Shown piece by piece: positions 1 to 64,000 of a DNA stretch of 64,000 bases (positions are counted from its first letter, which is position 1; each line of letters starts with the position of its first letter). A program made the translations under genes and the position numbers. Origin of the DNA: Piromyces finnis finn. Lineage: Eukaryota; Fungi; Neocallimastigomycota. The stretch lies in the NCBI GenBank assembly GCA_002104945.1, contig MCFH01000003.1, positions 62,001-126,000 of the forward strand, given 5' to 3'. The notes under the pieces were generated by a model, which made no database searches, was not told the DNA's origin, and worked only from the letters and a program-made list of their open reading frames with translations.

Positions 1-645
1 GTTTATTCAGAGAATGATCACCCCTGATGTATTGAACATAAATCATTCACCCAAAAGGATATAAATTATTGTTTTAATTAAATTAAAATTATTTTCCGGA
101 ATTAATTAACTTTATTTTATAATAATTATTTCAATAACATAACTTATAATCTTTGAATTAAAAGATTATAAATTATTAATATTATATTCAATGAATTATA
201 TTATAATTAAGAAATAACTAATATTATGAATATATAAATAATAGTTATTTTTAATAATTAGTAATAAGTCTTAAGTTTAACCTTAGTATTATAAAATATA
301 TTATAAAAAATAATCATGTATTAAAAAGTTATTTTATTATTAAACGTAAAATTACAAATAGTATAAATAGTTTAGAATAGTTTTATGAATTAAATCTTTG
401 TAAAGATTATTACCTTATTAATACTTAACAAGTATTACTATTAAATAATCTTATTATTATATATACTCTTCAAATAAAATAAAAAGAAATTATTTTAACT
501 ATAATACATAATTTAATTATTATTATTCATTTATAAAACAATTAAGATTATTTTAATAAAACATTTTTTCTAACCTAGTTATCTTTAATCTTTTATTTAA
601 TTTAATATTTTAATATTAAATTATAAGTTTAATAAAACTTTTACA
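1..645 (+). repeat. 3' part of a K-family LTR (solo or 3' LTR) inserted into the 5' LTR of element A
   Basis: Reverse complement of 8024-8668 and of the K LTRs; ends ...AACTTTTACA at 645 and is followed by AAAAT (predicted TSD) and the remainder of the A LTR. Confidence 0.9.
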
Positions 646-1282
646 AAAATGTATACATTTTTCATGTTTTATTTTATTAATATTTTATAAATGTAACAAT
701 ACTTATTATGTAATATGTGTAATGTAAATTAAATTGTAGTTTTATTTTAAATTATATTAAACATTTTATTTAATTATTTAGTATATTTTATTATCTAAAT
801 TAAAATTAAAGTAAAATTGATAGGAACCGGATATTAAATATTTTTCCTATCACAAATAGGTTTTGATTTAATTATTCGGTGATTAATAAGAATAGATTAT
901 TAATCGAAATCCTTCTAGGGTTTTCTTATCTAGTCTTTCCCTAGAAGATTTATTTGTTAGACTAGAAAATTCTTTAATTTAACCCAAAACTTTAAAATTC
1001 TTATAAATAAAACAACTCTTGAATTTAATTAAAAAATTCAAGAGTTATTATTTTTTCTTTGTAAGAAAAAAATAAACTCAAAACTTATTAAGAGAAGTTT
1101 TAATAAAATTTCTTAAAAAAAATTATTATTCAATAATTTAAAATAAGAATAAAACAAAACATTAAAGATACGTATTACTCATTTTGTGAATATAGTTATA
1201 TTATTATATTAATTACAGTGTATTATTACATTGTAGTTAAGAATGTACATATATAATTAAAATTATATATTAAATTCTTACA

Positions 1283-1294
1283 ATAATAACTCTT
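1283..1294 (+). other. Self-priming primer-binding site of A
   Basis: ATAATAACTCTT abuts the LTR and is complementary to AAGAGTTATTAT (1040-1051), about 30 nt downstream of TATAAATA (1002-1009). Confidence 0.8.
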
Positions 1295-1443
1295 CAAAAA
1301 AACAAAAAAAAAATTTATTTTTACCAATCAAAAATTAAAAAAAAATTCATATATACTAACAAATTTACCATTAATTTAATTTTTTTTCCTTTTTCTTTTA
1401 GGATATATATCAAAAAATAAATACAAAAAAAAAAAAAAAAATA

Positions 1444-2031
1444 ATGTCAGAAAACACAAACGTTGCGGATGCTAATAAATTAATAACTACTATTAATGAA
1501 TTCATCCCAACATTCTTTTCACCTAATGGTGTTCTTGAGAACAAGTCAAGTACTCAAGAACTTAGATTAAACGAAATTTTCGGACAAGCCGAATTATTCT
1601 TTAAAGAGCACCCAACACCGTCCTCCTCCGACGAATTCAAAAACTCCTTTATCATCAACAAACTTCATGGGCCTTCCAAGAAATGGGCTCTTTCGATAAA
1701 AGGAGATGGAACTTTAGACTCCCTGGACTACTCCTCTTTCAAAAAACTCTTGATCAAGAACTTTGGTGATACAAAAGAATTAAAGTTTGTCCTTATAGAG
1801 CAACTACTAAACACAAAACAGATTACTTTGGGAAAAGCTGCCTTCTTTACTATTGAATTTAGAAGACTCGCAAACCGCATAGATTGGCCGGATAATGTTT
1901 TCGTTGACCTTATTAGAAGAGGCCTTCTACCAGAAGTTAAGAAAGAATTTGATAAAATAGAAAAACCGAAATCACTCTTTGATGATATGAATCTCATCAT
2001 TGAGCTGGATAAGAAATGCTTTATTGAATAA
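1444..2031 (+). CDS. gag: Gag (capsid-like) of element A
   Basis: 195-aa ORF, clearly homologous to the N-terminus of the B polyprotein (FFSPNGVL, FIINKLHG, FTIEFRR.A.RI.W motifs). Confidence 0.85.
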   Translation: MSENTNVADANKLITTINEFIPTFFSPNGVLENKSSTQELRLNEIFGQAELFFKEHPTPSSSDEFKNSFIINKLHGPSKKWALSIKGDGTLDSLDYSSFKKLLIKNFGDTKELKFVLIEQLLNTKQITLGKAAFFTIEFRRLANRIDWPDNVFVDLIRRGLLPEVKKEFDKIEKPKSLFDDMNLIIELDKKCFIE

Positions 2032-2163
2032 AAAATTAAAGGATCCAAAGATACCGACATCAATAATAGAATTAGCTTTAAAAGAAAATCTTTTAATCTA
2101 CAAAAGACAGAACAAAAATTTCCTAGAAAACGAAGCAATAAGAATGACAACAAGGAAAGCTTA

Positions 2164-5100
2164 TTGTCTGCTAATTACACTCCTGATAATAGTACTTCTA
2201 TGACAATGAGTTTCTTCATTACTCTTCACAACAAATCTCATAGGATACAACTTCTTATAGACTCCGGATCTTCCAGGAGCTTCATATGTAAAAACTATGT
2301 TGCTAACAATAAGATACCTACTTCTGGCTTGACTTCTCCTATTAATATCCAATTACCTAATAATAAGGTAATGAATATTAGACAATCCATAAAATCTCTT
2401 CAGCTAAAAATATTTGATCACTCCGAAAGCTTTGAATTTGCCGTTGCCAACCTTCAACTTACAGGTATCTCTGGAATATTAGGAAGGGACTGGCTTTCAA
2501 AACATAGACCTTATATTGACTTTGAGAAAAATAAAATCTACTTTCTGGAAACTCATTGCTTGGACCATTGTCCATCCTCCAAGGGCAATAAGCTACTATT
2601 CCATGGAGGTAATTTGGCCGCTTCAATGATCCCATTGACGGAATTACCTCCAGATTCAATAATTCCTGAAGAAGTACATGCTTCTGAACTTACAAACATG
2701 GACCTTTGCGCTGCCATTGTTTATGAAGATAACTATAAAATTATCAATAAGTACTATAATGATTTAAAGGTTGTTTTCGAAAAGAGAGAAGCCGACAAGC
2801 TTCCTCCTCATCGAGAATATGATCTTACCATCGACCTGATTCCAGGTAGCCAGCTTTATTTTGGACCTATTTATTCGTCAACTACTGTTGAAAAAAGTGC
2901 TCTTAAAGAATATCTCGAAGAGAATTTGAAGAAAGGATTCATCCGAAAATCCAAATCACCCGCCGGTGCTCCTGTTCTCTTCGTTAAAAAGTATGATGGG
3001 AGCCTACGTCTATGTGTTGACTATAGACGCCTAAACGCTGCTACAATTCGTAACAGTTTTCCGATTCCAAGAATCAATGATCTCATTGAATCTTTCAAGG
3101 ATTCTACTATCTTCACCCGCTTGGATCTACGCTCGGCATATAACCTCATCCGAGTCAAAGAAGGTCAAGAATATTTGACGGCTTTTCGATCACCATTAGG
3201 ACATTACGAATATCTTGTAATGCCTTTTGGTCTTCGAAATGCACCATCGGTCTTTCAACGCTTCGTTCAAGATATCTTCATCGATTCCATTGGAAAATTC
3301 ACTCAAATTTATTTAGATGATATTATAATTTACTCCAAAACCTTAAGTGAACATACCCAACATGTTCGCTTCGTCCTATCAACGCTAATAAATAATGGAC
3401 TCTTTTGTAAACTAGAAAAATGTGAGTTTCATGTCAATGAGACTACATTTTTAGGGTTCACAGTTACCACTGATGGCCTGTCAATGGACAAGAACAAAGT
3501 CACCTCTGTTCTTGAATGGCCGACCCCAAACAACACAAAAGAATTGCAAAGTTTTATCGGCCTTTGTAATTTTTATAGACGGTTCATAAAAAATTTTGCT
3601 GGACTGATGAATTCCCTACGTAAACTCTTAAAGAAGGACTGTAAGTATATTTGGGATGACAAGTGCGAAAAAGCATTCAATAATTTAAAAGCAGCATTTC
3701 GCCTTGACAACATCCTTATATATCCAGATCCTGAGAAAGAATTTACAGTTGAAACTGATGCCAGCGATTTTGCATTGGGATGCATTTTATCCCAAGTTAG
3801 CGACTCCGACAATACCCTTCATCCTATTGCATTTTATTCAAGAGCATTCACTTTAACAGAAGCTAACTATTCAATATATGATAAAGAGCTGTTAGCTGTC
3901 ATTACCGCTTTTGAAGTATGGCGACATTACTTAGAGGGAGCCAAACACCCTATCCAAGTGATAACCGACCACAAGAACCTTCTATATTTCAAGAAGCCAC
4001 AAAATTTAAATCAAAGGCAAATAAGATGGAGCTTATATCTATCTAAGTTTGAATTTCGTATCTCCTTCAGACCTGGTTCCAAAGGCGGCAAGCCTGACTC
4101 TCTTTCTCGAAGACCAGATTATAAAGGAAACAAGAAGGATACTACGTCTACAATTCTTAAGGATGAAAACTTTTGTTGTGCCTCTACGGAAAACCTCTCC
4201 AGACTTATTGAAGCCCAAAAGAAAGATAAATTCTGTCGGAGTACAATTGAGAAAATAAAAAATTTATCTGGTAACTCATCCTTATTTAAACTTATTGAAG
4301 GCATTCTACATTTTCAAAATAGAATCATTGTGCCTTCTTCCTTAAAGGTAAGTATATTAAAAAGTCTACATGACAACCCCACTGGTGGCCATCAAGGAGT
4401 TGACAAAACTCTCGAAAAAATCAAAAGACAATATTGGTGGCCAAATATGAAAAATGATATCTCGAATTACGTTCTTTCTTGTGAAGTCTGTTCGAAATGC
4501 AAAACAAGAAGACACCAACCTTACGGTAAGTTAATCCCATTGCCTGTCCCAAATCGTCCTTGGGAAATTATAGGTGTAGATTTCATAGTATATCTTCCAA
4601 GTTCCCAAAATTGCACCTGCATTATGGTGGTATCTGACCATTTGACTAAAATGGTACATTTAATTCCTTGTACTGATGTCCCTACTGCCGATCTGACTGA
4701 AAGACTTCTTTTGGCCAATGTGTTTCGTTACCATGGTCTCCCGAAGATAATAGTTTCTGACCACGGTTCCCAGTTTTCTTCAGAATTCAGGACTTCACTA
4801 TGTTATGCTCTCTCTGTTCAACCTCAATTAGCTACTGCTCACCACCAACAATCTAATGGGCAGGTGGAAAGAGCAAACTCTGTAATCGAACAATACCTTA
4901 GATGCTACTGTTCTTCTGCTCAGACTGACTGGTGTTTTTATCTTCCTCTATGCGAAATGGCTTACAATAACGCTATGCATAAGTCAATCGGTAAGTCACC
5001 ATATTTCGCAAATTATGGTTTTAACCCATCATGCAACATCAGTGACCCCCCTGTTCTTCTTAAGGATAGTGCATCTGTCCTTACAAGAGACTGGCACTCA

Positions 5101-5424
5101 CATTTTGAAGCATTGAAGGAGCATTTAATAAAAGCAAAAAGTGACTACAAGAAGTATGGGGACAAGAGAAAATCACTCGGACCCAAATTTGCTGTTAATG
5201 GCAAAGTATGGGTAAGAAGATATTATTTTACAAATGAACCAGCCAAGAAACTTTCTAATCAATTCCTAGGACCATTCAGAATTGCAGAAGTACGAGCAAG
5301 ACTTAATTATAAATTAGATCTTCCAGAAAATTTACATCTTCACCCAATTTTCCATATTTCTCAGCTAGAACCATACATAGAAAGAAATTCTGATCTAATT
5401 GACTCATCAGAAGGGGCAATGTAA
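2164..5424 (+). CDS. pol: Pol (PR-RT-RNase H-IN) of element A; frame is open from 2032 and in frame with gag behind one TAA
   Basis: LLIDSGS protease, YLDDI RT, VETDASDFALG RNase H, HHCC zinc finger plus DDE integrase, GPF...HPIFHISQLEPY C-terminus. Confidence 0.95.
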   Translation: MSANYTPDNSTSMTMSFFITLHNKSHRIQLLIDSGSSRSFICKNYVANNKIPTSGLTSPINIQLPNNKVMNIRQSIKSLQLKIFDHSESFEFAVANLQLTGISGILGRDWLSKHRPYIDFEKNKIYFLETHCLDHCPSSKGNKLLFHGGNLAASMIPLTELPPDSIIPEEVHASELTNMDLCAAIVYEDNYKIINKYYNDLKVVFEKREADKLPPHREYDLTIDLIPGSQLYFGPIYSSTTVEKSALKEYLEENLKKGFIRKSKSPAGAPVLFVKKYDGSLRLCVDYRRLNAATIRNSFPIPRINDLIESFKDSTIFTRLDLRSAYNLIRVKEGQEYLTAFRSPLGHYEYLVMPFGLRNAPSVFQRFVQDIFIDSIGKFTQIYLDDIIIYSKTLSEHTQHVRFVLSTLINNGLFCKLEKCEFHVNETTFLGFTVTTDGLSMDKNKVTSVLEWPTPNNTKELQSFIGLCNFYRRFIKNFAGLMNSLRKLLKKDCKYIWDDKCEKAFNNLKAAFRLDNILIYPDPEKEFTVETDASDFALGCILSQVSDSDNTLHPIAFYSRAFTLTEANYSIYDKELLAVITAFEVWRHYLEGAKHPIQVITDHKNLLYFKKPQNLNQRQIRWSLYLSKFEFRISFRPGSKGGKPDSLSRRPDYKGNKKDTTSTILKDENFCCASTENLSRLIEAQKKDKFCRSTIEKIKNLSGNSSLFKLIEGILHFQNRIIVPSSLKVSILKSLHDNPTGGHQGVDKTLEKIKRQYWWPNMKNDISNYVLSCEVCSKCKTRRHQPYGKLIPLPVPNRPWEIIGVDFIVYLPSSQNCTCIMVVSDHLTKMVHLIPCTDVPTADLTERLLLANVFRYHGLPKIIVSDHGSQFSSEFRTSLCYALSVQPQLATAHHQQSNGQVERANSVIEQYLRCYCSSAQTDWCFYLPLCEMAYNNAMHKSIGKSPYFANYGFNPSCNISDPPVLLKDSASVLTRDWHSHFEALKEHLIKAKSDYKKYGDKRKSLGPKFAVNGKVWVRRYYFTNEPAKKLSNQFLGPFRIAEVRARLNYKLDLPENLHLHPIFHISQLEPYIERNSDLIDSSEGAM

Positions 5425-6104
5425 GAAATTAGAATTAAACTTAAGTAATTCTATATTTCTTATTAAAATGTATACATTTTTCATGTTTTATTTTATTAAT
5501 ATTTTATAAATGTAACAATACTTATTATGTAATATGTGTAATGTAAATTAAATTGTAGTTTTATTTTAAATTATATTAAACATTTTATTTAATTATTTAG
5601 TATATTTTATTATCTAAATTAAAATTAAAGTAAAATTGATAGGAACCGGATATTAAATATTTTTCCTATCACAAATAGGTTTTGATTTAATTATTCGGTG
5701 ATTAATAAGAATAGATTATTAATCGAAATCCTTCTAGGGTTTTCTTATCTAGTCTTTCCCTAGAAGATTTATTTGTTAGACTAGAAAATTCTTTAATTTA
5801 ACCCAAAACTTTAAAATTCTTATAAATAAAACAACTCTTGAATTTAATTAAAAAATTCAAGAGTTATTATTTTTTCTTTGTAAGAAAAAAATAAACTCAA
5901 AACTTATTAAGAGAATTTTAATAAAATTTCTTAAAAAAAATTATTATTCAATAATTAAAATAAGAATAAAACAAACATTAAAGATACGTATTAATTATTT
6001 TGTGAATATAGTTATATTATTATATTACTTACAGTGTATTATTACATTGTAGTTAAGAATGTACATATATAATTAAAATTATATATTAAATTCTTACATT
6101 TTTG

Positions 6105-6153
6105 TGTAGTAATTTTATTATAATATTTATATTAAATAGTATAATACAATTAC
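6105..6153. repeat. 49-bp terminal fragment of an LTR (M)
   Basis: Begins TGTAGTAATT after the TTTTTG junction with A; cut off by LTR O. Confidence 0.5.
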
Positions 6154-6801
6154 TGTCAAGAGTTAGAGTGGATTTAGAACTATAATTAAGTCTACTAGGT
6201 TAGGATAGGCTTAATTATATAGTAAATAATAAATTTTTATAAATAAAAGAGTAATAAATATAGTTTTTTAAGAAATATTTTATTTAATTTTTATAATATA
6301 AATAAATAATAATTATTAATTTTAAATATTGAATTTACTATATAAAAATGAGTATAATAATCTCACAAAGAACTTCTTAAAGTTGTTCTTTGTTCAACTT
6401 ATTTATACTTTCATTTTTAATATAATATTGATATTAATAAAGTATAATAATAATATTTTTAAGTTATACATGTATAATAATATAAATATAAATATTAATA
6501 AAATATAATAATATAATAATATAAAAATATAATTTTCTTTAAATATTGATATTAATAAGTTGTTAAAAATAATATTAATAATTGTTTAAATGAATCTTAT
6601 TTTACTAATTGGTTTGTTTAATATAAATTAATTGTTACACTATTTATCTCCGGATAATAAATAGCTTCCCAATTAATATTTATATTAAATAAACTATTAT
6701 TAGTAAAATATTATTAAATTAATATTTTAATTAATTTAATTAATAATTCAAAATTATGAAATTTCATGAAATGTCAAATTTCATGAATTGTGATTTTGAC
6801 A
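6154..6801 (-). repeat. Solo LTR O (K-related), non-matching flanks
   Basis: TGTCAA...TTGACA termini; shares the ATAATCT(C/T)ACAAAGA motif with K; flanks are ATTAC and TTAAA. Confidence 0.7.
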
Positions 6802-6806
6802 TTAAA

Positions 6807-8018
6807 TGTAAAGTGGGCTAGGATTGGTATGTAACTTGGTCAGAATGTTTCATATAATATAACTTAATTTACCAATAAAATATTAAACTTATTTATTATT
6901 AAATCTTTTCTCAGAACTTATTAAAGAATTTAAATAATACTAATTTAAAAATTAAATAGGTTTTTATATTTAAAATAAAAATTTTAATATAATTTAATTA
7001 TGAAATTTGTTTATTAATTATTTATTTATTAAGATAATATTTATTAAGTTATATTATAATTAATAATTAATAATTAATAATCTTACAAAGAATTTCAAAA
7101 TTGATTTCAATTTTTGTTTAAATACTTTTTTCTTACATATAATAAAATTACATTGATATTAATATTGATATTAATAATAAAGAAAAAATAAAATAATTTT
7201 AAATTAAAATATTAATAATTGATATTGATATTAATAATATGAATCATATGATAGATCTTAAGATTAATCTTTTAAATTACTTTTAAAATAAAAGTATTGT
7301 TTTAACCATTTTAAATTGTAAATACTTAATATTATAAATTGAGAATAACAATTACTGATACTAATTATATATTCTCATGATCAATTAATTAATAATTATA
7401 ACTAATGATTTTTGATCCAAAGGCTTTTTGGTTTGATTATGAATGAGGTTATTAATCAAAATTATTTGAAAAATTATTAATTGATTTTTATAATTGATTA
7501 GGTTTTAATCAAGAATATTTATTATCTAACCTTATTTAATAATAATGGAGAATTTTAAATTAAATTATTTATAGAAAGTTGGATGACTTGAATAATGACT
7601 TTAATTATATAAATTAATATTAATCATTTTAATATATATTTTATATATTTATTGGAACTAATTAATTCTTTAAATAGCTATATCTCAAGAACTAGTGGTC
7701 TAAATTAGCTGAAAATTTGTGAGAATATAGATCTCAACTAGTACTTTCTAATAAATTTAATTTGAAGTCTCTAGAAAAGGAAAATAGGACGCGAGATTCA
7801 GAAGTTATCATTAGTTTCGTATAGCACATTTTCTTCTCAAGGGTTAATTTATTGAAAATTAAATTTTTGTGATCCTTAACCCTTTCCCATATTAAATTTT
7901 TCCAAGTGATCTTTTTAATTATTTTTAAAAGTTTTTATAATTTTTGAAATATAAATTTGATTTTTAAATTTTTATTTGAATATTTAATTTATTTTTTAAT
8001 CGTCTTTTATTCTTAACA
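6807..8018 (-). repeat. Solo LTR P (J/K-related), TSD TTAAA
   Basis: TGTAAAG...CTTAACA termini; TTAAA on both sides (6802-6806, 8019-8023); GGTCAGAATG and AATCTTACAAAGAAT motifs shared with J. Confidence 0.75.
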
Positions 8019-8023
8019 TTAAA

Positions 8024-9055
8024 TGTAAAAGTTTGACTAAACTTATAATTTAATATTAAAATATTAAATTAAATAAAAGATTAAAGATAACTAGGTTAGA
8101 AAAAATGTTTTATTAAAATAATCTTAATTGTTTTATAAATGAATAATAATAATTAAATTATGTATTATAGTTAAAATAATTTCTTTTTATTTTATTTGAA
8201 GAGTATATATAATAATAAGATTATTTAATAGTAATACTTGTTAAGTATTAATAAGGTAATAATCTTTACAAAGATTTAATTCATAAAACTATTCTAAACT
8301 ATTTATACTATTTGTAATTTTACGTTTAATAATAAAATAACTTTTTAATACATGATTATTTTTTATAATATATTTTATAATACTAAGGTTAAACTTAAGA
8401 CTTATTACTAATTATTAAAAATAACTATTATTTATATATTCATAATATTAGTTATTTCTTAATTATAATATAATTCATTGAATATAATATTAATAATTTA
8501 TAATCTTTTAATTCAAAGATTATAAGTTATGTTATTGAAATAATTATTATAAAATAAAGTTAATTAATTCCGGAAAATAATTTTAATTTAATTAAAACAA
8601 TAATTTATATCCTTTTGGGTGAATGATTTATGTTCAATACATCAGGGGTGATCATTCTCTGAATAAACAATTAATTATTACTAACAAAATATCTTTAAAT
8701 TGGAATATCTCGTGAACCAGCAGAGATATCGACCTGATTTTAAGATATGTTGTTCATCTCGAGCGTGGCTTTCTAACGAACCCACAATCTCCCAAAAACA
8801 CAATTATCCAAAATCGCCATTCGTTGAGGAGATACACATGTTTTTCCTAATTTAATTTTGACGATAAGGGTTAAAGTTATTTGTTATAAAATATTAAGGG
8901 TTAAGGTCATATCTTAACCTTTTATAAATTTTTTAAATATTTCTTAATATAATTTTATAATTTATTTGAAAATAAAATATTATTTTGAAATTTTATAAGT
9001 AATTTCACAATTTCAAGTGATCTTGAAATTGCAGATTCCACTAGTATTCGTGACA
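8024..9055 (-). repeat. Solo LTR of K family, TSD TTAAA
   Basis: Full-length homolog of the K LTRs (TGTAAAAG...CGTGACA); TTAAA at 8019-8023 and 9056-9060. Confidence 0.92.
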
Positions 9056-9060
9056 TTAAA

Positions 9061-9104
9061 GCTAATAATTATTATTATATAATAAATATAATATAATTAT
9101 TACA
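9061..9104 (+). repeat. Terminal fragment of a B-like LTR (M')
   Basis: Ends ...TAATTATTACA like the B LTR 3' end. Confidence 0.5.
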
Positions 9105-9112
9105 CAATAAAA

Positions 9113-10520
9113 TGATAAGTGTTTAATATTATCTTAATTTATAATTAAATAATTATAAAAGTGATAATATTCTTATCAATTTATATAAAAAAAAAGATTT
9201 AAAATAAATTTTTATTATAAAGTTATTTGAAATATTTTAATTCGACATAACGATTATTAACAAAATATAAAAGTTATGTTTTAAAAACACAATTTTAAAA
9301 TATATTTTTGAATCAACTCTTTATTTAATACATTTATTAAAAGTATTGATTGATTTTTAAATTAGGAAATAATTACATGTATTTATAATTTTCTTTCTGT
9401 TTTAACTTTTTAAAATAAAATATTAATATGTATTAAAATAATAATGAATAATAAATAAAAGAAACAATTTATTTTAAAGTAATTAATTTAATTAATATAA
9501 CACTATTTTACTATTTAAAATGTTATTTATACTATGTTTATTTTATAACAAAAATATAATTTAAACTGAGTTTTAATAAATAATTTTTATACTTTTAATT
9601 AAACATTTAAATATTATTATTATTTATTATTTATTTTTAAGTTGTTTTGAGGGTTAGTTTATATCAAGATTATAATTTCATATTTATTAATTCCAATTTA
9701 TATCAAAAATGATATAATTTGATAATAATCTTAATTTTGAATTTTACTTCAAAAAGTGATTATTATATTATATCTTTTGTTATAACTATATAAGTTATAT
9801 TGATTAAGATTTAAGATCGTTTTTATAAAAATTAATAAAATTGTTTTGTTAAAACACTAAATTGTTTTATTAGAAACACTTGTTTTTCTAATATTTAAAT
9901 ATTTAAAATTTTATTTATTTAAGTATAAAAGTGATTATTAAAATTATAAAATATTAATCTAACTATATAATATTTCTTTATTAATAATAATAATAATGAT
10001 TAAAATAAGAATATTTACATGTATTTATATTTTCTTTTGAATTTAAACTATTTACATTAAAACAATAAAATTAATAACTATTTACAATAAAAGTAATAAA
10101 AGTAATTAGAAATAACAATAAAAGAAATAATTAAAAGTTAAAGAATATAAAAAGTTGTTTATTTTACAATTAATTAAAGTAATAATTATTTTTAATGTTT
10201 TAATAAAGGTGTTTAATTATATTATTTTATAACATGAATTATTATATTTGTTTACTTTTAAAGTGTAATTTACTAACGAAGTTATTAAATATTTAATTTA
10301 ACAATTAATTTAATAAAAGTTATATATTTTGATCTCGATTAATTAAAGTTTATTATTTTCTTTCAATAATCAAAATATATGCAGTGTTTAGGATTAATTT
10401 TATTTAAGAATTTTGGTAAAGTACTTAATTAAACTATAACTTGTTTTAAGTTACTTTTAGGGTTAACTTAAAAATCAGGTATAATAATAATTTTATATTT
10501 ATTAATTTCATTATTTATCA
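9113..10520. repeat. Probable solo (possibly compound) LTR N
   Basis: TGATAA...TTATCA inverted termini; short A-rich junctions to neighbouring LTRs on both sides; no second copy in the window. Confidence 0.55.
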
Positions 10521-10899
10521 AAATGATAAATAATAATTATAAATATATTATACATTTGATATTAGTAGAAAATTTTATTATAAAATAATTATTAAATAAT
10601 TTTATATAGTTTATTATAAAAATATAATTTACATAAAATCTGTCAGATAAATTTAGTTTACACTTAAATTTATTTATAAAACTATTTGGGTTTTTTTTAT
10701 AATCTTTTATTTATTTATATTTATTTTATAATATAAATATTGTAACTTTCTTAAAATCTTTTTATTAAAAATAACCAAAGAATAAAAATGTAGTACAATA
10801 TTAATTTATAATTTTATAAAATACAAATACATAAAAAATACATAAAATATTATTTTGGAATGTATTTTATTTTCACACTCCCCCAAAGTTATAAATTCA

Positions 10900-13800
10900 T
10901 TATTTGTATTTATATAATAAACTATCTCTAAATATTTTCATTTTATTTTTATTCAAGTATTTAGTAAAACCATCTGCTAAATTTTCTTCTGATTTTATAT
11001 ATTCTAGACTGATTTTATTTTCTTTAATTAATTCTCTTACTTTATGGTACTTAATATCAATATGTTTTGACTTTGGATTAATCGTTTCATTATTTGCGTT
11101 GTAAATAGTTGCTTGATTATCAATATTGATTTTTAAGCATTCTTCCTTTATTTTTAATTCACTAAAAATATTTCTATACCACAGAGCTTGCTTTGAGCAT
11201 TCACAAAGTCCATAATATTCTGCTTCGGCGGTTGAAGTTGTTACACATTTTTGCAGTTTTGAGTACCAGCTTGTTGGTCCATTTCCCAATAAAAATACAA
11301 ATCCAGTGGTAGATTTTCTTGTTTCTTCATCTCCCCCATAGTCTGAATCTACAAAAATCTTCAAATTTAAGTTTCTTTCAAAACGGATTCCATAATGAGG
11401 ATTTTCTTTCAGATATTTGAATATTTGTAATACATTCTTCCAATTTTGGATAGTAGGATTTTGTGAGAACCTAGATGCTTTGGTTACTGAAAATAAGATA
11501 TCTGGACGAGTACCTATGGCTAAATATAAAAGACTTCCTATTGCAGCTCTATAAGTAGTAGGGTCAAAAGGCTGATTGAGTTGTTCATCATTCTTGATTG
11601 GTGTAGTTGTCTTTGATCCTCTGCAGTTTTCTAAACCAAATTTGTGTAATATATCCTTTAAATACCTTTCTTGATGTAACAAATACCCATCTTTTAACGT
11701 CTCTACTTTGATTCCTATGATGAAATTTGCATCACCAACATCCGTGATAACATATTTCTCTTTAATTAATTTAATAGTTTTATCTATTTCTTCCTTTTTA
11801 CCAGTTATTAGGATGTCATCAACATATATTCCAACTAAACATACTAATTTATTGTTTTTGGTCTTTATAAATATGCATAGTTCGCTAACTAATTTCTGAA
11901 ATCCTAGTTCAATGAGAGTATTGCTGATGTTGTTATTCCATTCTCTTGCTGCTTGTTTTAAGCCATATAATGCTTTATTTAATTTCCATAATCCTTTTTT
12001 ATACATTTTATCTCCTTCAGGTGCTTTCATATATATATCTTCCTTTAAATCTGCATACAAATATGCGGCCTTAACATCTAATTGATGGATTTTATAGTTA
12101 TTAATTGCAGCTATTCCTATTAGGATTCTTAATGAGTCTTGTTTTAGAGTAGGAGAAAAGGTCTCATTGTAGTCTTCTCCATATTCTTGTGTAAAACCTC
12201 TGGCTACAAGTCTAGCTTTGTATTTTTCTATCTCACCAGTGCTATTCCTTTTTATCTTAAATACCCATCTTGAATCAATAATATTGGCGTCTTCTGGAAC
12301 TTCATCTATTCTTTTGAACACTTTTCTTTCTTTCATATTTAGCAATTCGGCTTCTATTGCTTTTATCCACTTATCCTTATCTTTTCTTTTAAATATATCA
12401 TTATAGGAATTTGGCTCCTTGATTTGTGCTATAGTTAGCGCCACTTCCTTAATTTTCTTCTTTTCTGGTTCATGTTCATGTGGCTTACTAAATTTTTCTT
12501 CTATGACATCTTCACTTGGAACAAGTTTCCGCTTTCTTGGGAATTTTTCTTCCTTTGGTGGATGATTTTCATTTAATTTAAAATTTTTATTGGATTTTAA
12601 TTTTCTATTTAGATTTCTCTTATTCAAAAAATTTTGTTTTGATAATAACTTTTTCTTATCAAAAAATTTTTTCTTAGATTTATCTTTATTGATTGGATCT
12701 TTAATTTCATTTTTATTTTTTAAATTTCTCAAATTATATTCCTTTTTATTTTGATTATTTAAATTACTTTCTTTTTCATCAGAAATATTTTTAAATTTGG
12801 ACTTTTCTTCAGGAATATTGATATTTTCTTTATTCAAATTTCTTCTTATTTCATTCTCATTAATAGGTATGTAATTTTTCTTATAATATTCTTCATTCTT
12901 ATAATTTACTTTTACATTTGAATAATTATTTTCTATTTCTTTTCTATTATTTTTATTTATATTATTTTTGACACTCTCAATATTTTCAAAATCAATTTTC
13001 TTTCTTGTTCCTAAATCAATGTCAGGACTCAGGATATTTAAAAAATCATTATTGTCAATTTCTCCAGTTAAATCATTTATCTCCATTTCTGATGGTGTTT
13101 TTAATACTTCTTCAATTAATTCATTTTTATTTACAATGTCTGATTTTTCTTCTATAAAATAAACATTTCCTTTTGTATTCAGGTATTTATTATTCCTTTT
13201 ATTATCCTTTGATATATTTGAATTGTCTTTACTGTTTATATTTTTATTTTTCTTGTCGTCATTTCTCTTTATATTCACTTCTTTAATTTCACAAATTTCA
13301 GTTTCGTCAGCACTATTATATTTTAAATTATTATATTTTAAATTATTTTCTTCCAAGGTAAAGTTATTTATATTGCCGTCGTTACTTCCTGAAATGTCAT
13401 TATTGTTTTCTTTTTCTTTATTGGTTTCACTTACAGATTCCATTGAAGTACTTATTTTAATTTCTTTATTTTCTTCCATTTCTTCAATTTTCCGGTAATT
13501 ATTTTTGTTCAAACGTTCTTTTTTCTTTTCTTTTAGTTTAATATAGTCTAAGAGATTTAAGTCTTCTTCTTCTGAGTCTTCTATACTCATATTACTATCA
13601 TTAGTGTCCTCGCAGACTTGCATAAAACTTTCAGAACTATTATTTTTTTCTTTATTTAATAGTGATGTGAGCTTATCCAGCTTTTCTTCTATATTTTTAA
13701 ATTTTTCTTCATAATTTACTTCTTTTAAGTCTTCTTTATTACTAGTTTTATCATTGAGTGTTTCTAGGTTTTCATTCATTAATTTATCATTTTCATTTGA

Positions 13801-14160
13801 AATGTCCTTTTCTTTTTTGTCTTTATTGTTATTGTTTTCATTTTCTTTATCATACATATAATTAAAGTTCCTTACTTGAAAAGTTTCTGTATTTTGACTA
13901 TATGTTTCATTATTATTTTCTTTTTCTAAATTATAATTGTAATCACCAGGTTCTTCTTCTAAAAAACCTACGACTCTTTTCACTTTAATTTTCCTTGATT
14001 TTATGTCGAATATTCTGTATCCTACTGAAGATTCATCATATCCGATAAAGATTCCCTCCTTAGTTTTGTCTTGAAATTTTGGAATGTTACTGTCATCTAA
14101 ATAATACACTTTACATCCAAATACTCTTAAATTTTTATAATCAACTTTTCTGTCGTACAT
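10900..14160 (-). CDS. pol: Copia Pol C-terminal part: IN tail, long N/K/E-rich linker, RT, RNase H
   Basis: KYKARLVARGFTQ, QLDVKAAYL, YVDDI and FVDSDYGG motifs. Joins the N-terminal part in frame when Q is removed, except for an in-frame TGA at 14203-14205. Confidence 0.92.
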   Translation of the reverse strand: MYDRKVDYKNLRVFGCKVYYLDDSNIPKFQDKTKEGIFIGYDESSVGYRIFDIKSRKIKVKRVVGFLEEEPGDYNYNLEKENNNETYSQNTETFQVRNFNYMYDKENENNNNKDKKEKDISNENDKLMNENLETLNDKTSNKEDLKEVNYEEKFKNIEEKLDKLTSLLNKEKNNSSESFMQVCEDTNDSNMSIEDSEEEDLNLLDYIKLKEKKKERLNKNNYRKIEEMEENKEIKISTSMESVSETNKEKENNNDISGSNDGNINNFTLEENNLKYNNLKYNSADETEICEIKEVNIKRNDDKKNKNINSKDNSNISKDNKRNNKYLNTKGNVYFIEEKSDIVNKNELIEEVLKTPSEMEINDLTGEIDNNDFLNILSPDIDLGTRKKIDFENIESVKNNINKNNRKEIENNYSNVKVNYKNEEYYKKNYIPINENEIRRNLNKENINIPEEKSKFKNISDEKESNLNNQNKKEYNLRNLKNKNEIKDPINKDKSKKKFFDKKKLLSKQNFLNKRNLNRKLKSNKNFKLNENHPPKEEKFPRKRKLVPSEDVIEEKFSKPHEHEPEKKKIKEVALTIAQIKEPNSYNDIFKRKDKDKWIKAIEAELLNMKERKVFKRIDEVPEDANIIDSRWVFKIKRNSTGEIEKYKARLVARGFTQEYGEDYNETFSPTLKQDSLRILIGIAAINNYKIHQLDVKAAYLYADLKEDIYMKAPEGDKMYKKGLWKLNKALYGLKQAAREWNNNISNTLIELGFQKLVSELCIFIKTKNNKLVCLVGIYVDDILITGKKEEIDKTIKLIKEKYVITDVGDANFIIGIKVETLKDGYLLHQERYLKDILHKFGLENCRGSKTTTPIKNDEQLNQPFDPTTYRAAIGSLLYLAIGTRPDILFSVTKASRFSQNPTIQNWKNVLQIFKYLKENPHYGIRFERNLNLKIFVDSDYGGDEETRKSTTGFVFLLGNGPTSWYSKLQKCVTTSTAEAEYYGLCECSKQALWYRNIFSELKIKEECLKINIDNQATIYNANNETINPKSKHIDIKYHKVRELIKENKISLEYIKSEENLADGFTKYLNKNKMKIFRDSLLYKYK

Positions 14161-17100
14161 TAATTCAAATGGTATTTCACCATTAATTCCACTGTGCGGA
14201 ACTCAATTATGAACATAGTTCGCTGTTTTCACAGCATCTTCCCAAAAGCGACGACATAACCTTGCGTCCATTAACATTGCAGTATGTAAAAGTATAAAAT
14301 TTAAAACAGATTTTATACTTAAAACAAAACAATTTTTATTAACACAAAAATAAAAAAATAAAACATTAAATTTTTATTTTAAAAATCATTTTATTTAAAA
14401 CTCTTAAAAAGATTATTAACTATATAATAGTTAATAATTAAAAAATTGAAAATAACAATTACATCGATTTAATAAACAAAAAATTACATGTATTTATATT
14501 TTTTCATAATTATATTCTAATATATTATTCTATTTAAATAAACATATATTTAATATAAAATAAACAAAACTAATTTAATTAAATAATAAAATAACAGAAC
14601 TAAACTAAACTAATTCATTATACTTTTAATTCAATTTGAGTAAACTCAAAATTGAATAAAGCCCATGTATTTTCTATAAATTAGTTTAATATTATCAATA
14701 CTATTCTTAATATATTTCCTATTGAAATATAAATAAATCTATTTTTAAAACTAAGTTAAAATTATTAAACTATTCTAAATTTAAATAAAAAAGTATAATC
14801 TATTCTAAAATTAAATAAAAAGTATTTAAAAAATATTTTAATTATTTAAAATATTTGAAATATTTAAATTTAATTAAAAATCTTTTATTCCTTAAACTTA
14901 AATATTTATCTTAATTTAAATTTAACGGAATTATTATAAAATAATTTATTATTAAATTATTATTCCATAAAATTTATTCAAAAATTTTATAATCAGTTTT
15001 ACTAAATATTAATTTATTATTTAATAATTAATAATTAATTATTAAATAATCTAAAGATATATATTATATCTTTACAATCTCGCCCTTTAAGTCGAGCTCC
15101 TGCGAGATTATTTTCTTGAAGAAATTTAAATAACAAATGGTTACTACTTTTTCTAAATCATAACATTGTTAAAAAAATATATAAGTATTTAATTTATTTA
15201 TACTCTTATTATCATTCTTGTTACTTATACATAATTCTAATAATTTATCTAAAACTTAATCATCAAGAATCCATTTGTTTTTATATTCAGATTGTGGTTA
15301 TTTATAAATTGTTTTCTATTAACATTTTTATTTAAGTATTCAAAACAAAACATTTACTTAAGTTTCAAATTTTTATTTATTCAATTCTTCTTGATCATCA
15401 TGACTTTTATAATCTTCTTATGCATGATTAAAATTCTATTTTACAATTTTAATACTTTTTATTAATACTTATAATAATCTGTTCAACTTTCTTTGATTTA
15501 TTAGCTGAAGAAATTTCAATATTAAATTTTAAATTAAATCCATAGTTTGTATAAAATTGAAATTGATTGATTGATTACAATAAAATATTATAAGTAGATT
15601 CCAATATAACAATCAATTCGATTTTATTAACCAACGGAGATATTGGAACAATATCTCGTTCACCCTCTCATTTAAATGAAAAGTCTGTGATAAAATTTAT
15701 ATTAAATATATCAAACAGACAATTCTAAAATTATAAAGAAAATAGCATTTAGAGAGTATTAAATGTTTTTTATTATTGTACAAGCTTTAAACCAAGTGGA
15801 ACTTATTTTTTTTAAAGGTTATTATTAAGCAAATAAATATAACAAAATTCTTAGTAATAAAATATTTGTAAAAAAATTAACATTTATTAATAATAATGGA
15901 AAAACATCATTCAATAATTATATTAACTATACCACTATTTTTTTTAATCTTATTATTAAATAAACAAAAGTGGTATCAAGTCATCAAGTAAATACTATAA
16001 TTTAATTAACAAATTTATCATTTTTAGACGTTTTTAAAATACTTTTAGCATATTTATAATTCTCTTTTATTTTATAATTTATCAATATATGGTATTATAA
16101 AATTATTTCTTTTTTAAAAATTTAACAATGAATTCATAAATTTAAATATCATCAATAAAACATCACAGAATTGATATAAACATATACATAATGTTGTACT
16201 AAATATTATTAATTATAAAGTAATTAAAATACTTCATCAAAAGCATCACTTAAAATATTAAAATAGAGCTGATACATTTTTGAATAAAAGGTATGATAAT
16301 AAATTAAAAATGCCATATAAAGATTAAAGCAATTTTAAATTCATCACCTTATTTAATTCTTACTAAGCTATTGATATATTTAAATTTAGTTTAAAAACAT
16401 ATTTTACTCCATTTATCTTATTTATTGATTAAAGGAATATATGAATTTCAATAATTATATCATTTAATTTCCTACAATCAATATATAGTAATTATAGTTA
16501 TCAATCTCATTATACTTCCATTAAAAAGAATTGTATAAAGATTAAAATCTTTTTTTTTTTTCCTTTATAAAGTTCGTTTTATTAAGTACATAAAAACTAT
16601 TCATTTATTAAAAACTCTTATAATTATTATACATATTACATTAATTTATATTTGTTTTATTCATTATATTTATTACATTTATCATATTTATTAACTTATT
16701 CTATTTATTAATTTACTCTATTTATTAATTTATTCTATTTATTACATTTTATTATATTTTTTTTTCATTTGTTGTATTTATTAATTCTATTTTTTTTTTT
16801 AATTATTATTAATACTAACTATTATATTATCAAATTATTACTATTACTAAAACTATTCCTCATTAATTTCTATTATAGCTATTTCTAATTCTACAATACT
16901 AATACATTACAATCATATTTATTTTTTAAATTACATTTATTATAATCAAAATTATTTAGATAACATTATTTTCCATAGGACGAATGTACTTAACATTTTG
17001 TTATAATCCTCCACAATTCAGTAATTCATTAAGTTTCTTTTTAAAACATTGGAATTTTCAAATTTATTATTTCATTATTGAATTGTTCTTCTTTCTTGTT

Positions 17101-17787
17101 TCTTTTTATTTTCATTTTATTCTTTATAAAATCAAGATAAATGAAATTAAGAACAGATCCAGAATAGATTAATTTTCTAGCTCTGATTTCACTACCATCA
17201 TATTATTAAGAATAAAAAATATTACACTCATTTCTTATTATATATTTATTTAACTTTATAATTATTCAATCAAAGCTACTATATTAATTTATTCAAGTTA
17301 TTTGAATCTTTTAAATATAAAACTTACTTCTTAATAAAAATATAAACTTATTAACTAGATATACAATAACTTCTTTATAATAAATTCAAATCAAATTAAA
17401 TTTGTGAATTTATTCTACAATTATAAGAAATTCTTTATTTAATTAATTTATTTTAATTTATTAATTATAAAAAACATAATTTATTTAACAACTAAATTTG
17501 TAAAACCTCCTCATATTGAATTCAAATTATTTTAATTATTAATCTTAATCATTTGTTTAATGAATTATTTAATAAACTATTACATTCAAATTATCTTAAT
17601 TTACGAAATATAAAATTAATTTTTTTTTTTTTTTTTTAATAAATGTATAACTTTTTAAATAACTAAATTTGTATTGACTTTTGTTGATAAATTCAAATCA
17701 AATTAAAAATGCTTTAAATTTATATTCTAATTATTAAGAATTTTCTATTTAGTCAAATATTCAGTTATATAAAATACACCTTTATAT

Positions 17788-19292
17788 AAAAGAAGTCAAC
17801 TCCATCCTATCAACTGGTGTCAGCGAATTCTTTATAAAGTATAAAACATGTTATTACAATGAAATTAAATTATTATTTTTTTTTTAAGCTCGTTTTCGTA
17901 TTACTTCATAATATTTTAATATATTATTTAATAAACTTCTTAATTGTATTTATCTAATTTAATTAATAATATATAATCCTTGAATATATTTTATTTATTT
18001 AGTTAGTTAATCGAATTTATATTGTATCTTCATATTAAAGAAGTCGACCTGACTCTATCCTTTAAAGAAAAGGTGTCGTCGAGTTCTTTATTTAGTATGA
18101 AGTTAAATTATTTTAAAAGTGATTTTAAATATCAAATCATTTTCTAACTTCATTAAATTAAATTATATATTTCAAATTTTCAAGTTAAATTAATTTATAG
18201 TATTTTCAATTTAATTTATTATATACTATTTCCCAAAAAGATGTCGATCTGACTCTGTCCTCTAAAAAGGTGTCATCGAAATCTTATTATAATAAAGAAT
18301 AATTTATTTATTTAACTAACTTTACACATTTATTACTTTTACTTTTATTGTAAAATTTTAATTCATTTCTTAATTTTAATTTATTATATACTATATCTAA
18401 AAGATGTCGCTCAGACTCTATCCTATCAAAAGGTGTCGAGCGAGGTCTTTTAAGTATATAATAAATTCATTTCAAATTTACTTATTATATAATCAAATTT
18501 TAATTTGTTTTAATTATATATTCAATTTAATTTATTATATACAATATCTAAAGATGTCGCTCAGACTCTATCCTATCAAAAGGTGTCGAGCGAGGTCTTT
18601 TATAGTATATAATAAATTTATTTCAATAAGATAACTTATTCCTCAACTACTTTTAATAAATATCAAAATTTTAATTTTCATATTTCTCAATGTATTTTAA
18701 ATAAATCTAAAATTATTATATACTACGTCTAAAAGATGTCGCTCAGACTCTATCCTATCAAAAGGTGTCGAGCGAGGTCTTTTATAATATATAATAAATA
18801 TATTTCAATAAAATAACTTTTTCCAATAAGTGATATTTACATTTTAATTCACTTATTTCTCAATTTCATTTTAATTAATAAATATCAAAATTTTAATTTT
18901 CATACAATATATTTTAAATAATTCTATAATTATTATATACCATGTTTAAAAGATGTCGCTCAGACTCTATCCTATCAAACGGTGTCGAGCGAGGTCTTTT
19001 AAGTATATAATAAGTTCATTTCAAAATAACAATTAATAATTCATTCAAATAAGTGAAATCAACATACTAATTCACTTATTTCTCAATATATTTAAATAAT
19101 TTTAAAATTTTATTAACTTTTTCTTAATTTTCTTTCTTTTTAAATAAGTTTTAATTTTCTTACTTTGCAATTAATTTTTTGATTTAATTTACTCTTTTAA
19201 TTGTATATATCCAATTTAATTTATAATATACTATGTATAAAAGATGTCGCTCAGACTCTATCCTATCAAACGGTGTCGAGCGAGTTCTTTTT
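17788..19292 (-). repeat. Array of 8 conserved ~52-nt hairpin-forming repeats with AT-rich spacers inside Q
   Basis: Five near-identical cores AAAGATGTCGCTCAGACTCTATCCTATCAAA(A/C)GGTGTCGAGCGAG(G/T)TCTTTT near 18403, 18553, 18735, 18952 and 19243; three diverged cores near 17792, 18040 and 18240. Confidence 0.92.
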
Positions 19293-20407
19293 ATAGTATA
19301 TTATAATTAAATTTAATTTTAAAAGAGTTTCATCAATTTAAAAACAAGAGTATTTCATAAATATATTTCTATTAGTATTACAGATAGATTTTATATATAA
19401 AGATTTCATTGTTCCATACAGTAGAGTTACACTTATTCCAATTCCAATATAAAAAGGAAAGTTTCACAGAGTAGAAGTTCCACAAGCAAAGTTCCACGAG
19501 ATTCGTTCAAAAGAATTCCACGAAGGAAGGATTTCACAAGGTAGTGTTCCACAAGTAGGTAAAAATTCCACAATTATAGTATCAATACGTTACATTACGT
19601 TAAGAAAATTTTTTTGTTATAATTAATTTTAATTAATATTAAATAATAAAATAATTTTTGTAGAAGAATCTTAATTATTAATAAATTAGTTATTAGTAAT
19701 AAATAGAAAAATTTAGAAGAATAAATAGTTTAGTTTAGTAAAAGAATTATAACACCTTCTCGAAGTAATATTAATTTTATAATCTTTATTATTAATTATT
19801 TTTATTTAATTAGTAATTATTAGTAATTATTATTAATAAAAAATTAAAATAATTGTAAAGCCTCAATTGAAGCTTTAGTATAAATAGTTAAAGAAAAAAT
19901 AATTAGTTAAGCTTCAATTGAGAATTATTTTCAAATTCTATAAAAACCTTTTTATTATTCTGACTTATAAAAAGTCCACTTTTCAATGTTAATAAAAGAT
20001 CAAATATAATTTTAAACTTAAATTATTAATAAAAGAGTCTTGTGTAAAATTTTTAAATAAATTTCTATTATTGTCTTTCCTAAATTTTTATCAAACCTTA
20101 TTTAATAATAAAATAATTCAACCTATTCGCCAAACCCCTGATATATAGTTCCACAAAGTAGTGTTTCACAAAATTTATTTAGAATTTCACAAAGTAGGGT
20201 AACACAAAATTAATGTTACACTGACAGAAGTTACACCATAAATAGTTCCACAAGGTAGGCTTCTCAAGTAGACAAAAAAAATTTCCGAAGAGAAAAAATT
20301 TCCGAAAAGTTCCAAATTTTCTACGGTAGCAATTCCCAATGTTGTAACTTCAGAAAATAAAAATTGTTTTATTATTAAATATAAAACGTGTTTTTTAATA
20401 AGAAAAG

Positions 20408-20418
20408 GTAATTGTTAT
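20408..20418 (-). other. Self-priming PBS of Q
   Basis: Minus-strand ATAACAATTAC is complementary to the LTR at 20586-20596, 28 nt from a minus-strand TATAAATA (20625-20632). Confidence 0.8.
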
Positions 20419-21210
20419 TGTAAAAGTATAAAATTTAAAACAGATTTTATACTTAAAACAAAACAATTTTTATTAACACAAAAATAAAAAAATAAAACAT
20501 TAAATTTTTATTTTAAAAATCATTTTATTTAAAACTCTTAAAAAGATTATTAACTATATAATAGTTAATAATTAAAAAATTGAAAATAACAATTACATCG
20601 ATTTAATAAACAAAAAATTACATGTATTTATATTTTTTCATAATTATATTCTAATATATTATTCTATTTAAATAAACATATATTTAATATAAAATAAACA
20701 AAACTAATTTAATTAAATAATAAAATAACAGAACTAAACTAAACTAATTCATTATACTTTTAATTCAATTTGAGTAAACTCAAAATTGAATAAAGCCCAT
20801 GTATTTTCTATAAATTAGTTTAATATTATCAATACTATTCTTAATATATTTCCTATTGAAATATAAATAAATCTATTTTTAAAACTAAGTTAAAATTATT
20901 AAACTATTCTAAATTTAAATAAAAAAGTATAATCTATTCTAAAATTAAATAAAAAGTATTTAAAAAATATTTTAATTATTTAAAATATTTGAAATATTTA
21001 AATTTAATTAAAAATCTTTTATTCCTTAAACTTAAATATTTATCTTAATTTAAATTTAACGGAATTATTATAAAATAATTTATTATTAAATTATTATTCC
21101 ATAAAATTTATTCAAAAATTTTATAATCAGTTTTACTAAATATTAATTTATTATTTAATAATTAATAATTAATTATTAAATAATCTAAAGATATATATTA
21201 TATCTTTACA

Positions 21211-23284
21211 CAGTAGCAGTTTTTATTAACTTTACTTTGAATCTTTCTGCTCTTCCATTCTGCTCCGGATTTCCAGGGACGGTGAATTGTTGAGTTATTC
21301 CATATTCGTTACATAACTCCTTGAAGTTATTAGAAGTGAATTCAGTTCCATTATCGCTTCTAAGATATTTTACTTTGGATGATAATTCATTAGTAGTTTT
21401 ATTCAGCCAATTTCCAAATTCTTTGAAAACATCACTTTTATTCTTGACAAATATTACCCATCCATATCGACTGTAATCATCTAAGATACTTAAAAAGTAT
21501 ACGTTGTCATGAATTGATGGTGTGATTGGACCTACAAAATCGATGTGTACTAGTTCCAAAACACTTGATGCTCTACTATCTGACCTTTTATGAGGGATTT
21601 CTTTCATTTTGCTTCTCATGCATATTGTACAATTGTGAATATTGTTCTTTTCATCATTATTGTTGAAATTCAGATGCCCTATTCTTCTATGCCAGTATTC
21701 ACCATTGTTTCGTACATTATCGCACATTGAGTAATTATTAACTACATTACCTTCTTTGATGTACAAATTGAATACATCATATTCATTTGCTTTAACTTCG
21801 TATACATTATCTGTTTTCTTATCTTTTATATATGCAAATACATTATTGTTCTTCTCATCAAAGATTATTTGGTAGCCACTTTTAACTAACTTGGCAACAG
21901 AAATTAAATTTCGTTTTACATCTGGGATGTACATTACATCTTCTAATTTTATTGGTTCTTCATTAATAGATCCATTTACTTCACCCATATGTGTTGACTT
22001 TGTAGTCGCTCCATTTGCATAATTGATTGGTTCTACATGTTCAAAAACATTTTTGAGAATTCCTATATCTTTGGTAATATGATTAGAAGCACCAGAATCT
22101 AAAGTCCATGTAGTAAAACTTGTAGGTACATTTTCACAAGATACGTAATTGCATGATTTATTATTACATTCATCATTGTTATTGTCAAATAATGTATTGT
22201 AATCAACTGTAAACAAATCTTGATATCCAACTTCTGGTTCAAAGTCTTCAGTGGTTTGTTTATTTACTATTTCACCTGTTGCTAAAAATGCTTCCTTGCC
22301 TTTATTTTTCTCTTTTCTTAGCCTTCTTGTAACTCCTTCTGAAAGTTCTTTTTGAATACGACATTGTTTTACAGTATGTCCTTTTTGATGACAAAAATAA
22401 CATGTAATGTTTTGTTTATTTTTGTTATTCCAATTTCTTTCTTCATTGGACTTTTCTTTTCCTTTATTTGTATTTTTATTATGATTATTACTTTGTTTGT
22501 TGCGGTAGTATTTAGTATTTTCCTTTCTTTTATCGCCTTTGTAACTACCTTCAACACTAAAGATATGTCTAATTCCGAAGGTTTCAGATTTCTCTTTCGG
22601 ATCAAATTTGTTCATCTTATCTATCATTCTTGCTGTGTCCTTTTTGCATTCTTCCCAGTCTTCATGCTTAAGGACTGTGATTTTCCTATATTTTTCTGGT
22701 AAGGCTTGATACAGTAAACCAATTTTTTCTTCATCATCTATTTTCACATTTAGTTGTTCTAACTTATTAAAGTTGGAATTTAACTTATTTACAAATCTTG
22801 AGAAACTTTCTTTCGGGTCGTATTTTAAGGAGTTTGTTTCCTTAATAAGCCTATTCTTTCTTTCTATTTTATCCCCTAAATAAATGTCTTCTAATAGTTT
22901 CCACATTTCGTAGCTTGTTAAAGACCTATCTTGGATATCTTGTTGGCAGTTTGGGCCTAAAGTATACCTAATTAAAAATTGGATATTCCTATCTGTTTTT
23001 AAGTCATCTTCGGTTACGTTCTTATCATAGTAGGTATTGATTTCAAAAGGTGCCTTTAGATATTCTTCTCCGTCGATATCCATTCCTTCGTCACTTTTGA
23101 TCTTTGGGGTTTTGTTTTCATCAACCCAATCTTCAAGACCATAATAATTTAAAATATTCCTCATAAACATTTGCCACGTTATGAAATTTTTATTGTTCAA
23201 TTCATAAGTGACCTTTCCTAGCATAACGGTAGGATCGAATATAGGAATTGATCCAGTATCTCCGTTAGATTTTCTTTTTGACAT
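21211..23284 (-). CDS. gag-pol: Copia Gag-PR-IN N-terminal part, truncated by Q
   Basis: CYFCHQKGHTVKQC zinc knuckle, WTLDSGASNH protease, WHRRIGH, HIDFVGP, LRSDNGTEF and QNGRAER integrase motifs. Confidence 0.93.
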
Positions 23285-23308
23285 ATTAAAAAAACTTACT
23301 TAAATATA

Positions 23309-23330
23309 AGAGCAATTGAGACTCTTAATC
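23309..23330 (-). other. Copia PBS complementary to the 5' half of tRNA-Lys(CTT)
   Basis: Plus strand reads AGAGCA-AT-TGAGACTCTTAATC directly against the LTR, resembling the tRNA-Lys(CTT) D-arm/anticodon arm as recalled from eukaryotic tRNAs. Confidence 0.7.
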
Positions 23331-24067
23331 TGTCAGATAAATTTAGTTTACACTTAAATTTATTTATAAAACTATTTGGGTTTTTTTTATAATCTTTTAT
23401 TTATTTATATTTATTTTATAATATAAATATTGTAACTTTCTTAAAATCTTTTTATTAAAAATAACCAAAGAATAAAAATGTAGTACAATATTAATTTATA
23501 ATTTTATAAAATACAAATACATAAAAAATACATAAAATATTATTTTGGAATGTATTTTATTTTCACAAAATCAAATATTTTATAAATTTATATATTTGAT
23601 TGGGTTAAATTATAAAAATAATTTTTAATATAAAGAATAATAATATTTTTTAGTAGAAAATAAGAAGACTTAGATTACTAATAATAAGTTAAATTTTAAT
23701 AATAGTTAATATAATTAATTAGTGAATACATAATAATATTTAAAAGACAAAAATAAGTTTTTATATAATAAAAATTATTGTTAAAAAGAGCGTAAGAACA
23801 ATAAATAAAAGAAAATATAAAAACGAAATTAAACTTGTCTAATTTGTAATTATTGTGTTAATAATAAATAATATTTTATAGAATAAATCTGGTGTTATTA
23901 TTCTATATAAATATTATTAAAATAATAAAACTATTAAAATTATAAAATAACTTAAAATAAATTAATAAAACTAGTAGATATTGTTAAAGCTCGTACAATA
24001 GCTGTCGAGATAAAACAATATAAGATAACAGAAGAAGTAGTTAAAAAGTTATAATATAACTACCAAT

Positions 24068-24176
24068 TGTAAAATATTTAATTTAAATCTAACCTTTAAA
24101 TTAAATTATTGGATTTAGGTCTGTGCTAACAAAACAACAATACAAAACAAAAAAAAATTCCAATTTATTTTTTAAT

Positions 24177-24207
<31 letters not shown>

Positions 24208-24881
24208 TTTATATAATAAATTTATCTTCGAAACTATGACAACTGCTGATTACTTTACCACGAAGGTTATTTAACTAGAGCCTTCGCTAGGTAATCAGTT
24301 TTTAATTAAATAAAAAATGTTTTATTATAAACTTTATTAATAATCTAATATTATTAATACTAATTATACAATTGTAATTAATTACTATTTTCCAACTATC
24401 GTTTCAATAGTTGAGAAATTTTCTTTATTTATACTTTTTAAATAAATTGAATTAATTCTAATATACATGTTTTAATATTATAATTTTACATTGTTTACAT
24501 TTATACATTTATTAAAAGAAATTATTTGTATTAAACTATTTAAATTCAATTTATTTACTAAAGAATTTTCTAAGCTTAAAATAAAGTTTTGATTTATTTA
24601 CTATATGGTTGATTATATTTCAAACATATATTTAATTTATTTATTTCTAATTTTGAGGCTTAGTTTATAAAAAAAATTTTTTTTTTCTTATCTCAAATAT
24701 TTATTGGTTAAAAATTATTTAATTTTAAAATTTTATTTTATCATCAAAACTTTATCTTATCATAAAATTAAATTTACATAAATTTATGTTAATGTATTGT
24801 GATGTAAATTTTTGTAAAATTTACGGTACATTAATTCAATACATTATACATTGTTCTACATACGTATTAAATACATTATTT
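24068..24881. repeat. I-family solo LTR I1 (main part); remainder inverted at 55773-55791 and 62157-62175
   Basis: TGTAAAATATT terminus; homologous to 48954-49727; TSD CCAAT. Confidence 0.8.
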
Positions 24882-26009
24882 TGTTACGTTTTTGGGTTTG
24901 GTTATACGGCCAGGTCAGAATGTTATTAATTATATAGTAAAAATGTTTTTTAAGAAATTAAATTTAATTATAAAATAACACCTTAAACTCCCAAATGAAA
25001 AATGAAAAATTTATATTTACTTTAAAATAATTTTTTATAAATTTTTTATTTATTTAATAATAATAATATAAATGATATTATAAGTAACTATATAATTAAG
25101 ATTATAACTATAATCTTTACAAAGAATTAAAATCGAATTCAATTCATTCTCTTTTATATTCTTTGTTCAGATTATTAAATTGATATTAATAAGAATAAAG
25201 TATTACATGTAATATATTAGTAATATAATTAAATAAGTAATAAGATTGTTTGTTTGTTTGTTTGTCATGACATAAAATAAAATAAACATATGATTAATCA
25301 TTTAAACAGTTGATCCTAATTAGTAATTATAAAAACTATTCAATTAATAATTCATCATTATTAATTGATATTACCATAACATATTTGTTATAATTAAATA
25401 ATTATTATTTTCAAAATTATTTCTAATAAAACTTGCCGTTAACCTATTTTATAATAATTAAGATTATTTAATTTATAGGTGTTAACTGTTACACCTAAAT
25501 GGGTCTAGTTCTATTTTTAGTAACAATCGTTATCATTAATTAAATTAATATAACTAAAATTCCTATTGATATATTTTTAATTTCATCAAGTCATAAGAAA
25601 TATTTATGATCCATACTTGATATCATATTGATTTTAATTTACCTAATAAAATCTTTAAATGATCATAACTTCCTTAAATGATCAGTTAGAAGGACCGCGA
25701 TTGTACCAAATTGTAGCTTTCTTCCTAAGCTTTCCAATAAACCTAGTTTCATCACCGTAGCACTTACAGCCGTAGCGATCGTTTTTGGCGAGTTACACCT
25801 TATTTCGTACTTGCTTATTTTTGGTTAAGGGTTATAGTGTATTGATATTAAATTTTTGAAATCATAACCCTTTCACTGAATCAAAATTTAAAAGGTGACT
25901 TTTAAAAGTGTTTTAAAATAATTATTGAAATTATTTAATTATAATTATTATGTTTAATTAATTATAGATATTATCTGAATTTGTTTTCAATCCAGTTAAT
26001 ATCTTCACA
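24882..26009 (-). repeat. Solo LTR J1 (1128 bp), left inversion breakpoint
   Basis: TGTTA...TTCACA termini; inverted copy of 62176-63303; flanks TATTT and TAACA do not match each other. Confidence 0.9.
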
Positions 26010-26048
26010 TAACAGAAGAAGTAGTTAAAAAGTTATAATATAACTACC
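26010..26048. repeat. D-family LTR D2, middle fragment (other parts at 63304-63877 inverted and 34545-34556)
   Basis: Matches D sequence TAACAGAAGAAGTAGTTAAAAAGTTATAATATAACTACC. Confidence 0.75.
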
Positions 26049-28779
26049 TGTAAAATATTTTAAACTAAGTTCAGGTTTGTATACACTAACTAAACTAAAC
26101 ACTAGTTATAAATTTATTAATTATTAAACTTTTTATTTATTAAATTATATTAAACTAAACTAAACTAAAACAACCGTTAATTACTTTACCGTGAAGGTTA
26201 TTTCACCAGAGCCCTCACTAGGTAATCAATTATTAACTAATTAAATTAAAACTAATCATCTAAACTAACTATATAACTAAACTATACGATTTTCCAACTA
26301 TCGTTTCAATAGTTGAAAAATTTTCTTTATTTATACTTTTTAAATAAATTGAATAAATTCTAATATACATGTTTTAATATTATAATTTTACATTGTTTAC
26401 ATTTATGCATTTATTAAAAGAATTTATTTGTATTAAACTATTTAAATTCAATTTATTTACTAAAGAATTTTCTAAACTTAAAATAAAGTTTTGATTTATT
26501 TACTATATGGTTGATTATATTTCAAACATATATTTAATTTATTTATTTCTAATTTTGAGGCTTAGTTTATAAAAAAAATTTTTTCTTATCTAAAATATTT
26601 ATTGGTTAAAAATTATTTAATTTAAAAAATTTATTTTATCATCAAAAACTTTATCTTATCATAAAATTAAATTTACATAAATTTATGTTAATGTATTGTA
26701 ATACATTATTTTATCGTAACTTTAGATTTCACATAGATTTATGTTAATGTATTGTGATATAAATTTTGTAAAGATTTACGGTACATTAATTCAATTCATT
26801 GTACATTATTTTAAATACGTATTAATGTAAAAGTTTTACTAAACTTATAATTTAATATTAAAATATTAAATTAAATAAAAGGTTAAAAGATAACTAGGTT
26901 AGAAAAAAAAATGTTTTATTAAAATAATCTTAATTGATTTATAAATGAATAATTATATTATGTATTATAGTTAAAATAATTCCTTTTTATTTTATTTAAA
27001 GAATATATATAATAATAAGATTATTTAATAGTAATACTTATTAAGTATTAATAAGATAATAATCTTTACAAAGATTTAATTCATAAAACTATTCTAAACT
27101 ATTTATACTATTTGTAATTTTACATTTAATAATAAAATAACTTTTCAATACATGATTATATTCATAATATATTTTATAATACTTAAACTAAACTTAAGAC
27201 TTATTCCTAATTATTAAAAAATAACTATTGTTTATAATATTCATAATATTAATTATTTCTTAATTATAATATAATTCATTGAATATAATATTAATAATTA
27301 TAATCCTCTAGTTCAAAGATTATAAATTATGTTATTGAAATAATTATTATAAAATAAAGTTAATTAGTTCCGGAAAATAATTTTAATTTAATTAAACAAT
27401 AATTTTTATACTTTGAGTGAATGATTTATGTTTGATATATCAGGGGTGATCATTCTCTGAATAAACAATTAATCATTGCTAACAAAATATCTTTAAATTG
27501 GAATATCTCGTGAACCAGCAGAGATATTGACCTGATTTTTAGATATGTTGTTTGTCTCGAGCGTGGCTTTCTAACGAACGTAATTATAACCAAAACATTT
27601 TTATTCAAAAATCGTCATTCGTTGAGGAGATACGCGTGTTTTTTCTTATTCCATTTTAACGATAAGGGTTAAAGTTATTTATTATAAAAATTATTAAGGG
27701 TTAAGGTCATATTTTAACCTTTTCTAAATTTTTAAATATTTCTTAATAAAATTTTATAATTTATTTGAAAATAAAATATTTGTTGATTTTGAATTTTCAT
27801 AAGTGATTTCACAATTCCAAGTGATCTTGAAATTGTAATTTCACTAGTATTCGTGACATCGCTCCGCCAAAAAAAATCGAATACCAGGCGATTGAAATAA
27901 TATAAAATAAAGTTGTATAATAAAGTATAATTGAAATAAATTGAAGTAGTATATATTAAATATAAACCAATATATAGTTGTATGTGTAACATGAAATAAA
28001 ATGGTAACTAAATAAAGAATATATTTAATATAATATGTTGAATATATTGCAATATATGAAATAAAATTAAAAAACATTTTCTTGTGTAACATTCAGTCAA
28101 ATTCATAAAATTTTTGAAAGAAATGTTGAAATTTAAATTGATCATTGAGTGAAAAAATTGAAATTCGTACGAAAAATTAAAATTTGAATAAGAAATATTA
28201 TTCCTAGGATATTGAAACACTTTTTATTTTTGAAAAATGTTAACATTTGCTAAAATAATTGAAATTTCAAAAATTGATCAAATAAACTTTAATTAATATG
28301 ATTTTGAAAAAAAAAAATTTTTGAAATTTTTGAAAAATTTTTAATAATAAAAAATTTTTTCATTAAATACAAAAAAAAATTTTGAACTAAACTTTTGAAA
28401 AAATGTCACTGAAAGAATATTGATTTTAATGATCGATCGAGATAGTGACAATATTGAAATTGATACTATTGAATAGAGAATAAAATAAGCATTAACAACA
28501 TATAAATATTTGTAATTGTACTGCTAAAATAAATTGAAAATTATTCTCTTTAAATATTTAATTTTCATTATAAAAATTTTGTGTTTTAAATTAAATAAAT
28601 TGATAAAATTGTTGGATCAAAAATTATTGAATTGAAATTTAACATTCATAGAAAAAATTTTTGAAATTTGTGTTGAAATGTATTAGATGAGTAATACAAA
28701 TTATAATAAAACATAATGTTAGTGAAAGATATTAATAAATTTTTAAAAAAATAAAATTGTTGAAATGCAATTTAAAGAA

Positions 28780-31700
28780 TTAGATTTTGTGTTTTCTAAT
28801 ACTTTTATTGAATTGAATTAATAATTCTTGATATCTTGGGTTACTTTCTATTACTGTAGCAGGAACCCAGTGCCAACTTAGGCGGTGTTTATAACGAATT
28901 TTATATTCGTAGCGTTTTTCTTTATAATTTGTCCTAAAGTCACCAATTTCTATAATTTCTGCATTAGTTTCTTTATATTTAAATCTATTTTTAAATTTAT
29001 CTGGCGTAGATACATAAGGTTCAAGTTCCGATATGTGAAATACAGGGTGGTGTTTTGGAAAAGGTGATTTTGAAATATCTATTTTATAATTACCATTGTT
29101 TAAAACTTCTAAAACCTTGTAAGGACCATACTTACGAGGCGCTAGTTTGGCATTTTCAGTAGTAGCAAAAGCAGGAGGTGCATGAATCCAAACTTTTTGT
29201 CCTTCATTCAATTCAGGAGCAATAATTCTTTTCTTATCGGCAGCTCTTTTGTATAAATCTTGAGATCTAAGCAAAACATCTTTAACTAAAAGGAAATTTT
29301 TACTAACATCTTTAATGTATTTAAAGTTTGAATCAGAACCTTGAAACAAAAAGACATCATCCATAGGTGGGTGGAATCCATAATTAATGAAAAATGGAGT
29401 TTGTTTTGTAGATTCATGAACTGTATTATTATAAACAAATTCAGCTAGATGTAACCATTCAATCCAGTCATCGTGGAAAAATGTTCTTGAATAGCAACGT
29501 AAATATTGTTCAATGAAAGAGTTACAACGTTCTACTTGACCAACGGTCTCATGGTGATCTGTGGTAGCTATTTTTGGCTTAACACGCAATTTTTCCATAA
29601 TTTCTATCCATAAAGCACTAGTAAATTGTGTTCCTCTGTCCGTATAAATATCTGTAGGTAGTCCATGGAGTTTAAAAATATTTTTTAGGAAAGCTTTGGC
29701 AGTTTCTTCAGCTGTAGGTATTTCTTTGAACGGAATAAGGTGAATCATTTTTGAAAAGCGATCTACAACAACCATTATAACGGAAAACTTTTTTGATTCA
29801 GGGAGACCACAAAGAAAATCGATTTCAATAGATTTCCAAGGGCGATCAGGAATTTCTAAAGGTCTTAAAAGATCATATCTTTTATGTCTATTAACTTTAT
29901 TTCTGGAACATTGTTCGCAAGAATTGACAAAATTTACGATATCTTGATGCATTTTGGGCCACCAAAAATTACGGTTAATTAGTTCTTCAGTTCTTCGAAT
30001 ACCTAAATGTCCAGCAGTAGCGTTATCATGGTACCTGGTTAAAATATCTACATGAAGTTTTTCTGGTACATAAATTAAATTATTATATAAAATTAAATTA
30101 TTTTTTATTTTAAATTTTTCCATTTTTCTGAAAGGTCTGTAAAAGTAACCTTGATTAGCATTATTAGGACTAAAGTAAAGATAAATATTATTCGCATTTT
30201 CATCATCCTTATAATTTTCTATTATTTGATCAATGAGAGAACCAACAATACCAACAAAACATGGAGTATCGGGAACGTTTTTATAATCTAATATATGTTC
30301 TGGTTTAGGTTCAACATTATTTTTCTCGTAATCAGGTCTTCTTGATAAACTATCAGGTTTACCATTTTTTCTTCCTTGGCGGTATATTAATTGAAAATTA
30401 TATTCTTGGAAAAATAAATGCCAACGATGTTGACGTTGGTTTCCGACTTTACCACCTAAGGTGTATAGAAGGTTTTTATGGTCAGTAAAAACGGTTACTT
30501 GGTATTTAGCACCTAGTAATAAATGTCTCCAGGTAGAAAATGCACATTTTATAGCTAAAAGTTCCTTTTCAGTAATTGAATAATTTAATTCAGCATTGTT
30601 TAAACATCTTGAATAATATGCTACAGGATGTAATTTGTTATCTTCATCCTTTTGAGAAAGTATACAACCAATGGCAAAATTACTAGCATCGCATTCGACA
30701 ATAAATGGTTTGGTTGGATCTGGATGTAATAAAATAGGTGAAGAGATTAGTCTCTTTTTTAATTCTAAAAATGAGTTATTACATTTATCATTCCAATTAA
30801 AACTAGTATTTTTCTTTGTTAAATTGTGAAGCGGTTTAGCAATAGTAGCAAAATCTTTTATAAATCTTCTATAATAGTTGCATAATCCAACAAAGCGTTG
30901 AACATCTTTTACACAATTAGGTGTAGGCCATTCTTGGACAGATTTAATTTTCTTTGGATCAGTAGATATACCATTGCCTGATATAACGTGTCCTAAAAAT
31001 TCAACTTCTTGCTTGTGAAATTCACATTTCTTTAATTTAGCAAATAAATTATTTTTGAGCAATGTTTGGAGAACAGTACGAACATGTTGTATATGTTCAT
31101 CTAATGTTTCCGAGTAAATCAGAATATCATCTAAATATAAAATAACAAATTTTTCTAAATAAGGGCGTAATACTGAATTAATAAATGATTGAAATGTAGC
31201 AGGGGCATTTCTTAAACCAAAAGGCATTACTAAATATTCATAGTGACCATATTTAGTTCTAAAAGCTGTCTTATATTCGTCTCCTTCACGAATACGCACT
31301 AAATTGTAAGCAGAACGAAGATCTAATTTTGAAAAGAATTTAGCACCTTTCACTCTTTCGATAATATCAGTAATTAGAGGAAGTGGGTAAGAATTGCGAA
31401 TTGTAACTGCATTTAATTTTTTGTAATCAATACAAAGACGTAACGATCCATCCTTCTTTTTCTGAAATAAAACAGGATAACCAGCTGGAGATTCAGATGG
31501 TCTAATGAATCCTTTCTTGAGATTTTCATCTATGTATTCTTTAAGAACTTGGGATTCATCTTCAGATAGAGGATATATAGGACCATAATGTAAAGAAGCA
31601 TCTTTTTGTAAAACGATTTTACAATCCGTTAGCCTATGTGGTGGTAGTTTATCAGCCTTAACCTTGCTGAAAACTTCCGCTAAATCACGATATGGTTCTG

Positions 31701-32505
31701 GTACTTCTTCTAATTTGAAGTCTTCTTCATTATCATCTTCATCATCAGTATTATAATCTTTTTCACTATTAGCTAAAAATGAGTGAATAAAGTAATTATA
31801 GCTGAAATTTTGATATTTTGGTTTAGAGTAATTTTTCAAATTATTAAAAGATGTATTGGAAGTTAATTTATTATGATTAATGTTTTTAATTTTTAAATTT
31901 TTGGATTTATTCAATCGGTTTTTATTAATTTTATATATAATTTTATTAGAATTTAATTTTTTAAAATTGTTAAAATTTAAACTTGAATATACAAAATTTT
32001 TATTATAATTAAAATGTAGTTGATATTTGTGTAAAAATTTATTGCCTAATAACAAATCTGTTGGAAGATTTTTAATAATTAGAAATTTTTCTTTAAAAGT
32101 AATTAAAAATTTTGAATGATTATTATAGATAGTAGTCTTAAAATATAAGAAGGTGTATGTATCAATAAATATTGAACCACTAATTCCATTTATTTCAATT
32201 GAGTGTAATAATTTGTGTGGTTTTAGTTTTAATTTATTGACCAAGTTGATTGAAATAAAGTTGCAATATGAGCCACTATCTAAAATTAAATTGTATTGAT
32301 TTTTATTAATTGAATTTTTTAAATCATAAAGTTTGTTTAATTTAATTGGGATAAAAAATTTTAAGTTGAAAAATGTTGTAGGCAATTTTTTATTTATTTT
32401 AGAGTCATATGTAGGAAAGTTGTAATGTATTATTTTTGTATTATGAACTCTCTTAGACTCTCTTGAGAGTTCATTTCTTAGTTTTTTGAGTTCATTTTTT
32501 GAACT
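28780..32505 (-). CDS. pol: Pol of K (PR-RT-RH-IN plus chromodomain-like C-terminus), probably expressed by -1 frameshift
   Basis: LILDSGS, YLDDI, VECDASNFAIG, HHCC/DDE, GPY, then YEYKIRY...WHWVP. ORF track gives 28780-32385; the frame stays open up to 32505, overlapping gag. Confidence 0.92.
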   Translation of the reverse strand, partial: SSKNELKKLRNELSRESKRVHNTKIIHYNFPTYDSKINKKLPTTFFNLKFFIPIKLNKLYDLKNSINKNQYNLILDSGSYCNFISINLVNKLKLKPHKLLHSIEINGISGSIFIDTYTFLYFKTTIYNNHSKFLITFKEKFLIIKNLPTDLLLGNKFLHKYQLHFNYNKNFVYSSLNFNNFKKLNSNKIIYKINKNRLNKSKNLKIKNINHNKLTSNTSFNNLKNYSKPKYQNFSYNYFIHSFLANSEKDYNTDDEDDNEEDFKLEEVPEPYRDLAEVFSKVKADKLPPHRLTDCKIVLQKDASLHYGPIYPLSEDESQVLKEYIDENLKKGFIRPSESPAGYPVLFQKKKDGSLRLCIDYKKLNAVTIRNSYPLPLITDIIERVKGAKFFSKLDLRSAYNLVRIREGDEYKTAFRTKYGHYEYLVMPFGLRNAPATFQSFINSVLRPYLEKFVILYLDDILIYSETLDEHIQHVRTVLQTLLKNNLFAKLKKCEFHKQEVEFLGHVISGNGISTDPKKIKSVQEWPTPNCVKDVQRFVGLCNYYRRFIKDFATIAKPLHNLTKKNTSFNWNDKCNNSFLELKKRLISSPILLHPDPTKPFIVECDASNFAIGCILSQKDEDNKLHPVAYYSRCLNNAELNYSITEKELLAIKCAFSTWRHLLLGAKYQVTVFTDHKNLLYTLGGKVGNQRQHRWHLFFQEYNFQLIYRQGRKNGKPDSLSRRPDYEKNNVEPKPEHILDYKNVPDTPCFVGIVGSLIDQIIENYKDDENANNIYLYFSPNNANQGYFYRPFRKMEKFKIKNNLILYNNLIYVPEKLHVDILTRYHDNATAGHLGIRRTEELINRNFWWPKMHQDIVNFVNSCEQCSRNKVNRHKRYDLLRPLEIPDRPWKSIEIDFLCGLPESKKFSVIMVVVDRFSKMIHLIPFKEIPTAEETAKAFLKNIFKLHGLPTDIYTDRGTQFTSALWIEIMEKLRVKPKIATTDHHETVGQVERCNSFIEQYLRCYSRTFFHDDWIEWLHLAEFVYNNTVHESTKQTPFFINYGFHPPMDDVFLFQGSDSNFKYIKDVSKNFLLVKDVLLRSQDLYKRAADKKRIIAPELNEGQKVWIHAPPAFATTENAKLAPRKYGPYKVLEVLNNGNYKIDISKSPFPKHHPVFHISELEPYVSTPDKFKNRFKYKETNAEIIEIGDFRTNYKEKRYEYKIRYKHRLSWHWVPATVIESNPRYQELLIQFNKSIRKHKI

Positions 32506-33389
32506 TTATTGACATAATTATTATTATTGTTTGAATTTTGATAATGGGTTTTATTCTTATTGAATTTCCTATTGTTTCTCTTATTGTAATGTTGATTTTT
32601 ATTATTATTATTATTGATATTTAATTTATTATTAGTAGCAAGAGAATTTTCAAAAATTATACACTTTGTAACCATTTCACTTAAAGTGTTAGGTAAAATA
32701 TCAGCTTTCTTAATTTCATTCTTATATTTTGGATGTAAACCATTTAAAAATATTAGTGAAAGACTAATGTCATCTATCTCTAAACAACGACTTAAATCTC
32801 TAAATTTGTTAATATAATCGTTCACTTTTCCATAAGCTTGTCTTAATTCTATTAATTGAATCATGGCTAATTTGGTACTGGTAACATTTGAAAAAGCTTT
32901 GTTTAATTCACTTAATAGTTCGTTCATAGTCATAGGAGTAATACCATCTTTATATTTAATATGATACCAAGTTCTGGCAGAATCACGTAATCTAACAACA
33001 ACAAAGTTAATTTTTACTTCTTCAGATAGTTGATTGTTAGGTGGAGTTTTAAAGGTAGCTTGGCAGAGTTCGCAGAATAACTCAGTCTGAGTAGTATCAC
33101 CAGTAAAGAATCCTGGATCTGGTACTTGTTTGATAGGATAGGTTCTATTACGCATTATAACATCATGATCTTCATCATAATCAGTAGAAGATTCCTCGGT
33201 TTCAGTATAATTAGCACGACTCTTAAGTTCCTTTAACATAGCATCCATACGTTCTAACAAGGAGGTGGTATTTTTATCCAATTGTTGAGTGATATACTTG
33301 TCTAATTCACCACAAAGATTTTTCTTAAATTCTTCTAAATCTTGAGGCTTTAGGAATTGTTGAACTGGTTTAGGTGTTGGTTGAGTCAT
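32478..33389 (-). CDS. gag: Gag of K
   Basis: 303-aa ORF 5' of pol with PDPGFFTG and RLRDSARTWY retrotransposon-gag-like motifs. Confidence 0.88.
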   Translation of the reverse strand: MTQPTPKPVQQFLKPQDLEEFKKNLCGELDKYITQQLDKNTTSLLERMDAMLKELKSRANYTETEESSTDYDEDHDVIMRNRTYPIKQVPDPGFFTGDTTQTELFCELCQATFKTPPNNQLSEEVKINFVVVRLRDSARTWYHIKYKDGITPMTMNELLSELNKAFSNVTSTKLAMIQLIELRQAYGKVNDYINKFRDLSRCLEIDDISLSLIFLNGLHPKYKNEIKKADILPNTLSEMVTKCIIFENSLATNNKLNINNNNNKNQHYNKRNNRKFNKNKTHYQNSNNNNNYVNKVQKMNSKN

Positions 33390-33459
33390 TTTTTTTTTTT
33401 TTTTTTTTTTTAATTTTTAAATTAAGTTTTTTCCTAAGGTAGTTATGGTAAAAAACGCG

Positions 33460-33470
33460 GTAAAGATTAT
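33460..33470 (-). other. Self-priming PBS of K
   Basis: Minus-strand ATAATCTTTAC is complementary to the LTR at 33704-33714, 30 nt from a minus-strand TATAAATA (33745-33752). Confidence 0.8.
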
Positions 33471-34570
33471 TGTAAAAGTTTTACTAAACTTATAATTTAA
33501 TATTAAAATATTAAATTAAATAAAAGGTTAAAAGATAACTAGGTTAGAAAAAAAAATGTTTTATTAAAATAATCTTAATTGATTTATAAATGAATAATTA
33601 TATTATGTATTATAGTTAAAATAATTCCTTTTTATTTTATTTAAAGAATATATATAATAATAAGATTATTTAATAGTAATACTTATTAAGTATTAATAAG
33701 ATAATAATCTTTACAAAGATTTAATTCATAAAACTATTCTAAACTATTTATACTATTTGTAATTTTACATTTAATAATAAAATAACTTTTCAATACATGA
33801 TTATATTCATAATATATTTTATAATACTTAAACTAAACTTAAGACTTATTCCTAATTATTAAAAAATAACTATTGTTTATAATATTCATAATATTAATTA
33901 TTTCTTAATTATAATATAATTCATTGAATATAATATTAATAATTATAATCCTCTAGTTCAAAGATTATAAATTATGTTATTGAAATAATTATTATAAAAT
34001 AAAGTTAATTAGTTCCGGAAAATAATTTTAATTTAATTAAACAATAATTTTTATACTTTGAGTGAATGATTTATGTTTGATATATCAGGGGTGATCATTC
34101 TCTGAATAAACAATTAATCATTGCTAACAAAATATCTTTAAATTGGAATATCTCGTGAACCAGCAGAGATATTGACCTGATTTTTAGATATGTTGTTTGT
34201 CTCGAGCGTGGCTTTCTAACGAACGTAATTATAACCAAAACATTTTTATTCAAAAATCGTCATTCGTTGAGGAGATACGCGTGTTTTTTCTTATTCCATT
34301 TTAACGATAAGGGTTAAAGTTATTTATTATAAAAATTATTAAGGGTTAAGGTCATATTTTAACCTTTTCTAAATTTTTAAATATTTCTTAATAAAATTTT
34401 ATAATTTATTTGAAAATAAAATATTTGTTGATTTTGAATTTTCATAAGTGATTTCACAATTCCAAGTGATCTTGAAATTGTAATTTCACTAGTATTCGTG
34501 ACAATTAAATACATTATTCTATTAATACAATATTTTACACTACCAATCCGTTATCGAAAATGAAATAACT

Positions 34571-34642
34571 GGGGATATAACTCAGTGGTAGAGTGCTTGC
34601 TTTGCATGCAAGAAGCCTCGGGTTCGATCCCCGATATCTCCA
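34571..34642 (+). tRNA. tRNA-Ala (TGC)
   Basis: Cloverleaf with GGGGATA/TATCTCC acceptor and G3:U70 pair, CTTGC-TTTGCAT-GCAAG anticodon arm, GGTTCGATCC T-arm; T-runs downstream; no encoded CCA. Confidence 0.97.
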
Positions 34643-34906
34643 TATGATTTTACTTTTTATTAATAGTATATTTCTAAAGTTATTAAATTGGTAAAGAAAT
34701 TTTCGTTTTACTGTTTTATAATTTTTAATTAAACTTTTTTCATTAACAAAATATTTTCTGTATAATGTTCTTATTTACTTTAATAAAAACTTCTTTTCTA
34801 ATATTTTATATAAATTTTATTTCTACTTTGCAGCTAACAATATTAAATTATATATATCTTAATAATTTAAAATAATAATAAGAAAAATCTCTTACTATAA
34901 AATTAA

Positions 34907-34978
34907 TGCCTATTGACGGAATTGAACCACCGACCTTCGCTTTACAAGAGCGACGCTCTACCACTAAGCCAAACAGGC
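34907..34978 (-). tRNA. tRNA-Thr (TGT)
   Basis: Minus strand GCCTGTT...AATAGGCA, TCGCT-CTTGTAA-AGCGA anticodon arm, GGTTCAATTCC T-arm; T-runs downstream. Confidence 0.95.
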
Positions 34979-35818
34979 ATTACATTTTTTTTGTGTAAGA
35001 ATTAATAATTATTTATTGAATAATTATTAATTCTTATTTAATTATTTTTTTAATTATTAAATTAATTAATTATTTAAATTATTAGCATACATTCATTTAA
35101 ATTACTATAAACAGTTATTTATATTAATATTAATTATTCATTTACTAAATGTAAAATTTATTTAATTATTATATTAATTAATTATTTATTTAATTTAGTA
35201 ATTTATCTAAAATAATAGTAAACATTCATTTATTCTATTATTTAATAATTTTTGTATTACATTTTATAAGAAACATTATGTATTTTATTTTACGTTTGTA
35301 TTTTATATTTATGTATCGTATCTTGAAATAACTTATAGAAACAACTAGAAGATATAAATAAATATTAGGGCAATCGGATATTAAGGTTTTTCCGAATTTT
35401 ATTCGGTTTTACTTAATATTACGATGATTGATATATTAGTTATCAATCGAATATCTTTTTAGGTTTTTCTTCTAGTCTTTTCCTAAAAAGATTATTTGTT
35501 AAGATTAGAAATTTTTTATTAAACTTTAAATTATTAAAAAATTATAAATAAAAGAACTCTGGAATACCACTTAAAAATCCAGAGTTATTATTATAAGAAC
35601 TATTATAATAAATAACCTTTATTAAAACAATATTAATAAAATATTTTAAATTAATTAACATTAAAAGTTTTGTGTTGTTTATTATACTTCCTTATAATAA
35701 ACTCTTATTAAGATAAGTATAAAATTTTATTTTAACTTCTCAGTTTAATAATACTAATTATTATTAAATTGAAGATAATAATTATTATTATATAATACAT
35801 ATAATAATAATTATTACA

Positions 35819-35829
35819 ATAATAACTCT
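35819..35829 (+). other. Self-priming PBS of B
   Basis: ATAATAACTCT is complementary to AGAGTTATTAT (35581-35591), 30 nt downstream of TATAAATA (35543-35550). Confidence 0.82.
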
Positions 35830-36344
35830 CCTACATCAGATTGTTTAATAATTATTATTTTATTGGCATTAGAATTTCAATTCACAATATAAAATTTTGC
35901 AGAAAATAAATAAATACAATATATTAATAATTAATAATACATAAAAAAAAAAATTTACCAATAAGAAAAAAATATATATATTACCAATCAATATATAAAA
36001 AAAAAAAAAAAAAAAAATTTTTTTTTTTACCAATCAAATGTATAAAAAAAAAATTTTTTAAATTCTTTGCCAATTAATTAGATATTATTGAAATTATATA
36101 TAAAAAGTTAAATTTTCAAAAAAAAAAAAAAAAATTGATAATAATAGTAATAATAATAGATAACAATAATAACAATAACAAAAGATATATAAACTGTATT
36201 ATATTATAAAATATCAATATTTTCACAAATAAGATATACTACAATACTACAGTATTAGTAAAAAAAATATAATAATAATATCAATAAATAATATTTTATT
36301 CTACACTGATCTTATTTTATTTTTATAATTTAAAAATAGATAAT

Positions 36345-39300
36345 ATGGAATTCAATAGTAATAGTCAAGACATACAAGAAAATACTCCAAGGAGCGATAA
36401 GGCAACTGTTGAAACTTCCAAATTAATAGCTACCTTAACAGATATTCTACCAGCATTCCTCTCGCCTAATGGGATTCTTGCAAAAGAATCAGAAACTCAA
36501 GACGCGCCTAACTTATTGGAAATTATTGCTCAGAGTGAGGATTTCTTCGCAGAACATCCTAACTCTTTCTTGAGCGACGACAATAAGAGTTCCTTCATCA
36601 TAAACAAGTTACATGGAACCACAAGGAAATGGGGGCTATCTCTATTAGCCGATGGAACTCTGAAGAATCTAAGTTATGATAATTTTAAGGAACTACTTTT
36701 AAGGAACTTTGATGGAGGGGATAGCAGAAAAGAAAAATATGTTCTCATGGAAAAGCTATGGAAGTTAAAGCAGCAACAGTTGGGGAAAGTAACTGACTAC
36801 ACTATTGAATTCCGCCGCATCGCAAGTAGGATAGGATGGCAAGACGAAGTTTTCATTGATATTATTGGAAAGGGCCTACTAGATCGAGTCCGCGAAGAGT
36901 ATGACAAGATTGAAAAACCAAGAACCTTGTTTGAGGCTACCAATGCTATCATAGGTATCGATAGGAAATGCTACTTAGAAAGTTATATCAGACACAAACC
37001 AAGTAAAATTCATGGAAAACATCATAAATCTTTTGGAAGGAAAAAGCACGACTTAACTAAAGTTGAGAATAAGTTTACATCGTTCAACCAAAGAAAGGGC
37101 AAGACTAAGAGTGAAATTTTATCAGCAAATTACACTCCTAATAACAAAACCTCAATGACAACTGTTTTCACTATTCACATAAAGGGAAAAGTCATCAAAT
37201 GTAATTTTTTGATTGACTCAGGATCTGCGAAAAGCTTTATCTGCCGAACCTTTGCTACCAACAACAAATTACCAACTTCAGGTCTCACCTCTCCCATCAA
37301 TATTCAGCTTCCCAACAGTAAAAACATGACCATCAGACATGTTACTACCCCTTTGAAGCTCAAGTTAATGGATCATGTTGAGGATTACGAATTTTTTATT
37401 GGTAATCTTCAACTTCACGGCATCTGTGGAATTCTAGGAAGGGATTGGCTTGCAATTCATAATCCTTATATTAATTTTAAAACAAATAAAATATATTTCT
37501 TGGATTATTATTGCAAAGATCATTGTAAGTCTTGTAGAGGTAATAAATTTGTTTTTAAATCAAAAGATGTTACAGCTACAATGGTTTATAATGAAAACTG
37601 TATTAACGACTCTATTATCCCGGAGAATATCACAGAAGAAGAAATCCAAGACCACAACTACAACTGGTGCAACGCTATGATAGAGATGGGAACTATCATA
37701 GATGGGAAGGCTACCGAGGATGCAACCATCAGCAAAGCTCTAGCCAAAGAAGACATTATAAAGAAGTACTACTCTAATTTAATGAAGGTGTTCGAAAAGA
37801 CAGAAGCCGACAAACTTCCACCTCATCGAGTTTATGACATTTCGATTGACTTAATACCAAATAGTCAATTATACTTTGGTCCAATATATTCATTAACAGT
37901 TGTCGAGTTAGAAACCTTAAAAAAATATATTAATGAAAATCTTGAAAAGGGTTTCATTCGAAAGTCCAAGTCACCAGCCGGTGCTCCTGTCTTGTTCGTG
38001 AAAAAACATGACGGATCCCTTCGACTATGTGTAGACTACCGACGTTTGAACGCAGTTACCATCAGGAACAGCTACCCCCTTCCAAAGATTAATGATTTGA
38101 TTGAATCATTCAAAAGTGCTTCAATCTTTACTAGGCTCGATCTTAGATCAGCCTATAACTTGGTTCGTGTCAAGGAAGGCCATGAATATTTAACTGCTTT
38201 CCGAACTCCGCTTGGACATTATGAATATCTTGTAATGCCCTTCGGTCTTCGTAACGCACCTTCAGTCTTTCAAAGATTCATACAAGATGTGCTTACAGAT
38301 GTTATCGGTTCTTATGCTCAAGTCTATTTAGATGATATAATTATTTATTCAAAAAATATAGACGAACATATCAAGCATGTCAAGAAAATACTTCAACTCC
38401 TTATCGATAATGGCCTCTATGTGAAACTCGAAAAATGCGATTTTCACGTTAAGTCAACTACATTCTTAGGATTCAATGTCTCTCCAAATGGCCTTACAAT
38501 GGATCCTAACAAGGTGAAATCAATCTTGGATTGGCCAACGCCAAAAAACTTAAAAGAACTCCAGAGTTTTTTGGGTTTATGCAACTTTTACAGAAAGTTC
38601 ATAAAAAACTTTGCCGAAATAATGGAACCTCTTCGTAGACTACTAAAAGGTAACTCTGTTTTCAATTGGGATACTCAAGCTGAACGGTCCTTCAATCTAC
38701 TTAAACAGGCTTTTAAAAATGACGAATTACTTATCTTTCCAAATCCAGACAAAGAATTCGTAGTTGAATCAGACGCAAGTGACTTTGCGTTAGGATGCGT
38801 TCTCTCACAAATTAGCGATAAAGATAATATGTTACATCCTGTAGCATTTTACTCAAGATCTTTGAACAAAGCTGAAGCTAACTACACTATCTATGATAAG
38901 GAGCTTCTTGCTGTTATTACTGCCTTTGATGTATGGAGACATCATTTAGAAGGCGCAAAGTTCCCAATTCAAGTTATCACCGATCACAAAAATCTACTCT
39001 ATTGGAAAAAGCCTCAACGTCTTAATCAGAGACAAATCCGCTGGGGCATGTTCTTGTCAAAATTTGATTATAGAATTTCTTTCAGACCCGGTGCTAGAAG
39101 TGGGAAGCCTGACTCGCTCTCAAGAAGGCCAGATTACAAACCAAATGAATATAAATCTAATGAATATATCATTCCTGAAAAGAATATTTGCTGTGCCACA
39201 AGAGATAATATTAATAATCTTATTGAGTCACAGAGGTCTGATAAATATTGTAGAAACATCCTTTCCAAAATCAAATCAGGGACTGAAATAAAAAGTGCCT

Positions 39301-40430
39301 TGTTCAAAATCGTCGACGGTGTTCTCCATTTTCAAAACCGTATATTAGTGCCATCTGCGTTGAAAGGAAACATATTAAAATCCTTTCATGATACTCCTAC
39401 AAATGGTCACCAGGGTATTGACAAAACGCTTGAAAAACTTAAACGTTACTACTGGTGGCCTAATATGAAAAATGATGTTAGAAATTTTGTCCTTTCATGT
39501 AAAACTTGTGGAAAGAACAAAATAAGAAGACATAAACCATATGGTAAGATTCAACCTCTCCCTGTTCCTAACAAGCCATGGGAAATAATAGGTGTAGACT
39601 TCATTGTCTACCTTCCAAGCTCTCAGGACTGCTCTTGTATTATGGTTGTATCGGATCATTTTACTAAAATGGTTCATTTAATTCCCTGCTCCGACGTACC
39701 CTCTGCTGACCTAACAGCTAAACTTTTGTTATTCAATGTATTTCGCTACCATGGATTTCCTAAGGTAATAGTTTCGGATCACGGTACCCAGTTTTCCTCC
39801 GAATATTGGACTTCGCTTTGTTCGGCCTTGCATGTAAAGCCTCGACTTGCTACAGCTCACCATCAACAGTCAAATGGACAAGTCGAGAGAGCCAACTCAG
39901 TGATTGAACAATATCTTCGCTGTTACTGTTCTTCGGCACAACATGAATGGTTTTCTTATCTTCCCTTATGTGAGTTAGCTTATAACAATTCTCTTCACAA
40001 GTCTATAGGAATGTCGCCATTTTTCGCCAATTATGGGTTCCATCCGGAATGTAATATTGATTCTCCCCCGATTCTACTTAAGGATAACGCTTCATCTCTT
40101 ACTAGAGATTGGTCGTCCCATTTTAATGCCTTAAAAAAACAACTAAATCAAGCTAAAGAAGACTTCAAGAAGTATGGAGATAATCACAAATCCACGGGTC
40201 CAGAGCTTAAGGTCAATGATATGGTTTGGCTCAAGCGCCATTATTTTACTAATGAACCTGCTAAGAATCTAGCTTCTCAATATTTAGGACCATTCCGCAT
40301 TTCTGAAAAGAGGGAACGTATGAATTACAGGCTTGAATTACCAGAAAATCTTAACATTCATCCTGTATTTCATATTTCACAATTGGAACCTTATACGAGT
40401 AGAAATCCTGAACTAAAGGAACATTTATAA
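36345..40430 (+). CDS. gag-pol: Single Gag-Pol polyprotein of B
   Basis: 1361-aa intact ORF: FLIDSGS, YLDDI, VESDASDFALG, HHCC/DDE, GPF module. Confidence 0.96.
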   Translation: MEFNSNSQDIQENTPRSDKATVETSKLIATLTDILPAFLSPNGILAKESETQDAPNLLEIIAQSEDFFAEHPNSFLSDDNKSSFIINKLHGTTRKWGLSLLADGTLKNLSYDNFKELLLRNFDGGDSRKEKYVLMEKLWKLKQQQLGKVTDYTIEFRRIASRIGWQDEVFIDIIGKGLLDRVREEYDKIEKPRTLFEATNAIIGIDRKCYLESYIRHKPSKIHGKHHKSFGRKKHDLTKVENKFTSFNQRKGKTKSEILSANYTPNNKTSMTTVFTIHIKGKVIKCNFLIDSGSAKSFICRTFATNNKLPTSGLTSPINIQLPNSKNMTIRHVTTPLKLKLMDHVEDYEFFIGNLQLHGICGILGRDWLAIHNPYINFKTNKIYFLDYYCKDHCKSCRGNKFVFKSKDVTATMVYNENCINDSIIPENITEEEIQDHNYNWCNAMIEMGTIIDGKATEDATISKALAKEDIIKKYYSNLMKVFEKTEADKLPPHRVYDISIDLIPNSQLYFGPIYSLTVVELETLKKYINENLEKGFIRKSKSPAGAPVLFVKKHDGSLRLCVDYRRLNAVTIRNSYPLPKINDLIESFKSASIFTRLDLRSAYNLVRVKEGHEYLTAFRTPLGHYEYLVMPFGLRNAPSVFQRFIQDVLTDVIGSYAQVYLDDIIIYSKNIDEHIKHVKKILQLLIDNGLYVKLEKCDFHVKSTTFLGFNVSPNGLTMDPNKVKSILDWPTPKNLKELQSFLGLCNFYRKFIKNFAEIMEPLRRLLKGNSVFNWDTQAERSFNLLKQAFKNDELLIFPNPDKEFVVESDASDFALGCVLSQISDKDNMLHPVAFYSRSLNKAEANYTIYDKELLAVITAFDVWRHHLEGAKFPIQVITDHKNLLYWKKPQRLNQRQIRWGMFLSKFDYRISFRPGARSGKPDSLSRRPDYKPNEYKSNEYIIPEKNICCATRDNINNLIESQRSDKYCRNILSKIKSGTEIKSALFKIVDGVLHFQNRILVPSALKGNILKSFHDTPTNGHQGIDKTLEKLKRYYWWPNMKNDVRNFVLSCKTCGKNKIRRHKPYGKIQPLPVPNKPWEIIGVDFIVYLPSSQDCSCIMVVSDHFTKMVHLIPCSDVPSADLTAKLLLFNVFRYHGFPKVIVSDHGTQFSSEYWTSLCSALHVKPRLATAHHQQSNGQVERANSVIEQYLRCYCSSAQHEWFSYLPLCELAYNNSLHKSIGMSPFFANYGFHPECNIDSPPILLKDNASSLTRDWSSHFNALKKQLNQAKEDFKKYGDNHKSTGPELKVNDMVWLKRHYFTNEPAKNLASQYLGPFRISEKRERMNYRLELPENLNIHPVFHISQLEPYTSRNPELKEHL

Positions 40431-42132
40431 AGGGAGCAATGTAAGAATTAATAATTATTTATTGAATAATTATTAATTCTTATTTAATTATTTTTTTAAT
40501 TATTAAATTAATTAATTATTTAAATTATTAGCATACATTCATTTAAATTACTATAAACAGTTATTTATATTAATATTAATTATTCATTTACTAAATGTAA
40601 AATTTATTTAATTATTATATTAATTAATTATTTATTTAATTTAGTAATTTATCTAAAATAATAGTAAACATTCATTTATTCTATTATTTAATAATTTTTG
40701 TATTACATTTTATAAGAAACATTATGTATTTTATTTTACGTTTGTATTTTATATTTATGTATCGTATCTTGAAATAACTTATAGAAACAACTAGAAGATA
40801 TAAATAAATATTAGGGCAATCGGATATTAAGGTTTTTCCGAATTTTATTCGGTTTTACTTAATATTACGATGATTGATATATTAGTTATCAATCGAATAT
40901 CTTTTTAGGTTTTTCTTCTAGTCTTTTCCTAAAAAGATTATTTGTTAAGATTAGAAATTTTTTATTAAACTTTAAATTATTAAAAAATTATAAATAAAAG
41001 AACTCTGGAATACCACTTAAAAATCCAGAGTTATTATTATAAGAACTATTATAATAAATAACCTTTATTAAAACAATATTAATAAAATATTTTAAATTAA
41101 TTAACATTAAAAGTTTTGTGTTGTTTATTATACTTCCTTATAATAAACTCTTATTAAGATAAGTATAAAATTTTATTTTAACTTCTCAGTTTAATAATAC
41201 TAATTATTATTAAATTGAAGATAATAATTATTATTATATAATACATATAATAATAATTATTACATTTTGTTAAGGAATGAACATAAATAGTTGAATTAGC
41301 TAGAATTTTAGGAATTAACCTTCAACTATTTATATTCCTTACTAGTGTTTAACTCTATTTTTAAAATATAAAAATTATAATATATAATTTTTATACATTT
41401 TTCTAGTAATTATTCATATTTTTATTATATAGTTATATTATTTGTATATAGTTATTTAAGACCTTTATTATTAGTATTAGTATAATTACTTATAATATTT
41501 TATACTTATAAATTTTACAAAATTTTATTATTAAAATAGTTATAGGAATTTTATTATTATTTAAGGTTTATTTTATTAATTAACTTTATTGTATAATATT
41601 TTATAATTTGAAATTATGACATAGAATTTAATTATAATTTTTACTAAAAGAGGCAACTGTTACACACAAAACAGAAGATACCTCGACAGAAAAATTATTA
41701 TTTATGTCTAAAAAAGGGCATAATTAATTGAATAATATAATTTTATTATATGTCATAATTAAATATATAATATATGATATGCAAAAATGTTACACATATC
41801 ATAAATTAAAATTTTATTAATTATAAATTAAAAATTTTTCTATTCAAATATTAAGAGATTATTCATAATATATATTAAGGATTTAATTAATATATGTTAC
41901 AGTGAATGATCCATATATTATGAATGAAATCAATTTAAATCCTTAGCTATCCAAAACCATTAAATTTCAAATAATGGATAGTTGGAAAAAGTACGAGGAT
42001 TTTTGAGAAAATTTTTAAAAATTGAAAAATCAAAAATAAATTAAATGAATAAAAATTAAAATTAAATAAATTTTTATTTTTATAACTATTCAAGTGTTTT
42101 GTGATATCTTATTTGAACCGTAGCATAATTAA

Positions 42133-42151
42133 TGGTGGAGATATCGGGGAT
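42133..42151 (+). other. PBS of C, complementary to the tRNA-Ala(TGC) 3' end
   Basis: TGGTGGAGATATCGGGGAT is the exact reverse complement of 34627-34642 plus CCA. Confidence 0.95.
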
Positions 42152-42539
42152 AATAATAACATATTGATATCACACTACATTTTTATAGTTATTTTTATAT
42201 TTATTTTTGTATTATTATTTAATTAAAATAGTTAATAATTCAAAAGAGGGTTATACTAGTATAATAAAAAGTTATATACTTCAAGGCACAATTAAAATAG
42301 TTAATAGAGAGAAATTAATATTGTTAATTGGTGCAGTTAAGGAAGTATTTTATATTGGTATTACTAGTTTAACTAAAGAGAATAAGTATTAGTGTTGTTA
42401 ATTAAATATATTTCAAATATTGTTGTAATTCATTCTTTTAAATTCTTATAAAAGAAAATTATTTTTTTTAAACTTGTTTCATTCTTTAATATTATTGTAA
42501 AATTGTATTTTTATCTTTATTTAAAACTTGTATATAAAA

Positions 42540-43448
42540 ATGAGTACGGGAGCTGATAAATCTATTGACTTTGCTAAATTAATGAAGGAATTAAAGCATG
42601 TCACTAGATTAACCGAAGATAATTTGGACATTAAGACTTGGTATAGTCAATTAAAGTATTGGACTATGCTTCAAGATGCTAAAAGTCCAAAAATGGTGTT
42701 TCTAGCTTGTTTGTTTACTACTACAGGAACACCAAATGAACTTATTCAAGAGTTGAATCCTAATAAGGACTTTGAAAGTGATGAAGACAGTGAAGATAGT
42801 GATGAAGAAGATGAAGGTAGAGGAAAGAGAAGAGCTCACTACCCTTCCCTTAAAAAGATAGTCACTATGTTAGAAGAATTTTATGGAGTAAAGGAAGATC
42901 AAATAGAACTTCTCAAGGAGCTTAGGGATATGCGAATCAAAAAGAATGAAAAAGTAAAAGACTTCAACATAAGGTACCGTTCCTTGTATGTCAAACTAGA
43001 CAAGAAGCGTAGAAGGAAAGTAGATGTTGAAGATTACTTAGATTCCATTGAGCCTAACTATAAAGCCTGGGAAAATGTGCGTAGGGAAAAAGAAGTTACC
43101 TTAGCAGAAGCCTACAAGCTTGCCGAAGATGGGGATAGACTAAATTTAAGAAATCGTCATAAAGCTAACAATTATGATGTATCCACCTCTTCTAACTCTG
43201 ATAAAAGATATAAAAATAAATATGAAAGAAAAGAAGATAGCTATGAAAGGAACAAGAAGCCAACAATAGCGAATTATGGTAATGATAAGAAAGATCCTAT
43301 GAATGAGTTGACGGAGAAAATGAGAAACTTAACTATCAAAACTTGCTACTTTTGCAACGAGAAGGGACACTTTCAATATCATTGTCCTAAACTGAGTGCC
43401 ATAGTAGAAGAAAACAAACAAAAGGCCAGAAAAGGTCATTTAAATTAG
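42540..43448 (+). CDS. gag: Gag of C
   Basis: ORF with CYFCNEKGHFQYHC zinc knuckle; first ATG at 42540 (ORF track starts at TTG 42528). Confidence 0.9.
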   Translation: MSTGADKSIDFAKLMKELKHVTRLTEDNLDIKTWYSQLKYWTMLQDAKSPKMVFLACLFTTTGTPNELIQELNPNKDFESDEDSEDSDEEDEGRGKRRAHYPSLKKIVTMLEEFYGVKEDQIELLKELRDMRIKKNEKVKDFNIRYRSLYVKLDKKRRRKVDVEDYLDSIEPNYKAWENVRREKEVTLAEAYKLAEDGDRLNLRNRHKANNYDVSTSSNSDKRYKNKYERKEDSYERNKKPTIANYGNDKKDPMNELTEKMRNLTIKTCYFCNEKGHFQYHCPKLSAIVEENKQKARKGHLN

Positions 43449-46400
43449 ATAGTGGGAGAAGAAGCACTCCCAGTAATCCAAAAATAGCTTCACTTAATAA
43501 CAGTTCAGTTGATAATAATGAGTACTCTGAATATTCTGAGTATTCTGACTTATCAGATAATGAAGAAATATCTTCTATTGAAGATAAAATTATTGCTGCA
43601 GCTAAAAGAAAAGCTAATGATGAAGAAGACTCTTCCAAGAAAAGAGTACAAAAATCATTAAAAGAAGACCCAAGACCAATAGTTACCCCTGCTACTAGGA
43701 AGCAACAAGAACGTGAACTCAGTAATGAGAGTTTAGAATCAGGTTCACCATCACAACCCAAGAACCAACTTGACACGTCTGTTCTGAGTCAACCTAATAT
43801 TAACAAGGAAAAAGAGAAAAGTAAAAGACTCAGAGAAAAACAAAGAAGTAAACCACCAACCCCCATAAATAAAGACGAAAGAGAAGAAAACGAAGATATG
43901 GAGGTCAGTATTGATACGGAAGATAAAGTAGAAGTAGAAAAAGCTAAAAAGAAAAATACAGATATTCTACCGACGTTATTGAAAATGACTAAAGATAAAG
44001 AAAAAGATAAAACTAAAGAGGAGAAAGTCACACGTAATATCCAAATGAGAGGTGATACCAGTGATTATGATATTTTTGAAGATTTAAACACAGCTAAATG
44101 TGATATTACTTATGGACAGTTATTTAATGTATGCCCAAAAATAAGAACACAACTTTCCCAAGGACTAAAGTTAGAGAAAGTACAAAGCAAGGTATCAGGT
44201 GCATTAAATAACATAGTAGCTACTACAACCTTATTAAATAATATCAACCATGACTATATAAGTAAGAATAATGAAGCTTCAGAAGAGGATATAGCAATGG
44301 TGGATGCGACTGTGGATGGGATACCAGGAAAACTACTGGTGGATACGTGTAGTAACTTAAATGTTATTACATCTTCTTTTTACAAAAGACTACCAAAGGA
44401 ATATGAAGTGGTAGGAATAAGCAAAGGACGTATTCGACTAGCTACTACTGATGAAGAATACTCTGAGGGTACTGTGGTGCGTATACCAGTTAGAATAGGA
44501 GAGGTAGAACTAGTGGTTGACTTCAGAATACTTGAAAAAGAAGAACCGTTCTATGATATGTTAATAAATTATAAAACTCAAGTAGATAATTTATTATATA
44601 TAAATCCAGTAACCAAGAGCTTATGTCAAGTGAAAGAAAGAGGTGTAGTAGAAGAAATAGTACCTATCAATAACCAATATTATAATGAAGGAAAATTGGT
44701 ATGTACTATTAAGAAGATACCAGATGGAGATACTAAAAGCTTGAAGTCTATTGAAGGTTTACCACCTCAGGAGTATATACACAATGAGATATTCTTGAAC
44801 ACCTTACCAAAAGATAAACGGAAAGAAATACTCCGACTTTTGGAAGAAAACTTAGAGATTATTGCGACGTCTTCTGAGGAATTAACGCCTTCTAAATTAT
44901 CACCACATAAAATAAATCTAAAGGCTGGTGTAAAACCAGTTAAACAAAGAGCTTATAGGTTAACTAAATTTAAATCAGATATACTAAAAGAAGAGTTAAC
45001 TAAGCTAATAGAAAAAAAGTTAATAGAGCCGTCCTATTCAGAATGGTCCTCCCCTGTAGTTCTGGTTCCAAAACATAATGGTAAGTGGAGAATGTGTGTG
45101 GACTATAGGAGAGTGAACGACCTCACGGAAAAGGACTCTTATTCACTCCCCTATATTGATGAAATATTTGATAGTCTGAACGGAGCCAAAATATTCACTA
45201 CTATGGACTTATATTCAGGTTATCATCAAATTTCTATGCATGAGGAAAGCACTGAGGTTACTAGTTTTACTACCAAGTTTGGTAACTATCAGTTTAAGGT
45301 CATGCCGTTTGGGTTAACTAATGCACCAGCAACTTTTCAGAGGGAAATGAATAAGATATTATTTCCTTTAATAGGAAATTGTGTATATAATTTTATTGAT
45401 GATGTACTCATATATTCCAAGAGTGTGGAAGAACACATGGAACATATTAAGAGAGTATTTGAAATATTGAAAGAAAATGAATTAAAAATAAATCTTGAGA
45501 AATGTAGTTTTATGAAGGAAGAAGTAAATGTATTAGGTCACAGGTTATCTACTAAAGGTTTGAGTCCTTTGGAAAGTAAAATAGAAGCCATAAGGAAGTG
45601 GGAAGCTCCAGGAAATATTCATGAGTTACGTTCATTTTTGGGTGCAGTAGGATATTATCGAAATTTTATTCCTAATTATTCTCAAGTAACCGCGCCCTTA
45701 TGTGAGTTATTAAAGAAAAATGTACGATATAAATGGGAAGAAAAACATGAAAAAGCATTTAAAGTATTAAAAGAAAAACTGATAAACGCTCCCATTTTAA
45801 AGTTTCCTGAATTTGATAAGCCTTTTATCATACGTACGGACGCGTCGTATGAAGGAGTGGGTGGTGTTTTATTACAAGAAGATGAAACTAACAAAATAGA
45901 ACACCCTGTACATTATATTAGTCGAAGTCTTAGTAAAGCGGAGAAGAACTATGGAATAACAGAGTTAGAAGGTGCTGCGTTATTCTTTTGCGTGAGTAAG
46001 TTAAAACCTTATATTTTAGGAAACCCGTACACTACTATGGTTTATACGGACCATAAACCACTTTTGGGTTTATTTAAAAATAAGGAACCAAATAGTGCAC
46101 GTCACAACAGATGGTGTCTTACAGTAAGTCAGTTGGATATTGATATTCAATATGATAAAGGAAAGAATAATGTTATAGCTGATGCATTATCAAGAATGAA
46201 GAATAAAGAGGAGAAAAAGATACTGGTAACAAAAATTAATAAAACTAATAATGAAGAGTTATTAACCAAAGTTATTAAGGAGTTTATAGCTGAAAAATTT
46301 ACTACCATAGATGGGAAGGACTATTTCGTAGATGGTAATAACTTACGTCAGCTAATATCTACTGTAGAAGAAAAAGTAAAGTTAATATTTCAAGCACATA

Positions 46401-47416
46401 ACGTAGGTCATGAAGGTTATTATAAGACTTATCAAAGGTTAAAGAAAAATTATTATTGGAATGATATGATAGCGGATATTAAAAGAATTATTAGCAAGTG
46501 TGAGAAGTGTCAAGTAAATAGACCACAACCTTATCCAGAACCAACTGAGGACAAAGCTACTAAAGTGGAAGGACCATTTGTACATCTAGGTTTGGATATT
46601 ATTGGGCCATTACCTAAGACAAGAAATAGTAAACAATATATAATAGTCATAGTTGACTATTTTACTAAATGGGTAGAAGCCGAAGCGGTGGAAACTGTTA
46701 CTTCTCTGGACGTGATAAAGTTTTTAATAAATGTGTTTGCAAGACATGGGGTACCACAAGTTATTACTACAGATAATGGAACTCAATTTACCTCAGATAT
46801 GACAAAGATATTTCTAGACCTATATGACGTATATGTGAAGTTCACAGTTCCCTACCACCCTGAAAGTAATGGATTAACAGAAAACCGAAATAAGGAAATT
46901 GGGAAACTTTTAAGACTTTTAGGGAAAGAAAGTAAAGACTGGGATGAAGTTCTACCTTCCGCGCTTTGGGCCTTAAGAACTACAAAGAATACGGCTACGA
47001 AACATTCAAGTTTTGAGCTAGTTTATGGTAGGGAAGACCAACAACCTTTTGATATAGCTGCCCGACCCACTAAAGATCAAAACAAGAGTTCCGATGAAAT
47101 TCTTTTGGAAAAGTTTATAAATCACTACCGATGGACCCTAGAAGCTGCTGAAAATGTAAAGACGGCTAATAAATATTGGTCTATGAGAAGAGAAGAAAAA
47201 TTAAGTATGAACCAAGCTAAGAAAATAAAAGTAGGTGACCTAGTTTTGGTAAGAAACTTCAGTAGAACAAAATTGGAACCTTACTTTGTAGGACCTCTCA
47301 AAGTGGTCCAGAAACAGTTCAATACAGTAGTCTTAGCAGACCCAGAAACTGGAGTACTAATGAACAGAAATGTACATTTCAAAAATGTCGTTAAATATAA
47401 CTCAGCAACGGAGTAG
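43439..47416 (+). CDS. pol: Pol of C via -1 frameshift (ORF track 43898-47416)
   Basis: -1 frame is open from TTTAAAT (43439-43445); LLVDTCS protease-like, FIDDV RT, IRTDASYEGVG RNase H, HHCC/DDE integrase, PYFVGP. Confidence 0.92.
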   Translation, partial: FKLDSGRRSTPSNPKIASLNNSSVDNNEYSEYSEYSDLSDNEEISSIEDKIIAAAKRKANDEEDSSKKRVQKSLKEDPRPIVTPATRKQQERELSNESLESGSPSQPKNQLDTSVLSQPNINKEKEKSKRLREKQRSKPPTPINKDEREENEDMEVSIDTEDKVEVEKAKKKNTDILPTLLKMTKDKEKDKTKEEKVTRNIQMRGDTSDYDIFEDLNTAKCDITYGQLFNVCPKIRTQLSQGLKLEKVQSKVSGALNNIVATTTLLNNINHDYISKNNEASEEDIAMVDATVDGIPGKLLVDTCSNLNVITSSFYKRLPKEYEVVGISKGRIRLATTDEEYSEGTVVRIPVRIGEVELVVDFRILEKEEPFYDMLINYKTQVDNLLYINPVTKSLCQVKERGVVEEIVPINNQYYNEGKLVCTIKKIPDGDTKSLKSIEGLPPQEYIHNEIFLNTLPKDKRKEILRLLEENLEIIATSSEELTPSKLSPHKINLKAGVKPVKQRAYRLTKFKSDILKEELTKLIEKKLIEPSYSEWSSPVVLVPKHNGKWRMCVDYRRVNDLTEKDSYSLPYIDEIFDSLNGAKIFTTMDLYSGYHQISMHEESTEVTSFTTKFGNYQFKVMPFGLTNAPATFQREMNKILFPLIGNCVYNFIDDVLIYSKSVEEHMEHIKRVFEILKENELKINLEKCSFMKEEVNVLGHRLSTKGLSPLESKIEAIRKWEAPGNIHELRSFLGAVGYYRNFIPNYSQVTAPLCELLKKNVRYKWEEKHEKAFKVLKEKLINAPILKFPEFDKPFIIRTDASYEGVGGVLLQEDETNKIEHPVHYISRSLSKAEKNYGITELEGAALFFCVSKLKPYILGNPYTTMVYTDHKPLLGLFKNKEPNSARHNRWCLTVSQLDIDIQYDKGKNNVIADALSRMKNKEEKKILVTKINKTNNEELLTKVIKEFIAEKFTTIDGKDYFVDGNNLRQLISTVEEKVKLIFQAHNVGHEGYYKTYQRLKKNYYWNDMIADIKRIISKCEKCQVNRPQPYPEPTEDKATKVEGPFVHLGLDIIGPLPKTRNSKQYIIVIVDYFTKWVEAEAVETVTSLDVIKFLINVFARHGVPQVITTDNGTQFTSDMTKIFLDLYDVYVKFTVPYHPESNGLTENRNKEIGKLLRLLGKESKDWDEVLPSALWALRTTKNTATKHSSFELVYGREDQQPFDIAARPTKDQNKSSDEILLEKFINHYRWTLEAAENVKTANKYWSMRREEKLSMNQAKKIKVGDLVLVRNFSRTKLEPYFVGPLKVVQKQFNTVVLADPETGVLMNRNVHFKNVVKYNSATE

Positions 47417-48302
47417 CTTGAGTTTTAACGAAGGGCATTCTGTTAAGGAATGAACATAAATAGTTGAATTAGCTAGAATTTTAGGAATTAACCTTCAACT
47501 ATTTATATTCCTTACTAGTGTTTAACTCTATTTTTAAAATATAAAAATTATAATATATAATTTTTATACATTTTTCTAGTAATTATTCATATTTTTATTA
47601 TATAGTTATATTATTTGTATATAGTTATTTAAGACCTTTATTATTAGTATTAGTATAATTACTTATAATATTTTATACTTATAAATTTTACAAAATTTTA
47701 TTATTAAAATAGTTATAGGAATTTTATTATTATTTAAGGTTTATTTTATTAATTAACTTTATTGTATAATATTTTATAATTTGAAATTATGACATAGAAT
47801 TTAATTATAATTTTTACTAAAAGAGGCAACTGTTACACACAAAACAGAAGATACCTCGACAGAAAAATTATTATTTATGTCTAAAAAAGGGCATAATTAA
47901 TTGAATAATATAATTTTATTATATGTCATAATTAAATATATAATATATGATATGCAAAAATGTTACACATATCATAAATTAAAATTTTATTAATTATAAA
48001 TTAAAAATTTTTCTATTCAAATATTAAGAGATTATTCATAATATATATTAAGGATTTAATTAATATATGTTACAGTGAATGATCCATATATTATGAATGA
48101 AATCAATTTAAATCCTTAGCTATCCAAAACCATTAAATTTCAAATAATGGATAGTTGGAAAAAGTACGAGGATTTTTGAGAAAATTTTTAAAAATTGAAA
48201 AATCAAAAATAAATTAAATGAATAAAAATTAAAATTAAATAAATTTTTATTTTTATAACTATTCAAGTGTTTTGTGATATCTTATTTGAACCGTAGCATT
48301 TT

Positions 48303-48934
48303 TGATAAATAATAATTATAAATATATTATAAATTTGATATTTGTAGAACGTTTTATTATAAAAATAATTATTAAATAATTTTATATAGTTTAGCATAAA
48401 AATATAATTTACATAAAATCAAATATTTTATAAATTTATATATTTGATTGGGTTAAATTATAAAAATAATTTTTAATATAAAGAATAATAATAATTTTTA
48501 GTAGAAAATGGGAAGACTTAACATATTAATAAGAAGTTGAATTTTTAATAATAGTTAATATAGTTAGTTAAATAATACATAATAATAATTAAAAGACAAA
48601 AATAAGTTTTTATATAATAAAAATTATTGTTAAAAAAGAGTATAAAAACAATAAATAAAAGAAAATATAAAAACGAAATTAAACTTGTCTAGTTTGTAAT
48701 TATTGTGTTAATAATAAATAATATTTTATAGAATAAATCTGGTGTTATTATTCTATATAAATATTATTAAATAATAAAACTATAAATATTATAAAATATT
48801 ATAAAATAAATTAAAATAAATAATAAAACAAGTAGATATTGTTAAAGCTCGTACAATAGCTGTCGAGATAAAACAATATAAAGTAACGAATAAGTAGTTT
48901 AAAAAGTTGTAATATAACTACCAATCCGTTATCA
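48303..48934. repeat. Intact D-family solo LTR (632 bp)
   Basis: TGATAA...TTATCA termini; T-tract on both sides; homologous to D1 and D2. Confidence 0.88.
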
Positions 48935-48940
48935 TTTTTG

Positions 48941-50544
48941 TGTAATAATTATTTGTAAAATATTCTAAACTAAGTTCAGGTTTGTATACACTCAATATTC
49001 TAAACTACACTTTAAATTATTTTTAATTTTTTATATTTTATTTATTAAATTATTTTAAAATAACTAAACTAAAACAACCGTTGATTACTTTACCGTGAAG
49101 GATATTTTACCAGAGCCCTCACTAGGTAATCAATATTTATTATTAAAAAAAAAAAAAAACAACTAAACTAATTATAAACTAATGTTAATTTATCTAAACA
49201 AAATTAACCTATACGATTTTCCAACTATCGTTTCAATAGTTGAAAAATTTTCTTTATTTATACTTTTTAAATAAATTGAATAAATTCTAATATACATGTT
49301 TTAATATTATAATTTTACATTGTTTACATTTATACATTTATTAAAAGAAATTATTTGTATTAAACTATTTAAATTCAATTTATTTACTACAGAATTTTCT
49401 AAACTTAAAATAAAGTTTTGATTTATTTACTATATGGTTGATTATATTTCAAACATATATTCAATTTATTTATTTCTAATTTTGAGGCTTAGTTTATAAA
49501 AAAAATTTTTTATTATCTAAAATATTTATTGGTTAAAATTTATTTAATTTAAAATTTTATTTTATCATCAAAAACTTTATCTTATCATAAAATTAAATTT
49601 TACATAAATTTATGTTAATGTATTGTGATATGAATTTTATGGAAATTTACGGTACATTAATTTAATACATTATACATTATTTTAAATACGTATTAAATAC
49701 ATTATTCTATTAATACAATATTTTACATTATTATTATATATATTATATAATAATAATTATTATCTTCAATTTAATAATAATTAGTATTATTAAACTGAGA
49801 AGTTAAAATAAAATTTTATACTTATCTTAATAAGAGTTTATTATAAGGAAGTATAATAAACAACACAAAACTTTTAATGTTAATTAATTTAAAATATTTT
49901 ATTAATATTGTTTTAATAAAGGTTATTTATTATAATAGTTCTTATAATAATAACTCTGGATTTTTAAGTGGTATTCCAGAGTTCTTTTATTTATAATTTT
50001 TTAATAATTTAAAGTTTAATAAAAAATTTCTAATCTTAACAAATAATCTTTTTAGGAAAAGACTAGAAGAAAAACCTAAAAAGATATTCGATTGATAACT
50101 AATATATCAATCATCGTAATATTAAGTAAAACCGAATAAAATTCGGAAAAACCTTAATATCCGATTGTCCTAATATTTATTTATATCTTCTAGTTGTTTC
50201 TATAAGTTATTTCAAGATACGATACATAAATATAAAATACAAACGTAAAATAAAATACATAATGTTTCTTATAAAATGTAATACAAAAATTATTAAATAA
50301 TAGAATAAATGAATGTTTACTATTATTTTAGATAAATTACTAAATTAAATAAATAATTAATTAATATAATAATTAAATAAATTTTACATTTAGTAAATGA
50401 ATAATTAATATTAATATAAATAACTGTTTATAGTAATTTAAATGAATGTATGCTAATAATTTAAATAATTAATTAATTTAATAATTAAAAAAATAATTAA
50501 ATAAGAATTAATAATTATTCAATAAATAATTATTAATTCTTACA
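48941..50544 (-). repeat. B-family solo LTR E (inverted relative to B), split by I3
   Basis: 48941-48953 plus 49733-50544 equals the reverse complement of the B LTR; TSD TTTTG. Confidence 0.9.
48954..49727. repeat. I-family solo LTR I3 (774 bp)
   Basis: 11-bp perfect terminal inverted repeat TGTAAAATATT/AATATTTTACA; TSD TTATT. Confidence 0.9.
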
Positions 50545-51314
50545 TTTTGATACAAGATGCATAGAAAAATATAATATTTTAAATATTTTATGAATAATAT
50601 CTAATCCTTTTATAAATTGTATATCAATTACTAATGATAATAATAATTAAACTATATTAGTATAAATTATTATGACGCAAATGTTACACATACATTAGAA
50701 TAATTAGTTACACAAGAAAGGAAAAGATATAAAAGAGAGTGTTAAAGCAGAAGATATCAAGAGAGAGAACTTTTCATTTATAAATAATATTTGATATTTT
50801 AGTTTTAAGTATTAGTTTTATTTTATTTTATTTTTATATTAATAGTTTTCGTTTAAGTTAGTTTTAGGTTAATAATTACGTATTTAGTATTTATTATATT
50901 TCCTTCAGTTTAAATATTAGTTATAAAAGAAAAGAATATTTATTGTTTATTTTTACTATTTCAGAAAAGTTATATTTTATCATTAATAATACTTTCATCA
51001 ACATATTTTTATATTTACACATTATATTTAACTATTTATATTTATTCAATAATAACTTTCGATCCTATTAGTATTGAATGTTATTAATGTTATAATCATA
51101 ATAATAATAATAATTAAATAAAGAATCTTTAAACCAAAATCTATTTAATTATATTATTATAAAATTTATTATTTTTATTATTTATTTTTATTATTATAAA
51201 ATAGAAATAAATACAATATTAACTAATATATTATTCATATATCATTCCCTATTGCTAACGTTCATAATTATATTTTATTTATGGTGTTTTTGAAATATAT
51301 TGCATCATAAAATT

Positions 51315-51331
51315 TGGTGGAGAATCCGGGC
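51315..51331 (+). other. PBS of F, probably for another tRNA-Ala isoacceptor
   Basis: TGGTGGAGAATCCGGGC is complementary to ...GCCCGGATTCTCCA-CCA; 7-nt offset from the LTR as in C. Confidence 0.7.
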
Positions 51332-51566
51332 GTAGCAATATTGAATAATATGAAACATTAATAGTATTATTTCTATTCTAATTATATTTATTTTTTTTTA
51401 TTATTATTATTTTTAATTAAAATAAGTTCTTTTATATAAATAAAACTTTCTACTATAAAACTATTAAATATACACAAATATTATATATATATATATAAAA
51501 TTATTATAACAATAATATATAAGAAGTTATTATATAAATTTATTTTAAAATAAATAAATAATTAAA

Positions 51567-53024
51567 ATGGTTGACGCCACTAAAGTAAAAAGAGACCTTC
51601 CATACCTCTGCGATTATGGAAAGGATATTGATTCCTGGATGGAGGATTTTATAAGTGTCATGGAGATCCATGATATACAAGAGCCCTCTAGAATATTTGT
51701 GTGGTTAAAAGTTGCCGTTGAAGCAGATATCAAGAATGTTTTGAAATCTTTATGTACCTCTCATAATAATGTTAAAAGGTATCCTACTTATAAAGAGGTA
51801 CAATCTGCTATTGAAGATTATCTGGAAATAAAGCCAGGGGATAAATGTTCAGTATTAAAAACATTAAAAATTAAACAAAACGAAACTATAAAAAGCTTCA
51901 ACTATAAATACTTAACTCTTTACCACCGCTTGGAAAGAGATTTTATGAAAATTATTTCTGTGGATGACTATTTAAACTCTATTAAGAAAAGAGTTTATCC
52001 ACACTCCCAAGTTATATTAGCCGAATGTGAAACATTATCTGAAGCTTTTAAAGTTGCTGAAAAGGCTGAGAAAGCCGAAAGAAGAACCATAGAAAGTACT
52101 GAAACTAACAATATTTCTATGGTATACCAAAATACAAAAAATACTCGAAATGTTTTGTTAGACCATCCGTTATATAGAGGATTAGTAGATGATGATAATG
52201 TTAATATTAACCATAGCAATTTTAATAACTCTTATTCAAATTATGTACAAGAAAAGCCTATCGGAAGATCCTATCCAGGTATCCCAAGAAATTATGAAAA
52301 TGTGTATTTTAATAATAGTAACTTCCGGAGTATCAGATGTTACTATTGCAAGCAAATGGGACATAAAGCTAGTGAATGCCCAAATAAAAGAGAAAGAAAT
52401 AATTTCAATAATTTCAATAATTTTAATCAATTTAATAATCAAAGAAATTCTTATAACAGATATGGAAATTTATATAATAATAATGATAACAATAATTACA
52501 ACAATAATAGTTATTTAAATGGATTTAATACTAATACTAATAACAACAACCAAAAGGATAATAGAAACATTAATGAAAATAATTATATGGATTATCATCA
52601 TAAAAATAACTATAATAATATGAATAACAATTATTATATGTACACCAATAATGATTATAAGAAAGGTAATTTTAATCCAAATGGAAATTACAATTATAAT
52701 GAAAGTAATAATATTAATAGCTACAATAATTATAATAATACTATTGGATATAATGGATATAATAATAATGGTTTTAATAGTTATAATAAAAACAACACAA
52801 TGAATAATAATACATTTAATAACGTCAGTAATGTTAATAAGAATAATATGAGGAACAACATTAATGATAGTGATAACAGGAACAATATTAATAATAATTA
52901 CCCTAATCAATTAAATAATCAATATTATAATAATTATTATAATAAGACCTTACCAGAAAATAATTACAATAAAGCAACCAAAATAAATTTAAACAATCCA
53001 TCTGAATCAAATAATTTAAACTAG
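51567..53024 (+). CDS. gag: Gag of F with Asn-rich C-terminus
   Basis: Similar to C Gag (YP(T/S).K...LE, IK.NE..K.FN..Y..LY..L); CYYCKQMGHKASEC knuckle. Confidence 0.9.
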   Translation: MVDATKVKRDLPYLCDYGKDIDSWMEDFISVMEIHDIQEPSRIFVWLKVAVEADIKNVLKSLCTSHNNVKRYPTYKEVQSAIEDYLEIKPGDKCSVLKTLKIKQNETIKSFNYKYLTLYHRLERDFMKIISVDDYLNSIKKRVYPHSQVILAECETLSEAFKVAEKAEKAERRTIESTETNNISMVYQNTKNTRNVLLDHPLYRGLVDDDNVNINHSNFNNSYSNYVQEKPIGRSYPGIPRNYENVYFNNSNFRSIRCYYCKQMGHKASECPNKRERNNFNNFNNFNQFNNQRNSYNRYGNLYNNNDNNNYNNNSYLNGFNTNTNNNNQKDNRNINENNYMDYHHKNNYNNMNNNYYMYTNNDYKKGNFNPNGNYNYNESNNINSYNNYNNTIGYNGYNNNGFNSYNKNNTMNNNTFNNVSNVNKNNMRNNINDSDNRNNINNNYPNQLNNQYYNNYYNKTLPENNYNKATKINLNNPSESNNLN

Positions 53025-53272
53025 TTTATGGGAGAAGGACAACTCCCAGTAATCAAACCAAGTTTGGCAATTCTTTTGATTCAAATGATGAAATAAATGA
53101 AAATATTATGTATGTTCATAATAATAATAATGAACTAAATGGGAATAATTATTTCTATGATAGTCATAATGTTAATTTTAACAACAATCCTAATACTAAT
53201 TTTATTTATAATGATACTAATAATAATAATAATAACAATTCTTATGATATTAATAATAATAATAATAATGAA

Positions 53273-53336
<64 letters not shown>

Positions 53337-54940
53337 TAAATGAAAAATATGATAGCAGAAAAATCAATAATATAAAGGATATAATGGAAGAAAATATAAT
53401 TAAAAATAAGAAAGAAGAATGTTCATTATTTATAAATGATAATACAGCAAATAATAATAATATAAATAATGATTTATTTAATAATACTAATATTCCAGAT
53501 AATAAACTTGGAAAAAATTATGTTAATAATTATAATATTAATTATGATAAAAATAACAAACTGAATGATATGATATTAATTGGAAATTATAATGAAAATT
53601 GTAAAACAGATTTTGATTATATAAATAATGGAAATGATAATAATATAGAAAGTGATAATAATAGTGATATTTGTAAAGACAATAATAATGTTATGATAAA
53701 TATTAATGAGAATAACAACAAAAGAAATATGAATGATAATTATCTATATTCAAATACGAATAATAATAGAAATATGCTAAACAATTTTATTGAAGATTTT
53801 ATAACTAAAAGATTTGTATACATTGATGGAGTTCAATATTATAAACAAAATGATTTATTAAGAAAAGTTATTACAAATAGTGATGAAAAATGGAAACTAA
53901 TTAATGAAGCTCACTCTATTGGTCATGAAGGAACATACAAGACATATCACAGACTAAGAAGAGATTATTTTTGGAAAGGTATGACAAAGGATATTAAATT
54001 ATTTATTAAATGTTGTCATAAATGTCAAACACGTAAACCGCAACCAACTAATATGTATCCGGAAGATTTAGCAACTCCTCCTGGTTTACCATTTAGTAGA
54101 GTTGGTTTAGATTTAATAGGTCCGTTATATACCACTGCTAGAGGAAATAAATATATAATCGTATTGGTAGATTATTTAACCAAATGGGTGGAAGCAGAAC
54201 CTTTAATGAAAACGGAATCTGAGGATGTAATAAGATTCCTTACTAATGTATTTTCAAGACATGGTATACCAGAAGTATTAATTACAGATAATAGACCACA
54301 ATTCATATCTGATATAACAAAAGCTTTTCTAGATTTACATGATGTATATGTTCATTATATTAGTACCTATCATCCAGCCTCAAATGGAGAAGTTGAAAAT
54401 AGAAATAGAGAAATATCAAAATACTTACGATTATTAGGAAAGAAAAATAAAGATTGGGATGAAACACTACCTAGTGCATTATGGGCCCTTAGAACTGCAA
54501 AAAACGAAGTTACAAAATTTAGTAGTTTTGAACTCCTATACGGAAGAAGAGACCTCCAACCATTTGAACTTAGTATCAATGTTGATAAAAGGTTAAAAGA
54601 AGAAAATGAAGAAGAATATTATATTAGGAAATTTATAAATCATAACCAATGGATTAAAGAAGCAATAAATAATATTGAAACAGCTAATGAGCTATGGAAA
54701 GATAGAAGAAGACAAATCAAAAGACTACGTAGTGAATTTAAGCCTGGTGATTTAGTTCTAATTAGAAATTTTAATAGAAGAAAATTAGATCCTTATTATC
54801 TTGGACCTCTAAAAATTGTAAAACAACAACTTAATACTGTAACAGTATGCGATCCAATTACAAATGATATTGCAGAAAGAAATATTCATTTAAAGAATGT
54901 AATTCCCTATATTAGTAGTTTTATTGAAATGAAACATTAA
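53015..54940 (+). CDS. -1 frame ORF of F: poly-Asn linker plus complete integrase (ORF track 53108-54940)
   Basis: HSIGHEG...CHKC zinc finger, GLDLIGPL, LITDNRPQF, SNGEVENRN and PYYLGP align to the C integrase. Confidence 0.9.
53273..53335 (+). repeat. (AAT)n microsatellite encoding poly-Asn
   Basis: About 21 consecutive AAT units. Confidence 0.9.
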
Positions 54941-56433
54941 TGAAAAATACGACGACTTCAAGGGACGAAGTCTTATTTAAAGTGGGGGCCTCCTGATACA
55001 AGATGCATAGAAAAATATAATATTTTAAATATTTTATGAATAATATCTAATCCTTTTATAAATTGTATATCAATTACTAATGATAATAATAATTAAACTA
55101 TATTAGTATAAATTATTATGACGCAAATGTTACACATACATTAGAATAATTAGTTACACAAGAAAGGAAAAGATATAAAAGAGAGTGTTAAAGCAGAAGA
55201 TATCAAGAGAGAGAACTTTTCATTTATAAATAATATTTGATATTTTAGTTTTAAGTATTAGTTTTATTTTATTTTATTTTTATATTAATAGTTTTCGTTT
55301 AAGTTAGTTTTAGGTTAATAATTACGTATTTAGTATTTATTATATTTCCTTCAGTTTAAAATATTAGTTATAAAAGAAAAGAATATTTATTGTTTATTTT
55401 TACTATTTCAGAAAAGTTATATTTTATCATTAATAATACTTTCATCAACATATTTTTATATTTACACATTATATTTAACTATTTATATTTATTCAATAAT
55501 AACTTTCGATCCTATTAGTATTGAATGTTATTAATGTTATAATCATAATAATAATAATAATTAAATAAAGAATCTTTAAACCAAAATCTATTTAATTATA
55601 TTATTATAAAATTTATTATTTTTATTATTTATTTTTATTATTATAAAATAGAAATAAATACAATATTAACTAATATATTATTCATATATCATTCCCTATT
55701 GCTAACGTTCATAATTATATTTTATTTATGGTGTTTTTGAAATATATTGCATCATTTTTGGTAACGGATTGGTGTAAAATATTGTATTAGTTGTAAAGTC
55801 AGACACTAAACCGAATAGATTAGGATATCTAACCTATTACAATAACACAAAAATTTGAGAAATAAAATAAAAAATTGTTTTATAAAATATCTTTTATTAT
55901 AATAGAATTTTAATAATAACAATTACATCGATAAAATGATGAAAAATATCTTCTATTTATATTTTTCCTAAATACATTTATATTATATTATAACTATTTA
56001 TTTCTTATATATTATTATTTAAAATCTACACTAAAATCTTAATTATTAATAAATATTTAAACTATAACTATTTTTAGTAAAATACAATTGGCAATTCAAA
56101 TTAAGTACTATTTAATTTGAATATGTGCCCATGTATTATTGATATATTAATCATTTATTATTTATCTATTTCTATAAAAAAACAATACTAAAACTAGGGA
56201 TTTAAATTGAGAATATTAATTTACTTGTTAAACATTAAAAATAAATTAATAATTTATTTTGTTTTAAACTTTAATTATTAATAAATAAATTATGTCTCAT
56301 TTTCTTTTTCTGAATATAATTTGTGTAACTTAAACAATAATACTTGTGGCTTAAGTTACATTAAAGATATCAAACAGAGGCGTTTGATGTCTTTACAATC
56401 TCTCTCTCTAAGTCGAGCTCCTGCGAGATTAAT

Positions 56434-59400
56434 TTATAAGGAATCTTTTCTCGAAGGAATTTCAATTACAAATGGTTGGTATCTGTGCTTGATTAGATTA
56501 CCACCTTTATTCTTTCTTATTCTCATGGAGGAGTCATTCAACTTATGTTTTGACTTTTTAGAGTTTCTTTCGAACTCTTGTATTAATTGTTTGTCCGGGA
56601 TCTGATCTTCAGAAACCCAAGTGGATTTGTCAAATCCTTTCCACGATAACTTATAAAATGTCTCACCATTAACAGATTTCATCTTCTCAATTTTTTCTGG
56701 AATTTTTTCAATTAAATCTGTGCTAAGATGAATATTTCTTTTCCTACTATTAGACCTATCTATAAACTCGTTTTCAAAGTATGGTTCTAACAATGAGACA
56801 TGAAAGACTGGATGACATCTCATTGTCTTTGGGAGTTTCAATTTAAAAGCGAGAGAACTAACTTTTTCAATTATTTCAAATGGACCAAGCATTTGAGGTG
56901 CTAATTTCTTCTTCAAGTTAGTTCTCGGAGAATCTTTCAATAACCATACCTTCTTTCCCACTTCAAATTCCGGGGGACTCATTCTTTTCATATCGGCATA
57001 TTTCTTATATGTTTCTTTTGCTTTTTCTAAGTTTCCTTTTAATAATTTAAAGTTTTCACTCATATCAATTACTCTTTGTTCAGCTCTACTAGGTCTATCA
57101 TTAGCCGGGATTTCCAAGCTGAACTTTGGATGAAAACCATAATTAGCAAAGAATGGGGATTGATTTATAGATTGCTGTAAAGTATTATTATAAGCAAATT
57201 CAGCAAACGGGATAAGATCAACCCAGTTATTCTGCTTTTTATTGATAAAACAACGGAAATATTGTTCTAATATGCCGTTCACCCTCTCCGTTTGACCATC
57301 TGTCTGCGGATGGTTAGCAGTTGACAATGAATGATTGATATTAAGAAGGTCACAAAGTCTTGACCAGAAATCAGAAGTAAATTGCGAGCCTCTATCAGAA
57401 ATAATGGAATTAGGAAGACCATGCAAACGGAAGACATTGGCAATAAAAGCATCAGCAGCAATTGAAGCAGTAGGAAGACAACGTAAAGGAATGGCGTGAG
57501 CAAATTTAGTAAATCTATCGACAACAACCATAAGTGTAGTCATATCTCTGGACTTAGGAAGATCAACAATAAAGTCGATAGAGATATCAGACCAAGGCCT
57601 ACTAGGAGTGTCCAAAGGGGATAACAATCCATAAGGCTTATGTCTAGGGACTTTGGATTTGCAACAAGTCACGCAAGATTTAATAAAGGATTTAACATCT
57701 GAATGAAATCTTGGCCACCAAAAGTTTCTTGAAATAAGTTCGACAGTTTTCTTAATGCCGAAATGGCCAGCAGCAACAGAATCATGATGGAGTTCCAAAA
57801 CTCTAGTCCTAAGAGATTTAGGAACATAAATAAGATTATTAAATAACAAAAATCCTTCACCGTCAATAATAACTTTATCAATATTTTTAATAGGTGCATT
57901 ACTTGTAGAACCATTCATTTTAAATTGAACAATGGAATTATACAAATCGTCATTTTTAAGTTCTGATAAAATAGAATCTATTAAAGGTTTGTTATCACTA
58001 TGATGAAGCGAAATAGTAAGACAAGAAACATCAGAGTTAATAACATTCACTAAATGATCACTTCTACGAGACAGAATGTCAGGCTTACCAGATTTCTTAC
58101 CAGCTCTATAAATGAGTTTAAAGTCAAATCTGGATAAGAACAAATTCCATCTAATTTGTCTCTGAGATAACATTTCAGGTTTTCTAGGAAATGTTAAGTT
58201 CTTGTGATCGGTATAAATTATGAACTGATGGCGTGCACCCTCTAAGTAATGACGCCATTCTTCAAGTGCAACTATAATGGCTAACAGTTCCTTGTCATAT
58301 ATAGGATAGTTTCTTTGACAACTCGTCAAACTTTTAGAAAGAAATGCAATGGGATGTAATTTGCCGTCAAACTCTTGAGAGAGAATAGCACCGACAGCAT
58401 AATTACTAGCATCAGTTTCAACAATAAATTGTTTATTACTATCCGCATGTTTCAGAATAGGAGCTGACGTGAACAAAGTTTTTAATAAATTAAAAGCGTC
58501 CTGATCTTCTTTCACCCAGTTAAAAGCAACATTTTTTCTAGTGAGCTTGTGAAGAGGGTTTGCAATTTTAGCAAAGTCTTTAATAAAAATTCTGTAATAG
58601 TTACATAGACCAATAAAAGACTGAACCTCTTTAACATTCTTGGGAACCGGCCAATCGAGAATTGCTTTAACTTTATTTTCATCCATTTGCAACCCATCTT
58701 TTGAAATGACATAACCAAGAAAAGTGGTTTTCTTAACATCAAACTCACATTTTTCTAATTTAACATAAAGATTATTTTCGAGTAGTTTCTTAAGTACCTT
58801 TTTAACATGCTCGTGATGCTCTTCGATATTATTAGAATAAATAAGGATATCATCAATATATGAGATAACAAAATCATCTAAATAATCACTAAGAACATCG
58901 TTAATAAAGTGTTGAAAGGTTGCAGGTGCATTCTTTAATCCAAAAGGCATAACCAGATATTCAAAATGACCATACCTAGTACGAAAAGCCGTTTTGTATT
59001 CATCACCTTCTTTAATACGAACAAGATTATAAGCGGATTTAAGGTCTAGTTTGGTAAAAATCTTAGCATTTTTCACCCTATCCAAAAGGTCACTTATTAA
59101 AGGTAAAGGATATGAATTACGAATTGTAATATCATTCAACCTTCTATAATCAATACAAAGTCTTAAGGAACCGTCCTTCTTTTTAACAAACAAAATTGGG
59201 GCACCAGCAGGAGACGATGATTTCCTAATGAAACCTTTATTTAAATTTTCATCTATATACTTTTTAAGTTCCTCTCTTTCAACTTCAGTTAATGGATACA
59301 ATGGTCCATAAAATAAAGTTGAATCATCCTTAAGCTTGATTTCGCAATCATAAGGTCTATGAGGAGGTAACACTTCACAATTTTTTTCATTAAACACTTC

Positions 59401-61038
59401 ACTAAATTCTAAATATTGGGTTGGTACGGAGACCAATTTATCTTTATTAATATCCTTTTCATTATTATTATTATTATTACTACATGATTCATTATTATTA
59501 TTACATGTTTCATTAATTTTCGTTACAATACATTTAACCTTTTTATTAAAACTAATATATTCCTCATCGCTATCATCTTCATCATTAATGGTTCTAACAA
59601 GGCGGCCTTTAATATACTCCTTTTCTTCAGGGTTTTTTAAAGGGGCTGTAGAGACAGATTTTACTGTTTTAGTTAAACTTCGGTCAAGAACATCATGATC
59701 TAGCTGGCTTTTTTGAGACTTCTTTCTTTGCTTCCTTCTTCTTTTACCTTGGTTACAGTGTCTAGCACAATAACCGGAACTAAAAGCAATTTTCTTAGGA
59801 TCATAAAAAGCTTCAGGATTATGCTTTTTGATCCAAGGTAACCCAAGAATAACATCAACTCCAGGAACCTTTAAGCTATACAGCTGAATAACTTCATAAT
59901 GGTTCCTATATCTTAGCATACATTTCTCCGACTTTTCCCAGACTCTGGAAATTCCATCATTGACTCCGGAAACACGGAATGGGTCAATATTCTCAAATTT
60001 AATGCCAAGATCCTCAGCAATATCCGGGTTAATAAAATTTAACTCGGAACCAGAATCAATCAACACCTTGATTTTTGCTTCGGGGACCTCGTTAGTACTT
60101 AAATAAAAGTCAATAAAATTCAAATCATCTTTTTTGTCCATTACTCCTACTTTATAAATTTTCGGTTCAACAATCTTAGGAGTTTTTTCTTTAATTATTC
60201 TAAAAACCTTCTTGGGTTTTACTCTATTTGGACAATTAAATTTAAAATGTCCAGGTTTTTTACACAAAAAACAAACCCCCTTTCTCCTTTCTTCTTCAAA
60301 CGTTCTTGGGCTCTCATCATAATTATTACTAGTTCCTTGAATATTTACATAACGTTTACGCTTCTTATCAGCACTAATTCTAAAAACGTCAACATCCATA
60401 GGATCATTAGCCCTTCTATTATTAAAATAAAACTCACTCAAAGAATTCCTTTTCATCATATCTTCAACTAATATTGTTGAGGATATTAAATGTTCCATAG
60501 ATGACGGGTTTGTTTCGACAAACGCCAATTTCTCTCTAAGTAATGGATTTAAACCTTTCAGAAACATATAGATCTTAGCACTTTCGTTAAAGTTGGAATT
60601 TTGACTAACTCGTTGAAACTCGGTGATATAATCAACTACTTGACCAAGTTTTCTTTGTCTAATGTTATCGAGTTTACCGTTTGCAACAACAGTGTCATAT
60701 CGATCACTACCGAAATTAGCTCTGAGGCGATCTATAAATTCATCATAATGGTTCAATACATTACTATTATTCCTCATAAGCGATGATGCCCATTCCAGGG
60801 GTCTACCAGAGAAGTAGGAAATAACGAAATCAACCCGGACGCGATCTGTATTGTACAGTGCCGGTCGAGTTCGAAATACCAATTCTACTCTAGTTAAAAA
60901 CCCATCTAAATCTCTATGTCTACCAGTAAACAACGGAGGAGCATTGATAATGTTCCCTGGATTTACTGTAGAACCACCACCTCTTTCTTCCATTTCTTCT
61001 AAATTTAAATTATCAAAAGTATTAATTAATTCCTCCAA
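56434..61038 (-). CDS. gag-pol: Single Gag-Pol polyprotein of H with C-terminal chromodomain; start codon uncertain (TTG, first ATG at codon 15)
   Basis: CFLCKKPGHFKFNC, VLIDSGS, YIDDI, VETDASNYAVG, HHCC/DDE, GPF, then FYKLSWKGFDKSTWVSEDQI. Confidence 0.95.
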   Translation of the reverse strand: MEELINTFDNLNLEEMEERGGGSTVNPGNIINAPPLFTGRHRDLDGFLTRVELVFRTRPALYNTDRVRVDFVISYFSGRPLEWASSLMRNNSNVLNHYDEFIDRLRANFGSDRYDTVVANGKLDNIRQRKLGQVVDYITEFQRVSQNSNFNESAKIYMFLKGLNPLLREKLAFVETNPSSMEHLISSTILVEDMMKRNSLSEFYFNNRRANDPMDVDVFRISADKKRKRYVNIQGTSNNYDESPRTFEEERRKGVCFLCKKPGHFKFNCPNRVKPKKVFRIIKEKTPKIVEPKIYKVGVMDKKDDLNFIDFYLSTNEVPEAKIKVLIDSGSELNFINPDIAEDLGIKFENIDPFRVSGVNDGISRVWEKSEKCMLRYRNHYEVIQLYSLKVPGVDVILGLPWIKKHNPEAFYDPKKIAFSSGYCARHCNQGKRRRKQRKKSQKSQLDHDVLDRSLTKTVKSVSTAPLKNPEEKEYIKGRLVRTINDEDDSDEEYISFNKKVKCIVTKINETCNNNNESCSNNNNNNEKDINKDKLVSVPTQYLEFSEVFNEKNCEVLPPHRPYDCEIKLKDDSTLFYGPLYPLTEVEREELKKYIDENLNKGFIRKSSSPAGAPILFVKKKDGSLRLCIDYRRLNDITIRNSYPLPLISDLLDRVKNAKIFTKLDLKSAYNLVRIKEGDEYKTAFRTRYGHFEYLVMPFGLKNAPATFQHFINDVLSDYLDDFVISYIDDILIYSNNIEEHHEHVKKVLKKLLENNLYVKLEKCEFDVKKTTFLGYVISKDGLQMDENKVKAILDWPVPKNVKEVQSFIGLCNYYRIFIKDFAKIANPLHKLTRKNVAFNWVKEDQDAFNLLKTLFTSAPILKHADSNKQFIVETDASNYAVGAILSQEFDGKLHPIAFLSKSLTSCQRNYPIYDKELLAIIVALEEWRHYLEGARHQFIIYTDHKNLTFPRKPEMLSQRQIRWNLFLSRFDFKLIYRAGKKSGKPDILSRRSDHLVNVINSDVSCLTISLHHSDNKPLIDSILSELKNDDLYNSIVQFKMNGSTSNAPIKNIDKVIIDGEGFLLFNNLIYVPKSLRTRVLELHHDSVAAGHFGIKKTVELISRNFWWPRFHSDVKSFIKSCVTCCKSKVPRHKPYGLLSPLDTPSRPWSDISIDFIVDLPKSRDMTTLMVVVDRFTKFAHAIPLRCLPTASIAADAFIANVFRLHGLPNSIISDRGSQFTSDFWSRLCDLLNINHSLSTANHPQTDGQTERVNGILEQYFRCFINKKQNNWVDLIPFAEFAYNNTLQQSINQSPFFANYGFHPKFSLEIPANDRPSRAEQRVIDMSENFKLLKGNLEKAKETYKKYADMKRMSPPEFEVGKKVWLLKDSPRTNLKKKLAPQMLGPFEIIEKVSSLAFKLKLPKTMRCHPVFHVSLLEPYFENEFIDRSNSRKRNIHLSTDLIEKIPEKIEKMKSVNGETFYKLSWKGFDKSTWVSEDQIPDKQLIQEFERNSKKSKHKLNDSSMRIRKNKGGNLIKHRYQPFVIEIPSRKDSL

Positions 61039-61111
61039 CTCTAATACAAAAACACATAAAATTAAAATTAAGTAAAATAACGAGGGTTTCTTACTATTAT
61101 TTCAAGTAAGT

Positions 61112-61149
<38 letters not shown>

Positions 61150-61534
61150 TAAAATTTTCGTCTTCTAACAATAAGTTAATAAGTTATTACAGACTCTCTC
61201 TGTATAATTACAGTGTCGAACAAGTTATTAACTAATGTTAATTCCAAACTTCAGCCGTAGTAATAGTCTTTTTCAAATACGAATTATTCGGTGAAGCGTT
61301 CCGATTGATTAAAGTATTCTTGTAGTCCGGTAGAATATCCCAAAGTTCTTGATAATCTTCCTTAGGTAGCCTTAGCAAAATATTCAAAAATTTCTTCTAT
61401 TTCTTCAAGTAGAGTTTTCCAAAAAGTTCTTATATTTCTTCTAGTAGAATTCTTCTATTTGTCCTAGTAGAATCTTCCCAAAAGTTCTTCTATTTCTTCT
61501 TGATACCCTAACGTATTCGTAACTATCTGTTTAG

Positions 61535-61545
61535 GTAATTGTTAT
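61535..61545 (-). other. Self-priming PBS of H
   Basis: Minus-strand ATAACAATTAC is complementary to the LTR at 61670-61680, 27 nt from a minus-strand TATAAATA (61708-61715). Confidence 0.82.
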
Positions 61546-62175
61546 TGTAAAGTCAGACACTAAACCGAATAGATTAGGATATCTAACCTATTACAATAAC
61601 ACAAAAATTTGAGAAATAAAATAAAAAATTGTTTTATAAAATATCTTTTATTATAATAGAATTTTAATAATAACAATTACATCGATAAAATGATGAAAAA
61701 TATCTTCTATTTATATTTTTCCTAAATACATTTATATTATATTATAACTATTTATTTCTTATATATTATTATTTAAAATCTACACTAAAATCTTAATTAT
61801 TAATAAATATTTAAACTATAACTATTTTTAGTAAAATACAATTGGCAATTCAAATTAAGTACCATTTAATTTGAATATGTGCCCATGTATTATTGATATA
61901 TTAATCATTTATTATTTATCTATTTCTATAAAAAAACAATACTAAAACTAGGGATTTAAATTGAGAATATTAATTTACTTGTTAAACATTAAAAATAAAT
62001 TAATAATTTATTTTGTTTTAAACTTTAATTATTAATAAATAAATTATGTCTCATTTTCTTTTTCTGAATATAATTTGTGTAACTTAAACAATAATACTTG
62101 TGGCTTAAGTTACATTAAAGATATCAAACAGAGGCGTTTGATGTCTTTACATTAGTTAAATGTATTAGTTAAATA

Positions 62176-63303
62176 TGTGAAGATATTAACTGGATTGAAA
62201 ACAAATTCAGATAATATCTATAATTAATTAAACATAATAATTATAATTAAATAATTTCAATAATTATTTTAAAACACTTTTAAAAGTCACCTTTTAAATT
62301 TTGATTCAGTGAAAGGGTTATGATTTCAAAAATTTAATATCAATACACTATAACCCTTAACCAAAAATAAGCAAGTACGAAATAAGGTGTAACTCGCCAA
62401 AAACGATCGCTACGGCTGTAAGTGCTACGGTGATGAAACTAGGTTTATTGGAAAGCTTAGGAAGAAAGCTACAATTTGGTACAATCGCGGTCCTTCTAAC
62501 TGATCATTTAAGGAAGTTATGATCATTTAAAGATTTTATTAGGTAAATTAAAATCAATATGATATCAAGTATGGATCATAAATATTTCTTATGACTTGAT
62601 GAAATTAAAAATATATCAATAGGAATTTTAGTTATATTAATTTAATTAATGATAACGATTGTTACTAAAAATAGAACTAGACCCATTTAGGTGTAACAGT
62701 TAACACCTATAAATTAAATAATCTTAATTATTATAAAATAGGTTAACGGCAAGTTTTATTAGAAATAATTTTGAAAATAATAATTATTTAATTATAACAA
62801 ATATGTTATGGTAATATCAATTAATAATGATGAATTATTAATTGAATAGTTTTTATAATTACTAATTAGGATCAACTGTTTAAATGATTAATCATATGTT
62901 TATTTTATTTTATGTCATGACAAACAAACAAACAAACAATCTTATTACTTATTTAATTATATTACTAATATATTACATGTAATACTTTATTCTTATTAAT
63001 ATCAATTTAATAATCTGAACAAAGAATATAAAAGAAAATGAATTGAATTCGATTTTAATTCTTTGTAAAGATTATAGTTATAATCTTAATTATATAGTTA
63101 CTTATAATATCATTTATATTATTATTATTAAATAAATAAAAAATTTATAAAAAATTATTTTAAAGTAAATATAAATTTTTCATTTTTCATTTGGGAGTTT
63201 AAGGTGTTATTTTATAATTAAATTTAATTTCTTAAAAAACATTTTTACTATATAATTAATAACATTCTGACCTGGCCGCATAACCAAACCCAAAAACTTA
63301 ACA
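62176..63303 (+). repeat. Solo LTR J2 (1128 bp), right inversion breakpoint
   Basis: Inverted copy of J1; flanks are AAATA and TGTTA. Confidence 0.9.
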
Positions 63304-63877
63304 TGTTATCTTATATTGTTTTATCTCGACAGCTATTGTACGAGCTTTAACAATATCTACTAGTTTTATTAATTTATTTTAAGTTATTTTATAGTTTTAA
63401 TAGTTTTATTATTTTAATAATATTTATATAGAATAATAACACCAGATTTATTCTATAAAATATTATTTATTATTAACACAATAATTACAAATTAGACAAG
63501 TTTAATTTCGTTTTATATTTTCTTTTATTTATTGTTCTTACGCTCTTTTTAACAATAATTTTTATTATATAAAAACTTATTTTTGTCTTTTAAATATTAT
63601 TATGTATTCACTAATTAATTATATTAACTATTATTAAAATTTAACTTATTATTAGTAATCTAAGTCTTCTCATTTTCTACTAAAAATTATTATTATTCTT
63701 TATATTAAAAATTATTTTTATAATTTAACCCAATCAAATATATAAATTTATAAAATATTTGATTTTATGTAAATTATATTTTTATGCTAAACTATATAAA
63801 ATTATTTAATAATTATTTTATAATAAAATTTTCTACTAATATCAAATGTATAATATATTTATAATTATTATTTATCA
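63304..63877. repeat. D-family LTR D2, main part (inverted)
   Basis: Reverse complement of D from TGATAAAT to ...CAATATAAGATAACA. Confidence 0.88.
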
Positions 63878-63883
63878 TTTTTT

Positions 63884-64000
63884 TGTAAGAAATAATAATT
63901 ACTTCAATCTAAATAATTAATATTTCTTATTAGTTTAATAATTTATTTATTTATTTAGTTACATAATGTTTTATACACATAATTTATTTATTTAATTTAT
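63884..64000 (+). repeat. Start of an A-like LTR running out of the window
   Basis: TGTAAGAAAT... with TATTTCTTATT resembles the A LTR 5' end; follows a T6 junction. Confidence 0.55.

Follow-up and report, generated by a model that had tools for sequence, protein, structure and literature searches.

Two neighbouring tRNA genes in the fungus Piromyces finnis (Neocallimastigomycota) are flanked on both sides by LTR retrotransposons that are joined end to end, with only a few nucleotides between one element and the next. How did this arrangement arise, and do the elements recognise the tRNA genes themselves? The locus was analysed in a window of 64,000 nucleotides (contig MCFH01000003.1, positions 62,001 to 126,000 of the forward strand), and all positions below are those of the window. 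The left arm is anchored by tRNA-Ala(tgc) (34570-34643, + strand), whose 5' end is probably at 34571 rather than 34570, and the right arm by tRNA-Thr(tgt) (34906-34979, - strand). Both genes were called by ARAGORN, and tRNA-Thr also scores 68.5 bits against the Rfam tRNA model (G000:C156:96907-96978). The two genes lie tail to tail, so that the upstream sides of both face outward.

On the right arm, the native 5' flank of tRNA-Thr (34980-34993) ends in TTTTG, the left target-site duplication of element B. This full-length Ty3/gypsy element (34994-41264, +) is the youngest copy of the arm and begins 14-15 nt from the 5' end of the gene, in agreement with the 15 nt given in the initial annotation; its LTRs (34994-35818 and 40440-41264, 825 nt each) are identical and enclose a single gag-pol ORF (36345-40430). 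Outward of B lies C, a full-length element of a second Ty3/gypsy clade (41268-48298, +) with identical LTRs of 858 nt and ORFs at 42528-43448 and 43898-47416, followed by Da, a solo LTR of 632 nt (48303-48934, +; duplication TTTTT) with its 5' end toward the tRNA gene. The next element, E, is a solo LTR of the B family (48941-50544, -; duplication TTTTG), 99.8% identical to the LTR of B and present as two pieces (48941-48953 and 49727-50544) on either side of Db, a solo LTR of 773 nt (48954-49726, +; duplication TTATT). Db is nested 13 nt into E and so was about 27 nt from the tRNA gene while E was innermost. The elements called D and E in the initial annotation contain this additional solo LTR, and D itself comprises only the 632-nt Da LTR; a query spanning Da and Db (48303-49726) matched two separate LTR families across the genome. 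Next comes F (50548-55754, +), an internally deleted member of the C clade which keeps gag (with a zinc knuckle) and integrase without protease, RT or RNase H. Its LTRs differ by one indel, and the LTR pairs of its family elsewhere are 7.8-10.5 kb apart.

The junctions along this arm consist of TTT between B and C (41265-41267), TTTT+T between C and Da (48299-48303), TTTTTG between Da and E (48935-48940), TTT between E and F (50545-50547) and TTTTT between F and the next LTR (55755-55759). Several duplications are shared with the neighbouring element. The TTTTG of B occurs at 34989-34993 and 41265-41269, the second copy borrowing the TG of C; the TTTTT of C borrows the T of Da, and the TTTTG of E borrows the TG of F. 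These strings and overlaps, first described in the initial annotation, were found again on re-reading the sequence. Because each of these duplications is completed by the opening bases of the older LTR beyond it, B inserted after C and C after Da, and E inserted after F.

On the left arm, nearest to tRNA-Ala and 14 nt before the gene, ends a terminal fragment of 17 nt from an LTR of the Da type (Da3; 34540-34556, +). It adjoins the LTR Db2 (26049-34539, +), which starts at 26049, has its last 36 nt at 34504-34539 and therefore ends 30-31 nt from tRNA-Ala, with the duplication CTACC at 26044-26048 and 34540-34544. Nested in Db2 is D2, a full-length element with identical LTRs (26826-34503, -; duplication ATTAA), one LTR end of which is 66-67 nt upstream of tRNA-Ala. 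D2 had been placed 14 nt from the gene: an LTR-derived end does lie there, but it is the Da-type remnant, and D2 itself is about 67 nt away. The elements formerly grouped as one family (D, D1 and D2) are three LTR families (Da, Db and D2-type) with differing distances.

Further out, two LTRs of the X family, which inserts at about -65, lie in opposite orientation: X-left (24882-26009, +), flanked by TATTT and TAACA, and X-right (about 1130 nt; 62174-63303, -), flanked by TAACA and TATTT. They differ by 3 mismatches and 2 gaps, and their reciprocally swapped duplications uphold the inversion that had been proposed. Recombination between the oppositely oriented X LTRs would later have inverted 26010-62173 and exchanged the outer parts of the arms. 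When the inversion is undone, the duplications TTATT, CCAAT, CTACC, ATTAA, TATTT and TAACA all close properly. The terminal 14 nt of the LTR Da2 (55760-55773, -) are parted by the inversion from its body (10524-10641 and 23568-24067), and the LTR Db4 is divided into a 3' part (55774-55791 and 62152-62173, -), into which the full-length element G (55792-62151; duplication TTAGT) is inserted, and a 5' part (24068-24881, +), with its duplication CCAAT matching across the inversion. The body of Da3, which belongs to the tRNA-Ala arm, was moved to 63304-63877 (-), and a further piece of it (26010-26048) directly follows X-left. The outer stack of the Thr arm is now at the left (10524-24881, +) and contains the Da2 body, copia sequence and the 5' part of Db4. 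A copia element (10642-23567; duplication AAATC) splits Da2 and itself contains a second, nested copia element (14285-21210; duplication CAGTA).

A structure of this kind could be, wholly or in part, an artefact of collapsed or chimeric LTR joins in a repeat-rich long-read assembly. Identical loci recur on small contigs, the flanks are present only in runs from the source sample, and none of the short-read pieces listed extends 31 nt or more to both sides of a junction. Chimeric joins are nevertheless extremely improbable as an explanation, given that matching duplications were found for every element, also across the inversion, that the same geometry occurs at dozens of independent loci with differing tRNA genes and junction sequences, and that a short-read contig of 65 nt matches 34955-35019 with no differences.

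Across the genome, several Ty3/gypsy lineages show confirmed tRNA-directed integration at fixed upstream distances. Measured to the mature tRNA 5' end, three separate distances were found: -12 to -19 (B, C, F and Da), -25 to -30 (Db) and -62 to -67 (X and D2). The suggestion that all lineages use a single site thus holds for narrow targeting upstream of tRNA genes, but not for the distance. The C family has 30 LTR loci, corresponding to about 21 elements, of which 11 adjoin a tRNA gene with 13-16 nt between them; the abutted genes are Thr, Ser, Cys, Trp, Arg, Glu, Gly and Ala, with one Ser unit backed by Met, and 9 amino-acid identities occur among the tRNA genes next to C elements. A sample of 42 unique tRNA units, chosen solely by high tRNA score, was also inspected; it holds few isoacceptors and some duplicated loci on small contigs, and the whole dataset is one assembly. 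In this sample a repeat boundary at -10 to -19 with at least 3 independent copies was present in 24 units, and a recognisable terminus ending in CA in about 35, the LTR ends lying at -11 to -19. The same boundary test on 38 downstream flanks gave only a poly-T artefact and no downstream targeting.

Pattern searches for the spacing between an LTR end and a B-box, scored against a control pattern, gave similar results. X ends yielded 24 matches against 0 in the control, with a gap of 114-120 nt in 21 of them (100-130 allowed), and D2 ends yielded 43 against 0, among 238 such LTR ends genome-wide. For Db there were 11 matches against 0; 8 of them belong to tRNA loci, spaced 25-30 nt from the gene, and the range 13-17 nt is empty. 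B-type ends gave 12 matches, at 14-19 nt, against 1 in the control. Ends of Db, D2 and B-type were also found upstream of a multi-copy, GC-rich, gene-like sequence with a B-box, GGTTCGAACCC. Beside many different tRNA genes elsewhere in the genome, the families are strongly enriched on the upstream side at fixed distances, to a degree that exceeds chance by far, a point on which the initial annotation had staked its reading. G has no fixed distance to a tRNA gene, nor do the two copia elements inside an LTR. F was innermost in none of 30 sampled LTR copies and was seen in that position only at 3 independent tRNA-Gly units.

Could the elements instead prefer T or A tracts, or the TG and CA ends of resident LTRs, with the tRNA genes present by coincidence? 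The junctions are indeed runs of T or A, nearly all F copies have other LTR ends on both sides at 3-5 nt, and head-to-head LTR ends 3 nt apart occur where the sequence examined contains no tRNA gene. T tracts, however, are everywhere in a genome of about 80% A+T, and yet 11 of about 21 C elements lie 13-16 nt from tRNA genes; where F does reach the innermost position, at tRNA-Gly, it is with its 5' end. The T or A runs are themselves native tRNA flank copied by successive duplications. The T-tract alternative, raised at the outset, was tested with X and D2, which cut about 50 nt into the ends of at least 10 unrelated resident LTR families, always 62-67 nt from the gene; since the remnants left between their ends and the gene come from that many families, the target is defined by distance and not by sequence. 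Db likewise keeps its distance in unrelated sequence, and one copy split a tRNA-Glu gene at -28 of the next tRNA-Arg. A preference for sequence alone is accordingly very unlikely.

Orientation is also specific to the family. C has its 5' LTR toward the tRNA gene in 12 of 12 cases, as seen in all 11 tRNA-adjoining elements genome-wide, and F in 3 of 3, so that both are transcribed away from the gene. B-type ends face tRNA genes by the 5' end in 4 cases and by the 3' end in 6, and the Da family is innermost at other tRNA genes in either orientation. The use of both orientations, once ascribed to all lineages, applies to B and Da but not to C and F. These observations bear on whether insertion is random, with selection sparing copies beside tRNA genes and in old elements. 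The window and many of the small contigs contain few genes and resemble graveyards of mobile elements, and the two copia elements in an LTR and the chromodomain-bearing G are clustered without a fixed distance, as such a process would allow. Selection cannot, however, yield windows of 4-7 nt at three distances, or distances and orientations that are specific to families, and it has had little time to act because the copies, whose LTRs are identical, are very young. We consider selective survival, too, a highly improbable cause of the pattern, and return to directed integration.

A further element, A, together with B, C, D2 and G encodes the Pfam domain order protease, RT, RNase H and integrase between LTRs, and the LTRs of B, C, F, G and D2 begin with TG, end with CA and are bordered by 5-nt duplications. 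The top solved-structure match of B is Ty3 Gag-Pol (7q5b, E 1e-141), and Ty3 is also the top match for C. The lineages had been described as unrelated; they form two deep Ty3/gypsy clades with about 31% amino-acid identity between them. For A, B and C the proposed modes of priming were borne out. Directly behind the 5' LTR, 11 nt in B are complementary to LTR position 588 and 12 nt in A to position 391, as in self-priming elements of the Tf1 type, and C has a 19-nt primer-binding site at about 42133 that is complementary to the 3' end of tRNA-Ala plus CCA. The integrase of G ends in a chromodomain (PF00385, 27.1 bits; cut-off 25.1), as in chromoviruses. The 75-residue tail of the D2 integrase aligns with the chromodomain-bearing region of G, but has no Pfam hit; A and B end 11-15 residues past the SH3 domain, and C has no Pfam Chromo hit.

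The anatomy of the locus, the duplications, the succession of insertions, the distances across the genome and the signature of the inversion were all read directly, and on this basis the region very probably consists of two stacks of insertions that grew through integration targeted at RNA polymerase III (Pol III) genes. The integrases of several Ty3/gypsy lineages would be tethered to the tRNA-gene transcription complex, presumably through TFIIIB or TFIIIC, with a protein surface that may set each distance, and the cut would fall a fixed distance upstream regardless of local sequence. By analogy, the -12 to -19 distance would lie beside the presumed Pol III start. As the promoter is internal to the tRNA gene, the gene remains a target after every insertion; a new copy would land between the gene and earlier copies, or tens of nucleotides into the innermost LTR, and older copies would be pushed outward. 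The overlapping duplications agree with the original suggestion that such displacement makes the stack a record of insertion order. From the oldest, this order is Da2; Db4, X and G; F; E; Db; Da; C; and B on the Thr arm, and Da3, X, Db2 and D2 on the Ala arm. Divergence between LTRs, at 0-1 differences per pair, does not contradict the order but has no power to date the copies, and no empty insertion site was found in the one assembly.

We tentatively suggest, as a possibility somewhat short of even, that there are three mechanistically distinct dockings of integrase on the Pol III complex (start site, about -27 and about -65) which evolved among related integrases, and that a chromodomain-like tail, put to a new use, may serve the -65 mode by recognising either the first nucleosome or the upstream boundary of the complex. 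In that case Pol III targeting would either be ancient in fungi or have been invented repeatedly, and the stacks would be a base-exact, ordered fossil record of mobile-element bursts.

In Saccharomyces cerevisiae, Ty3 (Metaviridae) inserts 1-4 nt from Pol III starts via contacts between integrase and TFIIIB (PMC5911963). The Piromyces elements share its domain order, its narrow window upstream of any tRNA gene, its 5-nt duplications and, for B and Da, its use of either orientation. Unlike Ty3, they occur in another fungal phylum and as many active-looking families rather than one, with the extra distances of about -27 and about -65, about four fifths of the sampled tRNA units occupied, stacks at least 10 deep, and a single orientation in C and F. 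[quoted passage not shown] In the literature, no earlier description of Ty3-like tRNA targeting in early-diverging fungi was found, and the present elements extend Ty3-like behaviour to a new fungal phylum and add further insertion distances.

Dictyostelium offers further parallels. There tRNA genes are hit by DGLT-A 13-33 nt upstream, in either orientation, and by Skipper-2, which has a diverged chromodomain, on their downstream side (PMC5006619, PMC5911963). Both genomes are very AT-rich and have several gypsy families at tRNA genes, and the 25-30 nt of Db is within the DGLT-A range; in Piromyces, however, no downstream targeting was seen in the 38 flanks, and the windows are separate and narrow instead of one broad range. 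G, with a canonical chromodomain and no fixed distance, and D2, with a diverged tail and a fixed one, resemble Skipper-1 and Skipper-2, respectively. The non-LTR element TRE5-A uses TFIIIB to insert 40-54 nt upstream of tRNA genes (PMC5911963). X and D2 are comparable in that they, too, keep a constant spacing far upstream of the start, but they are LTR elements at a larger distance, whereas TRE5-A is of the LINE type with another integration chemistry. As a separate observation, the -25 to -30 position would fall within the footprint of yeast TFIIIB, and a simple TFIIIB tether does not account for it.

Integration directed to genes that RNA polymerase III (Pol III) transcribes is a textbook example of a mobile element picking a safe site and, to our knowledge, is known in detail from ascomycete yeasts and Dictyostelium only. 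The tRNA-directed gypsy elements in a 2018 review (Ty3, Ty3p, Tj1, Tca8, Tyl3, Ylt1, Tyl6, DGLT-A and Skipper-2) all come from ascomycete yeasts or Dictyostelium. The initial annotation knew of no description of such targeting in early-diverging fungi, and a search for papers on tRNA genes and retrotransposons in Neocallimastigomycota, Piromyces and anaerobic fungi found none, which is not proof of absence. The present case differs from the known ones in that the host is an anaerobic fungus of chytrid grade, the majority of the sampled tRNA genes are occupied, 12 or more LTR families use the site, insertions lie at three exact distances, and some families keep a strict orientation.

G+C along the window ranges from 15 to 37%, and the only tRNA genes that ARAGORN detects in the 64 kb are tRNA-Ala(tgc) at 34570-34643 on the plus strand and tRNA-Thr(tgt) at 34906-34979 on the minus strand. 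The genes lie tail to tail, and so the upstream side of each faces outward. Self-comparison and reading of ends place element B at 34994-41264, starting 14-15 nt from the tRNA-Thr 5' end. Going outward, direct reading of the ends agrees with the initial annotation that the units are joined through TTT (B to C), TTTT (C to Da), TTTTTG (Da to E), TTT (E to F) and TTTT(T) (F to the next LTR), and that the target-site duplications overlap: TTTTG of B closes on the TG of C, TTTTT of C on the first T of Da, and TTTTG of E on the TG of F. A duplication that holds the first bases of a neighbouring LTR is possible only if that neighbour was present earlier; B therefore inserted after C, C after Da, and E after F. 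Such overlapping duplications give insertion order without a molecular clock and are useful for reconstructing bursts of elements.

Some members of the stack had been misassigned. The unit first called D is just a 632-nt LTR, Da (48303-48934), and the unit called E is a solo B-family LTR in reverse orientation (48941-48953 and 49727-50544), split 13 nt from its end by Db, a 773-nt LTR at 48954-49726 with the duplication TTATT. A query covering 48303-49726 matched two distinct LTR families genome-wide, of 632 nt (Da) and about 775 nt (Db), each with its own full-length pairs elsewhere. Beside tRNA-Ala, what ends at 34556 is not D2, as had been thought, but the final 17 nt of a Da-type LTR. The 36 nt before it (34504-34539) are the end of a Db-type LTR; full-length D2 (26826-34503, minus strand, duplication ATTAA) is nested in that Db LTR and ends 66-67 nt from tRNA-Ala.

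Both arms of the stack have been rearranged. The 1130-nt LTR X is present twice, in opposite orientations, at 24882-26009 (X-left) and 62174-63303 (X-right), the copies differing by 3 mismatches and 2 gaps. X-left lies between TATTT (left) and TAACA (right); in the orientation of X-right the order is TAACA (left), TATTT (right). Reciprocally swapped flanks are the signature of recombination between inverted repeats, and the 36 kb at 26010-62173 are inverted by recombination between the two X LTRs. The inversion had been inferred from the start; the swapped duplications bear it out, as does the fact that all interrupted LTRs become whole again once it is undone. Db4 is then recovered as 24068-24881, X, and 62173-62152 plus 55791-55774, lying within Da2 (duplication CCAAT), and Db2 is nested within Da3 (duplication CTACC). 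Each tRNA gene kept the inner part of its arm, and the outer parts exchanged sides. The Thr arm, continued across the inversion as first proposed, holds at least 10 targeted insertions (Da2, Db4, X, G, F, E, Db, Da, C and B), more than the original estimate of about eight; those of the Ala arm are Da3, X, Db2 and D2. tRNA genes mark repeat-rich regions of the assembly that recombination between stacked LTRs reshapes, the 36-kb inversion being one example. At the window's start (1-9060), a piece of a D2-type LTR at 1-645 is the reverse complement of 8024-8668 with 99.7% identity, and element A (650-6098) stands between AAAA (left) and TTTTT (right), flanks that do not match; a second inversion between LTRs is likely here.

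The rest of the genome (56,455,805 bases in 232 contigs of a single assembly) was searched from the LTR side and from the tRNA side. The best 30 C LTR copies, taken with 1.5-kb flanks, represent about 21 elements, and in 11 of these the LTR is 13-16 nt away from a tRNA 5' end. The adjoining genes are Thr, Ser, Cys, Trp, Arg, Glu, Gly and Ala, with a Met gene directly behind one Ser. The TG (5') end of the LTR points toward the gene in all 11, full-length copies doing so through the 5' LTR. The remaining sampled C copies adjoin B, Da, F, G or D2-family LTRs at junctions of 3-6 nt, and so stacks are present elsewhere in the genome as well. None of 30 F LTR loci sampled in this way had a tRNA gene within 20 nt, which could be read as F being untargeted. 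We reject that reading, since F is the innermost element at tRNA-Gly and its flanks are other LTR ends: nearly all 30 copies are buried in stacks between the CA end of one LTR and the TG start of another. Tj1 has been termed unique for its fixed orientation (PMC4600332); C and F share with it a fixed orientation, but the opposite one.

From the tRNA side, samples and combined patterns were used in place of complete coordinate lists (an Rfam search scored 63 of about 2900 candidates, and a B-box pattern gave 741 matches, of which 100 were listed). The 62 best-scoring genes were taken with 400 nt on either side, their flanks being ignored in the choice; the sample spans few isoacceptors, and merging of duplicated loci left 42 upstream contexts. 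Short-word BLAST of the upstream regions against the LTR library was noisy, and long, end-anchored matches alone were kept. At least three independent repeat copies end at -10 to -19 in 24 of the 42 contexts (negative distances are nt upstream of the mature tRNA 5' end), and about 35 carry the CA terminus of a recognisable family, while 7 seem empty. The same test on 38 downstream flanks gave one match, a poly-T artefact, and one true LTR boundary at +85. The innermost families are C, C-like, F (three independent tRNA-Gly units), Da and B-like (each by either end), A-like and at least six others. Many sampled tRNA genes stand in fixed same-strand pairs 7-10 nt apart, Glu-Arg and Gly-Thr (loci L066-L125), and Ser-Met is a further such pair (locus L014); many of the 62 genes are the second member of a Glu-Arg or Gly-Thr pair. 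LTR ends occur upstream of the first gene of a pair only (L066-L125), which suggests that the two genes are transcribed as one unit. No empty counterpart of the tRNA-Ala/tRNA-Thr island was found in other strains or species among the sequencing runs examined. The island's flanks are present only in runs of the source sample, and three other runs (two coded organisms and one pig gut metagenome) contain only both tRNA genes and diverge immediately outside them.

In the upstream sample, boundaries also accumulate at -64 to -68, and these belong to X and D2-type LTRs. Distances were tested genome-wide by joining an LTR end to a tRNA B-box in one pattern, with the backwards pattern as control; such searches yield counts and spacings. 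X gave 24 matches (control 0), 21 of them with a gap of 114-120 nt where 100-130 was allowed; as the B-box starts 52 nt into the gene, the LTR therefore ends 62-67 nt upstream of it. The D2-type end, which occurs 238 times in the genome, gave 43 matches (control 0), mostly at 114-118 nt. Db gave 11 matches (control 0), with 8 tRNA loci at 25-30 nt from the gene and none at 13-17. B-type ends gave 12 (control 1) at 14-19 nt, with the 5' end toward the gene in 4 and the 3' end in 6. An X or D2 end is always separated from the gene by some 50 nt left over from the then-innermost LTR, and at least 10 families are represented among these remnants. At locus L087 (contig C184 of the assembly, G000:C184:47048-47921) a Db-type LTR lies at -28 of tRNA-Arg and has cut away most of the preceding tRNA-Glu of a Glu-Arg pair; a targeted insertion can thus destroy a tRNA gene where genes are paired. 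Since the remnants come from so many families, and Db here lies within tRNA-Glu, the target is defined by distance to the tRNA gene rather than by sequence.

The three distances account for the geometry of the window as well. With later insertions discounted, Db in E lies 13 + 14 = 27 nt from the gene, Db2 17 + 14 = 31 nt and Db4 14 + ~13 = 27 nt; X lies at 38 + 14 + 13 = 65 nt in Db4 and at 39 + 12 + 13 = 64 nt in Da3, and D2 at 36 + 17 + 14 = 67 nt. The -65 geometry recurs at 9043-9112, in the order D2-type LTR end, 50-nt B-like remnant, CAATAAAA. Elsewhere, D2-type ends recur at exact spacings (G000:C135:110930-115091, G000:C13:1063166-1065387, and contigs C47, C74 and C79). C135 has five ends 1037 nt apart, the innermost at -65 from a tRNA gene, and C47, C74 and C79 carry long arrays with a period of 2785 nt. 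These arrays look like same-family stacks at -65, or tandem amplification of a unit of LTR and tRNA gene.

All elements have the gypsy domain order, and their best solved relative is Ty3 Gag-Pol. Pol amino-acid identity among A, B, D2 and G is 44-68%, the integrases of C and F are 53% identical, and the two groups share about 31% identity. A and B show self-priming of the Tf1 type, the 11-12 nt that follow the 5' LTR being complementary to the LTR itself. The primer-binding site of C (42133-42151) is complementary over 19 nt to the tRNA-Ala(tgc) 3' end plus CCA. This primer tRNA is the island's own gene, and the C family is also found upstream of a tRNA-Ala(tgc) at locus L029. G has a Pfam chromodomain and no fixed distance to tRNA was seen for it; the D2 tail aligns to the chromodomain region of G but has no Pfam match, and A and B end directly after the SH3-like domain. 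The contrast of G with D2 resembles that of Skipper-1 with Skipper-2 in Dictyostelium (PMC5006619), as a lead only. F (50548-55754) is an internally deleted copy of 5.2 kb that keeps gag and integrase and is without protease, reverse transcriptase and RNase H; LTR pairs of its family lie 7.8-10.5 kb apart elsewhere. As its own LTRs are only one indel apart, F may have moved in trans.

LTR pairs are identical in B, C, D2 and two copia elements, and differ by one mismatch in G and by 3 mismatches and 3 gaps in A. Nothing in these values contradicts the order of the stack, but LTR divergence was rejected as a clock because 0-1 differences are too few to order B, C and F or to give dates. The copia elements, one at 10642-23567 (duplication AAATC) inside a Da LTR and the other at 14285-21210 (duplication CAGTA) inside the first, lie in the Thr arm at no fixed distance from the tRNA gene; tRNA targeting is thus not shared by copia here.

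Ty3 integrase is targeted via TFIIIB (PMC5911963). The geometry, the order and the specificity across the genome are shown here, and the best reading of them, by analogy, is an inferred tether that holds the gypsy integrases on the Pol III complex of the tRNA gene; the reason for the three distances is likewise inferred. The internal promoter keeps the gene competent, so that insertions can be repeated at one gene. The -12 to -19 position would fit TFIIIB's downstream edge, close to the start site, and -62 to -67 would fall just past its upstream edge; -25 to -30 would fall within the yeast TFIIIB footprint and has no ready explanation. The stacks are natural material for asking how integrases read the TFIIIB/TFIIIC complex, whether Pol III targeting is ancestral to fungi, and how tRNA genes function despite repeated replacement of their whole upstream region.

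Two B copies, L062 (G000:C205:35500-35800) and L064 (G000:C192:160300-160600), follow a tRNA-like sequence by about 20 nt, which at L064 includes the B-box-like GGTTCGATTC. A tRNA gene at these two loci was rejected, as neither ARAGORN nor Rfam calls one, and the sequences may be decayed tRNA genes or LTR-borne mimics. Db, D2-type and B-type LTR ends also lie upstream of a GC-rich sequence present in several copies (G000:C15:41084, C46:55301, C128:15114, C176:262942, C187:51834 and C227:40359), whose B-box is the palindrome GGTTCGAACCC; candidates for it are a further Pol III gene and a target that is SINE-like or mimics a tRNA.
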